Positions 1 to 64,000 of a stretch of 64,000 nucleotides of DNA are shown here, in pieces. The translations under genes were made by a program, and so were the position numbers. The first letter of the stretch is position 1, and every line of letters starts with the position of its first letter. A model generated the notes under the pieces. That model was given only the letters and a program-made list of their open reading frames with translations. It was not told the DNA's origin and did not search any database. Origin of the DNA: an uncultured bacterium (GTDB lineage Bacteria > Patescibacteriota > Patescibacteriia > UBA9570 > XYC2-FULL-38-9); the NCBI GenBank assembly GCA_937996685.1, contig CALKUP010000001.1, forward strand, positions 117,571-181,570, read 5' to 3'.

Positions 1-2
1 TT

Positions 3-455
3 TTGCCTGCACTGGCCGGCCTCCTGAATGTCGAATGTCAGCGAGTGCCGGCAAGGACTGCGTCGTCGCTGCGCTTCGTGATCGACTTTGACTACGCTGT
101 CACGGCCGGTGAGATCAACCGTGTTTTCGCGGATTTCGCGCAACATAACCCGGACTTGATGCACTTCGAACCGATCCCTGACGATCCTCAAGACAAGTCG
201 CTGTGGAGGCACAGTGGTCACTGCGTCGATCAGCGGTTCTGCGTCTACGTCGACGGACGTTTGACGCAGGTGATACGCCAGGGCAAGAGCGTGGTTGTTA
301 CGGCCTTTTATGACAACCGCGTGGGCTATACGTGGCAGGCGCTCCGCGTCGCCGACTTCTGGGCGGGCAAGCGGCTGGAGCTGGAGGGGCGTGGACTCGC
401 TCTCGAAGAGGTCGGACAGACCTACCCCAGTGCTCGTTCTCAACAACGAGAATAG
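3..455 (+). CDS. Divergent GAPDH-like protein, C-terminal part (5'-truncated by window edge); GC-rich islet A
   Basis: LPALAGLLNVECQRVP...VTAGEINRVF...VVVTAFYDNRVGY parallels GAPDH LPELxGKLxGxAxRVP...VTxEEVN...VKVxAWYDNExGY. Confidence 0.65.
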   Translation: MPALAGLLNVECQRVPARTASSLRFVIDFDYAVTAGEINRVFADFAQHNPDLMHFEPIPDDPQDKSLWRHSGHCVDQRFCVYVDGRLTQVIRQGKSVVVTAFYDNRVGYTWQALRVADFWAGKRLELEGRGLALEEVGQTYPSARSQQRE

Positions 456-482
456 TCACTGCTTCTCAACGAACCGTACCCT

Positions 483-559
483 CTCGGAGGCGATAGACAT
501 GCAACACACAGGTATCAACCCTGTACACATGTTAATCGCTTTCGAGACGCTTTTCATTG
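483..559 (+). repeat. 77-nt structured repeat, copy 1, downstream of islet A
   Basis: Matches 1097-1173 except at 2 positions; folds as CTCGGAGGCGAT/ATCGCTTTCGAG, GACATG/CATGTT, ACAGG/CCTGT. Confidence 0.95.
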
Positions 560-693
560 TGAATAATCATTGATTGTTCATAGCGAATAGTGAAATGGTC
601 TCTATATAATGAACACAATGAGGCTGAATATATTGCCTTGTTTATATTAACAAAACACTGTATGTTTTTTATAGATTGTACCTTGGAGGTAGC

Positions 694-1074
694 GTGAAGC
701 AACCGACTGTGGATGAGTGCCAGTGGGCAATCCGGATGTTCAGCTGTAAGGAGTCTGATCGCTCGAAGCAGAAATGGCAGGAGCTCTTCCGCTGGTTCGA
801 GGAGGTGACGGATCAGTACAGGGGAGATCAAGAAATGGCCGAATGGGGGGAAAGGATCGCACGGTCCCTCCATCTGGAAGAAGGCCTGACTGAGCACCGC
901 CTCTGGCTCAAGATCTGTCAGGTGCTGTTGGCTAGAGCTGAAGAGTACTGGAAGGCTTTTGATGAAGCTAACCAGGCGTATCGGGGTAGTCCGCGGCGAA
1001 GGCTCCGGGATCAGTTGGGTCCCGGAGGTCGGGTCCTCCGACTGAATCAGATGTGGGAGCTGCTTAACAGGTAA
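694..1074 (+). CDS. Hypothetical helical protein; GC-rich islet B
   Basis: ORF 676..1074; GTG at 694 preceded by GGAGG (685-689); GC-rich codons. Confidence 0.7.
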   Translation: MKQPTVDECQWAIRMFSCKESDRSKQKWQELFRWFEEVTDQYRGDQEMAEWGERIARSLHLEEGLTEHRLWLKICQVLLARAEEYWKAFDEANQAYRGSPRRRLRDQLGPGGRVLRLNQMWELLNR

Positions 1075-1096
1075 AAGATACGCAGCAACACGTCCC

Positions 1097-1173
1097 CTCG
1101 GAGGCGATAGACATGCAATACACAGGCATCAACCCTGTACACATGTTAATCGCTTTCGAGACGCTTTTCATTG
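1097..1173 (+). repeat. 77-nt structured repeat, copy 2, downstream of islet B
   Basis: Near-identical to 483-559; starts 23 nt after the stop codon. Confidence 0.95.
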
Positions 1174-1216
1174 CGGATAATGCTGTATTATCCTTAGTGA
1201 AATGCGAATAGATGAC

Positions 1217-1372
1217 TTGTCCCCAGGATGTGCATAACAATGGGGATAACGTGTAAAAAAGGTGGAGAAGAAGGCAGTGTGATTTATACACAAAGGATAA
1301 AAAAGTGACTAAAATCAGCTCTTTTTACAGATATTGACAAATTTTGTAGTTATGCATTGACAGTTATGCACA
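1217..1372. promoter_or_regulatory. DnaA-box cluster (oriC candidate or DnaA-regulated promoter)
   Basis: TTGTCCCCA 1217, TGTGCATAA 1229, TGGGGATAA 1241, GGTGGAGAA 1261, TTATACACA 1284, TTATGCACA 1364 versus TTATNCACA. Confidence 0.65.
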
Positions 1373-1385
1373 AAATGCGTATAAT
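1357..1385 (+). promoter_or_regulatory. Consensus sigma70 promoter of rpoBC
   Basis: TTGACA (1357-1362) N17 TATAAT (1380-1385). Confidence 0.85.
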
Positions 1386-1686
1386 CATTGAGATATTCAT
1401 GAATTTGAGCCAGAGTGTCTTGTACCGGTTTTTATCCGTCTGTCGAACGATATTTTCCTAGAAATAGTGAAAAACGTTCGAAAAAACACAATTTTCGTGA
1501 CACACGTCATTTCATAATACAACTGCACAATGAACCGAATCTTTCACAATACGAAAGATCCGGATTTTTGTGTTCTGCGCTGATTTTCGCAGAAAAAGCA
1601 GTATCATGAATAGATGTGTGCGGCGAAAAATAGTCCGTAGGGAAGTGCCTACAATTATATAACTAATTTTTTAAGGTTTACGCTCT

Positions 1687-4600
1687 ATGCCCAAACAAGC
1701 GCAATCACCTGCCACAACAGTGGCACACACTGACCCGGTAACCGGTCGTCTGTACTTTACTGATCCAAGTGAAGCAACAGAAATGCCAAATCTGATTGAA
1801 TCCCAAAAGGCTTCATATGATTGGTTTTTGGAAAAAGGTCTTCGTGAGTTATTTGATGAAGTAACACCAATCACTGATTTTTCTGATCGTGATTTAGAGT
1901 TGCATTTCATGGACTATTATCTTGATGAGCCACGATTTGACGAAGTAACAGCAAAAGCGAAGAATTTGACGTTTGAAGCAGCGCTTCGTGTCAACACAAA
2001 GCTCGTCAACAAGCGATCAAATGAAATTAAAGAACAAGAAGTCTTTTTGGGCGACTTTCCATTGATGACTGATCGCGGAACGTTCATTATTAATGGTATT
2101 GAACGTGTTGTTGTTTCACAGCTCATCCGTTCAGCTGGTGTGTTTTTCACTTCAAATTTCTTGAAAGGAAACTTTTACTACGGTGCAAAAATTATTCCAA
2201 ACCGTGGTGCGTGGCTTGAAGTTGAAACAAATCATGACAATGTGATCTATGTAAAAGTAGACCGTAAACGGAAAGTAGCGATTACTGCATTGTTACGTGC
2301 TTTTGGGTACAGCACAGATGAAGAAATCATGGAATTGTTCAAAGATGTTGATACAAATCCAAACAATCAATACATTGCTGCGACATTAGAAAAAGATATT
2401 TCAAAAAACGAAGCAGAAGGTTTGAAAGAAGTGTACAAACGTATTCGTCCAGGTGATCTCGCGACAGTTGATAACGCTCGTTCATTAATTCACGCAATGT
2501 TCTTCAACTTCGATCGTTATGATTTTGGTCGCGTTGGTCGATACAAATTGAACAAACGTTTTGGATTTGATGATGTAGAAAATATTCCAGATAACCGTGT
2601 ATTGCGTCGTGAAGACATTGTTGCAATCATTTCTGAAATCATTCGTTTGAACAATAGCCAAGAACAACCAGATGATATTGACCATCTTGGAAATCGCCGT
2701 ATTCGTGCCGTTGGTGAATTAGTACAAAACAAATTCCGCATTGGACTTTCACGTATGGAACGCATTGTGAAAGATCGTATGTCAACGAAAGATGTTGAAA
2801 CACTCACTCCTGGTGTGTTGATTAACGCTCGTCCAGTCATTGGTGCAGTGAAAGAATTTTTCATGAGTTCACAGCTCTCACAATTCATGGACCAAACAAA
2901 TCCACTGGCAGAACTTGAACATAAACGTCGTTTGAATGCGATGGGTCCGGGCGGTCTATCTCGTGAACGCGCAGGTTTTGAAGTTCGTGATGTACATCGT
3001 ACTCATTATGGTCGTATTTGTCCGATTGCGACTCCTGAAGGTCCAAATATTGGTCTCGTTGGTCACATGAGTTCATTTGCGCGTATTAATGATTTCGGTT
3101 TCCTCGAAACTCCATTCCGCAAAGTCGTCAAAGAAAAAGATGGTCGGATGCGAGTGACTGATGAAATTGTCTATCTTGATTCATTCGAAGAAGAAAAAAG
3201 TACAACAACAGCTGCAACAACACAGATTGATGCTGATGGGTATTTCCTCGTTGAAAAAGCGGAAGTGCGTCACCACATGCAACCGACAATTATGGATGTC
3301 ACAGAAATTGAATACATGGACGTGTCTCCAAAACAAATCATTTCTATCTCAACAGCCTTGATTCCATTCTTGGAACATAATGATGCGGTTCGTGCATTGA
3401 TGGGTACAAACATGCAACGCCAAGCAGTTCCAACCATTAAACCACAAGCACCGATCGTCGGAACAGGCGTTGAACTTCGTGCGGCAAAAGATTCTGGACA
3501 AGTAGCGGTTGCAACCGAAGATGGTGTTGTTGAACACGTTCAAGCGAATAAAGTCACAATCAAAGAAAAATCTGGTGGATACAAAGAATACCATTTGAAA
3601 TCATTCCAACGTTCAAATGCGTCAACATCGATTAACCAAAAACCAATTGTGTCTGTTGGTCAAAAGATCAAAAAAGGTGACATCTTAGCAGACGGTGCGT
3701 CAACCCAAGGCGGTGAGCTCGCGATTGGTCAAAACGTTGTCGTGGCATATATGCCATGGGAAGGGGGTAACTATGAAGATGCGATTTTGCTTTCTGAACG
3801 GTTAGTACAAAATGATCGCTACACATCAATTCATATCGAGGATTACACAATCGATGTGCGTGATACAAAGCTTGGGCCTGAGGTGATCACTCGTGATATC
3901 CCAAATGTGTCTGAAGATAAATTGAAGAACTTGGATGAAAACGGCATTATCCGAATCGGCGCGCAAGTTGGTAGTGGTGACATCTTGGTTGGAAAAATTA
4001 CTCCAAAAGGTGAAACAGAATTGTCAGCAGAAGAAAAATTATTGCGTGCGATTTTCGGTGATAAAGCCAAAGATGTAAAAGATAGTTCATTGTATCTATC
4101 ACATGGTGAACACGGAAAGGTTGTTGATGTAAAAATCTTCAGTAAAGAAAAAGGTGATAAATTGCCAGCTGGTGTGACACAAAGTATTCAAATCAGTATT
4201 GCACAACTGCGTAAAATCCAAGTTGGTGACAAAATGGCTGGACGTCATGGAAACAAAGGTGTTATCTCACGTATTGTTCCAGTTGAAGACATGCCATATC
4301 TCGCTGACGGAACACCAGTTGATATCATTTTGAACCCACTCGGTGTCGTGTCTCGTATGAACTTGGGTCAAATTTTGGAAGCCCATCTCGGTCTTGCGGC
4401 TCGTAGTCTCGGTTACACTGTTGCAACACCGCCATTTGCCGGCATTCCAGCAGAAGTGATTCGTGATGAATTAGAAAAAGCTGGTTTCCCACGTGAAGGT
4501 CGAATCCCTCTACATGATGGTCGTACTGGTGAAAAGTTTGATCAACTCGTGATGTGTGGTGTGTCATACATGTTGAAATTGAATCACATGGTTGAAGACA

Positions 4601-5049
4601 AGATCCATCAACGTTCAATTGGGCCATACAGTCTTGTGACACAACAACCTCTCGGTGGTAAAGCACAATTTGGTGGACAACGTTTCGGAGAAATGGAAGT
4701 GTGGGCGTTGCAAGCATATGGCGCGGCATACACATTGCAAGAAATGTTGACAATTAAATCCGATGATGTTCCAGGTCGTTCAAAAGCATACGAAAGTATC
4801 ATTAAGAGCGAGCCGATCCGAATGCAAAATGTTCCAGAATCATTCAATGTCTTAGTTCGAGAATTGAAAGGCCTCGCCCTTGATGTCGAATTATTGAATG
4901 ATGACGGCGAAGCAATTGATGACCTTGAAGACAAGCCGAAATATGTTGCGCCACCGGAAGCAGCGAACGAATATTCTGAAGATGAAGGTATCATCAAAGT
5001 TGATCGGGACGCTGATATCGATGAGCCCGCTGAAGACGACTTGAAATAA
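1687..5049 (+). CDS. rpoB: RNA polymerase beta subunit
   Basis: [40 protein letters not shown]. Confidence 0.99.
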
Positions 5050-5075
5050 TCAATTGAATTTAAGAAAATACGCCT

Positions 5076-8000
5076 ATGTCATTTTACGAAAATACAACTC
5101 GCGTCGCTGATTTTTCTGCCATTCGATTGAAACTCGCGTCGCCAGAAGAAATCCGTAGTTGGTCCCACGGGGAAGTGATTCGTCCGGAAACAATTAACTA
5201 CCGAACGCAAAAACCAGAAAAAGATGGTTTGTTCTGTGAAAAGATTTTTGGTCCGTCAAAGGATTGGGAATGTTATTGTGGAAAATACAAACGGATTCGT
5301 TATAAAGGAATCGTTTGTGATAAGTGTCATGTTGAAGTGACACGTGCTGTTGTGCGTCGTGAACGCATGGGGCACATTAACCTTGCAGCTCCAGTATCAC
5401 ACATCTGGTTCTTGCGTGGCGTGCCAAGTAAAATCGGTTTGTTGTTGAACTTGTCAGCTCAAGCGTTAGAAAAAGTTGTGTACTTTGCAAACTTTATCGT
5501 GACTGATGTCAACGAAGAATTGCGAACACAAACATTGGAACAAGTAGAACAAGAACTTGATCAAAAGAAAAAGCAGATCAAAGCAGACGCAACAGCAAAA
5601 GTTGCTGAAGTGAAAAAACGTCGTGAAGTTGCGACAAAAACTGCCGGCGGTAAATTGTCTGCAAAAGAAGATCAAGCGTTTGAACAAGAATTGGTCAATC
5701 TGTCTGTCATGCGTGACGAACAATTGAAAGATTTGGATGACGCTGCATCTGTTGCAACCAAAGAATTGCGCACATTGATGGTGCATCAAATTTTGTCTGA
5801 AAGTGAATACTACGACATGTCATTGAAATACGGTCACGTGTTCGATGCTGGTATTGGTGCAGAAGCAGTGAAAACATTGCTTGAGCGTATTGATTTGGCA
5901 GAAATGCAAACAGCGCTTGAAGCAGAGTTACTCACAGCAACAAAGAACCAATCAAGTCGTGTGTTGCGTCGTTTGAAATTAACAAAGAACTTGATCAAAA
6001 ACAGTTTGCGTCCTGAATGGATGATCATGGATGTGATTCCAGTGATCCCACCAGACATTCGTCCAATGGTGCAATTGGATGGTGGTCGTTTCGCTGCATC
6101 TGATTTGAACGATCTCTATCGTCGTGTGATTAACCGTAACAACCGTTTGAAACGTTTGAAAGAATTGAATGCACCAGAAGTGATTCAACGAAATGAAAAA
6201 CGTATGTTGCAAGAAGCGGTTGATGCATTGATTGATAACTCTGCGCGTCACGGAAAAACTGTGACATCTTCAACTGGTCAAAAACGCCAATTGAAATCAA
6301 TGGCTGACATGTTGAAAGGGAAACAAGGTCGTTTCCGTCAAAACTTGCTCGGTAAACGTGTTGATTATTCTGGTCGTTCAGTTATCGTCGTCGGTCCACA
6401 TTTGAAACTCTACCAATGTGGTTTACCAAAACGTATGGCGCTTGAATTGTTCAAATCATTCGTGATTGCGAAATTGATTGAACGCGAATATGTCTACAAC
6501 GTTCGTAGTGCAAACCGCTTCATCGAATCAGATCGTCCAGAAGTGTGGGACATTCTCGAAGAGGTGACAATGGACGCAACTGTTCTCTTGAACCGTGCTC
6601 CAACCCTCCATCGTCTTGGTATTCAAGCTTTCCAACCAATCTTGATTGAAGGTAAAGCGATCCAAGTGCATCCACTCGTCTGTCCAGCGTTTAATGCTGA
6701 CTTTGATGGTGACCAAATGGCTGTTCACGTTCCTCTTTCAACAGAGGCTCGTCAAGAAGCAAAAGATTTGATGCTCGCGTCACATAACTTGCTCAAACCA
6801 GCAACTGGTGAACCGATTGTGACCCCATCACAAGACATTGTCCTTGGTTCATATTACCTCACAGTCATGCGCGACAAAGAAGAGGATGACAAACGTCATC
6901 TTGCATTCGCGTCTATCGAAGAAGCATTATTTGCACAACAAGTTGGTCGTATCCATTTGCAAGATCCTATTACTGTAAAAATGGACGGCGCTATTGTTCA
7001 AACAACAGCTGGTCGTATTATTTTCAACAGTATCTTGCCTGAAGTGCAACGCTTCATGAATACGGTTGTTGATAAAAAAGTTTTGAAAGACATCATTGCT
7101 GAATGTTTAGCAGTGTCTGGTCCTGATACAACAGTGAAATTGTTGGATGATGTAAAAGATGTTGCGATTGAATACATTACAAAATCTGGTATCTCATGGG
7201 GTATGGATGACGTGATGGTTCCAGAAGCAAAAGCTGGTTTGATTCACGCTGCAAATGTGAAAGTTGAAGAAATTCAACACAACTACATGATGGGTCTTCT
7301 CACTGAAGAAGAACGTCGTGCGAAAGTTGTTGAAGTATGGACACAAACAAAAGAAGTGATCACTGACGAAGTGCAAAAAACATTGCCAGTGAAAGGCTCA
7401 GTGTTTGCCATGATTGACTCTGGTGCTCGTGGTTCATGGGGTCAAACAACTCAGATGATGGGTATGAAAGGTCTCGTGATTAACCCGTCTGGTGAAACAA
7501 TCGAATTGCCAGTCAAGGCGTCCTTTAAAGAAGGGTTCGATGTATTGGAATACTTTATTTCAACGCATGGTGCTCGTAAAGGTTTAACTGATACCGCGCT
7601 TCGTACGGCGAATGCTGGATACCTGACTCGTCGTTTGGTTGATGTTGCCCAAGATGTTGTTGTTGCAACAGAAGATTGTGGAACAGAACACGGCTTCGAA
7701 ATCACACAAACAGAATCTGAAGCAATGAACGAAACATTGCAAAATCGTTTGTGGGGTCGTATGCTCGCGAAAGATCTTCTTGATACAAAAGGTAAAATTG
7801 TCTTTGTAAAAGGAACCTTGATCCAAGCAGCTGAAATGGAAGTGTTGAAAAAAGCTGATATCGAAACAGCGGTGATCCGTTCAGTTCTCGCGTGTCGCCA
7901 AGACCGTGGTGTGTGTCAGTTCTGTTATGGTTTCGATCTATCAAACAATCGACTTGCTGAACTTGGAACAGCTGCCGGTGTTATGGCCGCGCAATCCATT

Positions 8001-8990
8001 GGTGAACCTGGAACACAGCTGACGATGCGTACCTTCCATACTGGTGGTGTTGCAGGAGCTGATATTACACAAGGTTTGCCTCGTGTTGAAGAATTGTTTG
8101 AAGCCCGTCAATTGAAACGCTCAGCAATTGTTGCCGATGTTGATGGTCAAGTACGAGATATCGTGAAAGAAAACGGACAATACATCATCAATGTTGCATA
8201 CACTGCAGATGTTGAAGAAAAATATACCGTCAAAAAAGCAGACAAATTACACATTGCTGATGGCGATGCAGTGAAAAAAGGCCAAGCGTTGTTTGATAAC
8301 GCAGATGGTACAGTGAAAGCTCGTATTGCTGGTAAAGTGAAGATTGATAAAACAAAAATCTCACTCTACGGTTCAGAAGAAAAAATCCGTGAATACCCAG
8401 TTGTTCCAGGATATAGTGTGTGGGTTGCGGCTGGTGAAACAATTGTTGCTGGTCAACAGTTAACAGAAGGTTCTCTCGACTTATATGAATTGCAAGCGTT
8501 GCAAGGCATCGAAGCTGTACAAAAATACATCATTAAAGAAATTCAATATGTATACAGCTCTCAAGGTCAAAACTTGAATGACAAGCATATTGAGGTGATT
8601 ATCCGCCAAATGCTTGCTCGTTTCAAAGTCTTGGATCCAAAGGGAACTGACCTCGTGACTGGAGATGTTGTGTCTCGTGCAGCACTTGGAACAGCAAATG
8701 TTGAAGCTGGTAAAGGAAAAGAAGCGCTTGTAGAACCAGTATTACTCGGTATTACAAAAGCATCTTTGACAGTCGATTCATTCTTGTCAGCAGCGTCTTT
8801 CCAAGAAACAGCGCGTATCTTAATTGATGCAGCGGTTTCCGGAAAAGTTGATAACCTCAGAGGTTTGAAAGAAAACGTTATTATCGGAAAATTGATCCCA
8901 GTTGGAACAGGTTTCCGTGCGCGTTTGAAAGATGCTGAAGCAGCAGAAGCTGCTGCAAAAGCAAGTGAAACAGAAGAAGTTGCGTCGTAA
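5076..8990 (+). CDS. rpoC: RNA polymerase beta' subunit
   Basis: NADFDGDQMAVH catalytic motif, N-terminal zinc finger, GEPGTQLTMRTFH. Confidence 0.99.
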   Translation: MSFYENTTRVADFSAIRLKLASPEEIRSWSHGEVIRPETINYRTQKPEKDGLFCEKIFGPSKDWECYCGKYKRIRYKGIVCDKCHVEVTRAVVRRERMGHINLAAPVSHIWFLRGVPSKIGLLLNLSAQALEKVVYFANFIVTDVNEELRTQTLEQVEQELDQKKKQIKADATAKVAEVKKRREVATKTAGGKLSAKEDQAFEQELVNLSVMRDEQLKDLDDAASVATKELRTLMVHQILSESEYYDMSLKYGHVFDAGIGAEAVKTLLERIDLAEMQTALEAELLTATKNQSSRVLRRLKLTKNLIKNSLRPEWMIMDVIPVIPPDIRPMVQLDGGRFAASDLNDLYRRVINRNNRLKRLKELNAPEVIQRNEKRMLQEAVDALIDNSARHGKTVTSSTGQKRQLKSMADMLKGKQGRFRQNLLGKRVDYSGRSVIVVGPHLKLYQCGLPKRMALELFKSFVIAKLIEREYVYNVRSANRFIESDRPEVWDILEEVTMDATVLLNRAPTLHRLGIQAFQPILIEGKAIQVHPLVCPAFNADFDGDQMAVHVPLSTEARQEAKDLMLASHNLLKPATGEPIVTPSQDIVLGSYYLTVMRDKEEDDKRHLAFASIEEALFAQQVGRIHLQDPITVKMDGAIVQTTAGRIIFNSILPEVQRFMNTVVDKKVLKDIIAECLAVSGPDTTVKLLDDVKDVAIEYITKSGISWGMDDVMVPEAKAGLIHAANVKVEEIQHNYMMGLLTEEERRAKVVEVWTQTKEVITDEVQKTLPVKGSVFAMIDSGARGSWGQTTQMMGMKGLVINPSGETIELPVKASFKEGFDVLEYFISTHGARKGLTDTALRTANAGYLTRRLVDVAQDVVVATEDCGTEHGFEITQTESEAMNETLQNRLWGRMLAKDLLDTKGKIVFVKGTLIQAAEMEVLKKADIETAVIRSVLACRQDRGVCQFCYGFDLSNNRLAELGTAAGVMAAQSIGEPGTQLTMRTFHTGGVAGADITQGLPRVEELFEARQLKRSAIVADVDGQVRDIVKENGQYIINVAYTADVEEKYTVKKADKLHIADGDAVKKGQALFDNADGTVKARIAGKVKIDKTKISLYGSEEKIREYPVVPGYSVWVAAGETIVAGQQLTEGSLDLYELQALQGIEAVQKYIIKEIQYVYSSQGQNLNDKHIEVIIRQMLARFKVLDPKGTDLVTGDVVSRAALGTANVEAGKGKEALVEPVLLGITKASLTVDSFLSAASFQETARILIDAAVSGKVDNLRGLKENVIIGKLIPVGTGFRARLKDAEAAEAAAKASETEEVAS

Positions 8991-9008
8991 TTGATTGCGA
9001 TACAACAG

Positions 9009-9040
9009 AAAAAAAGCCAGGGTATGTCCCTGGTTTTTTT
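9009..9040 (+). terminator. Intrinsic terminator after rpoC
   Basis: GCCAGGG-loop-CCCTGGT flanked by A and T tracts. Confidence 0.85.
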
Positions 9041-9107
9041 GTATTCAAACAACAAACTGGACAAACGCGATATTTTTTGCTATAATGTATTTATAAATTG
9101 CAATTCC

Positions 9108-10769
9108 ATGAGCATTCCAGCACAACAATCCGAATCACTGGTTTCTGAACTACAAAGCGTGCTTGCAAAAATTATTGCGGAAACAAATGGTATCGCCTTG
9201 CGCAGTACCCTTGATTTATTGCAACAATCACCGGTTGATGCATTTTCTTCCGATGCGCACCGTGCAATTGATGAGTTTTCTAAACTTCTAACAGCATTTC
9301 AAATTCGCCACGTTCCTATTGAGCAAGTCCTTGAGCATCCGTTTGCAGAGGCGTTATTTAATTATTTTCACGATTTCGGACTGCATTTTCAAGAGCACCA
9401 CACGCATTTGACCGGCGCGCTTGATGAGTCATTTGTGTTTCCGCGATTGCAAGAGGCGCTTGCAGGGCCGCACGGCGCGCAAATTGCCGAGCAAATTCGA
9501 GAAGTGTACGGCATTGATGCGAGTACATTGAAGACACCAGAAGATATCAGCGCGCTGATTCGATTGCGTGATGATGAGTCAGACCAGCCATTTGTGCAGT
9601 ATTTGCGAAAAATGTTGCTCACAAAAGTGGTGCTGACAACCAAGCAAGCGCATCACGACGCGGCATATCATATGGCAGAGAGGTTGTGGAATGAAGCCAA
9701 TGTTGGGTTTATTCGTTTGAAATGGTCATTTTCTCGCGCAAACTCCACTGGAGCTGCTGAGGAAATTCCTGGAATGGAGCATTTATCGTCTGAAGATATT
9801 ACCGTTGCGCTGTATGAAGGTTTCCGTGATTTTCAATCCAAGCATCCAGGCTTTTCATTTGAACTCGCGCCATCGTTTCGTAAAGAATTAGATTACTTTG
9901 ATACAAGTCGTTTTCAAGACAAGCAAGAAGATATCAATAATCAGGTGAATGAAATTTTAGCGATTATTGATCGTCATCCAGAGCTTGCTGCGGTGATGAC
10001 GTCGGTTGATACGGTTGGAAATGAAATGCATTTTTATAGCAAAGAAAATTACATGGCATTTAAGGCGGCATTTCGAAAATTGCAATTTCGTGGTTTTAAA
10101 ATCCGTAGTCATCACGGCGAAACATGGTACACATTGCGTCGCGGTATCCAATCAGTTGATAATGCGCTCAATATTTGGTCTATTGATGCGGTGGAACATG
10201 GCGTTGCGCTTGGGATTAACCCGAATTATTATTTTCATCGCTTATTTCAAGAAGCGCTTGAATATAACGTTCAACAAAAACCAATCGCTGAAGGAACGAG
10301 TTTGTGGCGTGAATTGTCTGACATGGATTGGCGCTCAGACGGCCATGTACTGACAAAATTATTACAAGGTGACCTATTGTCAGACGAAGATCGTACTGCA
10401 TTTATTAAAACAAAGTTTCACACATCCCGGGAAGTCGAGCGGTATCAACATGATATTTTAAATCGGATGATTGATACTGGGGTTGAATTAGTGTCGCTGC
10501 CATCATCAAACTATAAACTGACAACCCAATTTGGTGATTATAAAGAACATCCATTTTCTTGGTGGGAGAAAAAAGGCATGGAATTGAGTATCGGAACAGA
10601 TAATTATGTCTTGCTCAATTCAAATATTATTCGTGAAATGTTGATTTTATTATTTACTGATCCGGAAGGATTGAAGCTGACAAAATTGCTCATGGTTGCA
10701 ACTGGTGAGCACCGTCGTCCCTATATGAGTAGTGTTTTGTGGGACATGCGTCGCGATAAAGGGATTTAA
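9108..10769 (+). CDS. Adenosine/AMP deaminase-family amidohydrolase
   Basis: HTHL, HHGE, VEHG, LPSSN and GTDN motifs in ADA order; start set at ATG 9108 after TGGACA-N17-TATAAT (9058-9086). Confidence 0.8.
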   Translation: MSIPAQQSESLVSELQSVLAKIIAETNGIALRSTLDLLQQSPVDAFSSDAHRAIDEFSKLLTAFQIRHVPIEQVLEHPFAEALFNYFHDFGLHFQEHHTHLTGALDESFVFPRLQEALAGPHGAQIAEQIREVYGIDASTLKTPEDISALIRLRDDESDQPFVQYLRKMLLTKVVLTTKQAHHDAAYHMAERLWNEANVGFIRLKWSFSRANSTGAAEEIPGMEHLSSEDITVALYEGFRDFQSKHPGFSFELAPSFRKELDYFDTSRFQDKQEDINNQVNEILAIIDRHPELAAVMTSVDTVGNEMHFYSKENYMAFKAAFRKLQFRGFKIRSHHGETWYTLRRGIQSVDNALNIWSIDAVEHGVALGINPNYYFHRLFQEALEYNVQQKPIAEGTSLWRELSDMDWRSDGHVLTKLLQGDLLSDEDRTAFIKTKFHTSREVERYQHDILNRMIDTGVELVSLPSSNYKLTTQFGDYKEHPFSWWEKKGMELSIGTDNYVLLNSNIIREMLILLFTDPEGLKLTKLLMVATGEHRRPYMSSVLWDMRRDKGI

Positions 10770-10779
10770 TACAATTGCC

Positions 10780-12609
10780 ATGAGTACATTTGAACAGCGA
10801 CGAGCGACACCAGTTGGTGAGTCTGCGTCATCTCCTGAAGCGGTTGTTGCTATTCAAAAAGGTTTGCAGCAAGTGCGTGAGATTGAAAAAGCGATTATTG
10901 ATGCGCGGACAGAGGATCAAACAAGTGATATTTCAGGTTTTGCGACTGAATTAGAATCAATCGCCGAAACAGCCGAGAGTCTCTTTGTGTCTGTGGCAGC
11001 TCGTGGGGCATTAGAGCATGTGGTTGCAAATGATATCCCAGCGCTCCGTTTTTTATATTTTAATGCAGGGGACCGAAAGGGGAAATTTCTTGCGACGGCC
11101 AGTGATTATCAAGGTCTTGCGGAGGAGGGTGTGGTTGTTGGAGGAATGTATAATGGCGCAACAGAAGCGTATACGTTGAAAACGTTATTCGATGATCCGC
11201 GTGTGTTGCCGTTTCAAGGCGATCGCTCAACTGAAGAGTGTGTGTTATTGTTTCAAGAAATGCAGCGCCCATTGGTTCGTCGATATCTCGAGAGTCAATT
11301 GAATGTGCGGTTTGCTGATTTGAATGTGCGCGCGCAGTTGCAATGTATTGAGTATTTAGTGAGTGGTGACCGGCAGCTCATAGAAGCACTGTCAACAATT
11401 ACACATCGAGACGGTCTTGAAGCCGCTCAGTTTTTGCAATTATTTTTTTCTTTAACAGAAAGTGTTGCCATGGCTGTGCCGATTATTGAGGCTGGCAGAA
11501 CACTTCCAGTGTCAGAATTGAATGACATTGCCCGCGGATATAACGGTGCAATGCGTGGAATTGAAGCGATTGAACAACGGATTTCCGATGCAATGCATCT
11601 GAAAAATCAGGCAGATGCTTCTGCTGTTGACCGAGTTGATACACGACGTGTTGCGCAGGCTTGGGTGCGTCGTGCAAATCGAGCTCTGCAAAAAAGCTTG
11701 GGAGAACCGGCGCATGTGACGCAGTTATTTCAAGGGATTGAGCGTGATGCCTTCTTTTTTTCAGCACTGCTCACTGAAACACTAAAGCAACAAGCTGGTG
11801 ATTTTTCTTTTGAAGATTTTGTCGGTGTTTCATATGAGCAAATTGATGGCGCAGTTCTTGCGGCAGACGAGATGGGTCTCCGAGATCAATGTCTCGCGAT
11901 TGCTCGAGAGCATTACGCGAAAGCGTCACCAGCGCTGGTTGAGCGATTGCAAGCATTATTATTTCCGCAAGACGAAGCAGGTCAGACGCGTCTCGAACAA
12001 AATCAATTTTCATTTGTGTTACGCAACGGCCGGCTTGAAGCCTTTTTGAGAGCGCAGCCAGCAGCGGATGAGAGTGTGTTTGTCGCAGCGCTGCAAGTGC
12101 ATCCGACGCTCCAAGGTGCGGGCGTTGGCGAAGCACTGCTTGATCGAACAGTTGTGCAATTTGCGAAAGAGCGGCTGGTTCGCGGAACCGTTGTTCCTGA
12201 AATCCAAGCAGGTGTGCATTATGTTGAAACGCTCGGCAATACATTAACTGGTTTTACTGAACCACAGGCAACCGGAACGCCATACGGGTGGTTCACAATG
12301 GAGTTAGATTTACGGCCAGATGCCGCTCGCTATGTATTGCAGTCACCTGAAAAAACATCAGATGTATTAGAGGCTGAATCACGTATCAATCTTGATGAGG
12401 ACGCGATCGCAGACATTCTTACAGAGCGTCCGCAGTATGTTGTGATGCAATACGCAATGCAAACTCCAGAAGATATTCGTGTAATGACAGATCGTGTGCG
12501 GCAGATGTTAGAGACAGGGGAATATCGTGTTGTGCGGATGTTTGGGAGCGCTGCAGATGCAACGCAACGGCTATACGGATTTGAGCGTGTCCCACAAAGC
12601 GAGAAATAG
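10780..12609 (+). CDS. Protein with C-terminal GNAT acetyltransferase domain
   Basis: VHPTLQGAGVGEALL (Q/RxxGxG acetyl-CoA motif A); ATG 10780 just after the upstream stop. Confidence 0.7.
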   Translation: MSTFEQRRATPVGESASSPEAVVAIQKGLQQVREIEKAIIDARTEDQTSDISGFATELESIAETAESLFVSVAARGALEHVVANDIPALRFLYFNAGDRKGKFLATASDYQGLAEEGVVVGGMYNGATEAYTLKTLFDDPRVLPFQGDRSTEECVLLFQEMQRPLVRRYLESQLNVRFADLNVRAQLQCIEYLVSGDRQLIEALSTITHRDGLEAAQFLQLFFSLTESVAMAVPIIEAGRTLPVSELNDIARGYNGAMRGIEAIEQRISDAMHLKNQADASAVDRVDTRRVAQAWVRRANRALQKSLGEPAHVTQLFQGIERDAFFFSALLTETLKQQAGDFSFEDFVGVSYEQIDGAVLAADEMGLRDQCLAIAREHYAKASPALVERLQALLFPQDEAGQTRLEQNQFSFVLRNGRLEAFLRAQPAADESVFVAALQVHPTLQGAGVGEALLDRTVVQFAKERLVRGTVVPEIQAGVHYVETLGNTLTGFTEPQATGTPYGWFTMELDLRPDAARYVLQSPEKTSDVLEAESRINLDEDAIADILTERPQYVVMQYAMQTPEDIRVMTDRVRQMLETGEYRVVRMFGSAADATQRLYGFERVPQSEK

Positions 12610-13332
12610 CGATTTGTGCATTTGCGCGATATGTTCGTGGTGAATCATTGCCGCGGCTGGGGTGTTCGTGTGCAAAACATAAAATGCAACTGTGTCGTTG
12701 TAAATTTCAACTGGTGTGACAAACGGGTATTTTTCCGCGTCTAAAAATTTGCAGGTCGTGTATTCTGGGTTGATTTGTTTCGCGAGCTCTCGAGATTCTG
12801 GCGTGTCTGTGAAAATAATATATTTATGAATCTTCTTCGCAATGCGTTGTTTCATATATTCCGCATTCAGCTCCTCAGCAAAGGCGTTAATGGTTTGGCT
12901 ATTCGCAAAGGTGTAAATAGTATCTTTGGCTTGGAGTGAATCAAAGAGCGCTTCTTTCATTTGCTCTGGGCCTTCATAAAACCGCATGCCTGGTTTTCCG
13001 AGGAGGGTATTGTAATTTCCGGTCAGCTCCCGAATCGTTTCATTCATTTCGCGCACTTGCAGAGCAGTGGACCGTTCTTTTTCTGTAATAAGAGCTGCGA
13101 GATTTTGCGGATGACTACTGCGGTAATAGGCGACACGCCCATCTTTTCGGTGCTCAACTAACCGTTTGGCGCTGAGTTTTTGCAAGGCATCATAAATATT
13201 CGCACGACTCAAAGCAGTCGCTTTTTGTATATTCGGAACAGTGAGCTCGCCCTTATCTTGGAGGAGGAGATAGATAGTGGTTTCCGCAGACGAGAACCCG
13301 AATTCCGTTAAAATAGTGATTGTAGATAGCAT
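12571..13332 (-). CDS. TrmB-family transcriptional regulator
   Basis: N-terminal wHTH (GFSSAETTIYLLL...LSRANIYDALQKL) plus effector domain (VEIYNDTVAF); TGGACA-N17-TATACT promoter on - strand at 13340-13368. Confidence 0.85.
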   Translation of the reverse strand: MLSTITILTEFGFSSAETTIYLLLQDKGELTVPNIQKATALSRANIYDALQKLSAKRLVEHRKDGRVAYYRSSHPQNLAALITEKERSTALQVREMNETIRELTGNYNTLLGKPGMRFYEGPEQMKEALFDSLQAKDTIYTFANSQTINAFAEELNAEYMKQRIAKKIHKYIIFTDTPESRELAKQINPEYTTCKFLDAEKYPFVTPVEIYNDTVAFYVLHTNTPAAAMIHHEHIAQMHKSLFLALWDTLKSV

Positions 13333-13442
13333 AGAATGGAGTATAGCAGAATAATCTTGATTTGTCCAATAATTATCAGACAAATGATTGCTTTAATATT
13401 AGCAAAATATATCAAATATATACACATCTGTCGACAATAGTA

Positions 13443-13620
13443 TTGACAAATTCATCATATCTTGTCATACTACGTAGTCTTGTGAATCACGGTTTACAAG
13501 ATTGCACATTTCAATAAGAACAGTTTTGTCAAAAAGGTTGCAGGACAGAAGTTGGTGACGCTCACCATTTTCCGCCCTGCAACCTGATGTCTCAGGCTCT
13601 GTATGGGATTTGGAGGTCAC
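13443..13620 (+). promoter_or_regulatory. Promoter plus structured leader of islet C (hairpin, boxA-like, hairpins, SD)
   Basis: TTGACA-N17-CATACT; hairpin 13477-13502; TGCACATTT 13503; AGGTTGCAGG/CCTGCAACCT stem; GGAGG 13612. Confidence 0.7.
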
Positions 13621-14025
13621 ATGACCAACACCGCCACCCCGATGTCCGCATTTGAGACCGTCAGCACCACCGAGGCGCCCGCGTGCGCGTCGCATCCCTT
13701 GACCGAGGGGGTGGTCCCCCACAACGCCAGCCCGCGCGAGCGCGCGTGGGCGGACTGGGTTCTCACCCAGGCCTTCCGCGCGGAGTTCCCGGCCGAAAAG
13801 GGCTGCGGGCAGGGCTACATGAAGAACTTGGGAAATCCCGGGTCGCGCGCGGTTCCGACAAGTGTCCGGACCGTATCTTCCCCGGGCATGACGCAGATCC
13901 GCCTGCTGACGGCGGAAGAGGTCGCTGTCCTGCGTGTCATCTGTGACATGCACGGTTACCCCAGCACCTCAACCAAGGTGCTGGACCCGGGCACCGAAGA
14001 CGCTCGGATCGAGATCCACTACTAG
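13621..14025 (+). CDS. Hypothetical protein; GC-rich islet C
   Basis: ORF 13603..14025; ATG 13621 after GGAGG; very GC-rich. Confidence 0.7.
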   Translation: MTNTATPMSAFETVSTTEAPACASHPLTEGVVPHNASPRERAWADWVLTQAFRAEFPAEKGCGQGYMKNLGNPGSRAVPTSVRTVSSPGMTQIRLLTAEEVAVLRVICDMHGYPSTSTKVLDPGTEDARIEIHY

Positions 14026-14322
14026 GATCTCCGAGCCCGGAGTAGACATCTCCGGATAACGAAACAAAACTGTCTCAATCGGTCGGCGGCGCAATTCTTC
14101 GGAATTCGCGTCGCTGACCTCTTCTTCTTTGCGCAGCTTGTGATCGTTGTAACACAAGGTGAATAAAGAAGCGGAAATTCCGCTGTACTTCTCCGTCTAG
14201 ATTTTTTCAGACAGAAGATATACCTAATATTAGTAATAAAAAATATTTTTTATACACACCGTTATATGCGTGTACGATGATATTTTGTATACTAACGGTT
14301 ATACATTAGTAAGATACTTTTT

Positions 14323-16710
14323 ATGTCAGAAAAAAGCCTCTGGATGCATAAATCAAATAGTCAAGGTAGAAATAATCACGATAAAAAAATCATTTCAGAG
14401 CAAATAGACTCAATTGATATAGATAGTGAGATAGTTACAGAGTCAACACGTTTTGCTCAAATGTTACTAGATGATCAAGGTTCTGATATTGTTACGGCGC
14501 TTGAAAAAAGTGGCGTATCTGCATCAGATATAGAGCTTGTTTTTTCTCTTTTAGTAAGTCGTTCAGATGAGGCCATGGTTTCCTGGGGTTACGGAGACGA
14601 TGTAGAAAAGCGCCCCCTGTCTGATTTGTCTCAGCGTGATTTTTATCGAGCTCAAAATTTTAATTACAGGTTAGGCAAAATATTAAAATTATTAGCACTA
14701 CAAGGTAAAATTAATATACAAAGAGTATTATTGGATGTTTTTGATAGTGTAGATGCAAAAAATGAGGAAAAAACAAGTGTCATGTCTTTTGTGGATAGCC
14801 AACTTGATCCTGATGTTCAGTCTGACGAGAGTACAATAATTTTTTTTGAAAGTATTAAGGGGCAATTTTATTCAGATGTTCTCACGGTGTTATTGGCAAA
14901 GCATGATTACAATTTCATATTAAAATATGAAAGTACATTGTCATTATCAAGCGCGCAAATTTCTTTTTGCATTGACCAGATGGTCGCCAATGGTGAATTG
15001 ACGCAGCTGATTGAGCTTGCTCGTTATCGTCATATTGGTCAAGCATTTATTACAACTTTTAAAGAAAATGTTTTAGAAAAATTATCAATAGAGCAATATA
15101 TTGCATTATTAGAGCCTGAAGACAATTACGTTGTGCCGTACTATTTTCTTGACGAAGAAAAAATAATGCAACACCAATTTACTGATACTCCAAAAGATCG
15201 TGATCTTATAAAAAAGATTTTATATGTTTCAAGCGATCTTTCAGAAGCTTGTGTTCAGTATTTAGCACGACAATTATCAATTTTTGATCACGTTGCTGAT
15301 TCTCCCTTTTTTGTTAAAAGTAATATAGTCCGTGTCATTCAACAAGTTGATTTAAGTCGGCCAATTTTTACAGAACACCCAGATGAGGCAATGAATATAA
15401 TTCTTCAATTTCCTTGGTTGCAGGCTGATGGTAATGGAGAAACAGAATGGGAAAAAATGCCTATTGGACTACCTGAAGAACGTCAGGCTACGCTGAACAT
15501 GCTTTTACAAAAAGTACCAACAGACCATCAAGAGGCATTTATAAAGCGCTTTAATGAACAAGGTATAACTGATGGCCAGATGAAGTCTTGGCTTGGCCGC
15601 CGCGCTTTTAAAGCGCCTGATGAGTGGACTGAGGCGGTTATAGGTGATTTAATGTTTACTCGTTTGCAAAACCGATTTAGTCACAATATTCATGATGCGT
15701 CTTATTTTTTGTCCCATTTTCAAGCGCCTGAATCCTTAAAAGGAGATGATTCCGAGATCGTAAAAAAGCGAAAAAGTTATAATGCGACAGCTCAAAGGTG
15801 GTTAAAAAATAATATCTCAACACCTGCTGAGACTTTGGTATTAGCTTGGCAAAACCGTGATGCAGCTCTAGTAGATGGTTGCGCTGACAATCCTTCTGCA
15901 ATTATTCTATGGACAAAAGCGAATGCGGTGCGTCGTGTGTTAGATGGATTCAGTTTTGATGAAGCACCAAATCGTTCTGTTATAGAAGCTTTTTTAATTG
16001 AAACAGTACGTCAGACGTCGCCAGAAAAGGCAGTTGATATCTTCAGGAGAATTCAACTAGCGCATAATATTGAAGCGTTATTACGTCCGGTTAGGATTGA
16101 TCTTGGAAATGGGTATATCGGTGAGATTTTTCGAAAAGATGATCCTCGAGGGACAACAATTGGCGCTGATACGGGGTGTTGTATGTCAGTTGGAGGAGCG
16201 TCTGAAAGTTGTATTATCGCTGGCTACACAGATCCTCGCTATGGTTTTTTTGGACTATATCGTCAAGGAGAGTTAATTGCGCAGTCTTTTTTATACACAA
16301 ATCCAGAACAAGCTCCTGGTGTGCTTGTGTGCGACAATATTGAAGCTAATAAAGCTCGGGATCTGAAAAAAATACTCGATTTGTATCAAAAATTTTTCAC
16401 ACTGTATGGAGCGGCGAGTCCCGTCTCTTTTTCTCAGATATATGTTGGAGAAGGTTATTCATCTATTGGGTTGCATGATTTGTCGGAAGTAGATAGGTTA
16501 AAGCGCTCAATGTCTCCTTTGCCAATTTATACTGATGCTGAAAAGCAACGATTGTTAGCGTCGGTGCAAATCACTCCATCCCAGGCTAGTGAGTCTATTC
16601 AATGGCTGGACAGTGATCCTGTTGCCCGATTTAATACGGGTCCAATAGCGATAGATTGGGAGGCGGATGACGATGAGGATGAGGACGGAGACGATGATGA
16701 TGGTTTTTAA
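14323..16710 (+). CDS. Hypothetical protein with conserved-looking C-terminal TGCC...AQS...DNIE domain
   Basis: 795-aa ORF in an AT-rich block; acidic tail. Confidence 0.8.
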   Translation: MSEKSLWMHKSNSQGRNNHDKKIISEQIDSIDIDSEIVTESTRFAQMLLDDQGSDIVTALEKSGVSASDIELVFSLLVSRSDEAMVSWGYGDDVEKRPLSDLSQRDFYRAQNFNYRLGKILKLLALQGKINIQRVLLDVFDSVDAKNEEKTSVMSFVDSQLDPDVQSDESTIIFFESIKGQFYSDVLTVLLAKHDYNFILKYESTLSLSSAQISFCIDQMVANGELTQLIELARYRHIGQAFITTFKENVLEKLSIEQYIALLEPEDNYVVPYYFLDEEKIMQHQFTDTPKDRDLIKKILYVSSDLSEACVQYLARQLSIFDHVADSPFFVKSNIVRVIQQVDLSRPIFTEHPDEAMNIILQFPWLQADGNGETEWEKMPIGLPEERQATLNMLLQKVPTDHQEAFIKRFNEQGITDGQMKSWLGRRAFKAPDEWTEAVIGDLMFTRLQNRFSHNIHDASYFLSHFQAPESLKGDDSEIVKKRKSYNATAQRWLKNNISTPAETLVLAWQNRDAALVDGCADNPSAIILWTKANAVRRVLDGFSFDEAPNRSVIEAFLIETVRQTSPEKAVDIFRRIQLAHNIEALLRPVRIDLGNGYIGEIFRKDDPRGTTIGADTGCCMSVGGASESCIIAGYTDPRYGFFGLYRQGELIAQSFLYTNPEQAPGVLVCDNIEANKARDLKKILDLYQKFFTLYGAASPVSFSQIYVGEGYSSIGLHDLSEVDRLKRSMSPLPIYTDAEKQRLLASVQITPSQASESIQWLDSDPVARFNTGPIAIDWEADDDEDEDGDDDDGF

Positions 16711-16718
16711 TTCTTTCT

Positions 16719-19163
16719 ATGCGTCGTAAAGTTTACGTACCAGAACAATTGATGCAAGAAAAAAAAGTAGAACCCCCAAAGGTATCTAGAGAATTGCATT
16801 TAGAGGTTTTAGATGCATTTCGAGCCCCGAATGATGCCGACTTTCAGCGTTTGTATGGAATGGCAGTAATTCATTCTGATAGGGCAAGAGTTGAGCAATT
16901 AGAAGCTATATTTGAAAAAAGATCATCGCTTGTAAGCTCGACGGAATTATTAATTCCAGATCAGATTGTTCGTGGAAACTTTTTTGGTTCCGATGCAGAT
17001 ATTGATACACGCTTAACTCATAGATATGATGACGTTGTCGCTGGTATTGATTTTTGGATGAATTTTAATTCATCTACCGAAGAGATTGAAAGTGGAAAAA
17101 TAATTGGCGTTGATGTTACAGCGAGTCCCCGTGAAATTGGTGGTAAATTAAGAAAAATAGAGTCACAGCTTCGTGCGGGGCACACTGCAACAATAAAATA
17201 CTTCGAATCACCTAAGGTGGATAAATTGGGCAGGTCGTATGTCCATCGTGGTAAGCAAGATGTAATTCGTTTAATTACTTCATTAGACCGCTTATTATGG
17301 TCTTCAATTGCTGAAAATCCGGAAAGCCTTGATGAGCACCCGTATAAGGCCATTGTGTTAGAACAGTTGTTGTTGCAGTTAGAAACATTGTTGGCGTATT
17401 CAGAAACTGTTAATCATCGAGAGTTTTTGCGTTATATAAAAGCAAGGAGCGCCCTTGAGACGGCCCTACAAAACACGGTCATTCCTAATGTGGACGAGAG
17501 CGATTTTAATAATAATCCTAGTTACACGCTCATGCGAACAGCCTTGATTGATGTTTTTGGTATTGATGTAATCGGAGAAGAGGGTGGCTTGTTGCTTCAA
17601 CGATATATGAAAAATCCAGTAGTGATTACACCTCCGGTTGCTGAGGCGCCTGGTTCTGAAATCAACACAACAACAGATTTAACGAAGGCTTATTCATTTG
17701 TTGGCATACAAGATATTCAGAAGCGAGTGCAGGCAAGTAAAACAACTGTGCTGCGGTATTTGCATGAGCTATTTAATGATGAAGATTTTTCTTCAGACGA
17801 AGAAGGCTCTCAAGCATTTCGTATACGGTCTGATATGGCGGACCAGCTTGTGGAGCGTATACAGAATTTAAGCACGGAGCTCCCGTTGCCTCCAGAAAAC
17901 TGGCAATCGATGCGCAGCGTCGCTGAAGGTCTTGGCTTGTCGCCGAATAGCTTGCGTCGGCATTTCCAGGCATTTATAAAATTTAGTGATTCTGCCCAAG
18001 TAATGGTAGCGAGAAACACAATGGGGCATGACGGCTTATTCTTTTCCCCAACTGCTGTAGAGCAAGTATTAAAGGCAAAGTTTTCTGGAATTAGTTTGCG
18101 GCCGCGTATTGAAAAGCCAGTTGATCCAATTTGGTACGATGTAGATCGTGTTGCTTTAGAATTAGGAGTGTCATGGATATTGGCAAAAAGTTTATTAGAG
18201 TGGTCTGTAGCTGAGCATCCAGAATGGAAAAAAGATAAAAAAACCGCCTCTCATAAAAAGGGTTACCCGGTTTATCATATTGATGCAGTTAATGAGGCAA
18301 AGGTCATTTTTGCAGACGAAGGATTTGGTCGAATTAAAAAATTAACTGATCAAGGCTACATGTCCAAGAGTCAGGTATGTGCGTTACTGAATATAAGTTC
18401 ATTTAGTGAATTTCAAAATGACTTTTTTCCAGATGATGTAAATGCTGTTGTCGTTGTACGTAGTGGATATAAGGCAGAGCAAAAAAATTTGATTTTTTGT
18501 GCGCCATACTTCATTGAAGCTCTTCTTGCAGAAATTGAAAAGCCAATTCCAGAAGGATATGCTTTGGAATCTAGCATTGCTTCTAAAAGAGGAAAGCGTA
18601 CGATACCAGATACTATTATTGGTAGGTTAATTACAGAAATGATTGAGGCTGGCGTGTCACAAGATGATATTTATGTTGAAAGATATTCAAGGCCAGGAGG
18701 GTTGGGGGGTGAAAGCACAAGAAAAACACGGTATTATGCGCCTGCATTTGAAAGTCGTTATATTATGCATGACCAACAAAATGAAATTCCAACTGGTTAT
18801 CAAAATGTGACGGATTTTTATAGTCGATACCATTTAGGAAGAAAGGAAGTAAAAGAGCATGCGGATCGTATTGCCGTTTCAATAGGAGATCAATGTATTT
18901 ATAAGGTGACAAAAGGGAAGATGGTGTATGCTTTTTATGCCCCAGAAGTCGTGGCAGCTTTAGACAAAATTTTACCCCCTGCAAATTGGTATACTACAGC
19001 AGAAGCTGCTAGTCTTTTAGGTTTAGAGAATAAAAAATTGCTTTATAATTTACGTGATAGCTTAATGAGTCTTGATGATAAATCTGTCCGATATTTAGGT
19101 TCAGCTACAAAGCGAGCGTGGTTTTTTTCACCAGAATTTATTAATACTTTAAAAAAATCTTGA
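16719..19163 (+). CDS. Hypothetical protein: possible PD-(D/E)xK-like N-terminus plus array of excisionase-type HTH repeats
   Basis: YDD..GID...GVDVT motif; repeats such as WQSMRSVAEGLGLS and WYTTAEAASLLGL, several followed by FF(S/A)P-like motifs. Confidence 0.7.
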   Translation: MRRKVYVPEQLMQEKKVEPPKVSRELHLEVLDAFRAPNDADFQRLYGMAVIHSDRARVEQLEAIFEKRSSLVSSTELLIPDQIVRGNFFGSDADIDTRLTHRYDDVVAGIDFWMNFNSSTEEIESGKIIGVDVTASPREIGGKLRKIESQLRAGHTATIKYFESPKVDKLGRSYVHRGKQDVIRLITSLDRLLWSSIAENPESLDEHPYKAIVLEQLLLQLETLLAYSETVNHREFLRYIKARSALETALQNTVIPNVDESDFNNNPSYTLMRTALIDVFGIDVIGEEGGLLLQRYMKNPVVITPPVAEAPGSEINTTTDLTKAYSFVGIQDIQKRVQASKTTVLRYLHELFNDEDFSSDEEGSQAFRIRSDMADQLVERIQNLSTELPLPPENWQSMRSVAEGLGLSPNSLRRHFQAFIKFSDSAQVMVARNTMGHDGLFFSPTAVEQVLKAKFSGISLRPRIEKPVDPIWYDVDRVALELGVSWILAKSLLEWSVAEHPEWKKDKKTASHKKGYPVYHIDAVNEAKVIFADEGFGRIKKLTDQGYMSKSQVCALLNISSFSEFQNDFFPDDVNAVVVVRSGYKAEQKNLIFCAPYFIEALLAEIEKPIPEGYALESSIASKRGKRTIPDTIIGRLITEMIEAGVSQDDIYVERYSRPGGLGGESTRKTRYYAPAFESRYIMHDQQNEIPTGYQNVTDFYSRYHLGRKEVKEHADRIAVSIGDQCIYKVTKGKMVYAFYAPEVVAALDKILPPANWYTTAEAASLLGLENKKLLYNLRDSLMSLDDKSVRYLGSATKRAWFFSPEFINTLKKS

Positions 19164-19250
19164 TTGATATACTCACAGTTTTGGTGCTTTCGTTGTCGCC
19201 AGCCTCATTGAAGAGGTGCTTGGAACCATCTAATATCACTTAATAATCTA

Positions 19251-19422
19251 TTGACGCATTGCTGCTTTTGTGGCACTGTATTGAGCTTTCTTGCCGCAAG
19301 CAGGAAAGGTGTTCTTTGTCATGATATTTGATCAGGTTCGTGAAGATTGAGAAAAAGTTTCTTTGTTTTCGCGAGCCTGATCAATCCACATGAAGTGGAG
19401 AATATGGCTTATGGAGTTTCCT
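19251..19422 (+). promoter_or_regulatory. Promoter plus structured leader of islet D
   Basis: TTGACG-N17-CACTGT with TG extension; hairpin 19285-19310; TGTTCTTTG 19310; TTGATCAGGTTCGTGAAGA/TTTTCGCGAGCCTGATCAA stem; GGAG 19413. Confidence 0.7.
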
Positions 19423-19806
19423 ATGCGCACTGTTTCCTTCCTTGAGCGCCATGATCGCAAGCTTCTCAGCCTCGAAGATCGGCAGTACCTGAGCCAGGTG
19501 TATGAAAATACAAGTACCGCTAGCGATGATTTTTTGCTCGGTTGTATACAGGCTGCGGCTGAAAAGAACGGCCTTAGTTTTGAGCAGGCGGTTGATGTCT
19601 TTGACCGGATAGTTGCCTGGTATAATTACGTAAACATCGACGGGGATGAGCTTGCTCAGATGATCGGAGGTGACATCCTGCGCCTTCTCCGAGAATCTGA
19701 ACAGGAACTCAAGGAGGAAGCCACTACCCTGCGGTGTGTCTTCGGCATGTTCGGCATCTGCGTCGTGTTGTTTGTCGTTTGGTTCATCCGGGTGGTGATT
19801 GGCTAG
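19423..19806 (+). CDS. Hypothetical protein with C-terminal TM helix; moderately GC-rich islet D
   Basis: ORF 19390..19806; ATG 19423 after GGAG; hydrophobic C-terminus. Confidence 0.7.
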   Translation: MRTVSFLERHDRKLLSLEDRQYLSQVYENTSTASDDFLLGCIQAAAEKNGLSFEQAVDVFDRIVAWYNYVNIDGDELAQMIGGDILRLLRESEQELKEEATTLRCVFGMFGICVVLFVVWFIRVVIG

Positions 19807-19952
19807 TTCCTGCTCGACTTGGTTCACGACGTTCCGCCGCCGCTCTAGACGAGAGCGCGACGCGGCAAAAAAAAGAAGAGGTTCGTTATTACAACGCGAC
19901 CTCTTCTTACATCTTCCATTGGACAGAGTGTAGTCTCTGTCTAGCGGATGGT

Positions 19953-21029
19953 TTATTTTTTGTAGTTACTGGAACTTTCGATCATTTTCAGTGAATGTGG
20001 ATGTGATTCCGCAAAGCCGGCTGAAGTAATTTGAATAAAGTCTGGTTTCGTTGCGAGCGCTTTCAAGTTTTTTGCGCCATTATATCCCATTCCAGCCCGC
20101 AGCCCGCCAGCGAGTTGAAAGACAACATCTCCAACTGCGCCTTTATAATCCGTGTATCCAACAATTCCTTCCGCAACAAGTTTCTTTTTGTCCGTTGTGT
20201 CTTTTTGTCCGTAGCGATCTTTTGAGCCCATTTCCATTGCGTCCGCTGAGCCCATGCCGCGATACATTTTCAGTTTTTTACCGTCTTTTGTGATTACTTC
20301 ACCAGGCGCTTCGTCTGTTCCAGCAAATAATCCACCCGCCATCACAACTGTTGCTCCAGCAGCGAGAGCTTTGACGATATCGCCACTATATTTAATTCCA
20401 CCGTCTGCGATAATCGGTGTCTTGGTTTTTTTTGCAGCAGCAACTGCGTCCATCACAGCAGTGAGTTGGGGAGCGCCAACACCAGCAATCACACGCGTTG
20501 TGCAAATCGATCCTGGGCCAACACCGACTTTTACAACGTCAGCACCAGCCGCGATCAAGGCTTTTGTCCCAGCTCCAGATGCAACGTTTCCTCCAACAAC
20601 AACGATCCTTTTCCCAAAGGCTTTTTTAATCCGCTTCACTTGGTTTAAAACTGATTGCGCATGACCGTGTGCTGAGTCAACAACAATCATCCGCGCTCCA
20701 GCTTCAACCAATAATTTCGCGCGTTCAAATTCTTCGTCGCCACCGCCAACACTGGCTGCGCCAATTAAGCCGTCTGCAACCAATTGCTTCACCATTCCGG
20801 CTTGTGTTTCTGCTGCCATGTTTTTGTGAATGACTCCAAGTCCGCCGAGCTCGCTCATCGCTTTTGCCATTGCGTATTCTGTGACCGTATCCATTGGCGC
20901 GCTCAAAAATGGCAGTTCAAGTTTGATGCCAGCGAGGTTCACGCGCAAATCAGTGTTGCGTGGGGAAACCTCAGAATAGCGGGGAATGAGGAGAACGTCG
21001 TCGTATGTAAGGCCGAGGCGAATTTGCAT
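19953..21029 (-). CDS. guaB: IMP dehydrogenase, short form without CBS domains
   Basis: [35 protein letters not shown]. Confidence 0.93.
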
Positions 21030-21120
21030 AAGGGTAAAAATAAATAATTAACCATATTTTACAACATTTCCCGACTTTTTTCAAGGTTGATTTTTCAGGC
21101 ATTTCGGGTACACTACGGCT

Positions 21121-22938
21121 ATGAATCAAAAACATATCGCCATTCTCGACTTTGGCTCTCAATATATGCACCTCATTTCTCGCCGTATTCGGCAAATGGG
21201 CGTGCTCACAAAAATTTATCCGTCCGATGTTCCAGCCTCAGAACTTGCTGATGCGTGGGGTGTGATTTTGTCTGGTGGTCCAAATGATGTGAATGAGCAA
21301 AAAATTGCCTATGACCCAGCAATTTTTGATTTGCCAGTGCCGGTGCTCGGCTTGTGTTATGGTCATCAGTTGATGGCGCATCATTATGGCGGTGCGGTGA
21401 AATCTGGTTTTGAAAGTGAATATGGTTTGGCCGAAATTGAAGTGCATGATGATTCTTCGTTATTTAAAGGATTGCAGAAAAATGAACCAGTCTGGATGAG
21501 TCATTGGGATTCTGTGGCGGAGCTTCCGGAAGGATTTCACATGACAGCGCGTACCAAGGCGGCGTCAATCTCTGGAATGGCAGATGATGCGCGTCGTCGG
21601 TATGGTCTGCAATTCCATGTTGAAGTAGCGCATACAACACACGGTATGGCGATGCTCGAAAATTTTGTGTTTGATATTTGCAACGCAGAAAAAAACTGGA
21701 GCATGGAGCAGTATTTATTGGAATTGACGGAAAAAATTAAACAGCAAGTTGGTGAACGTAATGTCTTTTTGTTTGTATCAGGTGGAGTTGATTCAACCGT
21801 TGCGTTTGCGTTGCTTGAAAAAATTCTCGGAAAAGAGCGGGTCTATGGCTTGCATGTCGACAACGGATTTATGCGTTTGAATGAATCTGCGTTGGTGAAA
21901 CAATCGCTCGCTGCAGCGGGGTTTGAAAATTTGCATGTTGTTGAAGCGCAAGATGATTTCCTCACAGCAGTTGCAGGCGTTGCGGAACCAGAAGAAAAGC
22001 GCAATATCATTGGCCGAACTTTTATTGATGTGCAGAAAAAGATGATTGCGGAGCTGAAATTTGATCCAGCGCAATGGATGCTCGGGCAAGGAACGATTTA
22101 CCCAGACACCATTGAATCTGGCGGAACAAAAGCATCCGATACAATTAAAACGCATCACAACCGGATTCCAGAAATCATGGAAATGATTGAACAAGGTGGT
22201 GTGATTGAACCGCTGAACGAACTCTATAAAGATGAAGTACGTGAACTCGGTGCGCAACTCGGCATCCCAGCGCCGCTCTTAAACCGTTGGCCGTTTCCAG
22301 GACCAGGCCTCTCAATCCGAACGTTGTGCAATACGGAAGAAAATGTTGTTGTTGAAAACGAAGCCGAGATTGATGCGCAGATCGCACAAATTATTGAACC
22401 AGCTGGAATTTCTGGTCGCGTATTACCAGTTCGCAGTGTTGGTGTCCAAGGAGATCAGCGTTCATATCAACATCCAGCATTGTTTTTCAACGCTGAAAAA
22501 GTTACTTGGGAGAAGCTGCAAGAATTGTCTGTTGAAACAACCAATGTGGTGAAGGGTGTGAATCGTGTGGTATTGCATGTCGCTGGTGGTAATCCAGCTG
22601 TTGTGCCGCGTTTATTACAAGGAACACTGACACAAGATCGACTTGACAAACTGCGTGAGGCGGAACAAGTGATGACGCAACATGTTGCAGCTGCTGGGCT
22701 CTACAACGACATTTGGCAATTTCCGGTAATTCTTGCGCCGCTGTCATTTACTGAAGACGACACTGAAACAATTGTGTTGCGCCCGATTGAATCACAAGAG
22801 GCGATGACCGTGAATTTCTATCCAATGAGCCAGCAAGTATTGCAAGATATGGCGAAAGAGCTGCTTGCTATCGAGGGGATTGGCGCGGTATTATTCGACA
22901 TTACCAATAAACCACCCGCAACAATTGAGTGGGAATAA
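21121..22938 (+). CDS. guaA: GMP synthase (glutamine-hydrolysing)
   Basis: ILDFGSQY, GLCYGHQ, SGGVDS, QGTIYPD, KPPATIEWE. Confidence 0.97.
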   Translation: MNQKHIAILDFGSQYMHLISRRIRQMGVLTKIYPSDVPASELADAWGVILSGGPNDVNEQKIAYDPAIFDLPVPVLGLCYGHQLMAHHYGGAVKSGFESEYGLAEIEVHDDSSLFKGLQKNEPVWMSHWDSVAELPEGFHMTARTKAASISGMADDARRRYGLQFHVEVAHTTHGMAMLENFVFDICNAEKNWSMEQYLLELTEKIKQQVGERNVFLFVSGGVDSTVAFALLEKILGKERVYGLHVDNGFMRLNESALVKQSLAAAGFENLHVVEAQDDFLTAVAGVAEPEEKRNIIGRTFIDVQKKMIAELKFDPAQWMLGQGTIYPDTIESGGTKASDTIKTHHNRIPEIMEMIEQGGVIEPLNELYKDEVRELGAQLGIPAPLLNRWPFPGPGLSIRTLCNTEENVVVENEAEIDAQIAQIIEPAGISGRVLPVRSVGVQGDQRSYQHPALFFNAEKVTWEKLQELSVETTNVVKGVNRVVLHVAGGNPAVVPRLLQGTLTQDRLDKLREAEQVMTQHVAAAGLYNDIWQFPVILAPLSFTEDDTETIVLRPIESQEAMTVNFYPMSQQVLQDMAKELLAIEGIGAVLFDITNKPPATIEWE

Positions 22939-23022
22939 AGTCATTGAAGCATTGACTTTTTTATAAAAAAATGGTACTATAATTATATAGTAGTGTTTTA
23001 CTATTAAAAAAATAAAAAAAAT

Positions 23023-24192
23023 ATGGGTTTTGAACGAAAATTACGCACATTTGCCGCAGCAGCGGGTTTAGCGGCAGCAAGCGGTGAGACGCGTCCAGCG
23101 GAGGCAATGGATGTGCAGCCACCAACAGAGCAAGTCGACGCAACTGATCCGCGGATTGCACGGTTGCCAGAACAAGTACGAGAACATCTCGTGACAGACA
23201 TTAAGACCGAAGCAAAGCGGTTTGTTGCGTATGTAAAAGATCCAGATATTGCATTGAGTGCCGCAGAGTCTGGAACAAATGTTTCAGAAGGACGCATGGG
23301 ACTAGAAGTAACAAAGGACGATATCAATCGTTGGATGTTTAACCCACAAGGCTTTGCGAGTCGTGAAAATCTTGGCGAAGGTGTCTTATGGACCCAAGAA
23401 GAGTTGGATCGTATGCAGGCTGGAGGTGTTGTTTCTCGGACAATGTCAGATACAGCACTGCGGCGCATGGCACCAGAACATGACCTTCCATTTTATCTTA
23501 CTGACACAATGGGCTTGTTGGCGGAAATGGATCAACGATTAGAGCATGGGCAAGATGCGTTTAATCCATTACGAAATGAAAAATTATCAAAAGAAGAGAA
23601 GCGCGCATTTGTAGTTTCTCTCACTGAAGCGTTTGGGTACACTGGTCCATTACTTCATTTTGTTCATGAAGAGCAGAAAAATAGCACAAACCATGAAACA
23701 CAAAAAACAAGTGCGTCTCGTGAAAAAGTGCGACATGGAGATGTTGTGGCGGCTGGCTTAGAACAAACCCGTATGTATGTAGAATATCTCCAAAGTCTTG
23801 TGGATCAATATCCGCAAACAGGTGAAATTTCATATGCAGAATATCGTGAGTTCGTGCAGCGTCTTGCAACATTGAGCGACTATATTCCACAGGCGAATTT
23901 AGTTCGTGGTGGATATGATGAATATTCACAACTTGCTGATTTACAAGCAGAGATTCTTGCAGCGGATACTGCAACAGGCGGTGCTATTGCTATAGCGGTT
24001 GAAGATTTGCATAAATCTGTTGAGTTTATGAAAGCTCGTGTCTCTGCTGCTGATCGTGCTAAATTTTTGCACGATCATAAAGATGCACTTGATGAGCAAG
24101 TTACTCGAGAACTTGCAAAAGTAACAGGTGAGAAACCATCTCAGTATCAAAAAGACGCAATCGAACGAACGATTGCACCTGAGCTGAGATAA
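23023..24192 (+). CDS. Hypothetical exported or anchored protein
   Basis: N-terminal RKLRTFAAAAGLAAA segment; TTGACT-N17-TACTAT promoter candidate upstream. Confidence 0.75.
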   Translation: MGFERKLRTFAAAAGLAAASGETRPAEAMDVQPPTEQVDATDPRIARLPEQVREHLVTDIKTEAKRFVAYVKDPDIALSAAESGTNVSEGRMGLEVTKDDINRWMFNPQGFASRENLGEGVLWTQEELDRMQAGGVVSRTMSDTALRRMAPEHDLPFYLTDTMGLLAEMDQRLEHGQDAFNPLRNEKLSKEEKRAFVVSLTEAFGYTGPLLHFVHEEQKNSTNHETQKTSASREKVRHGDVVAAGLEQTRMYVEYLQSLVDQYPQTGEISYAEYREFVQRLATLSDYIPQANLVRGGYDEYSQLADLQAEILAADTATGGAIAIAVEDLHKSVEFMKARVSAADRAKFLHDHKDALDEQVTRELAKVTGEKPSQYQKDAIERTIAPELR

Positions 24193-24206
24193 GGTTGGTT
24201 CATCTC

Positions 24207-24235
24207 AAAAAGCCCCTTTGAACGGGGCTTTTTTT
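24207..24235 (+). terminator. Intrinsic terminator
   Basis: AAAAAGCCCC-loop-GGGGCTTTTTTT. Confidence 0.8.
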
Positions 24236-24247
24236 GTGGTATAATAA

Positions 24248-26680
24248 ATGCCTATGCCAGCAAAAAAGAAGGTCACACCTGATGATGACACACCAAAAAA
24301 ACGCAAACGCGCGAAAAAAGCCGTTGAAATTGAAGAATTTGAAGATGACGAAGAAGAGGATGATGCAGAATTGTTCCAATTTTCTGATGAACACGGAACA
24401 CAACGCGGGTTAACAGTGATTTTTTTCTTTAGTATTGCAGTGTTGTCGTTCTTGTCGTTTATTGATGCGGCAGGGGATCTTGGAATCTGGATTGATACCG
24501 GCCTCGGCTGGTTGTTTGGTTGGGGGCGATATATGATGACCGTTGTGTTTGCGGCTCTTGGATATGTGTTGTTACACCCAAATCGATATCAAGTGCGCGC
24601 AGTCAATTGGGTTGGTGCAGTGTTATTCGTTTTATCAAGTTTGGCAATTATTCATTTATGGATTCCAATTGATCAGTCAGTGGCTGTGCTTGCTGATGGT
24701 CGAGGCGGCGGACTGTTTGGTGTGTTGCTGGCATTTCCGTTGTTAAAATATGCTGGTGTGTTTGCATCTGTTGTGATTTTACTTGCCTTGTTTATCGCTT
24801 CAATTCTCATGATGTTTGAAACATCATTAAATGCGTTGCTTGATGTGATTGGTTCTGTACGCGTTTTAGCAAAACCAGTGGAATGGATTCGAAAGCGAAT
24901 TACTGCACGTCGGTATGGATATACATTAGATGAGGATTCAGATGAAGACGACGAAGAGGAGTGGGAAGAAATTGAGGATGATGAAGAAATCGAAGAAGAG
25001 GTGGAAGCACCTGTGTTCACGACAGCAGAATTGCAAGACCGAACGGAAGAAGCGGCGATTGATCCAACGTCTGCTGAGCAGTTAGAGTTTGTTCCACAAA
25101 AACCAAAACGCCGCCGCACAAAAGTCGATATGCCACTTGATTTATTGGTGCGCAGTACAGACAAGCCAATGAGTGGCGACATTGAAGGCAACAAAGAAAA
25201 GATCCGATCGACGTTTGAAAATTTCCGCATTGACGTTGAAATGGAAGAGGTGAGTGTTGGCCCAATGGTGACGCAATATGCATTGAAGCCGGCGCAAGGG
25301 GTGAAACTCACGCAGATTACATCACTGAGCAATGATCTTGCACTCGCACTTGCTGCGCATCCAATTCGTATTGAAGCGCCAATTCCAGGAAAGTCACAAG
25401 TCGGTATTGAAGTCCCAAACAAAACAACTGCGACTGTCCGTTTGCGTGATTTGTTGGAATCCAAAGAATTCAAAAAACGTGAAGATAATTTGATGTTCTG
25501 TATTGGTCGTGATGTCTCTGGAAAAACTGCGATGGTGTCGGTGAACAAAATGCCGCATGTATTGATTGCGGGTGCGACCGGTTCTGGAAAATCAGTTGGT
25601 ATCAATAGTTTGATTGTATCGCTCTTGTATCAAAATTCACCAGATGATTTGAAATTCATCATGGTCGATCCGAAGCGTGTGGAATTGTCTGTCTATAATG
25701 GTATTCCACATTTACTCACACCGGTCATTACTGATGTTGAAAAAACGGTGAACTCATTGAAATGGGCAGTGACAGAAATGGACCGTCGATATGAAGTCTT
25801 GTCACGAGCGGGCAAACGAAATATTGAAGGTTATAATGCAGCGGCGAATAATGAAGAGCGCATGCCATATATCGTCTTTATTATTGATGAATTAGCGGAC
25901 ATTATGTCTGTGGCGTCGACCTCTGTTGAAGCGGCGATTGTGCGTTTGTCTCAAATGTCTCGTGCGGTCGGAATCCATCTTGTGCTTGCAACGCAGCGCC
26001 CATCCGTCAATGTCATCACCGGTTTAATTAAAGCCAATATGCCAACGCGTATTGCGTTTGCGGTCACATCATTAGTTGATTCCCGAACAATTTTGGATTT
26101 CTCCGGCGCGGAAAAATTACTTGGTCGTGGTGATATGCTCTACATTGATCCAAGTACCAGTAAACCACGTCGCTATCAAGGTGCGTATATTGATGAAACT
26201 GAAATTGAAAAAGTCGTTGAATTTTTGAAAGAAGAAGCTGGCGAGCCGGATTACGATTCAAACATCACCGATAAAATTTCAGTCAAAGGTGTCCCAGGAA
26301 TGGTCAGTGATGGGATGGGAAGTGACGAAGATGAGTTGTTGGATGAAGCGAAGAAAGTGTTGTTGCAAGCCGGCAAAGCTTCTGCGTCATTGTTGCAACG
26401 TCGTTTACGAGTCGGATATGCGCGCGCTGCTCGCATCTTGGATATCCTTGAAGAGCAAGGATTTATTGGACCTGCAGAAGGCAGTAAGCCCCGTGAAATT
26501 TTGGCAACAGAAGAAGATCTTGGTCCTGCTGATGAAGAATCAGAAGATGACGAAGAAGGTGAATATGAAGATGATCCGTTAGATGAGGTGACAACTGATG
26601 ACGAGGAAGAGGACGACGAAGATGCATTGGAAGAAGACGATGAGGAGGATGAAGATTCGCAGGAGATTGAGCGTGTATAA
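24248..26680 (+). CDS. ftsK: DNA translocase FtsK
   Basis: 4TM N-terminus, AGATGSGKS Walker A, ATQRPS, gamma domain LLQRRLRVGYARAARILD. Confidence 0.97.
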   Translation: MPMPAKKKVTPDDDTPKKRKRAKKAVEIEEFEDDEEEDDAELFQFSDEHGTQRGLTVIFFFSIAVLSFLSFIDAAGDLGIWIDTGLGWLFGWGRYMMTVVFAALGYVLLHPNRYQVRAVNWVGAVLFVLSSLAIIHLWIPIDQSVAVLADGRGGGLFGVLLAFPLLKYAGVFASVVILLALFIASILMMFETSLNALLDVIGSVRVLAKPVEWIRKRITARRYGYTLDEDSDEDDEEEWEEIEDDEEIEEEVEAPVFTTAELQDRTEEAAIDPTSAEQLEFVPQKPKRRRTKVDMPLDLLVRSTDKPMSGDIEGNKEKIRSTFENFRIDVEMEEVSVGPMVTQYALKPAQGVKLTQITSLSNDLALALAAHPIRIEAPIPGKSQVGIEVPNKTTATVRLRDLLESKEFKKREDNLMFCIGRDVSGKTAMVSVNKMPHVLIAGATGSGKSVGINSLIVSLLYQNSPDDLKFIMVDPKRVELSVYNGIPHLLTPVITDVEKTVNSLKWAVTEMDRRYEVLSRAGKRNIEGYNAAANNEERMPYIVFIIDELADIMSVASTSVEAAIVRLSQMSRAVGIHLVLATQRPSVNVITGLIKANMPTRIAFAVTSLVDSRTILDFSGAEKLLGRGDMLYIDPSTSKPRRYQGAYIDETEIEKVVEFLKEEAGEPDYDSNITDKISVKGVPGMVSDGMGSDEDELLDEAKKVLLQAGKASASLLQRRLRVGYARAARILDILEEQGFIGPAEGSKPREILATEEDLGPADEESEDDEEGEYEDDPLDEVTTDDEEEDDEDALEEDDEEDEDSQEIERV

Positions 26681-26682
26681 GA

Positions 26683-27432
26683 ATGATAAATCCATTTCAG
26701 AAAAAACCAATCGACAGCAAACAAACTCTCGGTGAAATTTTGCAGGCCGCGCGGGCAGAAAAAAATATTGATCTTGAAACTGCGAGCAAGCACACCAAAA
26801 TTAATCGTGTCTTTTTGACTGCGCTTGAAAAGGGGCGATATGCGGCATTGCCGTCACCGGTGTATATTCGCAATTATGTGACGGTGTATGCGAAATATCT
26901 TGGTATTCCGTGGGATTTTATTGCAGAGCAATACGAAAAAGAAATTGCGACGTATCAAGATGTGCCAAAAGCACTCCATGAACAAGTTGGACAATTGTTG
27001 CCGAATGCAAAAAAACAACAGACAGCAAAAAAGATTGTTGTGACACGGACGCGTGAACATACGCATGCAATTTTAGTTCCGCAGCTTGTGAAATTCGGTG
27101 TTGTTGGGTTGCTCGCGCTCGCATTTTTGCTCTACGTCACAATTCAATTAGTTCGGTTATATAACCCACCAATGCTTGATGTCACAAATCCAGCGTCTGA
27201 CTTTCAAACAACCACCGAAAAAATTACCATCGCTGGAACAACATCTCCTGAAGCGACAATTGAAATCAACGGTCAACGGCAAGACGTTGGCTTTGATGGG
27301 CAATTTTCAGCAGAGCTCTATGTGAAGGATGGGTTGAATACGATTCGTGTCACCAGTCAATTCAAACACAGTAAAAAAAGGGAAGTGATTCGCCAAGTAT
27401 TGTTTGACGCAGAGGCAAAAAGCGGCCAATAA
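26683..27432 (+). CDS. RodZ-like HTH membrane protein with C-terminal Ig-like domain
   Basis: TLGEILQAAR...ALEKG...YIRNYVTVYAKYLG; one TM helix. Confidence 0.8.
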   Translation: MINPFQKKPIDSKQTLGEILQAARAEKNIDLETASKHTKINRVFLTALEKGRYAALPSPVYIRNYVTVYAKYLGIPWDFIAEQYEKEIATYQDVPKALHEQVGQLLPNAKKQQTAKKIVVTRTREHTHAILVPQLVKFGVVGLLALAFLLYVTIQLVRLYNPPMLDVTNPASDFQTTTEKITIAGTTSPEATIEINGQRQDVGFDGQFSAELYVKDGLNTIRVTSQFKHSKKREVIRQVLFDAEAKSGQ

Positions 27433-27437
27433 CACAC

Positions 27438-27509
27438 TTCGGTTTTTATTCGGTTATCCACAGGTTGTGCGAAACCCTCTTTTGACTTCGGTTTTTATTC
27501 GGGTATACT
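27438..27509 (+). promoter_or_regulatory. recA promoter with two TTCGG-N6-TTCGG direct repeats and a DnaA box
   Basis: Repeats at 27438-27453 and 27487-27502; TTATCCACA 27454-27462; TTGACT-N16-TATACT. Confidence 0.75.
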
Positions 27510-27551
27510 ATAGAGGTCACCCTAGATATATAAATGAATTAAATTATTCGT

Positions 27552-28604
27552 ATGGCAACAAAAAAAGATGTTGAACCAAAAGAAGCAAAGACTGTAAAAG
27601 AGGTTAAAGAAGACGGGAAGCAGCAGGCAGCGCAGCTCGCAATTGCACAAATTCGTGATCGATTCGGCGAAGGATCGATCATGAAGCTCGGGGATTCAAA
27701 ACATATGAATGTTGAATCAGTGCCGAGTGGTTGTCTCTCTTTGGACTTGGCTCTTGGGGTCGGAGGAATGCCACGTGGTCGCGTTGTTGAAATTTATGGG
27801 CCAGAATCATCTGGTAAAACCACTTTAGCGCAACATGTGATTGCAGAAGTGCAAAAGATGGGCGGAACAGCAGCGTTTATTGACGCAGAACATGCGCTGG
27901 ATCCTGAATATGCAAAAAAGATTGGCATCAACACAAATGACATGTTGATTTCTCAACCAGACAATGGTGAGCAAGCGCTTGAAATTTTAGAAACACTGGT
28001 ACGATCAAATGCAGTTGACGTGATTGTTGTCGACTCTGTTGCAGCACTCACTCCACGTGCTGAAATTGAAGGGGATATGGGAGATTCTCATATGGGTTTG
28101 CAAGCGCGTTTAATGAGTCAGGCGCTTCGTAAGTTGACAAGTATCATTTCAAAAACAAACTGCGTTGTGATTTTCATCAACCAAACCCGAATGAAAATTG
28201 GCGTTGTGTTTGGTAATCCAGAAACAACAACTGGTGGAACAGCGTTGAAATTTTATTCTTCTGTGCGTATTGAAGTGCGTCGCGCAGCCCAAATTAAAAA
28301 GGGTGAAGTGACAATCGGTAATCGTGTGAAAGTCAAAATTGTGAAAAATAAAGTGGCCGCTCCATTCCGTACAACAGAATTCGACATTATGTACAATGAA
28401 GGTATTAGTTTATCCGGCGACTTACTTGATACTGGTGTCGCATTAGAATCAATTAAGAAAAGTGGAAATACCTATTCATTCGGTGAAGAAAAACTTGGTG
28501 TTGGTCGTGAAGCAGCGAAGCAATATTTGAATGAGCATCCAAAACTGATGAAGGATATTCGAAAAGCCGTAATGACAAGTGTTGCAGAAAGTAAAAATAA
28601 ATAA
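27552..28604 (+). CDS. recA: Recombinase A
   Basis: [26 protein letters not shown]. Confidence 0.99.
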
Positions 28605-28621
28605 AGAGACAGTACTCTTTC

Positions 28622-28652
28622 AAAAAAGACCAAGGATTACTTGGTCTTTTTT
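28622..28652. terminator. Bidirectional terminator after recA
   Basis: AAAAAAGACCAAG-loop-CTTGGTCTTTTTT. Confidence 0.8.
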
Positions 28653-29044
28653 AGTTGCTGACGTTTCTTTTGAATACCGCGCTGTATAATGTAATAGACT
28701 TCAACTGCAAGGCCAGCTAGTAGTGCGTCAATAAAAGCGGTGATCACCATTTGCGGAACTATAGAAAATAGCGCAGCAACTGAGAAGTTGCTCACGACAA
28801 CAAATAATGATTGCAAGAGACCAATGATTGCACCGACAAATACCCCGACAACAGCAGAGACTTTCCATGATTCTCGGATTGCAATAGTGTATCGACTAAT
28901 CATATAGACAACAAACAGATGTACCCCAATCAAGATATAGAGTTGATAGACATTAAAGTAGGCAGCGCATGATAAGGCTGTGCTGCCAATGACAGTCCAG
29001 AAGAGTTTTTCGAGGAAATACTCGGTACGTTCGGTCGGTTCCAT
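28637..29044 (-). CDS. Four-TM membrane protein
   Basis: Four hydrophobic segments and a basic tail. Confidence 0.75.
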   Translation of the reverse strand: MEPTERTEYFLEKLFWTVIGSTALSCAAYFNVYQLYILIGVHLFVVYMISRYTIAIRESWKVSAVVGVFVGAIIGLLQSLFVVVSNFSVAALFSIVPQMVITAFIDALLAGLAVEVYYIIQRGIQKKRQQLKKTK

Positions 29045-29100
29045 ATGCAGCCTATTGTATCATAAAATTGTCTGTGTTAGGGTGTTTTTGGAGGTGAGTT

Positions 29101-29187
29101 ATGCCGTTTGGTCGGTCATTGGCAGAATTGACTGTGGTTATCGTAGTTCTGGTCGCCTTCGCGATGTACTGCGTGTCTCGGCCATGA
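29101..29187 (+). CDS. 28-aa hydrophobic peptide with prepilin-like N-terminus; islet E1
   Basis: GGAGG SD; MPFGRSLAELTVVIVVLVAFAMYCVSRP; below the ORF-track cutoff. Confidence 0.5.
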   Translation: MPFGRSLAELTVVIVVLVAFAMYCVSRP

Positions 29188-29315
29188 GCGGCGGGAACAT
29201 TCCGCATGGACTTGGCGACATCATCCTCGGGGTGGCTGTCTTCGTAGTTTTCGTGGCGGCGCTTTCTTGCGCTGGGTTCATGTATATGGTTGGGACTTTC
29301 TTCGGATTGTTCTGA
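29184..29315 (+). CDS. 43-aa membrane peptide; islet E2
   Basis: ATGA overlap with E1; MSGGNIPHGLGDIILGVAVFVVFVAALSCAGFMYMVGTFFGLF. Confidence 0.5.
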   Translation: MSGGNIPHGLGDIILGVAVFVVFVAALSCAGFMYMVGTFFGLF

Positions 29316-29354
29316 CCCTTTGTCTATTAGATAGGTTTTAGTATACTGCTCAAT

Positions 29355-30179
29355 ATGGAGTTTAAAGCAATAAACCCAAAAACAGAAAAATCACAAGGAG
29401 TGGGTGTTGATTTTTCTGTGGAAAATTTTGGCAATTTTATTGTTGTTCATTCTTCAGAGGGGAGAGCTCTACGGTTGAATGGCGGACTTGAAATTAAGCG
29501 TATTAATAATGAGCAGTGCAGTTTTTTGGTTTCCCTGGATAAGGAAGGTCTTCATGCTGCATATATACCGGGAGTTGATATTTTCCGCATTGGAAAAGGA
29601 GTTTTATCTGACTTTGAAAAGGATCCATTGATTGCTGATAGAGTGTTTGCTCATGAAGCAGCGCATAGAAGGTTTTTTCAATCGTCAAAAATGGAACAAG
29701 CCACACTGGCTGATGGCATGTATTTGGATAATCCCGAAGCTTTTCAGCGGCTTACTCATTCTTTTTATAATTCTAGATTAGGTAAATCCTACGCAGGAGT
29801 GCATGGCCACGATTTTAATGTCGGTGATTTTTTAACGAAAGGAAAAAAATCAGGTTTAAGAGATGACCGTGTTTTTCAATTAACTGAAAGTGATGACATG
29901 AGGTTGGGATTATTTGTGACAGAGATGCTTTCTTATATGTCTCCATTATTCCTCCCTAACGGTCAATTAGAGTTTGAAAAAGAAGCGGCTGGGTATAAAG
30001 ATCCTGTATCGGGAGGTTCTTTTTTTGAAAACTTATATAGAATGTATACTGTTCTCATGGATATGCCTGACCGACAAAAAATACAATATACATCTTTATT
30101 TCGTGACGCTTCCCCTCAGTCACTCTCAGTTTTTCGGCAATTTATTGCTGATGTTCAAAAAAAACAGAAGCGCCAATAA
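29355..30179 (+). CDS. Putative HExxH zinc metallopeptidase-like protein
   Basis: VFAHEAAHRRF with a downstream Glu (TEMLSY); AT-rich. Confidence 0.6.
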   Translation: MEFKAINPKTEKSQGVGVDFSVENFGNFIVVHSSEGRALRLNGGLEIKRINNEQCSFLVSLDKEGLHAAYIPGVDIFRIGKGVLSDFEKDPLIADRVFAHEAAHRRFFQSSKMEQATLADGMYLDNPEAFQRLTHSFYNSRLGKSYAGVHGHDFNVGDFLTKGKKSGLRDDRVFQLTESDDMRLGLFVTEMLSYMSPLFLPNGQLEFEKEAAGYKDPVSGGSFFENLYRMYTVLMDMPDRQKIQYTSLFRDASPQSLSVFRQFIADVQKKQKRQ

Positions 30180-30226
30180 AAAAAAGATGAGACTTGAAGT
30201 CTCATCTTTTTGCATACACGAATGAT

Positions 30227-31882
<1,656 letters not shown>

Positions 31883-31890
31883 TCAAATAA

Positions 31891-32169
31891 TTATTTAATA
31901 ACAGCAAGCACTTCTTTGTCTGTCAGAATTTTGAATTCTTTCGTTTTGTCGTCAGTTTCAATGTCGTCTCCGCCGTATTTGCCAAATAAGACAACATCGC
32001 CAACAGCAAGTGATAGGGCAGTGATTTTTTCGCCATTACCAATGGCAACAATTGTGCCTTCTGCCTTTTTTTCTTTTGCAGAATCTGGCAAGACAATTCC
32101 ACTGGCTGTGGTTGTTTCAGTTTGTTTGACTTCGACAAGAAGTCGATCACCTAACGGTTGAATCGCCAT
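31891..32169 (-). CDS. groS: Co-chaperonin GroES
   Basis: IQPLGDRLLV, TASGIVLPDSAKEK. Confidence 0.99.
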   Translation of the reverse strand: MAIQPLGDRLLVEVKQTETTTASGIVLPDSAKEKKAEGTIVAIGNGEKITALSLAVGDVVLFGKYGGDDIETDDKTKEFKILTDKEVLAVIK

Positions 32170-32206
32170 AAAAATAGAAAAATTAATGAATAAATATAGA
32201 TGTAGA

Positions 32207-32233
32207 TTAGCACTCTCATGTAGAGACTGCTAA
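32207..32233. promoter_or_regulatory. CIRCE element (HrcA operator)
   Basis: TTAGCACTC-N9-GACTGCTAA, 1 mismatch to consensus, between the - strand promoter TTGACG-N17-TATTCT (32237-32265) and groS. Confidence 0.92.
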
Positions 32234-32251
32234 TACAGAATAGCGAAGATT

Positions 32252-33634
32252 TTAGGCTTCGTCAACAGCAAGAAAACTGAATGCAATACACAGCCAGACA
32301 AGGAGAATGCCAGGGTGGAGTGACCATAAAAAGTGGTCAAAGAGGCTTGAAATGACAAGAATACTCAACATGCCAGTGCTAGCGTAGAGGGCTGCTTCAG
32401 AGCGAGAGTGTTTCGCAGTGGCGCGGTATTGAGATGCAATCGTCCAGGCGAGCGTTGTAGCAAAAAGCGTGGCAGCGAACATGCCGAAGATTCCAGTTTC
32501 TTGAAAAATCAATAACCAGACATTGTGCACAGGCTCGCGGGTGATGGTTGTGCTGTTTCCGATGCCAATGCCGGTGAGGTAATGTGTTTGGATTGTGTCG
32601 AGTGCGACGCTTGTGTTGGTGTAGCGCTCGGCGACAGATTTACGCTCTAAGCGCGCGCTGTCCACTGTGTTGTTTGTGTCCGCGATCGCCGCTACATTAC
32701 TGATGCCATCGATACGTGGCGACACATACCACGGGCACGCAGCTGTGAGGATCACAAATGGCAATGCAATGCTCGCGGCTGCAATGATGAGCGCGCTGTG
32801 TGGTCTGCGATATTCCAACGCGTGCCATAGCGCAAGACTGATTCCGACAATGCCGAGCGCAATGATACTGGAGCGTGAAGCGGCGACCCAGAGTCCGGCT
32901 GATTGAATTGCAATAATTGTTCCGAGACCGATAACGCCCAATAGCCAGAGACGACGATTGCGTGCGGGAGTGTCGATGTGCGTGTGTAAAAGCGCGGTGG
33001 CAAGTGTGATGCCGAGACTCAAATACAGCGCAAAGATATTTGGATGCGGGAAGCTGCCGTATGCTCGCAAGACACGACCAAAGGGGAGTGTGTCAATAAC
33101 TTGCGTGCCTGGAATTTCTGGTAGTTGCTGCGCAATTCCAAGGTAGGTGCTTGGTGGGATGATTTGTAGTTTCCATTGAATAAGGCCGAGGAGTGCTTGA
33201 ATAGTCATTGCGGAAACAAACGCCCAAGCAGCCCGTTTCCAGGAAACTTCTTTCCAAATAAGTATCCAACAAAACACCATACCAAAGCCGAGATTACCAA
33301 GCCACCAGCCGCTCATTGATTTATCAAGAGCAAAGAAAAAAGAGAGATAGCAGGCGAGCCAGAATGTAATTGTTGAAAGAAACAGTGTTTGATATTTGCG
33401 AAAACGAGCCTGGTTTTGAGCGTTCCAGGTCAGAAGGCCAATAATACAGGCAGCAATGATAACAATGTCGACGCCGTAGATGCTGCGACTGCCATATTCA
33501 TACGGATAGCCGGTAAGGGTTTCGGCGTGAAAAATCCAGCGGGTTTGCCACGGTAATAAAAAAATCGCGAGCAGTAATAAGAGCTCAGCGCAATGCCTCC
33601 AAAAAAGCTTGATGAATTTCCCGGCGTGTATCAT
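32252..33634 (-). CDS. O-antigen ligase (Wzy_C)-family membrane protein
   Basis: RAYGSFPHPN, SRS, GIGIGN, PVHN, FDH motifs; multi-TM. Confidence 0.85.
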   Translation of the reverse strand: MIHAGKFIKLFWRHCAELLLLLAIFLLPWQTRWIFHAETLTGYPYEYGSRSIYGVDIVIIAACIIGLLTWNAQNQARFRKYQTLFLSTITFWLACYLSFFFALDKSMSGWWLGNLGFGMVFCWILIWKEVSWKRAAWAFVSAMTIQALLGLIQWKLQIIPPSTYLGIAQQLPEIPGTQVIDTLPFGRVLRAYGSFPHPNIFALYLSLGITLATALLHTHIDTPARNRRLWLLGVIGLGTIIAIQSAGLWVAASRSSIIALGIVGISLALWHALEYRRPHSALIIAAASIALPFVILTAACPWYVSPRIDGISNVAAIADTNNTVDSARLERKSVAERYTNTSVALDTIQTHYLTGIGIGNSTTITREPVHNVWLLIFQETGIFGMFAATLFATTLAWTIASQYRATAKHSRSEAALYASTGMLSILVISSLFDHFLWSLHPGILLVWLCIAFSFLAVDEA

Positions 33635-34526
33635 GTGTGTGAAATTTTAGCACAGAGTCCTCGAGTCGAACACGGCTGTCTTGGCCAGCGAGACGCTTTA
33701 ATACATCGGGCATAATACGCTGCTGCACCTTTTTGAATGTGTGCTCAAATGGAGAGGTCAGCCGTTCAAGTGTTGTTTGTATTCCGCGGTGCCATGGTTT
33801 CCAGGAGAGAGTCCGGTGTGAGACAGGGAGTGTCCATTGCAGGTCTGCGAAGGTGTGTGCGAGCCATGTGTTTTCGCTGCGAAATCGCTCATACAGCGCG
33901 TCTCGATCAAGTACCGGATAAAATTGCGTACACCAAAAATCAAAATGAATGTCACCGTCCGCATGGCGTGAGTCTTCTAAATTCAGATGATTGTCAGCGA
34001 TGTACATTGATAAACAAATGGCTTTTGCTGGATGTTGCTCGCCTGGGCGTTGCTTCAATAGTTTCATGATGCCTGCTGTGAATAAACGAGCAGTCCAAAT
34101 GTGACCCGCTTTTGCGATAATCACAATGTCGATATCACTCAACCGACGTGCATTGTTCCAGCCCATTGAATTACACAACCAAACACCGCGAACAAACGGC
34201 ATGACAGACAGCAGGCGTAATAGCGGTTTCGCGTATTGCCACTTTGTTTCGGTGAAATTGTATTTTTCATTACGTTGCTGCGCGAGCCCTTTGCGGCCAT
34301 GCAAGACATATACGCCATCAACGTGCGTCAGCCGCGGATCAGCGTCGAGGAGTTGTTGAATTTCTGACAGTCGTGGCATTGCGGAAAATTGACGTGGTCG
34401 CAATAACCATTTTTGGACATCAATCAGACTTGGGGCAAAGTCAAACATATTGCAATAGACGACTGTTGCGTATACCGCGTCAGCCCAGTGTTCAATCGGC
34501 AATGTGTGTGACGTGCCTGTTGTCAT
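33585..34526 (-). CDS. Nucleotidyltransferase-domain protein
   Basis: PFVRGVWLCNSMG...SDIDIVII (Pol-beta-like GS...DxD). Confidence 0.7.
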   Translation of the reverse strand: MTTGTSHTLPIEHWADAVYATVVYCNMFDFAPSLIDVQKWLLRPRQFSAMPRLSEIQQLLDADPRLTHVDGVYVLHGRKGLAQQRNEKYNFTETKWQYAKPLLRLLSVMPFVRGVWLCNSMGWNNARRLSDIDIVIIAKAGHIWTARLFTAGIMKLLKQRPGEQHPAKAICLSMYIADNHLNLEDSRHADGDIHFDFWCTQFYPVLDRDALYERFRSENTWLAHTFADLQWTLPVSHRTLSWKPWHRGIQTTLERLTSPFEHTFKKVQQRIMPDVLKRLAGQDSRVRLEDSVLKFHTHDTRREIHQAFLEALR

Positions 34527-34528
34527 TG

Positions 34529-37366
34529 TTATTTCAGTAGTTTTCCAAGGTATTTGCCGGTGTAACTGCCGGCTGTTTTCGCAACTGTTTCTGGTGTGCC
34601 GGTCGCGATAATCTGCCCACCTTTATTGCCACCTTCAGGGCCGAGATCGATGATCCAGTCCGCGCATTTAATGACATCGAGATTATGTTCAATGACAAGA
34701 ATGGAATTGCCGCGATCAACCAATTCTTGCAAGACAGAGAGTAATCGTTTCACGTCCGCAAAATGCAGACCAGTAGTTGGTTCATCCAGAATGTACAGCG
34801 TTTTGCCAGTGCCTTTGCGCGCGAGTTCAGTTGCAAGTTTGACGCGTTGCGCTTCACCGCCAGAGAGGGTTGTGGCGTTTTGTCCAAGTTGGACATAGGA
34901 CAAGCCGACGGAGTTGAGGGTTTCCAGTTTTTTCGCAATCGCTGGAATGTTCGCGAAAAATTTTGCCGCTTCTTCAATAGTCATCTGCAAGACATCCGCA
35001 ATCGTTTTTTGTTTGTAGAAGATTTCTAAGGCTTGTTTGTTGTAGCGTTTGCCGTGACATTCATCACATTCAACGTAGACATCTGGCAAGAAATGCATTT
35101 CGATTTTAATGACGCCGTCACCTTGGCATTGTTCACAACGACCACCTTTGACATTGAATGAAAATCGACCAGCTTTGTAACCGCGCATTTTACTTTCTGG
35201 GAGTTCCGCAAACAGGTCACGGATTAATGTAAAGACTCCAGTGTATGTCGCAGGGTTACTGCGTGGTGTGCGGCCAATCGGGGATTGATCAATCGTGATC
35301 ACTTTGTCGATATTCTCAAGTCCAGTGATTTCTTTATGTTTTCCAGGCAAATCTTTTGAATTGAAAAAATGTTGATTCAAGGCTTTGCCGAGAATGTCTG
35401 TAACCAATGTCGATTTTCCAGATCCTGAAACGCCAGTGACTGCCGTGAACATGCCGAGAGGAATGTGCATGTCGACATTTGTGAGGTTGTTTTCTTCAGC
35501 ACCGAGAATGGCGATTTCTTTGCCATTGCCTTTACGGCGTTTTTTTGGAACTGCCACCATTTCTTTGCCGGATAAAAATTTCCCAGTAATTGATTTTGGA
35601 TTTTTTGCAACTTGTGCTGGTGTGCCACTGGCGATAACAGCGCCGCCGTGTTTTCCGGCGCCCGGTCCAATGTCGATGACGTAATCAGATGCACGAATGG
35701 TGTCTTCATCATGCTCGACGACGATGACGGTATTTCCTAAATCACGCAATGATTTCAAGGTTTCAATCAAGCGGTCGTTATCTCGTTGATGCAAGCCGAT
35801 ACTTGGTTCGTCTAAAATATAGAGCACGCCAACCAGTGAGCTACCGATTTGTGTTGCGAGGCGAATCCGTTGTGCTTCACCGCCAGAGAGCGTGGATGCA
35901 GTACGGTTGAGGGTTAAATAGGACAGTCCGACGTTATTCAAAAACGTGAGGCGTTCTGTAATTTCTTTGAAAATTTGTTTTGCAATTTGCTCGTCTTTTT
36001 TGGAGAGGGGAAGTGAGGTGAAAAATTCGAGTGCTTCTTCAATAGTAAATGCGGTGCATTGTGCAATATTGAGATTCTCAACAGTGACGCTCAGTGCTTC
36101 ATTATTTAAGCGACGACCTTCACAAGACGGGCAGGGGAAAATCCGCATATAGCGTTCAATTTCTGAGCGCATGTAATCACTTTCGGTTTCTTTGTAGCGA
36201 CGTTCCAGGTTTGGAATCACGCCTTCGTAGGTTGTTAAAAATTCGCGCACTTTTCCGTTGCCTTCGCCAGCGTTGACGTCATATGACGTGTTGCCGCTGC
36301 CATTCAAAATCAAATCCAATTGTTTTTTGGTCAGGTCTTTCACAGGAGTGAGTGTTGAAAAACCGTGGTGCAGTGCGACTGCTTCCAAAATACGCATCAT
36401 CCACGTTTGTGAACCAGCGGCTCGGTTCCATGGGCGAATTGCACCTTCTGCAATACTGAGGCGTTTATTTGGAATAATCAGGTCAGCGTCTACTTCGAGT
36501 TTTGTGCCAAGACCAGTACATGCAACACAGGCGCCATGTGGTGAGTTGAATGAAAAATTACGTGGTTCAATTTCCTGTAATGAAATGCCGCAATCATGAC
36601 ACGCGAATTGTTCGGAAAAAATTACATCTTCTTGCGTTGTCATGTTTTGCACCATCAGCAATCCATCGCCGAGGTTCAACGCGGTTTCCATTGATTCTGC
36701 AAGGCGTTGTTTGTCGATGGTTTTTTCAACAACTAAGCGATCGATAATAATATCAATGGTGTGTTTCTTTTGTTTATCAAGATCGAGGTCGAGCGCTTCA
36801 TCAACAGTATATTGAATGCCGTCGATCCGTAAACGGGCATACCCAGACTTGCGAGCTTGTTCAAAGACGGCACGGTGTTCACCTTTTTTGTCGCGAATAA
36901 TTGGCCCAAGAATCAAAATTTTTGTGCCGCCCGGCATTCCAAGAACTTGCTTCACCATTTGTTGGACTGTTTGCTTTGAAACGATTTTGCCACAATTCGG
37001 ACAATGTGGTGTTCCGATGCGGGCGTATAATAAACGTAAATAGTCGTAAATTTCAGTGACGGTTCCGACAGTGGAGCGTGGGTTGTGAGATGCAGTTTTT
37101 TGGTCAATGGAAATTGCAGGGGAGAGGCCATCGATTTGATCAACGTCCGGTTTGTCCATGAGTCCAAGAAATTGACGAGCATAGGCAGAGAGACTTTCAA
37201 CATAGCGGCGTTGTCCTTCGGCGTAGATGGTGTCAAAGGCGAGTGATGATTTTCCAGAGCCAGAGAGGCCGGTCAGAACAACAAGGGAATCACGAGGAAT
37301 ATCAACGTCAATATTTTTCAGATTGTGAACGCGTGCGCCGCGGATTTTGATCATTTCTTGAGCCAT
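34529..37366 (-). CDS. uvrA: Excinuclease ABC subunit A
   Basis: Two ABC modules ([26 protein letters not shown]) and zinc fingers. Confidence 0.99.
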
Positions 37367-37504
37367 AAAACGTGGTGGTAGTCAGTTGTATATAAGGATA
37401 GATTTTTTGAAATAGTGCCTTAGTATAGTCCGATTTTTGTGATTGGTCAACTCTTTCTGGTTCAAGGAATAATTATTGACAGATAGGGTAAAAAATCAAC
37501 AAAG

Positions 37505-37528
37505 ACGTATTTTTCAGATCCCATCGTT
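37505..37528 (+). promoter_or_regulatory. Candidate ECF promoter ACGTA-N14-TCGTT, copy 1
   Basis: Same motif and spacing at 38287 and 40551. Confidence 0.7.
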
Positions 37529-37599
37529 TCCTGTTATTGCACGCCTTGATTGCGCCTGCCAACACACAATACCTGTGTGTTTGTTCCTTGGAGTTCATC

Positions 37600-38184
37600 A
37601 TGATCCGTTTTGTTTCCGTAGCGCTGTTTTTCTGGCTCACCCTCTACAGCGCCTCTCCTGCGTGGGCTGGCGGTGGGTGGGGTATTCCAGTGAACCCGGA
37701 ACTCTGCGCTGAAGACGGCACGCCGATGGATGCTGATGGCGACGGCATCTTCACCCACATTGAAGACAACGACGGTGATGGCGTCTCGGTCTGCTACGAA
37801 GGCAACCACCTTGTGTGGGATCAGCCGGGTTGGGTGCAGTTCATGACCGCGAACTTCACGCGGATTCAGAACAAGCCGGGTGACCTTCAGTTGTACATGC
37901 TGCAGCACATGTACACGCCCTACCTCCTGGACTGGGTATATTTCTTCCAGGAGATGACAACGGTCCGGACTCCTGGAGGCGGTCTCGGTTATTCGTTTGC
38001 CGATGTCGAAGGAGATTGTGACGACAACGATCCGAACCGCTTTCCCGGCAACTGGGAGGTGATGTTCGACGGCGTCGACGCTGACTGCAACCCGATGAAC
38101 GAGGTCTGCATTCCTGCGATTGTTCCACCTGGTTGGCCGGGGTACGCCTGGGCTGTTGGGATGAAGTATTGGGACTGTCCGTGA
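37600..38184 (+). CDS. Secreted protein with DxDxDG and MopE-like DCDDxDP metal-binding motifs; GC-rich islet F
   Basis: Signal peptide ending PAWA; DADGDG, DNDGDG, GDCDDNDPNRFPG..DGVDADC; GGAG 37590. Confidence 0.8.
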   Translation: MIRFVSVALFFWLTLYSASPAWAGGGWGIPVNPELCAEDGTPMDADGDGIFTHIEDNDGDGVSVCYEGNHLVWDQPGWVQFMTANFTRIQNKPGDLQLYMLQHMYTPYLLDWVYFFQEMTTVRTPGGGLGYSFADVEGDCDDNDPNRFPGNWEVMFDGVDADCNPMNEVCIPAIVPPGWPGYAWAVGMKYWDCP

Positions 38185-38286
38185 AATCTTTGTAGACCTT
38201 CAATGGTCGCTTGTGAGCGCTGCGCATTGTTTCACATTGCCACGCTCACATCTTTCTTTAGTATATTACGTTTATTATATACCATG

Positions 38287-38310
38287 ACGTATATCTGTAT
38301 CCATGTCGTT
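38287..38310 (+). promoter_or_regulatory. Candidate ECF promoter, copy 2 (autoregulatory)
   Basis: ACGTA-N14-TCGTT overlaps ATG 38303, which implies the true start is 38345. Confidence 0.65.
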
Positions 38311-38344
38311 TACAGAATATGTCAGATCTGATACACACACCCTC

Positions 38345-38878
38345 ATGTCAACAGCGCTATTACTCACATTATTTGAACAAGAATATGAATCTGTGTATCG
38401 ATTCATCTATTTTCGCGTGTCTCACAAAGAAACCGCAGAAGATCTTGTTTCAGTGATTTTTGAAAAAGCCGTAAAACATATTGATCGTTTTTCGAAGCAG
38501 GAAGGAGCAACGCCGCGTTCATGGCTCTTTACCATTGCTCGCAACACGCTGATTGATCATTACCGTTCGCAAAAATATATTGAACCACTGGATGATCACA
38601 CGGATCTCACAGACGAATCGCATGATGCGCTATTGTCTGACATCGATACGCAGATTGTTATGGAGAAAGTCTTTGAAGTTATTCCGCAATTATCACCGCG
38701 TGGACAAGAGTTGATTTTATTACGGTTCCAAGCTGATTTTTCCAATAAAGAAATTAGTCAGATTACCGGCCTCCATGAAAAAGTTGTCGCATCTGGAATC
38801 AGCAAGGCCATCCGTCGATTACAACAACTCATTATAGAATCCAAACAACAACCATCCATTGAAGAATCTCTTTTATGA
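38345..38878 (+). CDS. ECF sigma factor 1
   Basis: VYRFIYFRV, AEDLVS, WLFTIARNTLIDHYR, region 4 HTH; alternative start 38303. Confidence 0.92.
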   Translation: MSTALLLTLFEQEYESVYRFIYFRVSHKETAEDLVSVIFEKAVKHIDRFSKQEGATPRSWLFTIARNTLIDHYRSQKYIEPLDDHTDLTDESHDALLSDIDTQIVMEKVFEVIPQLSPRGQELILLRFQADFSNKEISQITGLHEKVVASGISKAIRRLQQLIIESKQQPSIEESLL

Positions 38879-40506
38879 AACCGATTACACCCCAACATTC
38901 ATCATTCGAAGAGCAGCTCACTCGTGCATTCCATGAGCAGAGTGTTCCTGAGCACAAAGCACATCGTCGTGCGGTGTTTCAGCGCTTGCAAGAAGCAGTT
39001 GCTGTTGAACACATATCGTACTCAGAGCGATTCCGTCACTGGGTGCGTCGTCGGTTTTTATGGGTGTCTGTATCCGCTTCAACGCTTGCGCTGGCTGGTA
39101 TTCTCGTTGTGTTTTTCGGCGCACCGGTTGCTGAGCAGTACATTGCTCAGCGCCAAGGAAATACAAATTCAATTTTAGACGCGCTGGCACCTCAAGAATT
39201 ACTTGCGGAGTCAATTCAAAATACATTTGCTGCAAACGATGGCATTCGTCATGTAATGTTTCATACGGTTCGTGAAGATGTGAACACTGACAAGACAACA
39301 TCAGAAGCAAAAGAAGTGACAGCGCGCACTGATCAGGAATATTATATTGCGCCAGATGCGTTTACTGGTTTTTTGCATAAAACAGGACCAAGCGTGCAAC
39401 AAGAGAAGAGTTATCGAATGACAAAGCTAAGCGCTGATACACAATCGATTGAAAATTGTGTCATCAACATCAATATGAAAAATGCTCAGTCAATAAAAAG
39501 TGCCAATGCAGAGTTATCTGGTGAGAATGTATGTGGGTTAATGGGGATTGAAGACTATGCAGGTTTTGCAGAAACACAACCAGCGCTTGATATCCAAGAT
39601 CTTTCATACAATACAGACCTTGATAGCGAGCAGATGTCATTTACAACCGCAGAGCCAATTGATCCTAAACAACTTGGTATTTTGATTGCGGAACCGTCTT
39701 TTGTGAAATATATTTCAGAGTTTATTGATGCACAAAATAATATTGCCTTTGCTCCAATTGCATTGTCTCCACTCGGGAATGTATCTGGAGCAATTGCCGA
39801 CCCTGAATGGAATGTGCCGGTGAATGGTCGATACAAACAATCCTTCGTGTATATGTTAGATGGGCGCTATGCACATGACACCTTAACAGAAGCAACGCAA
39901 ACGCCGGTCCGCATTTTTTCTGAAGTGCAATTACAATTTGTGCAGCTCAACACAGCACTTCTTGAAGCAACGACGCTTCAAGAAAACGGCTATGATCCAA
40001 AATTATTTTCAGCTGCATCTCAAGTGTTTCAAATCAAGTTTTCTGATGAATGGAAACTTGAGAGCGTGAATGCGCTCACGCAAACACCTGAGGACATTGC
40101 GCAGTTTAACGCACGTCGGTTGGCAACACGTAAAGAAATTTTTACAAACAATTCAGGTGAAACATTTTTTAACTACATTGCAGGAGGGTCGGCAGTGTTT
40201 GCGCAACTCCATGATGTGAAGCCTCGGGTAGAGGGGAATGAGTATGTGTATAGTGTCCAGCAGGAGTGGAATCCAGATAATCCTGATATGCATATGATTG
40301 GAACAACAGAGGTGCGTGTTGATAGTCAGACTCAGCTGTTAACGGCAATTATTGAGCGGTATGACTACCCAGAAACACAGCAAGCAACGGTCTACACAAC
40401 AACCTTCGATGCACTGAAAACAACCACAGATAATACAGACACGTTTTTTTCTGAGAAGGCATGGAAAGAGCGCGCCAAGGAGATTATAAATGACTCACGG
40501 TACTAG
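38875..40506 (+). CDS. Putative single-pass anti-sigma factor 1
   Basis: ATGA-coupled to the sigma gene; short N-terminus, TM helix, large external domain. Confidence 0.7.
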   Translation: MKPITPQHSSFEEQLTRAFHEQSVPEHKAHRRAVFQRLQEAVAVEHISYSERFRHWVRRRFLWVSVSASTLALAGILVVFFGAPVAEQYIAQRQGNTNSILDALAPQELLAESIQNTFAANDGIRHVMFHTVREDVNTDKTTSEAKEVTARTDQEYYIAPDAFTGFLHKTGPSVQQEKSYRMTKLSADTQSIENCVININMKNAQSIKSANAELSGENVCGLMGIEDYAGFAETQPALDIQDLSYNTDLDSEQMSFTTAEPIDPKQLGILIAEPSFVKYISEFIDAQNNIAFAPIALSPLGNVSGAIADPEWNVPVNGRYKQSFVYMLDGRYAHDTLTEATQTPVRIFSEVQLQFVQLNTALLEATTLQENGYDPKLFSAASQVFQIKFSDEWKLESVNALTQTPEDIAQFNARRLATRKEIFTNNSGETFFNYIAGGSAVFAQLHDVKPRVEGNEYVYSVQQEWNPDNPDMHMIGTTEVRVDSQTQLLTAIIERYDYPETQQATVYTTTFDALKTTTDNTDTFFSEKAWKERAKEIINDSRY

Positions 40507-40513
40507 AATTGAT

Positions 40514-40541
40514 AAAAAAGCCCTGAAATATGGGCTTTTTT
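40514..40541 (+). terminator. Intrinsic terminator
   Basis: AAAAAAGCCC-loop-GGGCTTTTTT. Confidence 0.8.
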
Positions 40542-40550
40542 GGTATTCAT

Positions 40551-40574
40551 ACGTACTTTTGCATATCCATCGTT
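40551..40574 (+). promoter_or_regulatory. Candidate ECF promoter, copy 3
   Basis: ACGTA-N14-TCGTT; leader hairpin begins at 40581. Confidence 0.7.
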
Positions 40575-40660
40575 GTAGTGTATGCAGTCGTGATTCGGCG
40601 ATTGTGTACCTTGAGATCACCTTTCAGCGACCAAGATCGCTCATTGCAACTGGAGTTCTC

Positions 40661-41188
40661 ATGCTTCCCATGTTTTTGGCATTCCTCGCAAACCACACCG
40701 ACCCGCAGATTTTCCAGGTGGTAGGCGACGCGCTTGTCACCGCTCCTTCGGATGGCTGCCTCATTGAGCAAAATGTCTGGGTCGACCTCGACGGCGACTT
40801 CCACTTCCAGCATTGGGAGGATCGGGACCTCGACGGCTACGGAAACTGCTACGACGAGCAGGGCCGAGTTGCCTGGATGTTTCCGGGTCTCGCTCGTGAG
40901 TTCACCGTGAATTTCGGTGACTACATGAACCACGCTGCGCAGGCACGTGCGCATTGGCCGTTGGGTCTCGCGATGCTCCCGATGAATGCTCCGGAGCAGT
41001 TCAATCTGCCCTGGACCATGCCGGGTTGGAGCTTCTGGTTTGATCCGATCACGCATCGGCAATACTTGAACTTCCAGGAAGCGATGGCGGGAGATTGTGA
41101 TGACAGCGATCCGAATCGATTCCCGTATAACCAGGCTGACGTGCCGGGTGACGGGTTCGACGAGAACTGCAGCCCCTTCGATGAGTAA
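40661..41188 (+). CDS. Paralog of 37600-38184 (MopE-like motif); GC-rich islet G
   Basis: DLDGDFHFQHWEDRDLDG, GDCDDSDPNRFP..GDGFDENC; GGAG 40652. Confidence 0.8.
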   Translation: MLPMFLAFLANHTDPQIFQVVGDALVTAPSDGCLIEQNVWVDLDGDFHFQHWEDRDLDGYGNCYDEQGRVAWMFPGLAREFTVNFGDYMNHAAQARAHWPLGLAMLPMNAPEQFNLPWTMPGWSFWFDPITHRQYLNFQEAMAGDCDDSDPNRFPYNQADVPGDGFDENCSPFDE

Positions 41189-41367
41189 AAAGCCTCTCAT
41201 GTGAGAGGTCAGAGTGACACGCTCTGTGATCCGTGCCCTGTTGCGCTTTGCTATCAATAGTTGAGCGCAGCAGATTTTCTTAGTACAAATCCGCGTTCAT
41301 GTTTTTAGAATGCATATTGTACACACCATACTCTGCAGAGTATACTTCACATAATTAACCTATCAGC

Positions 41368-41877
41368 ATGACGCTTGAACAAATCGCCGCGCTATTCGAC
41401 ACGTATCACAAACCGATTTATCGTTTTGTGTATTTACGTGTGAATCACATGGAAACAACCGAAGATTTGGTCTCTGCGATTTTTGAAAAAGTCGTTCGGC
41501 ATTATGATGCGCTTGCGCCAAAAAATGACGAGCTCGCATTTCGCAAATGGATTTACACCATTGCACGCAATACAGTGATCGACTACTATCGCACACAAAA
41601 GCAGACAGACGATATCGCGGATTATGATGTCGTTGACACGGCGCAGATGCCAGACATTGCACTCGACACCGCGATGAATCTGGAAATGCTGCAAAGCCAT
41701 CTTGGGGCTCTGACTGACCGACAACGTGAAGTGCTCTTGTTGCGATACCAGTCCGATTTTTCAAATGTGGAAATTGCGGAGATGCTCGACATTGATCAAA
41801 AAACAGTCAGCAGTATCTTGAGTCAAGCGATCAAACGTTTAAAAAACAGTGTTCAATCCGTTCAATCAATTGTGTAA
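41368..41877 (+). CDS. ECF sigma factor 2
   Basis: IYRFVYLRV, EDLVS, WIYTIARNTVIDYYR, LTDRQREVLLLRY. Confidence 0.92.
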   Translation: MTLEQIAALFDTYHKPIYRFVYLRVNHMETTEDLVSAIFEKVVRHYDALAPKNDELAFRKWIYTIARNTVIDYYRTQKQTDDIADYDVVDTAQMPDIALDTAMNLEMLQSHLGALTDRQREVLLLRYQSDFSNVEIAEMLDIDQKTVSSILSQAIKRLKNSVQSVQSIV

Positions 41878-41883
41878 TTTTTT

Positions 41884-43527
41884 ATGAAACACCAACCATC
41901 ACAATTTGAAGAATCACTCGAGCAGCTATTACAGGCTACTCCGATTCCAGAACGAGCAGACCACACTGCAGAGTTGCGTGCACGCGTGTTGAACGACTAT
42001 CGTGAACGCCAGGTCCGTTATGCTGAACCAAAATTATCTTTTATGAATACAGTATTTCCACGTCTCTTTCTTGCAACCAGCGGCGCCGTTTCTGTCCTTG
42101 CAATAGGATTTGTCATTTTCAACCAACCGGTTGTTCAAACACAAGTCGCAAAACTGCGCGGCAATAGCAATGTAAACACTCCAACACATTCACTGCTATC
42201 TCAGCTGTCACCGAAAGAAGTACTAGCTGATTCACTAGCCGCAACAATCGGCGAGTTGAATGACACATCACAGTCGCACTATGTACATATGAAAACAACG
42301 TCAAAAAGTACAGATGGCACGATTGACTCGACAATTGATTTTCAATCATGGAAAGAGGGGCTTAATGTGCGCGTCAAAACAACGGATACAGATCACGTGA
42401 ATAATACAACTGGCATGACAACGCAACTCACTTCGTATGAGGCTGACGAAACGTCATGGAATTGTGTTGCTGATACAACCGGGACGGTGAGTGGCCCAGG
42501 TTACGATAATAATTCAGGTGTCTGCTTTCACTATGGAGCTCCTCAAGAATATAATCGTCAAGTATATACAAGTGCTCCAAGTCTCAGTTTAGAGAGTGTA
42601 TCCGCAACAGCTGCCCGTGCTGGAGACACGGTCGGTCCGACACAGCGAATCACAGTGACATTTCGTACAACGCAGCCATTATCGAATGAGGCGCTGATTG
42701 AATCCGTCAATTCTGATATTGCTGATTTAGGTGATGTCGTTTCCGGTGGTAACTTTTTTAACCATTCAGATGGATTGCTGCCGACAGAATATAATGCAAA
42801 AAAAGTGGGCGATCAATATGAGTACCGTGTTGTTATGGATCAAGCGTATGATATGCGAGGCGATGCTCCGACTGGATCTCAGACTTCGAAAGATACGCGA
42901 CGAAATTACATTCAAATTCTTGATGGCAATGCACATAGTCCGGTCTATCAAGTGAATATTGATACTGGTGATATCACGGAATTAACCACCGTTCAATTAC
43001 AACAATTAGTGTCCGCACAGCAACAAGCAAAGCGCGAAAAAGCACAACAGCAAGCAGGGCAAGTCACGCTGGCATCTGGATATGATCCATATGCTGATTT
43101 GCAAAACATCTATACAACCATGGAAAAAAATGGCCAAATTATAGATAGTGCAGAAGTGCAAGGTGATGATACAACTTTGTTGAAAGTTCATTATCGATAC
43201 ACAGAAATATACGGACCGCAGATTCCACAAGAAGAGGTTGATCGTCGTCTCAAAGAATCTCCATATACTGAAGTGAATATTTTTGTGGATTTAAAGACAA
43301 AAGAAGTGGTGCGTGTTGAGTATGTATTGCTGCCTTGGACACAAAACACATATACCACAGAGATTATTGAGTCAGCGTCCGTGGGCCCAGAAGAGTCAGG
43401 GCAATTGCTTGGTCCAGATCCGTTTACAATCGATACATGGAAAAACGAAACCCGTGATCTCTATAGCGAGCTCTATCCAGATCGTGGTGAGATTCAATTC
43501 ACCATGAAAGATATCGGCGAGTATTAA
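41884..43527 (+). CDS. Putative single-pass anti-sigma factor 2
   Basis: Same architecture as 38875; shared L(A/S)PxExLAxS motif after the TM. Confidence 0.7.
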   Translation: MKHQPSQFEESLEQLLQATPIPERADHTAELRARVLNDYRERQVRYAEPKLSFMNTVFPRLFLATSGAVSVLAIGFVIFNQPVVQTQVAKLRGNSNVNTPTHSLLSQLSPKEVLADSLAATIGELNDTSQSHYVHMKTTSKSTDGTIDSTIDFQSWKEGLNVRVKTTDTDHVNNTTGMTTQLTSYEADETSWNCVADTTGTVSGPGYDNNSGVCFHYGAPQEYNRQVYTSAPSLSLESVSATAARAGDTVGPTQRITVTFRTTQPLSNEALIESVNSDIADLGDVVSGGNFFNHSDGLLPTEYNAKKVGDQYEYRVVMDQAYDMRGDAPTGSQTSKDTRRNYIQILDGNAHSPVYQVNIDTGDITELTTVQLQQLVSAQQQAKREKAQQQAGQVTLASGYDPYADLQNIYTTMEKNGQIIDSAEVQGDDTTLLKVHYRYTEIYGPQIPQEEVDRRLKESPYTEVNIFVDLKTKEVVRVEYVLLPWTQNTYTTEIIESASVGPEESGQLLGPDPFTIDTWKNETRDLYSELYPDRGEIQFTMKDIGEY

Positions 43528-43619
43528 GAGGTAAGAGATACAAGTAGCGTCCATACAAACCGTCACACATGTGGCGGTTTTTGGTTGCCAAATCACTCAC
43601 GCTACCTTATATATACACT

Positions 43620-45254
43620 ATGGAGACACAGCAACCAGCAGATACAATTGCAAAGCTTGTTCAAGCACTTCCGATGAAGCCGGGTGTGTATCAGTTTTTT
43701 GATGCAGCTGGAAAGTTGTTGTATGTCGGTAAGGCGGTGAAATTGCGGTCACGTGTGCAATCCTATTTTCGCTCAAGCACAAATCATTCGCCAGCCAAAC
43801 AGTTTATGGTTGGAAAAATTGCGGATATCAAAACAATTACTGTCGACACAGAAGCCGAGGCATTACTGCTCGAAACAACACTGATTAAAAAACACAAACC
43901 GCCGTATAACATTGTCATGAAGGATGACAAAAATTTTCAATATATTCATATCACCGACGATCCGTTTCCGCGTATTGAAACAGTGCGTCAGTTGCCGAGT
44001 CTCGGAAAACGGCGCGGGAAATATTTTGGGCCGTATGTGTCCGGCTTTGCGGTGAAAAAAACCTTGCGGACAATGCAGATGGTGTTTCGATATTGCACAA
44101 CTCCTCCAGAAGTGAAGCGTGGTGTTGTGGTCTATCCGAAGCGACCGTGTTTGCAATACCAATTGGGGCGTTGTGTCGGGCCGTGCGCGCAAGCAGTGTC
44201 ACAAGAAGAATATGCAATCATATTTCGTGATATCGCTCGCATGCTCGCAGGCGACACAGAATATGTGATCGCTGATTTGCGTGAGCGAATGCAACAGGCG
44301 AGCGCCGCAAAACGGTTTGAAAAAGCAGCGGAATTACGTGATCAGCTGCAAGCGCTCGACCGATTATTTTTTGATCAAAAAGTGGTTGATGTCCGTGAAC
44401 AGTCGGTTGATGTCTTGTCACTGGCTCGAGTTGATGACACAGCGGCGGTGAATGTCTTTATTGTTCGTCATGGTCGATTGATTGCGCAGAATGTATTTTT
44501 ATTGCGACACGTGAAAGATCAATCTGATGATGATGTGCTCGAAGCGTTTCAAGATCAGTATTATCAAACAGCGCTTGAAAAACCAAAAGACATCATGACC
44601 AATCGGCAAGAGCGGCGTGGGAAAAATAAACAGTTGCTCGAAATGGGAGAAGCCAATGCATTGCAGGCGCTTGAAAATCATCTCGCCCGGTTTGAAAAAG
44701 AAGATAAACGCGCAAAACAGGGAATTGCGGAGCTCGCGACTGCTTTGGAGACGACTCCAGAAAAACTACATCGTATTGAAGTCTATGATATCTCACACAA
44801 TCAAGGTGCGTACACTGTTGCGTCGATGATTGTGTTTGTTGATGGCCGACCAGCGCCAAGCGAATATCGCAAATTCAAAATTCGAAGCGCGCGTGGAACA
44901 GGGAAGTCAGATGATTTTGCATCAATGCGTGAAGTGATCAATCGTCGCGTGAAACATATTAAGCGGAAACAAAAAGATATTGCCGATCCGTGGCCAACAC
45001 CAAGTTTGATTGTCATCGATGGAGGGAAAGGGCAGTTGTCATCCGCAAAAGCGATGCTTGATATCGCACATTTAGACATCCCAATTATTTCGCTTGCCAA
45101 GCGCATTGAAGAAATATTTTTGCCAGAAAATTCAACGCCGATTTTGTTGCCACGTGATTCGCAAGGGCTGTATTTGATGCAGCGTATGCGTGACGAAGCG
45201 CATCGATTTGCCATTGGGTTTTATCGAAAACGTCATTTAGCGGGATTAGTATAG
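43620..45254 (+). CDS. uvrC: Excinuclease ABC subunit C (no C-terminal HhH)
   Basis: PGVY..LYVGKA GIY-YIG, RIEVYDISH, IDGGKGQL, RDEAHRFAI; ATG 43620. Confidence 0.96.
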   Translation: METQQPADTIAKLVQALPMKPGVYQFFDAAGKLLYVGKAVKLRSRVQSYFRSSTNHSPAKQFMVGKIADIKTITVDTEAEALLLETTLIKKHKPPYNIVMKDDKNFQYIHITDDPFPRIETVRQLPSLGKRRGKYFGPYVSGFAVKKTLRTMQMVFRYCTTPPEVKRGVVVYPKRPCLQYQLGRCVGPCAQAVSQEEYAIIFRDIARMLAGDTEYVIADLRERMQQASAAKRFEKAAELRDQLQALDRLFFDQKVVDVREQSVDVLSLARVDDTAAVNVFIVRHGRLIAQNVFLLRHVKDQSDDDVLEAFQDQYYQTALEKPKDIMTNRQERRGKNKQLLEMGEANALQALENHLARFEKEDKRAKQGIAELATALETTPEKLHRIEVYDISHNQGAYTVASMIVFVDGRPAPSEYRKFKIRSARGTGKSDDFASMREVINRRVKHIKRKQKDIADPWPTPSLIVIDGGKGQLSSAKAMLDIAHLDIPIISLAKRIEEIFLPENSTPILLPRDSQGLYLMQRMRDEAHRFAIGFYRKRHLAGLV

Positions 45255-45333
45255 TGTGTTCAATAAACGCAGGCTTGAAAAAAGCCTTGTTTTGTGATAG
45301 AATAGATATAATTGCAAAATAAAAAGAAAAAAT

Positions 45334-46764
45334 ATGGCAAATCCAGAAGGAAAAGGACCACGTGCGCAGGTGGCAAAGCCAGTGCAAGTAGAAAAAATAA
45401 AACCAGCTGATTTGACGCATCCTGATTGGGATCGTTTAGACTTAGGTGAAGCATGGAATCAACCAACTGTTGCCGATGAAGTCGCTCAAGCAGATAAAAT
45501 GTTGACACAAGCTCGAGAGACTCTTCGAGATCGACGCCAAGATGAAAAAGTAGTTGCTCGCGCATATGCATCAGTAGATGCGAAGTCGCGTCAGGCTGCA
45601 GTTGGAACAACAGAATCATTTGATGTTGGAGATTTTCCTGATGATAGACCGCTTCCATTACTCGGTGAAGAAGATGATGAAACAGAGGATACATTTCAAT
45701 CGTTAGATGATGGTCCAGTTATTGACTTACCTGAGAAACGCAAAGCAAAAGATTTGCGTAAGCAAGGGCCAAAAACAGAATTACGAGAACCGCCAACACG
45801 AGAAGAGCGTGCAGCAGCTCGTGTATTTGAGATGCCAGCGTCGTCAATTGTAGAGCCTGCTGCAGTTGCGCCGATGCCAGAAGTTGCTCCACGCGCCTCT
45901 GAAGTCGCTTCTACTGAATTAGAGTGGATGACCGTTGAAGAAGCGGCGCCACTATCACAGTCTTTAGGCTTGTTTGATCGAGTAAAACAGGCAGCGTCTC
46001 AATTTACAAAACGTTGGAGTCGACGCTTTGCAGTGATTGGTGCATTGCTCGCACAGCCAGCAGCAGAAAAGCCGATTACAATGCCACAACCGCAAGAACA
46101 CATTGATGCAGTGCCTCAAGAAGCAGCGCCTGCGCCTGTTGTTGCGGAGGTCGCTCCAGTAGTACCAACACCAGAAGTTGTTCCAGTAGTGCCTCAAGCG
46201 CCTGAAGTGAGTGTGACAGTTCCAGTTGAATTGCCAGCCCAAGGCGTTGTGAGCATGCCGCGTGTTGACACTGCTTCATCAGCGCCAATAAAGACAACAT
46301 TGCCTGCAGCTGCTGCGCATATTGATGTTCGTGCGCCTCTACCTCAGGCTTCAGAAAAGCCACAAGTAGCGCCGAGTCCTGTAACAATCCCGCAACCTGC
46401 ACCTGATACAAATCCAGCAACCCGACCGACAGCTGATGCTGCTGCTCCAAAGCCGCCAGTCGTTGCGCCGGAGGTTCCAGCAACTCGTGAAGAATTGGCA
46501 AAACAAATGAATGCAGAATCACATGTTGATCAACTGTCTCCAGCAAAACAAATTGCCTATCTTGATAGCTTGTTTGATCAAACCGACGCGTCAAAACTCT
46601 TTTTACGCTTGAGTCCAACAAAACGTTTAGAAGTGTCTCGTGATTCACGTGGTGAATTATTTATTAAAACAGCGCGAGAAGGGAAGATTGAGCCATTAAC
46701 AGAAGAGGTCGTTGAAAAGATTGGAAAAAACTTGGCAGCATTGCGATATACCGTCGGTCGATAA
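45334..46764 (+). CDS. Hypothetical Pro/Ala/Glu-rich protein with central hydrophobic helix
   Basis: RRFAVIGALLA followed by a Pro-rich linker. Confidence 0.75.
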   Translation: MANPEGKGPRAQVAKPVQVEKIKPADLTHPDWDRLDLGEAWNQPTVADEVAQADKMLTQARETLRDRRQDEKVVARAYASVDAKSRQAAVGTTESFDVGDFPDDRPLPLLGEEDDETEDTFQSLDDGPVIDLPEKRKAKDLRKQGPKTELREPPTREERAAARVFEMPASSIVEPAAVAPMPEVAPRASEVASTELEWMTVEEAAPLSQSLGLFDRVKQAASQFTKRWSRRFAVIGALLAQPAAEKPITMPQPQEHIDAVPQEAAPAPVVAEVAPVVPTPEVVPVVPQAPEVSVTVPVELPAQGVVSMPRVDTASSAPIKTTLPAAAAHIDVRAPLPQASEKPQVAPSPVTIPQPAPDTNPATRPTADAAAPKPPVVAPEVPATREELAKQMNAESHVDQLSPAKQIAYLDSLFDQTDASKLFLRLSPTKRLEVSRDSRGELFIKTAREGKIEPLTEEVVEKIGKNLAALRYTVGR

Positions 46765-46821
46765 CATTGACTTTTTCGAATTTTTGTGGTATGAATTGAA
46801 GTAATAACTTCTCTTATTTTT

Positions 46822-48837
46822 ATGTCATCCTACGAGAATCCTCCAAAACCAAAATCACAAGTAGATACAACTGACGGTTTAACTCCGGTGCAACGTGCAA
46901 AAGCTGCTCGAGAGGCAGCGGCGGTAACATTGGCTGATTCAAAGAACAGAATGCCTATTGCGACAGCGTATGAAGAGAATTCTGCTATTAATCATAGAGT
47001 TGAAACAAATGAAGCTGCGGCAATTGCTGCTGAAGAGGTTATTCGTGAAGCGGCAAAGCGTCGAGAAAGTGCACGTCGTGAAGCTGAGCTGGCAGCACGG
47101 TCTCGTGTTGAGATGGAAGAGTCAAAGATAGAGTGGCGAAAATGGATGGACGGTTTAATTGCCGAAGCATCAGTGGATGATGCACAATTTGTGTCAGGTC
47201 TTGAAAACATCCAAGCAGGAAATGATACGCATAGAGCAGAGCAGTCTAAAAAAAAAGCGGATCCGCTCGCTGATTTTGATATTCCAACACAAGATGTTGA
47301 TGTGTCTGAAGCAAAGGCTGTTGAGACAAGTTTTGATGATGTGCCAGATGGTTTTATTGAATTATCAAGTGAAGGAGATTTGGAAACAGGAGATAATGAC
47401 TATACGATTTCTGAATCGGATGCACCCGCGTCTGAAGTCACAGATGAGTCGATGACAGTATCAGCATCTGTTCTAGACACAACGCCAGGTAGGCAGCGAT
47501 TTAATCGTGCGCTTACTAAAGAGGAAGTAAAAAAAATTCTTGAGCAAACCGCAACAGATCCACGGTATCGTGAAGCGACAAATCCACGCGTGCCAAAAAA
47601 AATAAGCACAGCCGATGTGTCATCTGTCGCGAGCACTGCTCAAACAGAATTACCTCCAACGGAGCTGATTCCAGCGGTTGTTGATCCAAAAAAACCAACT
47701 CCAGCGACTGAGAAAAAAGCGCCAAGCCGAATTCGTGGCTGGTTGAAAAAAATCGGATTGTTATTTGGTATTGCTACGGCACTTGATAGTGCAGTGCAAC
47801 AACCACAAGAATATTCAACTGCGAGTGCTGATGTAGAAAACGCAACAACGATAATGGTTGATGACAAAGGCGTGCAAGAAGTTGAGCAAGTAGCCGATGT
47901 TGATTCAGTCGCGGAAGTGGCGCAGTCGTCATCTAATGAACAAGCGCCAGAAACAAATCTTGTGCGAACCAATATTGAAACAGGAGAAGGTGTGTCACAA
48001 GCGATGCTTCGCTTAGGATATGATATTTCTGATATTCAAGCGGCGTTGCAGTTGCCGGTAACCATTGGTTCTGAAACAAAAACACTGGGTGATGTATTTG
48101 TTGATGCGAAAGGCGGCGATCTTGGAATGACGATTACTGAAAATCCAGAAGGCGGAGTTGCAAGTGTTGATTTTTATTCCGTTGATGGTGATAAGACGCT
48201 AATGCCTGCTGCTGAGCTTTCAAGTGTTCTGCATTTTGTTGGATCTTCAGAGGCCGTGCCGCAAACGCAAGAGCCTGCAACGACAGTGGCGCCACAGGCA
48301 AGTGAACCTATGATGATCACAGCTCCTGCTACTACTGCAGTTGTTGATCGTGCTCCAGTGCAAGGAACGTCTGTTGCTGTTACTCCAGATATTCCACCTG
48401 CTCCAGTGATCAAGTCTGCTGATGCGCCAATGCTAGATCCAAAATTGCGTGAAGCTGTTATTGTGAAAAAACCAGAAGATAATCCAAATGATGATGAACA
48501 ACAGGTAGATACACCGGCTCAGATAAAAATGGACGGACCGGACCGGCGTTCATTTATGAATCCGGAACGACAACTTTCGGGACTTGAGGATATACTTGAT
48601 CAGATGGCGCCGGGAACAGAACTATATTATTCACCATTAGTATTCCGTATTCCAGAAGAAGAGGGTGAGGTGCAAATTCGACACATCGCTGATGCTCAGC
48701 ATTATTACAAAGTAACGCCGCTGTTACTTGAAACACTTGGGTTTGACTATCGCAAAGACTACGAAGATAAACGATTGAGTCGTGCATCATTCCGTGACAT
48801 TGTTGCTGGGCAAGGCCTTGATCCAATTCCGCGATAG
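46822..48837 (+). CDS. Hypothetical acidic protein with central hydrophobic helix
   Basis: WLKKIGLLFGIATAL; possible LysM-like IETGEGVSQ segment. Confidence 0.75.
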   Translation: MSSYENPPKPKSQVDTTDGLTPVQRAKAAREAAAVTLADSKNRMPIATAYEENSAINHRVETNEAAAIAAEEVIREAAKRRESARREAELAARSRVEMEESKIEWRKWMDGLIAEASVDDAQFVSGLENIQAGNDTHRAEQSKKKADPLADFDIPTQDVDVSEAKAVETSFDDVPDGFIELSSEGDLETGDNDYTISESDAPASEVTDESMTVSASVLDTTPGRQRFNRALTKEEVKKILEQTATDPRYREATNPRVPKKISTADVSSVASTAQTELPPTELIPAVVDPKKPTPATEKKAPSRIRGWLKKIGLLFGIATALDSAVQQPQEYSTASADVENATTIMVDDKGVQEVEQVADVDSVAEVAQSSSNEQAPETNLVRTNIETGEGVSQAMLRLGYDISDIQAALQLPVTIGSETKTLGDVFVDAKGGDLGMTITENPEGGVASVDFYSVDGDKTLMPAAELSSVLHFVGSSEAVPQTQEPATTVAPQASEPMMITAPATTAVVDRAPVQGTSVAVTPDIPPAPVIKSADAPMLDPKLREAVIVKKPEDNPNDDEQQVDTPAQIKMDGPDRRSFMNPERQLSGLEDILDQMAPGTELYYSPLVFRIPEEEGEVQIRHIADAQHYYKVTPLLLETLGFDYRKDYEDKRLSRASFRDIVAGQGLDPIPR

Positions 48838-48855
48838 TAATGGACACACTAGGCA

Positions 48856-48890
48856 AATAAAAAATCGGGACACGCTCCCGATTTTTTATT
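48856..48890. terminator. Bidirectional terminator
   Basis: AATAAAAAATCGGGA-loop-TCCCGATTTTTTATT between convergent genes. Confidence 0.85.
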
Positions 48891-48908
48891 TCTTGTAGTA
48901 TTTGACTC

Positions 48909-49469
48909 CTACATGCCAAGCGCAAGAATTGCCTGTGACCAAGCAAGTGCGACAACAATAAAGACTGTCACAACAGTTGCAAGAACATACAGTTCGCCGA
49001 GTCGTGTGATTCTGTGCATGGCTGGGCTGTGAACGATTTGTTTTGCGGCTGTTTCGACTTGGAGTAATTCACGTTTCATTGTCACGGTAGCTGTTTTAGC
49101 AGGGGTGCGACGAGACGCTGTTTTTTTCACCGCTTTTTTTGCAGTAACCTTTTTCGCAACAGGCTTTTTGGCAGCAACTTTTTTTACAGTACGAGCTTTT
49201 TTTGTTTGCACAGCCTTTGCTGCTGTTGTTTTTGTGCTACGCTTTTTTGCTGAAGTTGCAGTTGTAGTAGATTTTTTCTTCGTTGTTCCGGTAGTCGTTT
49301 TCTTCACCGCTTTTTTTGCAGTAACCTTTTTCGCAACGGGTTTTTTGGCAGCAACTTTTTTTGCGCGCACTGTTTTTGTCATTGGCGCACTCGCAAGCGA
49401 CAACACTTCATCCTCGAGTGTGACTGTGCGCTTTCGATTTTGTTGTTGTTTTGGTTTTTGTACCGCCAT
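48909..49469 (-). CDS. Histone H1-like Lys/Ala-rich protein with C-terminal TM helix
   Basis: KKVAAKKPVAKKVTAKKAVKKT twice (DNA repeat about 49126-49185 and 49303-49362); hydrophobic tail. Confidence 0.75.
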   Translation of the reverse strand: MAVQKPKQQQNRKRTVTLEDEVLSLASAPMTKTVRAKKVAAKKPVAKKVTAKKAVKKTTTGTTKKKSTTTATSAKKRSTKTTAAKAVQTKKARTVKKVAAKKPVAKKVTAKKAVKKTASRRTPAKTATVTMKRELLQVETAAKQIVHSPAMHRITRLGELYVLATVVTVFIVVALAWSQAILALGM

Positions 49470-49527
49470 ATTTTTTATTCCTCCAAATAATTAGAGACAG
49501 TATATCGAATTTTTGTATTCCGTGCAA

Positions 49528-51735
49528 TTAATTCCACGGAGATTTCCAGACAGCAAGTTCTTTTGGAATTTCATCGAGAAAGCGTGACGGTGGATTGACG
49601 TGCATTTCTCCGTAGCGCATGCGTTGTGATGCGAATAAACAATACACTTGATGTTCCGCGCGAGTCAGTGCCACATAACATAGTCGACGTTCTTCTTCCA
49701 TTTCTTGTGGGTCAACCAGTGAGCGAGAGTGGGGGAATAATCCTTCTTCCATTCCAACGATAAAGACAATCGGAAATTCCAAACCTTTCGCCGCATGCAC
49801 AGTCATCAGTTTCACAGCATTTTCTGTTTCATCAACTTTGTCTTGATCAGACACTAATGCAACATCTTCTAAAAATGTTTGCAACCCTTCTTGTCCGCGT
49901 AAGTGCATGAATTTTTGTGTTACATTTTTCAATTCCAAGACATTTTCCCAACGCATTTCCGCTTCTTCTTTGGTTTCTGAAGTTTTTTCCAAATGCTCTT
50001 TAAAGCCAATTTCTGTTGTGAGTAATTGCAGAATTTCAGTTGGATTGAGTTCTGCCATTTTGTCATGAACAGTCGCGAGTTCCGCCGCGAATTGATAAAA
50101 CTTTTGTAACCGCGCACTTTGAATTTCCGGGATATCGTTTCGCGCCGCTTCAATGACCGTCATGTTTCGGGTTCGAGCGAATTGTTCAATTTTGAACCAG
50201 GTGCGATCACCAAGTCCGCGCGCTGGCACATTCACAATTCGTTCCATCGCCACCCAGTCACTCGGGTTAAACAACACTTTCATATACGCAAGCAAATCTT
50301 TGATTTCACGGCGTTCATAAAATCGTAAACCACCAATTAATTGATAGGGAACACCGTATGTCAAAAAGGCTTCTTCAAGCGGACGAGACTGCGCATTGGT
50401 GCGATATAACACAACGTACTTTGAAAAGTCGATGGAAGATTTATTGTTTTTGACGTAGTCCGCCAAGTCTGATGTTTCTTTATGTGCTTGAAACATTTTA
50501 CTGCCCATGATGCGGTCCAAAATACTTTCACCTGTTTGAATTGGTGTTTCGTCTGGATCTGGTTGCGCGTATTCATCGTCATACGTCACTTCATCATCAG
50601 AGCCGTCTGTTCCGCTGCCATCATGTTCTTTGATTTTTCCGGTAATCACTTCAACAATATATTTTCCTTCAGCGTCACCGTTTTCTAATTCACGAACAAT
50701 AATTGCATCACCGCCAGGATTTTCCGTCCACAACTTCTTTTTCTTTTGCTTTGGATTGTTCGCGATAATTGCGTTACTCGCGTTGAGAATTGTTTGGGTT
50801 GAGCGATAATTTTGTTCTAAGAAAATTTCAGTCGCATCAGGATAGTCTTTTTCAAATTCAAGAATGTTGCGAATGTCGGCTTGTCGCCATGAATAAATTG
50901 ATTGCGCGTCATCTCCAACGACGCAAATATTTTTGTGAGCAGCTGCGAGCATTGTCACGAGTTGGTATTGCGCTTGGTTGGTATCTTGGTACTCATCAAC
51001 CAAAATAAATTGCCATAAGTCTTGATATTTTTTGAGCACCTCTGGATATTGCTTGAACAGCTCAACGGTTTTCATGATCAAGTCATCAAAGTCGAGGGCG
51101 TTGTTGGTTTGTAAATCAGCTTGATATTTCGGATACACAACCGTCACTACTTCTGATAACGCATCTGAGCTTTCAGCGGCAACTTGCCCTGGAGTTTTTA
51201 ATTCATTTTTGGCTTTACTGATTTGCCAATGGACCAACGACGGCGCAATTTGTTTTGTGTCGTATCCATTATCCTTCATGATTTTTTTCACCAATGTCAG
51301 TTGTTCGTCTGAATCGTAAATCGTGAAATTGGTCTCATATCCAATGGCAGAAATTTCGCGGCGGAGAATACGGGAGCAAACCGAATGGAATGTGCCCATT
51401 ACTGGTGGGTGTTCCAATTTTCCAACCAACGCTTCCATCCGCTCTTGCATATTGCGCGCTGCCTTGTTTGTAAAGGTCACGGCGAGGATGTTCCATGGTT
51501 TTGCAAAACCACCAGCGACAAGATAGGCAATGCGATGCACCAAGGTTTTGGTTTTGCCAGAGCCAGCACCAGCGAGAATCAAGACTGGGCCGTGCATTGT
51601 TTCAGCGGCAAGACGTTGCTGTTCGTTTAATGAATGGAGGATTTGATCAGCGACAGAGTAGACGCCGACAGAGCCAGCAGAAGCAGGGGAGGGCGTTTGA
51701 GATTCGTTGGGAGTTGATTTGGATTTTTGAGACAT
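49528..51735 (-). CDS. pcrA: ATP-dependent DNA helicase PcrA/UvrD
   Basis: AGAGSGKT, VDEYQDTN, VGDDAQSIY, TVHAAKGLEF, EERRLCYVALTRA. Confidence 0.96.
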   Translation of the reverse strand: MSQKSKSTPNESQTPSPASAGSVGVYSVADQILHSLNEQQRLAAETMHGPVLILAGAGSGKTKTLVHRIAYLVAGGFAKPWNILAVTFTNKAARNMQERMEALVGKLEHPPVMGTFHSVCSRILRREISAIGYETNFTIYDSDEQLTLVKKIMKDNGYDTKQIAPSLVHWQISKAKNELKTPGQVAAESSDALSEVVTVVYPKYQADLQTNNALDFDDLIMKTVELFKQYPEVLKKYQDLWQFILVDEYQDTNQAQYQLVTMLAAAHKNICVVGDDAQSIYSWRQADIRNILEFEKDYPDATEIFLEQNYRSTQTILNASNAIIANNPKQKKKKLWTENPGGDAIIVRELENGDAEGKYIVEVITGKIKEHDGSGTDGSDDEVTYDDEYAQPDPDETPIQTGESILDRIMGSKMFQAHKETSDLADYVKNNKSSIDFSKYVVLYRTNAQSRPLEEAFLTYGVPYQLIGGLRFYERREIKDLLAYMKVLFNPSDWVAMERIVNVPARGLGDRTWFKIEQFARTRNMTVIEAARNDIPEIQSARLQKFYQFAAELATVHDKMAELNPTEILQLLTTEIGFKEHLEKTSETKEEAEMRWENVLELKNVTQKFMHLRGQEGLQTFLEDVALVSDQDKVDETENAVKLMTVHAAKGLEFPIVFIVGMEEGLFPHSRSLVDPQEMEEERRLCYVALTRAEHQVYCLFASQRMRYGEMHVNPPSRFLDEIPKELAVWKSPWN

Positions 51736-51767
51736 AGTTCAAGCAGTGTAGCACAGTTTTGCTTTTC

Positions 51768-51783
51768 CCGAAAAATGCCCGAA
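51768..51783 (-). promoter_or_regulatory. TTCGG-N6-TTCGG direct repeat upstream of pcrA
   Basis: + strand reads CCGAA-AAATGC-CCGAA. Confidence 0.7.
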
Positions 51784-51789
51784 TAGGCA

Positions 51790-52011
51790 TTGACTTTTTG
51801 CCCAAAATATGGTAACTAATAAGGAGTGCGGAATGCAATTTCGCATTTTTGCCCTTTTACAAAAAACAGGATTGTTGCAGTTGGTTGACTCTAATATTAG
51901 TCAATAATCAATCAACCGCAGCAATCCTGAATATCGCATGCATCTGACAGATCCGTCGGGTGTGTGCAACGCATCGAACTGCCCAGCATTGACTGGGTTT
52001 TGGAGTCTCTC
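51790..52011 (+). promoter_or_regulatory. Promoter candidate plus structured leader of islet H
   Basis: TTGACT 51790 (weak -10); hairpin 51822-51850; TGCCCTTTTACAA 51850; GGATTGTTGC/GCAGCAATCC and GCATGCATCTGAC/GTCGGGTGTGTGC stems; GGAG 52002. Confidence 0.65.
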
Positions 52012-53835
52012 ATGATGAAGCTCATCTCTCGGAATGCCTTCGCGATCCTCTTCGTCACCCTCGCGGTGGCGTGCGGCTTTCTCCCTGATACGATCGGGGG
52101 AACCGGGCTGCACCCGGTCGCGGCCGACACGGTCGACACGACGGACGACGTCCGCACTGACGACACGCCGTCGTCGGACATCGTCGGTGTTCACACGACG
52201 AATACCAACGTCGGCAACACCGACACGGTCGACACGACGGACGACACCGACATCACGCCGGACACCGGCACGGACCTCCTCCCTGTCACCGGCGACACGC
52301 CGGCTGACACGGACATCGTCGACACGACGGACACGACGGACACGACGGACACGACCGAGCCCGTCGACACCGACGTGACGTGGTCCGAGACGGATCCACC
52401 CGCAGATGACCAGTTCCCGCCCTACGCGTTCGTAGGCTACGGGCACTACCAGTTCTGTGGCGACCCCGCGATCCCGTGGGAGCCCTGTCTTCAGAACCGG
52501 GTGGTCTACGGACGCCCGCTCCAGGAGCGTCCTGCCGCCTGTGTTCCTGGAAACCAGTACGCTCCTGGGGAGCTTTCGAGCGACGTGCTCGTCTGCTTTC
52601 TGGACTACTTCCGCGGCCAGATCCACGGTGTCATCTCTGTTTTTAACCCGGCGACGCACGCCTGGTCCGACCTGCCGAATGGCGGGCCTACCAACTTCGT
52701 GCAAGCGGGACTCGTCGAGCAGCGTGGTGCTGTTCAAACGAGTCAAGTCAGCTCGTTCCTCTTTGCTCAGCTCGAGCCGGGGAGCGAGCAGATCTCGCTG
52801 ATCGTCCGGAGCCCCAACGGCCCGCTCATGCGGCGCGGGGCAAACGGCGTTTGGTCGCAAGACCGCGCCTTCTTCACTGCCTGGCAGGCCGCCGGCATGG
52901 CGCAGATGAGCGAGTCGATCGTCCGGGACTTTGACCGCAACGGTCTCCCGGACATCGGGATGATGCGCTGCCTCCAAGGCAACTGCGACCCGGTGATTTT
53001 CTACCAGACGGCGCCTGGCGCCTGGCAGAGCTCAATGAACGTGACCCGCATCCCGTACAAGTCTTCGGATGTGTACGAGTGGGACGCGATTCAGGACTCT
53101 GCAACCGGCGCTTGGACGCTCGTCGCTGCTGGCGGTTTCACCGACATGCAGCGCGCCGGCTCCAGCGGCATCTTCGTAGAATACGGGACCGGGCCCGACG
53201 GCTTCCCGGCGTACGTCGAGGCCAATGGTACGAATGCCGCCGGAATGGCCGGAATGGGTGTGACCCATTTCGACCCCCGCGGCATCGACGCCGCTGGCAA
53301 CTCCACGCCGTTCCCGGACGGTCAACCGGAGATCATCGTCTCCAGTCAAACCCAGTGTCCAGAGATGTTGCAAAGCCTCTTCGGCTGGGCTGGGGTGGAT
53401 TCGTGGGTCAACCTGACCCCGAACTACTCCAACTGGATCCAGCAAGGAGGGCGCTTTCGCCCTGGCTGCTGGGAAGACGCGACCCCGGAAACTGAGGATC
53501 TCGCCTGGGGCGTGGAACTCGTCCTTGAGGACTTGCTGCTCGTCGCCAAGGGCGACGACGGCCGAGTTCTTCCGACGGGTCACTGCGACCGAGCCGAGTG
53601 CCCTCAGGACGGCGAGCCGATCATCGGCTACAAGCCGTGGCACGGACGCTTCTGGGCGTATCCGCTCGGGCGCCTGCAGTTTGTCGACCCCTTGGGGAAC
53701 GACATTCTGCTGGGCAACCGGCGGACGCTCGACGTCCACTACGTCACCGGCGCCGACGGCGTCACCCGCACCGTCGTCGTGACGGGTGGCACCTGGGAAA
53801 ACGGCAATCCTGAAGTTTGGCTGCTCGAGGAGTAA
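52012..53835 (+). CDS. Putative lipoprotein with Asp/Thr-rich repeats and an FG-GAP/VCBS-like motif; GC-rich islet H
   Basis: Lipobox-like LAVA-C; DTTD repeats; DFDRNGLPDI; strong GC3 bias. Confidence 0.8.
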   Translation: MMKLISRNAFAILFVTLAVACGFLPDTIGGTGLHPVAADTVDTTDDVRTDDTPSSDIVGVHTTNTNVGNTDTVDTTDDTDITPDTGTDLLPVTGDTPADTDIVDTTDTTDTTDTTEPVDTDVTWSETDPPADDQFPPYAFVGYGHYQFCGDPAIPWEPCLQNRVVYGRPLQERPAACVPGNQYAPGELSSDVLVCFLDYFRGQIHGVISVFNPATHAWSDLPNGGPTNFVQAGLVEQRGAVQTSQVSSFLFAQLEPGSEQISLIVRSPNGPLMRRGANGVWSQDRAFFTAWQAAGMAQMSESIVRDFDRNGLPDIGMMRCLQGNCDPVIFYQTAPGAWQSSMNVTRIPYKSSDVYEWDAIQDSATGAWTLVAAGGFTDMQRAGSSGIFVEYGTGPDGFPAYVEANGTNAAGMAGMGVTHFDPRGIDAAGNSTPFPDGQPEIIVSSQTQCPEMLQSLFGWAGVDSWVNLTPNYSNWIQQGGRFRPGCWEDATPETEDLAWGVELVLEDLLLVAKGDDGRVLPTGHCDRAECPQDGEPIIGYKPWHGRFWAYPLGRLQFVDPLGNDILLGNRRTLDVHYVTGADGVTRTVVVTGGTWENGNPEVWLLEE

Positions 53836-53865
53836 ACCTCGTACTACTGCAACCAGCTTCACACA

Positions 53866-53899
53866 CCGCGGAAAACTACATGGTTGACCGCGGTTTTTT
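53866..53899 (+). terminator. Intrinsic terminator after islet H
   Basis: ACCGCGG-loop-CCGCGGT followed by T tract. Confidence 0.75.
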
Positions 53900-53992
53900 C
53901 TTAGTATTAGCCTCTTAAAACAACTGTTTGATTTTTTTCTTGTATCGTGTTATAATCATTCTATTGTGAGGAGTAAAAATAGATATAAAAAA

Positions 53993-56900
53993 ATGCGTTT
54001 TTCTGGAAAATTTTTTACAGCAATTTCAACACTTTTCCTCTCAGTGTTGTTTTTTTCAGCTGTGCCACTGTCCGCGCAAGCCGCAACCTCAACCTTTACA
54101 GTCAATAACGCGAATGATTCAGGAGCTGGCTCACTTCGCCAAGCAATTACAGATTGTAGTGCTCTTGGTGGCAGTGATGATTGTGTTATTTCCTTAGAAA
54201 ATAGCGGCGGAACTCAAACCTTGAATCTTGTTTCAGCATTGCCAGTATTAACTCGTCCAGCAGTATTTTCGAATGCTGGTGTTGATACGGACTTATTAAT
54301 CAATGGAGCATCAGCCTCTGGTAGCTATTGTTTGCGTATTGAAAGTGGCGTCAATGGCTCGGTCCATACAATCGTCGAAGGCTTGGCGTTTACAAGTTGT
54401 CCAACTGCAGCAATTGTGGTGGCGAATGTTTCAACAGATGTCCAAATTGGAAACACAAATTCAGCTTCTGATATTGTCAGTATTTTTAGTGGTTCAAAAG
54501 GTATTAAAGTTGATGGCGATAATGCAGTGATTCAAAACACTGTTTTTGGTGTAAATCTTTCAAACGCAGCAGCTGGTCAATCCGGGAACTCTATTGATGT
54601 GTCTTCATTCGCGAGTAATGTCACAATTGACAGCGTTACGTCAAAAAATGCCACAACACCAAATATCAATATTGACACTGTTTCAACCGTTTCAATTACA
54701 GACAGTCTCATTGCTGACTCAACATCAAACTCTATTCGTTTGTTGAGTGTGACAAACGCGACAATGAGCGGTAATACAATTACAAATGCCGGAGGCGTAT
54801 TTATTTCAGGTGGTAGTTCGTTTGTGATTACAAACAATACAATTACAAATACTTCAACAAATGGGACGTATCGCGCGTTTACATTTGCGGGATCTGTATC
54901 AGACGTGCAATTAGGGGCAGCGTCATCAACAAATATTGCGACTGACGGAAATGTCATGTCTGTTGCGGCTTCTCCGGTAATTTCTGCTGGCGCTGCAATC
55001 CTGACAAACTTTCAAGCAGCATTTAATCTGTCATTTCAATCGAGCAACACAAATTACTTGTCATATGATTCTGGCATGGAGCCATTTACTGTGCCATCAA
55101 GTCTCGTTGCGACAACAACAAGTATCGCTGGTACCGCTGGTGTCAGTTCTGGAACGGTTAGTGCGTATCAAAATGGTGTGTTTGTTGGTTCAAAAGCGTT
55201 GTCTGGAACGTCTTTTACATTTTCAGGAGGTGATTTAAACACGACGCTTACTGGAGGTGCGAATATTGTTGTGTTAGTGCGTAATACATCAGGAACTCCA
55301 ACATCAACATCAACCGTTGTTGCGTTTGATGGCTTGGTGTCTTCGTTTAGTGTGACGCCGTCTGGTACGTCAGCAAACTTTTCTTTCTCATCAACTGAAA
55401 CAATTACACCAAAAGTGTATATCGCAACTTCAGAAGGTGGTCTTTCGGGCGCAACACCAACCAATGGAACTCTTGGAACTAGCCATTCAGTGAATGTGAC
55501 AGGATTGTCTGGCAGCACGTTGTATTACTACCGCCTTGATACTGTCAGTGCCGCAGGCTCACAAACACGAACCGGCGCTCAATCAGGAACCTTTACAACA
55601 AGCTTTTCTGGAGCAATCTCCAGTTTGTCTGTAACGCCAGCTGCAACGTCAGCAAATTTTTCCTTTTCATCTACTGAGACATTAACGCCAAAGATTTACG
55701 TTGCTACATCATTAGGTGGTTTGTCTGGTGCGACACCAGTGAATGGAACTCTTGGAACAACCCATTCTGTAAACGTGACAGGTCTCACTGTTGGTGTGTT
55801 GTATTATTATCGTATTGATGCCGTTGCGTCTGATGGAACAACAACGGTAACCGGTGTGTCGTCGAGTACATTTACAACCGTTGATAATGTTGCTCCTGTA
55901 TTACAGTCCTTTACAACGTCCTCAATTAGTGGTCGATATGGTCCTGGAGCGGTGATTACAATTACAGCGACATATAATGAGACGATTAATGCGTCGTCGA
56001 CAATGCAGATTACGCTCAATAATTCTGGAACAGTAAGCTTGAGTGGGGTTGGTTCAACAGCAACATTAACTGGAACATATACTGTGCCCTCAACAGGAGC
56101 TGGAGGAGGAACAGCAGATTTAACAGTATCGTCAATTAATTCTGAAGGTGTTGTTGATCTTGCTGCGTCTCCAAACACACGGACAAATTCATCTGTTCCA
56201 TCGGGTTCGAATAATATTGGAGGAGCAAAAGATTTGGTTATTGATACAACTGTGCCGACAATTTCTGAAATAACAGCTGTCACAACACCGACAAATGACA
56301 CAACGCCAAATTATGTATTTACAACAAATGAAGCCGGAACAATTGCATTTACGCTCGGCAGTTGTCGCAGTGCAACCACCAGTGCAACCAGTGGAAGTAA
56401 CACGATTACGCTTGATTCAAATGGTTCTGGTGGCGCGCTTGCTGATGGGGCTTACACAAACTGTCGTTTAACAGTGACTGACCTGGTTGATTTTGGTTCA
56501 GGAAATACAAGTGCAGCATTATCTCTGACGTCTTTTACTATTGCAACAACAGCTCCAGCGTTGACTCAATTTGCAACCCTCACTTCCAGTGGTACATATA
56601 CAACCGGTCAAACAATTTTGGTCGGTGCCCAATTTGCGAGAACACTGAACTCGGCATCAACAATGACGGTTCGTTTAACAAACGGTGTTGAAGTTGACTT
56701 GGTCTATAATCCGGCATACGGCGGAAATATTATTGCTGGAAACTATACGATCGGAGACGCGGCTTCTGGAGAAGATGATTCAGATTTGCAAATTGCAAGC
56801 ATTGTTTCATATTCAATTATTGATACACTAGGCAATTCAACAACAACGCCACCGTCAATTGTTGGTATTACGCAGTTAAGAAGTGCAATGAGCGGTCTTG

Positions 56901-59230
56901 CAGTGACTTTGGTTATTGAAACTGGAGCAACTCCTGTGATTGATTCTATTTCTTCAGATGCGGCAAACGGTTCATATCATCCTGGAGATGTGATTGATAT
57001 TGATGTGACATTTTCTGAGCCGGTGACGTCGACAGGTAGTGTCACTGTGACGCTTGAAACGGGAACAACTGATCAAACATGTACATTCACCATCACTGCT
57101 TCTCGAACAGGAACCTGTAATTACACCGTGCAAACAGGTGATACAACTGCTGATTTAGATGCAACGATTTCCGGAACAATCAAGGATCGTGCACTAAATC
57201 TGGTAACAGATTTCACTCCAGGAACAACGCTTGCAGCGAATAAAAATATTGTAATTGATTCAGTGGCACCAACAATCTCTGTCGTAACACCTGTTTCAAC
57301 ACCGACAACAGACAATACACCAAGCTACACATTCACAACGAATGAAGCTGGAACCATTTCCTATGGTGGCGACTGTAGTTCAAGTACAACCTCTGCAAGT
57401 TCTGGTTCAAACATCATTACATTTAATACGCTCGCTGACGGCGCGCATACAAATTGTACGATTACCGTCACTGATGCAATTGGGAATGTATCTAATACAC
57501 TGAGTGTTGCTTCATTCACAATTGATTCAACAGCGCCAACAATTTCTGTCGTGACACCTGTTTCAACGCCGACAACCGATAACACGCCAAACTATACATT
57601 CACAACCAACGAAGCGGGTAGTCTATCATACGGTGGCGATTGCGCATCCAGTGCTGTGTCAGCGTCAGTTGGTTCAAATGCAGTGACGTTTGCGGAACTT
57701 GCTGATGGCGCGCATACAAATTGTACGATTACCGTCACCGACGCTGCTGGCAATGCATCCAATCTATTGAGTGTTGCGTCGTTTACAATTGATGCGACTG
57801 CGCCAGTGATTGTTATTACTGCGCCGACAGTGTCTTCAAATGCAACAATTACAAATACAACGATCCGTGTCACAGATGCGCGTGCATTGAATAGTACTGA
57901 CGTGACTGTTGATGCGGCAACCACTGCTGGACATGACGCGATCGCGTGTACACAAACATCTGGAACGCAAGTGGATTGTACTATTGCAATTACGAGTTCT
58001 GGAAACCTGAAAATTGCTGCGCAAGATGCGCTTGGAAATGTTGCAACTCCTGTGACACAAGCCGGCTATGTGATTGTTGCGACAACTCCGGATACTGATG
58101 ACACGACAGCGCCAGACGCTCCAGTGATTGTTGCGACAAATAATGGAAATACAGCTATTGTGACAGAAGGAGGATCAGTGAAAACAAAAACGCCAACCTT
58201 CCAAGGAACTGCAGAAGCGCTGACAACTGTGATTGTCCGTGATAGCAATAACAATACGCTGTGTACAACCACCGCCGGAACTGACGGTTCTTGGCTCTGC
58301 GCGAGTACAACATCGTTAGTGCTCGGTTCACAAACAGTGAGTGTGACAGCAATGGACGCGGCTGGAAATGTCAGTTCAGCGCGTAGTGTTGCGTTTGTTC
58401 GGTCATCACTATCAGCATCATATACAATCAAGCAAAACTTGATTTCACCAAAAGCCAAGAAAGGGAAGTATCCAACTGTTGCAAAAGGCAAGACAGTAAA
58501 ATATACCGTGAAGATTAAAAATACCGGAGAAGCAACGCTGACAAAATTGAAATTGACACAAACCTATCCAAAGGAAACATTGCAATTCCAAAAACCAAAA
58601 TCAGCCAAAGCGAAAACAACAACTGGCAATCCAACAGTGAGTACAAAAAAAGGCACACTGACATGGAATAACGTGTTAAAAGGCAAACCGCTCAAAGCAA
58701 ATACTACTCGAACAATCACATTGACATATACAGTGAAGAGTATTCCCGCGAAAAAAGCGGCTCGAACGTTGAACGTGTCAACAAAAGGGACAGGTGGGAA
58801 AGATTTGTACAGCGTTACAGCGAAAAATCGTACAACAAAAAACAAGCAATTGAAGGTTCGCACCGCAATGGCTGATATGCGATATCAAATTTTTATCCGC
58901 TCTACACGAGGAGTGAGCGCAATGTTCTCAAATGCCGTGCAGATGATCGATAAAGGCTCAGGTCGGACACAATTGAATTTTGAGGATAGTACAGATAATG
59001 ATTTCAATGACTTCCAAATGACCACGAGCCGCGATGATAACGCGGCTTCTTTTGGATTTACCCCAGAAACATCCGAGGCGCAGGCAGACCACCAAGTCTT
59101 TATTCGTGTGATTGTTGGCTCTTTTGTCAAAGACATTCAAATCTACGATTCTACAAAAACAACCCAAAAAATGGGGAATATTGGCAAAACACAACAGACA
59201 TCAGTCTTGCGCTATCTCGAAGACTATTAA
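53993..59230 (+). CDS. Large secreted Ser/Thr-rich adhesin-like protein
   Basis: Signal peptide (AQA); DSGAGSLRQAI and beta-helix-like region; two FN3-like repeats (offset 279 nt); Ig-like repeats (offset 267 nt); DUF11-like and FED..DNDFND C-terminus. Confidence 0.85.
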   Translation: MRFSGKFFTAISTLFLSVLFFSAVPLSAQAATSTFTVNNANDSGAGSLRQAITDCSALGGSDDCVISLENSGGTQTLNLVSALPVLTRPAVFSNAGVDTDLLINGASASGSYCLRIESGVNGSVHTIVEGLAFTSCPTAAIVVANVSTDVQIGNTNSASDIVSIFSGSKGIKVDGDNAVIQNTVFGVNLSNAAAGQSGNSIDVSSFASNVTIDSVTSKNATTPNINIDTVSTVSITDSLIADSTSNSIRLLSVTNATMSGNTITNAGGVFISGGSSFVITNNTITNTSTNGTYRAFTFAGSVSDVQLGAASSTNIATDGNVMSVAASPVISAGAAILTNFQAAFNLSFQSSNTNYLSYDSGMEPFTVPSSLVATTTSIAGTAGVSSGTVSAYQNGVFVGSKALSGTSFTFSGGDLNTTLTGGANIVVLVRNTSGTPTSTSTVVAFDGLVSSFSVTPSGTSANFSFSSTETITPKVYIATSEGGLSGATPTNGTLGTSHSVNVTGLSGSTLYYYRLDTVSAAGSQTRTGAQSGTFTTSFSGAISSLSVTPAATSANFSFSSTETLTPKIYVATSLGGLSGATPVNGTLGTTHSVNVTGLTVGVLYYYRIDAVASDGTTTVTGVSSSTFTTVDNVAPVLQSFTTSSISGRYGPGAVITITATYNETINASSTMQITLNNSGTVSLSGVGSTATLTGTYTVPSTGAGGGTADLTVSSINSEGVVDLAASPNTRTNSSVPSGSNNIGGAKDLVIDTTVPTISEITAVTTPTNDTTPNYVFTTNEAGTIAFTLGSCRSATTSATSGSNTITLDSNGSGGALADGAYTNCRLTVTDLVDFGSGNTSAALSLTSFTIATTAPALTQFATLTSSGTYTTGQTILVGAQFARTLNSASTMTVRLTNGVEVDLVYNPAYGGNIIAGNYTIGDAASGEDDSDLQIASIVSYSIIDTLGNSTTTPPSIVGITQLRSAMSGLAVTLVIETGATPVIDSISSDAANGSYHPGDVIDIDVTFSEPVTSTGSVTVTLETGTTDQTCTFTITASRTGTCNYTVQTGDTTADLDATISGTIKDRALNLVTDFTPGTTLAANKNIVIDSVAPTISVVTPVSTPTTDNTPSYTFTTNEAGTISYGGDCSSSTTSASSGSNIITFNTLADGAHTNCTITVTDAIGNVSNTLSVASFTIDSTAPTISVVTPVSTPTTDNTPNYTFTTNEAGSLSYGGDCASSAVSASVGSNAVTFAELADGAHTNCTITVTDAAGNASNLLSVASFTIDATAPVIVITAPTVSSNATITNTTIRVTDARALNSTDVTVDAATTAGHDAIACTQTSGTQVDCTIAITSSGNLKIAAQDALGNVATPVTQAGYVIVATTPDTDDTTAPDAPVIVATNNGNTAIVTEGGSVKTKTPTFQGTAEALTTVIVRDSNNNTLCTTTAGTDGSWLCASTTSLVLGSQTVSVTAMDAAGNVSSARSVAFVRSSLSASYTIKQNLISPKAKKGKYPTVAKGKTVKYTVKIKNTGEATLTKLKLTQTYPKETLQFQKPKSAKAKTTTGNPTVSTKKGTLTWNNVLKGKPLKANTTRTITLTYTVKSIPAKKAARTLNVSTKGTGGKDLYSVTAKNRTTKNKQLKVRTAMADMRYQIFIRSTRGVSAMFSNAVQMIDKGSGRTQLNFEDSTDNDFNDFQMTTSRDDNAASFGFTPETSEAQADHQVFIRVIVGSFVKDIQIYDSTKTTQKMGNIGKTQQTSVLRYLEDY

Positions 59231-59282
59231 AACACAGGTCTTTTGACAGATTTTGTGTTATCTGGTAGAGTAGGACTGGTCT

Positions 59283-59507
59283 ATGGCTCAAACCATCCTC
59301 AATATATCTCAAATTATTCTAGCGATTCTGCTGGTCACGAGCATCCTCTTACAAGCAAAAGGAGACGGCTTAGGAAGTGCCTTTGGTGGTACTGGTGCTA
59401 TTATTTCTAAACGTCGTGGACCGGAAAAGGTCATCTTTATTTCAACTATTCTCTTTGCAACAGCGTTTATTGCTGTTTCTGCTGCTCGTTTATTTATTGC
59501 ATCATAA
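59283..59507 (+). CDS. secG: Preprotein translocase subunit SecG
   Basis: ILLQAKGDGLGSAFGG...RRGPEK. Confidence 0.92.
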   Translation: MAQTILNISQIILAILLVTSILLQAKGDGLGSAFGGTGAIISKRRGPEKVIFISTILFATAFIAVSAARLFIAS

Positions 59508-59540
59508 TTCGACCAACCACTTCATTTGAAGTCATTTGTC

Positions 59541-61361
59541 ATGAAACAATCTGTTTTTCAATCATTATCAACTGTCTCACAACGTTTGCGTTCAAACGCA
59601 CCTGTTGATGAGCAACTTGTCTACATGACAAGTCCAAATCGCACGATTCCGTCATGGGGTCAGATGGGGTATTTCTTCCGTTTGCTTTCAATGCGTGAAC
59701 GTATGATTGCGTTTTTCGCGCTGTGTCTCATTGTTGTTGGGATTCCTGTATTGATTGTGCGTGGCTATTTTGCAATGACAATGGTTGTGCCGCAGGTGGG
59801 TGGTTCGTATACAGAAGGTGTCGTTGGTGCTCCGCAGTATATCAATCCGGTATTGTCTCCGCTATCTGATGTTGATTCAGACGTTGCGCAGCTGATTTTT
59901 TCGAGCATTTTTCGATATGACAGCAATCAAACACTGCAACCTGATGTGATTACGAACTACACCATTTCAGACGATAAAAAAACCTACACATTTTTTTTAC
60001 GACGTGATGTGAAATGGCATGACGGGGAAGCGATGACTGCTGATGATGTGTTATTTACCATTGGTTTGATTCAAGATCCGCTGTATCAAAGTCCGTTGCT
60101 TGCGAATTTGAAAGGCGTTACCGCGACAAAGATTGATGATTATTCATTTTCATTAGGCTTGAAAGAACCATTTGCGCCGTTTTTGACAACGCTGACATTT
60201 GGTATTTTGCCAAAACATATCTGGTCTGACGTGACTCCACAAACTATGACGGTTAATGAGGCAAATCTTTTGCCGATTGGAAGTGGCATGTACACAATGA
60301 AACAAGTGAAAAAGGATCGTGATGGTTTGGTGAAATCAATGGAACTCAGTCAGAATGAAGAGTTTTATGGCACAAAGCCGTATCTCAAAACAGTTCAATT
60401 TTCATTTTTTGCTGATGAAGTGACAGCGAGTGCTGCGCTGCAAGATCACAAAGTTGAAGGTTTGGCGTTTTTTCCTGGCACAGATTGGGCGTCGATCAAG
60501 AAAAAAAATCGTGATTTAGAGTTGTATCATTTGCGTATCCCGCAATACACTGCCGCATTTTTTAATCAACAAAAATCCGTTCCATTGCAGGAAGGTGCGG
60601 TTCGTAAAGCTTTGGCGTTTGCATTGAATAAACAGCAGATCGTGCAAGATGTCTTTGCAGGGAATGCGGAAGTGTTGCACACTCCAATTTTGCCAGGGTA
60701 TTTAGGATACAACGCGAGTGTTGGGGAATATGCGCAAAATATTCAAGAAAGTATGAAGCTCTTAGAAGAGGCTGGCTGGAAATACCCAGAAGGTCATGAT
60801 GCATCGTCTGCGGATTTTTTGCCACGTCAAAAAGATGGTAAGTCTCTCGAGCTTTCACTTGTGACTGCAAGTATTCCTGAGTATGAGCAAACGGCAAAAG
60901 AATTAGAAGCAGCCTGGAAAGCGATAGGGGTCAAGGTGAATACTACTGTCGCAAGTACAGAAGATATTCAAGCGTCAACAATCAAAAATCGTGAATACGA
61001 TGTCTTGTTGTTTTCTCAAATCGTTGGGACGGACCCAGATCCGTATCCATATTGGCATAGCTCGCAACAAGAGGCTCCTGGCCTCGGTCTCGCAATTTTC
61101 CGTGATCGTGAAACGGATAAGTTGTTAGAAGCAGCTCGTAAGACCACTTCAGATGACGAACGTCGTGATCAATACATGAAATTTCAAGATGAATTAGCGC
61201 TCGCTGTTCCAGCAATTTTCTTGTACAACTCAACGTATACGTATGCAATAAACGAAAAGATTGACGGCATTAATCCGACACAATATATTACAACCCCTGC
61301 AGATCGTTTTTCTGCGCTGCCACAATGGTACAGCAAGACAGACCGAGTACTGCGAAAATAA
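59541..61361 (+). CDS. Peptide ABC transporter substrate-binding protein (family 5), TM-anchored
   Basis: YTFFLRRDVKWHDGEAMTADDVLFT, PIGSG, DPDPYPYWHSSQ. Confidence 0.88.
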   Translation: MKQSVFQSLSTVSQRLRSNAPVDEQLVYMTSPNRTIPSWGQMGYFFRLLSMRERMIAFFALCLIVVGIPVLIVRGYFAMTMVVPQVGGSYTEGVVGAPQYINPVLSPLSDVDSDVAQLIFSSIFRYDSNQTLQPDVITNYTISDDKKTYTFFLRRDVKWHDGEAMTADDVLFTIGLIQDPLYQSPLLANLKGVTATKIDDYSFSLGLKEPFAPFLTTLTFGILPKHIWSDVTPQTMTVNEANLLPIGSGMYTMKQVKKDRDGLVKSMELSQNEEFYGTKPYLKTVQFSFFADEVTASAALQDHKVEGLAFFPGTDWASIKKKNRDLELYHLRIPQYTAAFFNQQKSVPLQEGAVRKALAFALNKQQIVQDVFAGNAEVLHTPILPGYLGYNASVGEYAQNIQESMKLLEEAGWKYPEGHDASSADFLPRQKDGKSLELSLVTASIPEYEQTAKELEAAWKAIGVKVNTTVASTEDIQASTIKNREYDVLLFSQIVGTDPDPYPYWHSSQQEAPGLGLAIFRDRETDKLLEAARKTTSDDERRDQYMKFQDELALAVPAIFLYNSTYTYAINEKIDGINPTQYITTPADRFSALPQWYSKTDRVLRK

Positions 61362-61451
61362 TTTTTCTTATTTGAGATTTTTTATACCGAGCTTCTTTTG
61401 GAGGAGTGAAGCACGGCTCAAACTACCTGTTATTAATCAATTATTCACATT

Positions 61452-63512
61452 ATGAATACAACACAGAACACACCTGGACAATCACGCTTTAGTCGTGATA
61501 TCCGGAAAAAAACAGACGGTACAGACCGTCAAACAACTCATGTGATGCGCGCCCCAGCTGGCCGCACAAAACCAATTCAACCTGGCGCGCAAGATGCTAT
61601 TTTAGCACCAGCGGCTCGTCCAGCGCGTCCTGCGGGCAGTGCAAACAGTGGCGGAAATCGCGGTGGTCGCCCACAAGGCGGCGGTCGCGGCGGTAATAAC
61701 AATAACCGCAGTGGCGGTCGTGGTCGTCGTCCAAAAGGCGTTGATCAAAACATCGCGCGTAATTGGAAAAAACCAGACGAATACAGTACAACCGGTTTGC
61801 CGCATGCTGCTGGAACTGCAAAAATCATGAAACCAATCCCATCTGACGGCAAAACCAAATTACGAGTGATCGTGGTTGGTGGCGCTGAAGAAGTAGGACG
61901 AAACATGACATTAATCGAATACGGTGAAGATATCATCTTGATCGATTGTGGTTTGCAATTCCCAGAGGAAGAAATGCCAGGAATTGATTATGTCATTCCA
62001 AATGTCTCATACCTCAAAGGTAAAGAAAAAAATATCCGTGGTTTAATTATCACTCATGGTCATTATGATCATATTGGTGCGATTCCGCATCTGATGCCAG
62101 TGTTGCATAACCCACCAATTTTCTCAGCGCCGTTGTCACTTGGATTGATTGCAAAACGCCAAGACGATTTCTCTCATTTGCCAAAACTTGATTTACGCCA
62201 AATTGATATTGATGGTCAATTAAAGCTCGGTCAATTGATCGTTGAATTTGTTCGCATCAATCACAGTATCCCTGATTCACTTGCGATCGTGGTTCGAACT
62301 CCAGAAGGCACAGTGTTGCATACTGGCGATTTCAAATTCGATTTGCAGCCAATTGGTGATCAAGTCACAGACTTTGCAAAATTGTCTCGTTTAGGACAAG
62401 AAGGTATTTTAGCGTTACTTGGTGATTCAACAAATGCCAGTAAACCAGGACAACAAGTATCAGAAAGTACAATCGGACAAAACATTGAAGACATTATGTC
62501 AAAAGCGAAGGGCCGCATTATTGTGGGAACATTCGCGTCTTCTTTAAACCGTGTGCAGCAGTTGCTGTGGAGTGCGGAAAAACTTGGTCGCAAGGTTGTG
62601 CTTGAAGGATTTTCAATGAAAACAAACGTTGAAATTGCGAAACAACTTGGCTATTTGACAGTTGATAACAGTACAATTATTAAAGCAGAAGATGCAGAGC
62701 GTCTACCGCCAGAAAAATTGTTGATTGTTGGAACTGGTGCGCAAGGTGAAGAAAACGCTTCAATGATGCGTATCGCGCAAGGGGAACATCGATTCTTCAA
62801 AGTCCATGCTGGTGATATGGTGATTTTCAGTTCATCAGTCGTCCCTGGAAATGAACGCAGTGTTCAATCATTGAAAGATCTCTTGATTCGCCAAGGTGCG
62901 ACAGTGATTCATTATCAAATGATGGATGTCCATGCTGGTGGTCACGCGCAAAAAGAAGACATTAAATTGTTATTGCGCATGGTGAATCCGACATATTATA
63001 TTCCAGTTGAAGGTAACTTGCATTTATTGCATGACAATGGATTAGTGGCTCGTGAATTGGGCTGGGGTGAAGACAAAGTCTTTATCACAAGTAACGGACA
63101 AGTGATGGAATTCTTGAACGGTGAAGGCCGTCTCACAGATGAAAAAATTGTCGCTGACTATGTCTTTGTCGATGGTTTGGGTGTCGGTGATATTTCTGAG
63201 GTCGTATTGCGAGACCGTCAATTACTATCTGAAGATGGTATGTTAGTTGTCATTGTGACACTTGATGCGCATAACGGAAAAGTGATTGGTGAACCAGATA
63301 TCATCTCACGTGGATTCGTTTATTCAAAAAACAGTACAGCGTTGATTGAAGATGCGAAAAAGAAAGTGGTTGATATTGTCTCTCCACATTTGAAAGACGA
63401 AACACCAAACTCTGCATATATCAAAAATAAATTACGCGATGATCTCGGTCAGTTCTTGTTCGAAAGAACAGAGCGCAAGCCGATGATCCTTCCAGTGATC
63501 GTAGAAGTATAA
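61452..63512 (+). CDS. rnj: Ribonuclease J
   Basis: THGHYDHIGA, HTGDFK, DSTNA, GAQGE; RG-rich N-terminal extension. Confidence 0.96.
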   Translation: MNTTQNTPGQSRFSRDIRKKTDGTDRQTTHVMRAPAGRTKPIQPGAQDAILAPAARPARPAGSANSGGNRGGRPQGGGRGGNNNNRSGGRGRRPKGVDQNIARNWKKPDEYSTTGLPHAAGTAKIMKPIPSDGKTKLRVIVVGGAEEVGRNMTLIEYGEDIILIDCGLQFPEEEMPGIDYVIPNVSYLKGKEKNIRGLIITHGHYDHIGAIPHLMPVLHNPPIFSAPLSLGLIAKRQDDFSHLPKLDLRQIDIDGQLKLGQLIVEFVRINHSIPDSLAIVVRTPEGTVLHTGDFKFDLQPIGDQVTDFAKLSRLGQEGILALLGDSTNASKPGQQVSESTIGQNIEDIMSKAKGRIIVGTFASSLNRVQQLLWSAEKLGRKVVLEGFSMKTNVEIAKQLGYLTVDNSTIIKAEDAERLPPEKLLIVGTGAQGEENASMMRIAQGEHRFFKVHAGDMVIFSSSVVPGNERSVQSLKDLLIRQGATVIHYQMMDVHAGGHAQKEDIKLLLRMVNPTYYIPVEGNLHLLHDNGLVARELGWGEDKVFITSNGQVMEFLNGEGRLTDEKIVADYVFVDGLGVGDISEVVLRDRQLLSEDGMLVVIVTLDAHNGKVIGEPDIISRGFVYSKNSTALIEDAKKKVVDIVSPHLKDETPNSAYIKNKLRDDLGQFLFERTERKPMILPVIVEV

Positions 63513-63519
63513 AAACAGA

Positions 63520-63556
63520 CAAAAAGACCCATCGACTTGCTTCCTTGGGTCTTTTT
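63520..63556 (+). terminator. Intrinsic terminator after rnj
   Basis: AAAAAGACCCA-loop-TGGGTCTTTTT. Confidence 0.75.
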
Positions 63557-63569
63557 CGACATACTATAG

Positions 63570-64000
<431 letters not shown>

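Follow-up and report, generated by a model that had tools for sequence, protein, structure and literature searches.

Why should an AT-rich bacterial genome whose genes mostly lack a Shine–Dalgarno (SD) sequence carry scattered genes that are rich in GC and led by one? The question is raised by 64,000 nucleotides (the window; contig CALKUP010000001.1, positions 117,571 to 181,570) of the genome of an uncultured patescibacterium, referred to here as G000, an organism presumably dependent on a host. An initial annotation proposed that the mRNAs of these genes are tuned to the ribosomes of the host, with repeated single-gene horizontal transfer as a simpler alternative.

GC-rich islets in the window

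The eight islets of that annotation (A to H) all proved to be real ORFs at the starts assigned to them, and each of the seven starts visible in the window has, as claimed, a GGAG(G) motif 4-8 nt upstream. The features are listed below.

1..455, + strand: islet A, 3' part of a divergent GAPDH paralogue (365 aa in full; GC 59.3%, GC3 0.70)
480..594, + strand: 3' trailer of islet A, copy 1 of a direct repeat; forms long hairpins that lack a T-run
694..1074, + strand: islet B, 126-aa orphan with GTG start and GGAGG (GC 56.7%, GC3 0.67)
1094..1208, + strand: 3' trailer of islet B, copy 2 of the direct repeat, 86% identical to copy 1 over 115 nt
13621..14025, + strand: islet C, 134-aa orphan with GGAGGT (GC 66.2%, GC3 0.85)
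19423..19806, + strand: islet D, 127-aa orphan with hydrophobic C-terminus (GC 51.3%, GC3 0.60)
29101..29187, + strand: islet E1, 28-aa hydrophobic peptide, GGAGGTGAG
29184..29315, + strand: islet E2, 43-aa hydrophobic peptide, overlapping E1 by ATGA
37600..38184, + strand: islet F, 194 aa, signal-peptide-like N-terminus and PF11617 (MopE-type) repeat (GC 57.4%, GC3 0.70)
40661..41188, + strand: islet G, 175 aa, PF11617-like repeat below the cut-off (GC 57.6%, GC3 0.72)
48909..49469, - strand: histone-H1-like (PF07382) gene, SD-led, native composition (GC3 0.33)
52012..53835, + strand: islet H, 607-aa predicted lipoprotein, with SD (GC 64.5%, GC3 0.82)

The islets had been set against neighbours of about 40% GC. 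Their own content is indeed high, at 51.3-66.2%, but the mean for the window's 32 native-class genes is 43.7% (GC3 0.27-0.54). Among these 32, the SD motif is found only at the H1-like gene starting at 49469, the sole exception already named, which is SD-led in the congener G001 as well. The islets are not all single genes, as had been thought, given that islet E (GC 53-54%, GC3 0.61-0.67) consists of two overlapping small ORFs. Islet A starts 642 nt before the window (position 116928 of contig C1) behind GGAGGG; it keeps the catalytic Cys and His, has an altered NAD-binding motif and exists besides a native, SD-less GAPDH on contig C5. Its trailer has one copy in G001 (82% over 68 nt). The absence of any target duplication was wrongly claimed for islet B, which is flanked by the 115-nt direct repeat; the gene list of the window contains no integrase. 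F is a paralogue of G (35% identity), and H carries a lipobox-like motif and an Asp/Thr linker, with an FG-GAP-like similarity that serves as a lead only.

Two gene classes in one genome

The coupled bimodality of GC3 and SD that had been predicted was borne out genome-wide. Among 980 genes of at least 80 aa, called with our own gene caller, GC3 shows modes at 0.383 (90.5%) and 0.676 (9.5%), with a BIC of -2037 for two modes vs -1573 for one. On the nine large contigs, with starts picked without any SD preference, the SD motif precedes 40 of 68 starts at GC3 >= 0.6 vs 14 of 851 at GC3 < 0.5 (Fisher p ~1e-39), so that SD is far from equally frequent in native genes; the background at internal in-frame start codons is 4.3-6.3%. 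The genome thus holds two classes: native AT-rich, SD-less genes, and about 70 scattered, self-contained, GC-rich and mostly SD-led genes. Sixty-one accessory genes are both GC-rich and SD-led, with a median SD strength of -9.1.

A local regime of mutation or gene conversion, or a weaker selection for AT in genes of low expression, with GGAG being read by a protein or a small RNA, could be imagined as the cause. The leaders and trailers of the class are also raised in GC, and fourfold sites are near saturation in A (0.64 of 0.68) and H (0.62 of 0.64) vs 0.52 of 0.74 in native genes, values inflated by alignments at 30% identity. However, spacers between native genes have 39-44% GC, so no GC-rich neutral state is visible, and 53 of 73 class members are not next to another GC-rich gene. 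Moreover, the motif lies at canonical spacing, and a crude pattern, part of the weak motif scan described below, found no CsrA-like motif. We consider this explanation very improbable.

Resident leaders and changing genes

Islets A, E and H lie between the same native genes in G001, an independent genome used for synteny, where they are also GC-rich and SD-led. This makes a chimeric assembly unlikely, and with synteny in both G001 and G002 that possibility was rejected. The A orthologue is only 29-32% identical (GC3 0.85, with SD), and its 125-nt leader is about 87% identical with a similar fold; the H orthologue is 28-36% identical (GC3 0.84, with SD). The leader of E (28935-29099) matches G001 at 67%, an ORF similar to E2 stands there directly behind the SD, and the end of E2 with its trailer (29287-29329) is 93% identical. 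The expectation that homologues of the islet proteins stay GC-rich in a relative is realised for A, E and H; B, C, D, F and G had no match in the syntenic 100 kb of G001. The F slot is occupied there by an unrelated gene, again GC-rich and SD-led, and the G site is empty.

The islets are flanked by core genes, and no phage or prophage setting was found. SD-bearing leaders and strongly folded trailers are features of the class. Their promoters are native-looking, as had been claimed: the sigma-70-type motif TTGAC-N17-20-TAnnnT lies upstream of 12/55 class genes vs 50/255 native genes, and a separate promoter type was rejected on these equal rates. Rfam had no match in the window, and its matches at 20 islet loci were limited to rRNA, tRNA, tmRNA and an intron, so no known riboswitch or RNA family was recognised in the leaders.

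The main rival to reading by a host is that the class is imported cargo, that is, single genes from GC-rich, SD-using donors (hosts or GC-richer CPR bacteria) that are swapped at fixed sites, with GC and SD as leftovers that are continually renewed. Turnover is high, with five of the eight window islets not found in G001 and an unrelated gene in the F slot; leaders 87-95% identical stand ahead of ORFs only 30-36% identical, and some shared leaders or trailers frame different ORFs. On the other hand, the SD belongs to the resident conserved leader and not to the swapped ORF, which counts against import, as does the paralogy of F and G within the genome.

Contents of the class

The class includes nucleotide and SAM enzymes, K+ and Na+/H+ transporters, lipoproteins and small membrane proteins, with GC-rich copies present in addition to native GAPDH, IMPDH and LOG. 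In G000 and G002, purA belongs to the GC-rich, SD-led type. A crude motif scan missed even release factors, which makes its negatives weak, and purB was therefore rechecked with Pfam and not found in either genome. In sister families purA is AT-rich and SD-less at 13/13 loci examined, and purB is present in 3/3 searched. The same crude scan detected uppS and metK motifs in GC-rich genes only, so part of the class may work for the cell itself.

At 36% identity, G000 and G001 still share a twin-arginine-like signal; the Tat score of this signal is 13.9 in G000, under the cut-off of 16.7, with no match in G001, and TatC is found in 0/12 genomes of the family. A VirB4-like ATPase is present in G000. 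The idea that lipoprotein processing needs the host was rejected, given that lgt was found together with an LspA-like gene seen by eye.

Maintenance of GC and search for donors

Taking 0.70 as the neutral ceiling for fourfold GC, H (0.82 and 0.80; p 0.003 and 0.009) and purA (0.85 and 0.95; p < 1e-6) lie above it, and A and the Tat-like gene do not significantly exceed it (p 0.39, 0.08 and 0.85). Decay of GC toward the genome value is thus rejected for H and purA and not for the other two. Replacement in place would reset the clock of such decay. Between congeners purA is 85% identical, a native-like divergence, and its C-G swaps (49/164) resemble the native rate (514/1900); that it diverged natively and yet kept a fourfold GC of 0.85-0.95 speaks against imported cargo.

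The homology searches found no close donor for A, F or H. A has one relative at 73%, the next being ordinary GAPDHs at 29-38%, and viral relatives at 23-35% only; H has three homologues at 49-60% among 8000 candidates scored, and no match in phages; F matches other proteins mainly through its 30-aa repeat. These results also weigh against import. In its favour, a 3-kb contig encodes a protein labelled Myxococcota that shares 82% identity with purA; this, together with the five islets not found in the congener, indicates that at least some members came in by transfer. The repeated single-gene transfer offered as the simpler alternative may thus account for how some members arose, but it does not fit A, H and purA, which have no near-identical donor or have retained their GC. 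Near-identical donors with decaying GC3 were not found for A, F and H, the nearest approach being the Myxococcota-labelled relative of purA. Taken together, the data support a class that is partly old and maintained, and that for A, H and purA is not the product of simple recent transfer.

The cell's own anti-SD and rpsU

The initial annotation had pointed to the 16S 3' end as the place to look for an anti-SD. The 16S tail of G000, GGATCACCTCCTTT, has an intact anti-SD, so loss in this genome is rejected and its own ribosome could read the islet SDs. The rpsU gene has an extended SD of -14.3 kcal/mol. Across genomes, a strong rpsU SD (-10.8 to -16.6 kcal/mol) is found in 11/13 with a CCUCC 16S tail vs 1/11 without (Fisher p 0.0006, related genomes not being independent). 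The exceptions are G059 and G182, anti-SD-positive without a scored SD, and G492, anti-SD-less with one. The rpsU SD is likely to be read by the cell's own ribosome, and the contrast indicates that an SD so read decays after the anti-SD is lost. CCUCC tails are also present in G100, G181 and G196. A variant SD for a variant anti-SD was rejected, since the tail of G087 is canonical and G189 (CCGCC) has no SD-led class.

Could the class then be a conditional regulon of the cell's own ribosomes, read by those with an exposed anti-SD (for instance a sub-population lacking bS21), with the SD offsetting the folding of the start region? Besides the intact anti-SD and the extended rpsU SD of G000, this is favoured by the stronger folding of class start regions (-12.4 vs -5.7 kcal/mol), by the confinement of uppS and metK motifs to the GC-rich class, by the absence of the class from G185 and G189, which have no canonical anti-SD, and by a precedent in F. 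johnsoniae (PMC9976891). The precedent, however, needs an extended SD, and only 4 of the 61 class genes reach -13. Neither does the proposal explain a GC3 of about 0.7 along whole ORFs, and it fails for the 15 genomes described below in which an SD excess persists without an anti-SD. We regard it as unlikely.

SD sites kept where the anti-SD is lost

The SD excess was measured as counts of AAGGAG-N5-10-ATG against AAGGAG-N17-22-ATG, a pattern insensitive in G000 (57 vs 55), where TGGAG or GGAGG predominates. Sixteen anti-SD-less genomes gave 1382 vs 805 (1.72x), with an excess in 15 of them, and 20 anti-SD-positive genomes of the same class gave 1570 vs 1068 (1.47x). No excess was seen in two genomes with a lost or altered anti-SD, G185 (34 vs 40) and G189 (22 vs 20), both of which have the VirB4-like ATPase.

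G506, an anti-SD-less genome in a single contig with a single 16S, has a strong SD at 17 of 183 sampled genes, compared with 2 and 1 in upstream control windows, and the spacing peaks at 4-9 nt. These genes are not GC-rich (GC3 0.47 vs 0.45). An orphan of G506 is syntenic in G560, G543 and G526 (79, 64 and 59%), where GGAGG is kept in a diverged leader, the 16S tails of G543 and G526 being unseen. SD-led genes at the GC3 of the genome that houses them, one of them keeping GGAGG in four genomes, count against imported cargo. The SD of a second-copy NDK is retained at 47% identity, and at five native NDK copies the SD is weak or missing. Seven SD-led genes of anti-SD-less genomes were traced in relatives, of which G543, G526 and G650 are without a seen 16S tail: two have diverged with SD kept, two could be SD-checked only at 91-97%, and three are unmatched, the last in keeping with import. 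In G087 native genes use SD, yet a GC-rich tail is present. GC and SD thus decouple outside G000, in G506 and G087.

If host ribosomes were the readers, SD should outlast the cell's own anti-SD while that of rpsU decays, and this is what was found, G185, G189 and G492 being exceptions. Accessory SDs kept and the rpsU SD lost without the anti-SD are the outcome expected from a foreign reader. That distant relatives keep SD after their own rRNA lost the matching sequence suggests messages meant for host ribosomes. The claim of tuning to the host gains from this and from the genome-wide coupling, and it is weakened by the intact anti-SD of G000 and by the five islets not found in G001.

A proposed reading

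From sequence comparison, we put it at about an even chance that the GC-rich, SD-led messages are read by host-type ribosomes; import as cargo is possible but rather doubtful. Under the host-read proposal, the mRNAs would likely be made by the parasite cell itself and be read either in the attached host after passage, or by host ribosomes drawn into the parasite. The parasite's bulk ribosomes would be blind to SD, either because bS21 masks the anti-SD, as in Bacteroidia, or because the anti-SD is lost, and this blindness would also stop the parasite from translating imported host mRNA. The class may represent host-modifying proteins akin to phage auxiliary genes, with a cytoplasmic tube or a relaxase-less type IV secretion system (T4SS) as candidate route. 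GC-rich hosts were probably the first source of many members, which were then kept, duplicated or swapped at fixed sites. A more specific version, that CPR bacteria export hairpin-capped mRNAs through a T4SS or tube and that enzymes, transporters and envelope proteins of the parasite are then made in the host by its ribosomes, is offered tentatively, as a conjecture that may well be wrong.

If true, this would give one bacterium a novel means of steering another: delivery of mRNA effectors between bacteria, paired with a parasite ribosome blind to host-type messages. Reading of the class by host ribosomes would amount to virus-like reprogramming of a host by a cellular organism. It would provide a role for the relaxase-less T4SS and for anti-SD loss, as well as a simple rule for listing putative effectors in CPR genomes generally; for an uncultured CPR bacterium, the host could be read from the GC3 and SD of the class. 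Under any of the rival explanations, there is still a maintained second compositional class in one small genome, and signatures of bS21-type SD autoregulation that track the anti-SD across CPR bacteria. The rpsU contrast makes the question of host reading directly testable.

Comparison with known systems

Phage auxiliary metabolic genes and morons are stand-alone units of promoter, leader, ORF and trailer that carry copies of enzymes with partners in the host and signals for host ribosomes. The islets likewise stand alone, have signals that would suit host ribosomes and encode second nucleotide and energy enzymes that would depend on partners from the host (purA without purB), but they lie singly in the chromosome of a cell with its own ribosomes, and a phage context was not found. 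Recently transferred genomic islets and integron-type cassettes show atypical composition, patchy presence and shared hairpin trailers. The islets have all three, with hairpin trailers common to neighbouring units; they differ in the undecayed GC of H and purA, the SD of the resident leader and their own promoter motifs.

A recent preprint (10.64898/2026.06.21.733656) puts the CPR radiation at 8-15% of bacterial diversity and describes a cultivated CPR parasite, OT8, whose tubes reach the cytoplasm of the host; this parasite feeds on host RNA, and its codon usage is complementary to that of GC-rich hosts. For the relaxase-less T4SS of Patescibacteria, to which the VirB4-like ATPase of G000 is a likeness, import from the host has been described or proposed (PMC12102498). 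In the available parts of both sources transport runs from host to parasite only, with no host-like gene class and no parasite-to-host mRNA, and 'Shine' has 0 occurrences in the main text of the OT8 preprint. We found no published description of such a GC-rich, SD-led class; the supplements of that preprint may have some relevance to codon classes in CPR genomes.

Tsurumaki et al. (2022, PMC9297842) reported that part of the Parcubacteria lost the CCTCCT motif, a loss confirmed here in 16 genomes; the available part of that paper assumes no SD helix in such lineages and mentions no SD-led class. SD-blind translation in Bacteroidia is a likeness on the ribosome side: in F. johnsoniae an obvious SD is confined to rpsU, where it is extended (PMC9976891, PMC7797042), and in G000 the anti-SD is likewise present, native genes are SD-less and rpsU has an extended SD. 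Unlike in F. johnsoniae, some 60 accessory GC-rich genes have an ordinary SD here, and such SDs are kept where the anti-SD has been lost.

Results

The genome under study (G000; 1.14 Mb in 18 contigs, completeness 98.7%, contamination 1.3%) is treated as CPR/Patescibacteria on the basis of its size and of its phylum sample, with genomes of 0.5-2 Mb. It harbours two classes of genes; since they were predicted with our own codon-model caller, all gene counts are approximate. The eight GC-rich islets (A-H) of the initial annotation are all ORFs, with 51-66% GC and a GC3 of 0.60-0.85. Their contrast with the neighbouring genes stands but the figure of about 40% GC for the latter does not, as GC is 43.7% (GC3 0.27-0.54) in the window's 32 native-class genes. 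The H1-like gene is indeed the only one of these 32 with a Shine-Dalgarno (SD) motif. The anticipated bimodal, coupled distribution of GC3 and SD was found: GC3 has modes at 0.383 and 0.676 among 980 genes, and the motif, with start choice blind to it, precedes 40/68 GC-rich starts vs 14/851 native ones and 4.3-6.3% of internal start codons. The nine large contigs carry 73 GC-rich genes, 61 of them with SD and 12 with none called, besides 36 intermediate and 868 native genes; 53 of the 73 stand without a GC-rich neighbour. Small contigs were excluded from these counts because of possible contamination; four of them (C8, C11, C12 and C17, 49-56% GC) lack the SD pattern and are perhaps contamination or mobile DNA. 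A literature search, with most subscription journals beyond its reach, found no description of a GC-rich, SD-led class.

Class genes also differ from native genes in median upstream gap (236 vs 46 nt), TGA stops (31/61 vs 76/868), lipobox-like starts (6/61 vs 4/868) and trailer folding at z < -2 (40/49 vs 38/80 sampled native), and the GC of their leaders and trailers is raised. A promoter motif is equally common in both classes (12/55 class, 50/255 native), and a -10-like peak 12-14 nt ahead of native starts suggests that many native messages are leaderless. The islets had been described as free of target duplication; this does not hold for islet B, which is flanked by the duplicated hairpin trailer of A. 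The hairpin is conserved in the congener G001, has no match in Rfam, and is possibly a recombination point or an mRNA end structure. Common leaders or trailers also occur in other gene pairs, listed here after that of A and B:

Window, positions 480-594 and 1094-1208: the two copies of the hairpin trailer, one on either side of islet B, no T-run
Fetched stretch L016, 3673-6048 and 14423-16648: two kup genes, leaders 85% and trailers 99% alike
Fetched stretch L008 (contig C2), 780-3360: two unrelated ORFs, common 256-nt upstream region at 87.5%

A Pfam scan of 60 of the 95 listed class genes gave no family for most; those found include purA, metK, an IMPDH, Ham1, uppS, LOG, NhaB, two Kup transporters and PF11617 proteins. 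The window also has, at 38303-43527, a tandem of two ECF sigma genes; behind each stands a long gene of no known family, and islet G separates the two gene pairs.

In the 100 kb of G001 that were compared, islets A (a divergent GAPDH paralogue), E and H (a predicted lipoprotein) keep their native neighbours. B, C, D and G were not found there, and the slot of F holds an unrelated gene, also GC-rich and SD-led. The expectation of orthologues that remain GC-rich is borne out for A, E and H, and not for the other five. Protein identity has a median of 76% among native orthologues and lies at 32-36% for A and H. Fast evolution is not limited to the GC-rich class, because two AT-rich orphan genes (window 45334-48837) share no more than 31% identity with their counterparts in G001. 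Islet C is surrounded by large genes (window 10780-19163; 609, 795 and 814 aa), one of which gave several HTH hits; this block has no match in the syntenic region of G001. Between the two genomes, the leader of A reaches about 87% identity up to the ATG; it has a fold common to both and no match in Rfam:

Fetched stretch L002, 800-930: folded leader of islet A, 125 nt, one compensatory pair vs G001

Fourfold GC was set against a neutral ceiling of 0.70, the present value for a gene of 100% GC at the split, derived from native fourfold sites. It is exceeded by H (0.82, 0.80) and by purA (0.85 in G000, 0.95 in another relative, G002); no significant excess is seen for A (0.73, 0.79) or for a Tat-like gene (0.64). 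We regard a mutational regime as a very improbable source of the class. The class might otherwise consist of repeatedly renewed imported cargo. The closest named relative of purA, on a short contig, is labelled Myxococcota (82%); the relatives of A are one protein at 73% and, for the rest, ordinary GAPDHs, H has three at 49-60%, and F matches other proteins mostly through its repeat. We consider renewed import unlikely, while taking it seriously.

Clues also come from gene content. In G000, G002 and G009, purA belongs to the GC-rich, SD-led type; in two sister families it is native-like in 13/13 loci examined; purB was found in 3/3 sister-family genomes searched and not in G000 or G002 (81% complete). 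Native GAPDH, IMPDH and LOG are each accompanied by a GC-rich copy. TatC is found in 0/12 family genomes, and a twin-arginine-like start, scoring under the TIGR01409 cut-off, is retained in G000 and G001. Counted against these clues are the uppS and metK motifs, which a crude motif scan located only in the GC-rich class, and the presence of lgt in G000.

As part of the Parcubacteria is reported to have lost the anti-SD (PMC9297842), genomes without it were sought, and at least 16 among the matches listed (a sample) have a 16S tail without CCUCC. Of 51 genomes searched, the sums leave aside G189, four genomes whose tails are partial and ten that belong to other groups; the ratio of AAGGAG-N5-10-ATG to its N17-22 control is 1.72 in 16 anti-SD-less genomes (excess in 15/16) and 1.47 in 20 anti-SD-positive ones (19/20); p-values across genomes are overstated because kin are not independent. 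G185 and G189 have no SD-ATG excess at near spacing. Near-spacing AAGGAG matches at called starts of sampled stretches number 5 vs 1 in G506, 4 vs 0 in G522 and 0 vs 0 in G509. In G506 (one contig, one 16S), 17/183 sampled genes have a strong SD vs 2 and 1 in control windows. Seven SD-led genes were sought in relatives: three had no match, for two the check reached only copies at 91-97% identity, and for two the SD is still there at 47-79%. In G087 (L143-L153), another CPR genome, SD is widespread among native genes; a GC-rich tail is nonetheless present, and among its members are genes that, judged by eye, resemble purD, purE, purF and plsX.

Discussion

A recent preprint (10.64898/2026.06.21.733656) reports that the tubes of a CPR parasite reach into the host cytoplasm, that the parasite takes up host RNA, and that its codon usage is complementary to that of GC-rich hosts. 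Should the parasite's translation be geared against mRNA of the host type, the simplest reading of genes keeping host-type codons and SD sites would be that they are addressed to host-type ribosomes, either in the host or imported. We hold this reading of the class to have an even chance of being right, and we infer all its steps from transcription onward. A VirB4-like ATPase is encoded in 5/5 genomes searched, two without the class among them; for the CPR T4SS, which lacks a relaxase, import has been proposed (PMC12102498).

The initial annotation had singled out the 16S 3' end for checking; the anti-SD is kept in G000 (GGATCACCTCCTTT). The 16S (G000, contig C15, 154192-155665) is unlinked from 23S-5S (L003, 12911-16136), on separate contigs and with protein genes after the 16S. 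In G189 (L060) the tail is ACCGCCTT in place of ACCTCCTT, and no variant SD matching it was seen in 283 genes. In at least seven genomes (L069-L078, L138, L141), introns or insertions close to the 16S 3' end mask the anti-SD, so that simple searches by motif or model miss it, and such masking may inflate estimates of anti-SD loss.

Fetched stretch L018, 9437-9687: group I intron, noted with the unlinked rRNA genes of G000
G000, contig C2, 106676-106918 (L008, 3676-3918): rpsU, compared with the set L294-L327

A strong SD precedes rpsU in 11/13 genomes with a seen anti-SD vs 1/11 without, and in five relatives of G000 whose 16S tails were not seen; one fetched piece, from G007, proved not to be rpsU. 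This contrast suggests a Bacteroidia-type autoregulation of bS21 in CPR. The SD-ATG excess at near spacing behaves differently from the rpsU SD, being present in genomes with and without the anti-SD alike. The class could be read by the cell's own bS21-lacking ribosomes, which we regard as improbable. In Flavobacterium, the extended SD of rpsU is reported to be used only by bS21-lacking ribosomes (PMC9976891), and rpsU of G000 likewise carries an extended SD.

Follow-up and report, generated by a model that had tools for sequence, protein, structure and literature searches.

A boxA-like motif at the foot of promoter-proximal hairpins in GC-rich gene leaders of a Patescibacteriota bacterium: a candidate Nus loading site

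Do the GC-rich genes of a bacterium whose native genes go without a Shine-Dalgarno sequence (SD) carry in their leaders a boxA site of the kind found in rRNA operons? The source of the 64,000-nucleotide stretch analysed here (the window) is likely a host-dependent bacterium with a tiny genome, in which about 900 genes are native and about 90 GC-rich. SD use is restricted to the GC-rich class (64/83 genes vs 31/827 native genes, the native rate being that of the background with 30 vs 35 of 821), and the split between these fast-changing, SD-led genes and native genes without an SD is unexplained. An earlier note described six leaders in the window in which a hairpin is followed by TGYHCHTTK, and likened the motif to boxA. 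This element has been described in rRNA operons, lambdoid phages and CRISPR arrays as well as in a few autoregulated genes, and explanations of it mostly invoke Rho.

All six 9-mers were found where the earlier note had placed them (Table 1). Its grammar of hairpin followed by motif fits leaders C, D, G and H (4/6) and, in part, F, where the motif lies 53 nt from an ACGTA-N15-CGTT element and runs into the SD (TGTTCCTTGGAG); it does not fit site B, which has no hairpin (z -0.2, -2.1 kcal/mol) and no good promoter. Hairpins and start sites in the leaders are predictions. The motif stands 30-31 nt past the predicted -10 in C, D and H and 30 nt past the ECF-type element in G, for which no sigma70 promoter scores above 4.7; ACGTA-N15-CGTT is common to F, G, the neighbouring ECF sigma gene (38287) and an ECF orthologue in genome G001. 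From motif to start codon the distance is 118 nt in C, 101 in D, 56 in G, 162 in H, 18 in F and 17 in B, and C, D and H each fold into the long stem that the earlier note described downstream of the box. The 12-mer of leader C recurs in G001 (C3:71386), where both the hairpin ahead of it and the gene behind it are different ones. ORF C has no match in a Pfam search, and ORF G, a paralogue of ORF F (36% identity over 140 aa), falls below the cut-off for PF11617. Contig X1 record 8 (19070-19488) crosses the junction at D with zero differences. The leader of the GAPDH-like gene, too, carries a hairpin and TGTTCTTTGAAAGG.

Table 1. Features of the window; promoter scores come from a matrix trained on the genome's own tRNA promoters and are predictions.
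Feature	Position (strand)	Details
Leader C predicted sigma70-type promoter	13443..13471 (+)	-35 TTGACA 13443-13448, -10 CATACT 13466-13471; score 14.9
Leader C 5' hairpin	13476..13502 (+)	z -3.3; -10.1 kcal/mol
Leader C boxA-like motif TGCACATTTCAA	13503..13514 (+)	31 nt past predicted -10
Leader C long stem	13535..13585 (+)	-28.9 kcal/mol
SD and GC-rich orphan ORF C	13612..14025 (+)	SD GGAGG 13612-13616; ORF 13621-14025, 134 aa, GC3 0.85
Leader D predicted promoter	19251..19279 (+)	-35 TTGACG 19251, -10 CACTGT 19274; score 9.4
Leader D 5' hairpin	19286..19308 (+)	z -3.2; -9.8 kcal/mol
Leader D boxA-like motif TGTTCTTTGTCA	19310..19321 (+)	30 nt past predicted -10
Leader D long stem	19328..19384 (+)	-34.2 kcal/mol
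SD and GC-rich ORF D	19397..19806 (+)	SD GGAG 19397-19400; ORF 19411-19806, GC3 0.60
Leader F ACGTA-N15-CGTT element	37505..37528 (+)	likely ECF-sigma promoter by inferred function
Leader F hairpin and SD-fused motif	37561..37593 (+)	hairpin 37561-37581, z -2.2; motif 37582-37593; partial fit
GC-rich ORF F, Cu-binding_MopE motif protein	37600..38184 (+)	GC3 0.70; PF11617 E 1.4e-6
Leader G ACGTA-N15-CGTT element	40551..40574 (+)	likely ECF-sigma promoter; end 30 nt before motif
Leader G 5' hairpin and boxA-like motif TGTACCTTGAGA	40584..40616 (+)	z -2.7; motif 40605-40616
SD and GC-rich ORF G	40652..41188 (+)	SD GGAG 40652-40655; ORF 40661-41188, GC3 0.72
Leader H predicted promoter	51790..51818 (+)	clear -35 TTGACT 51790, weak -10 51813; score just 3.7
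Leader H 5' hairpin and boxA-like motif TGCCCTTTTACAA	51822..51862 (+)	z -4.1; motif 51850-51862, 31 nt past -10
Leader H long stem, then two smaller stems	51867..51929 (+)	-28.5 kcal/mol
SD and GC-rich ORF H	52002..53835 (+)	SD GGAG 52002-52005; ORF 52012-53835, predicted lipoprotein, GC3 0.82
Site B, motif running into SD GGAGG, and ORF	677..1074 (+)	motif and SD 677-689; ORF 694-1074; outside hairpin-box grammar
GC-rich GAPDH-like gene, 3' end	3..455 (+)	own leader just before window, ~G000:C1:116770-116927

By itself TGYHCHTTK is not rare, with 18 matches in the window (11 on the plus and 7 on the minus strand), and the signal resides in position and gene class. With the window leaders held out, 7/39 promoter-anchored GC-rich leaders carry the motif and 0/213 native ones, which bears out an enrichment over native leaders. 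The enrichment is confined to the sense strand and to the first ~60 bases of GC-rich SD-led leaders; it holds at each of four promoter thresholds and in each of three 5'-proximal search ranges, is gone beyond +62, and is seen in the other genomes alone (3/20 vs 0/147) as well as in unanchored upstream regions with the window held out (13/68 vs 11/283, p 8e-5). Run de novo on the 32 anchored leaders that were held out, EM returned GaTGcTCgTTgt as its top motif, whereas EM on unanchored regions did not recover it. The boxA-like motif on GC-rich leaders is real, and it marks a subset: the core GNNCNTT occurs in about half (18/39) of the long leaders of the class and at the foot of a hairpin in 14/32 vs 1/35, 5' hairpins (32/42 leaders) being commoner than boxes at their foot (14). 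With promoter plus motif applied blind to 401 related genomes, 30 loci exceeded their controls in hairpins (14/30 vs 3/30), SD-led genes (16 vs 5, n=30 each) and GC3-high genes (12/30 vs 0/22). Two of the 30 are nusA leaders, in two related genomes, and none is rRNA; Rfam covariance models matched tRNAs alone among these loci, nothing in the window at gathering score, and leader C at chance level. Class-wide, about 750 matches fall in 303/401 genomes, while a G/C-swapped control has about 448 in 256 genomes. An SD, a spacer and a TTG start produce the identical letters in some other classes.

The likeness to boxA was supported, also at positions that played no part in the search. The fixed G, C and TT of the motif are in register with the 16S-leader site of 20 relatives and with both rRNA sites of the genome itself; the 16S leaders of the relatives show G (0.70) and C (0.61) at positions unused in site picking, and the 3' flank A(A/C)A, outside the search pattern, follows the motif at 11/30 blind loci vs 2/30 controls. 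One mRNA leader bears CGAACATTGACAA, one letter off the genome's own 23S box. The layout is closest to that of rrn operons in B. subtilis as described in PMC13753749, which open with a small hairpin and then at once the NusB-binding AUGAUCUUUGAAA; here, too, a small 5' hairpin directly precedes a box of the type G-N-N-C-N-T-T-(T/G)-A-(A/C)-A, and the leader at C16:44295 has TGATCTTTGTCAA where B. subtilis has its box. Comparison with the genome's own rRNA boxA, suggested in the earlier note, agreed in the core: both rRNA boxes fit GNNCNTT, though not the narrower TGYHCHTTK, and are found ~200 and ~300 nt past their promoters without a 5' hairpin ahead. A processing stem may account for some of their conservation, as their 3' halves are able to pair with the 16S trailer, and the 3' half of the mRNA motif is looser. 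A rule built solely from rRNA sites was weak (p 0.02 in the held-out own genome), without significance in G001, and gave 11 sense vs 8 reverse-strand matches in genome G008.

Based on this likeness, we propose that the motif is probably a boxA site acting as an rRNA-type Nus loading site on GC-rich mRNAs, according to the following hypothetical steps: (i) the predicted 5' hairpin and the box would emerge from RNA polymerase; (ii) the box would take up NusB and free S10 (NusE); (iii) via NusG and NusA, the polymerase would become an rRNA-type complex; (iv) this complex would transcribe the long folded leaders and the GC-rich genes without a coupled ribosome, reading through hairpin-type stops and helping with RNA folding; (v) translation, delayed until then, would begin at the SD, a signal that native genes do without. 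Of the genes that the earlier note had named, nusB and nusG are encoded, as are nusA and S10 (nusB in 38/41 genomes, with rnc adjoining it), whereas no Rho was found in the genome itself (0/1) or in the genome plus 40 relatives (0/41), in searches whose controls gave matches in 9/14 and 8/14. SuhB (PF00459) is found in 32/41 genomes, but not in G000, the genome studied here (98.7% complete), and is below the cut-off in G001; one subunit of the textbook complex and its textbook purpose are accordingly missing. Leader–trailer pairing is not enriched either, the gene's own trailer being the best of 21 for 4/111 class and 4/120 sampled native genes. Together these results point to a motif that likely works as a NusB–S10 loading site and not as a standard anti-Rho signal. 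The protection of untranslated RNA invoked by the earlier note cannot refer to the cell's own Rho, which was found neither here nor in the 40 relatives. SD-bearing ORFs follow the box.

The lambda nut site places boxA on an mRNA and uses Nus factors, with boxA first and then a conserved boxB hairpin bound by N; the leaders here do not fit this, as their hairpin precedes the box and its sequence varies from one leader to another. A moron is a single accessory gene with its own promoter and atypical composition. The genes studied here resemble phage morons and horizontally acquired Patescibacteria genes in these respects and in being patchy in sister genomes, but those are without a leader signal as far as PMC12455944 describes them, whereas here a chromosomal leader persists longer than its cargo, and GC stays high across diverged orthologues. 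Near-identical leaders precede different, unrelated proteins in a sister species, so the leader is a property of the chromosome and not of the cargo; that of the GAPDH-like gene is 82% identical in G001, with hairpin arms altered and box unchanged, while the protein is 30% identical. The rrn antitermination complex (NusB, S10/NusE, NusA, NusG, S4, SuhB) shares its first four members with the set encoded here. In contrast to rrn, however, the boxes head SD-bearing protein-coding genes, many of them unlinked accessory ones, with a looser 3' half, no general leader–trailer helix, and neither Rho nor SuhB found. In the E. coli suhB 5' UTR, as presented in 10.1101/091223 (PMC5725501), boxA also lies in an mRNA leader and could block translation at a distance, and the Nus targets predicted there recall our two blind loci heading nusA. 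That survey, searching up to 50 bp from the start, reported 0-7 sites per genome and an outcome of Rho-dependent termination; here the box follows a hairpin at a place set by the promoter, and the genes that it heads form a class of distinct composition in genomes that lack Rho. Another use outside rRNA operons, stated in PMC13753749, is boxA upstream of gammaproteobacterial CRISPR arrays, but these yield non-coding transcripts, and boxA serves there to block Rho. Our literature search found no report of boxA-type leaders on a GC-rich mRNA class.

A different destination for these messages is conceivable, if unlikely: they could be made in the small cell and read in a GC-rich host, an extension of the boxA explanation in which boxA–Nus would keep the mRNAs off the cell's own ribosomes and end hairpins would protect them. 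The confinement of SD use to one class is consistent with this, but the 16S rRNA of the producing cell retains its anti-SD. Nine orthologue pairs of the class keep a GC4 of 0.76 and 0.80 despite four-fold-site differences (0.51) near those of core genes (0.54), hence no drift to native composition; no donor is visible for the GAPDH-like gene, with one relative at 73% and the others at ≤38% among the 120 matches listed. Class members duplicate the native gap, guaB and a LOG enzyme, and include purA in a genome in which no Lyase_1 (purB) match was found. Lipoproteins are frequent in the class (17/123 vs 22/2622), but lgt and lspA are encoded here (and in 39/41 and 38/41 genomes), so they can be processed in the producing cell. 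According to 10.1101/091223, a distance of 100 nt from the SD still lets boxA repress suhB translation in E. coli, yet box leaders here hide the SD no more than others (unpaired 0.46 vs 0.48), the nusA of two blind loci is used inside the cell, and neither an export route nor a host was found. The chances are similarly low that the class amounts to a second genetic programme for the host cell, with hairpin-capped mRNAs held by boxA–Nus, delivered and translated there; if true, it would supply purine, SAM, lipid-carrier, ion-transport and surface functions.

An in-cell translational switch appears improbable. NusB–S10 on the box would repress or, in leaders whose box is paired to the SD region, would free the SD, and so tie accessory genes to free S10, hence to growth state. 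The minimum-energy fold of leader D pairs the box with the SD region (unpaired probability 0.14 and 0.06, respectively) and the box adjoins the SD in F and B, but such pairing is not general. Against the boxA reading itself, the unpaired probability of the box ranges from 0.10 to 0.86, and not every leader has it predicted as single-stranded. The nusA leaders of two related genomes and the suhB precedent (10.1101/091223) would fit, the latter with a Rho-dependent outcome in genomes where Rho was not found; the genome's own nusA, nusG, nusB and S10 upstream regions hold no TGYHCHTTK match. Slightly less probable still is an element unconnected with Nus, with the hairpin as a 5' stabiliser and the motif as a pause, cleavage or other-protein site that resembles boxA accidentally. 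The excess of hairpins over boxes, the looser 3' half and the adjoining rnc are compatible with it, but the motif agrees with boxA at its fixed positions as well as in the unselected 3' flank, and the layout agrees with B. subtilis rrn (PMC13753749). Chance, or relics of donors brought in with transferred genes, is very improbable: the consensus is degenerate and post hoc and its matches are many in the window and the swapped control, but held-out and blind tests largely refute it, and the leader stays conserved where the coding sequence behind it has been exchanged or has diverged widely.

In summary, a boxA-like site that probably loads Nus factors marks part of the GC-rich mRNA class. With nusB in 38 of 41 genomes, Rho in none and such sites on mRNAs, these bacteria offer a natural test of the Nus complex without Rho, a question left open for B. 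subtilis in PMC13753749. The motif also provides a 12-base handle on the split between native genes without and GC-rich genes with an SD. If the mRNAs of the class were read in the host, an attached symbiont would be influencing its partner in a new way.

All six sites of the boxA-like motif TGYHCHTTK that the earlier note described upstream of GC-rich genes were found in the window, and the arrangement it proposed, a hairpin followed directly by the box, held in part. It applies to leaders C, D and H, in which the motif lies at the hairpin end (folding score z −3.2 to −4.1), 31, 30 and 31 nt after the predicted −10 (weak in H), and in which the predicted folds include the long stems proposed after the box. 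Leader B has no hairpin. A search for a sigma70 promoter in leader G found none; an ACGTA-N15-CGTT element ends 30 nt upstream of its motif, so that G likely fits the same grammar with an ECF start. Leader F agrees only partially: a hairpin is present, but the distance from the element is 53 nt and the motif is fused to the Shine-Dalgarno (SD) sequence. The element is a candidate ECF promoter, judged from its sequence and position, and may also mediate autoregulation of the ECF sigma gene; two further intergenic copies occur elsewhere in the source genome (G000). A public DNA run, possibly from the same sample, yielded a contig that crosses the junction between native sequence, leader and ORF D with zero differences. 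GC-rich genes A and B stand in tandem, and their 3' trailers (window 480-594 and 1094-1208) match at 86% identity across 115 nt, with one long predicted hairpin fold common to both. An Rfam search gave no match.

Candidate ECF promoter elements in the window and in the related genome G001
Element	Located before	Position
ACGTA-N15-CGTT	ORF F	window 37505-37528
ACGTA-N15-CGTT	ECF sigma gene	window 38287-38310
ACGTA-N15-CGTT	ORF G	window 40551-40574
ACGTA-N15-CGTT	ECF sigma orthologue	G001 C3:38232

The window corresponds to G000:C1:117571-181570; the source genome (1.14 Mb, 98.7% complete), whose size and gene content suggest Patescibacteria, contains 1008 genes according to a home-made two-model caller, approximately 900 native and 90 GC-rich, the latter dispersed mostly as singles. 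On the nine main contigs, with nine small contigs left out, an SD-like GGAG/GAGG precedes 64 of 83 GC-rich versus 31 of 827 native genes, counts that are inflated because starts with an SD gain score in either class during gene calling (genome-wide, 89 versus 60 once this bonus is removed). The frequency in native genes is that of the background (30 versus 35 of 821). Examined portions of G008 (395 kb) and G001 (758 kb) show the same split, as do about 400 kb each of G011, G018 and G017, where GC-rich genes are few. At four-fold sites, A and T fall to 0.10 and 0.21 versus 0.31 and 0.28 and C is doubled. Adenine-specific mutagenesis as the source of the high GC was rejected, since T is reduced as well and a pure A-to-N change does not fit; the aligned contigs showed no variants that could bear on it. 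In G000 and G001, the GC-rich class is strongly enriched for predicted lipoproteins (17/123 versus 22/2622). Homologues with the MopE motif remain GC-rich (GC3 0.74-0.91) even in a relative with 35% GC. C8, C11, C12 and C17, four small contigs that are higher in GC, carry atypical genes and may be contamination or derived from viruses, were excluded from every count.

Held-out counts, both unanchored and promoter-anchored, confirmed that the motif is enriched over native leaders. When the six leaders of the window are left out, the unanchored pattern lies upstream of 13/68 GC-rich versus 11/283 native genes, and all 74 class upstream regions together contain 21 sense versus 3 antisense matches. 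Promoter anchoring began with leaders from six genomes, 118 of the class, defined by an SD and high GC3, and 1213 native; a promoter score of at least 9, a length of at least 55 and removal of two duplicate leaders reduced these to 42 and 216, respectively. With the window held out and within a search range of +15 to +62, picked after inspection of the data, the pattern occurs in 7/39 class versus 0/213 native leaders and its core GNNCNTT in 18/39 versus 24/213; in genomes other than G000 the pattern occurs in 3/20 versus 0/147. This enrichment is stable under other 5' ranges and thresholds and disappears past +62. Class leaders also have stronger 5' hairpins (z < −2 in 20/32 versus 36/172 native), with the core at the hairpin foot in 14/32 versus 1/35. 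From 32 anchored leaders, two near-duplicate pairs among them, de novo expectation maximisation (EM) recovered GaTGcTCgTTgt (log-likelihood 52, against 40 in a single native sample); the motif was not among the top results of an unanchored k-mer and EM search of 65 held-out upstream regions.

In a class-wide search, promoter plus motif gave approximately 750 matches in 303 of 401 related genomes, versus approximately 448 in 256 genomes for a G/C-swapped control. In this blind test, the 30 loci listed by each search were compared. A hairpin ends at the motif in 14 real versus 3 control loci, an SD-led ORF follows in 16 versus 5, and GC3 is well above that of the upstream genes in 12/30 versus 0/22; since the genomes are related and non-independent, p-values overstate the significance of these differences. 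The 3' flank A(A/C)A, which lies outside the search pattern, accompanies 11/30 real versus 2/30 control motifs. None of the listed loci contained rRNA. One source of false matches is an SD, spacer and TTG start, which yields the same letters in some other classes.

Judged from sequence comparison, the leader persists while the gene behind it changes. A 330-nt upstream region comprising promoter, hairpin and identical box is near-identical in G000 and G001, yet heads unrelated proteins. In a slot occupied by a GAPDH-like gene, the leader is 82% identical, with altered hairpin arms and an unchanged box, and the proteins are 30% identical; a search for the GAPDH-like protein found no close relative among 400 related genomes. 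Nine class orthologue pairs show a median identity of 38%, versus 77% for 541 native pairs, and retain GC4 values of 0.76 and 0.80. The syntenic place in G001 lacks islets C and D; the missing segment is window 10772-19953 (9 kb), and in nearby slots other native-type and GC-rich genes are swapped. Within G000, near-identical leader pairs stand before different or distantly related GC-rich genes at C15:132933 and 134656, C2:103780 and 105719, and C15:84670 and 95423. A donor search for metK gave a best identity of 65% among the matches listed, with 1/64 parts covered.

The rRNA boxes of G000 itself, GAACTTTGAAAA (16S) and GAACGTTGACAA (23S), have the motif's core as well, but are placed approximately 200 and 300 nt, respectively, downstream of their promoters; the 3' half of the 16S box can pair with the trailer. 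In 20 pre-16S sites of relatives, selected by their 3' half and with two picks possibly at the wrong site, the positions fixed in the motif carry G at 0.70 and C at 0.61. The 16S and 23S-5S genes are unlinked with separate promoters (G000 C15:154192 and C1:69411), both open, at their predicted start, with a box-like word of the GCTCT type, and several tRNA promoters have AGCT at that position. A rule derived from rRNA sites alone was discarded as weak or non-significant: with G000 held out, the box scored 12/68 versus 26/319 and hairpin plus box 6/68 versus 7/319; the box scored 2/17 versus 13/119 in G001 and 11/35 versus 3/34 in G008, there with 8 reverse-strand matches. The layout of Bacillus subtilis rrn, in which a small 5' hairpin is directly followed by AUGAUCUUUGAAA, which binds NusB (available portion of PMC13753749), is nearer to the mRNA leaders than the rRNA boxes of G000 are. 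As for the factors named in the earlier note, NusB and NusG are encoded, whereas Rho was found in 0/41 genomes searched. NusB, S10 and NusG score above NCBIfam cut-offs and NusA above the Pfam cut-off; nusB was found in 38/41 genomes and SuhB was not found in G000. In G000, nusB adjoins rnc (RNase III; C15:144218-145367, L002). Two blind loci, from two genomes of one family (L273, G055:C37; L274, G119:C8), have the boxA-like TGCCCCTTTTTTACAAA after the nusA promoter; these nusA leader boxes could possibly serve Nus autoregulation, which 10.1101/091223 reports, in its accessible part, for gammaproteobacteria. On balance, we regard the motif as probably a boxA-type Nus site.

We propose a scheme in which (i) transcription is predicted to start a few bases upstream of the hairpin; (ii) NusB-S10 would load on the box and join NusG and NusA; (iii) by analogy with Escherichia coli, where excerpts of PMC13753749 describe a Nus complex that disturbs hairpin-type termination and takes the NusG surface for the ribosome, the complex would hinder such termination and cover that surface; and (iv) the SD would be read by the small cell or by a host. 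Without Rho, the outcome would be a full-length, folded mRNA that is ribosome-free at first; the Nus complex is also credited with aiding RNA folding in the part of 10.1101/091223 available. Class leaders would work like rrn boxA leaders, but differ in that no Rho or SuhB was found, in lacking a general trailer helix and in heading a coding product; their pairing with their own trailer was no more than chance.

For step (iv), delayed translation within the small cell itself is simpler to assume, because the 16S rRNA of G000 keeps its anti-SD and lgt and lspA are present. Translation of class mRNAs in the host cell would account for the persisting foreign codon use, the duplication of native gap, guaB and LOG, and a purA without detectable purB; given the retained anti-SD and the cell's own lgt and lspA, we consider it unlikely. 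The idea that absent lipoprotein enzymes point to processing by the host was rejected, since both genes are present. The GC-rich purA lies at G000 C1:67494-68762 (GC3 0.88), no Lyase_1/purB match was found in the genome, and a GC-rich, SD-led gene in G008 was judged purB-like by eye. Box leaders hide the SD to the same extent as other SD leaders.

Among the papers listed in the literature covered, which took in a minority of subscription papers, supplements aside, none describes boxA leaders or an SD/GC gene split for Patescibacteria; PMC12455944, in its available part, treats gene transfer in Patescibacteria and describes no leader signal. Two supplementary data sets, the rrn leader alignment of PMC13753749 and the target table of 10.1101/091223, may show how widely such mRNA sites have been recorded already. 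Loss of the anti-SD in part of the Parcubacteria is described in PMC9297842, whose available text does not mention NusB. Among the first 150 of the 16S matches, with 94 beyond, the anti-SD is absent only in G563; five more genomes with a 16S kept it in 3 cases and were unreadable by the pattern used in 2. The 16S 3' end without anti-SD lies on G563:C37 (L323), and the listed family members keep theirs. Two of only four distinct promoter-plus-motif loci in G563 lead to SD-led ORFs, and this genome offers a natural test of whether an SD is used without an anti-SD.
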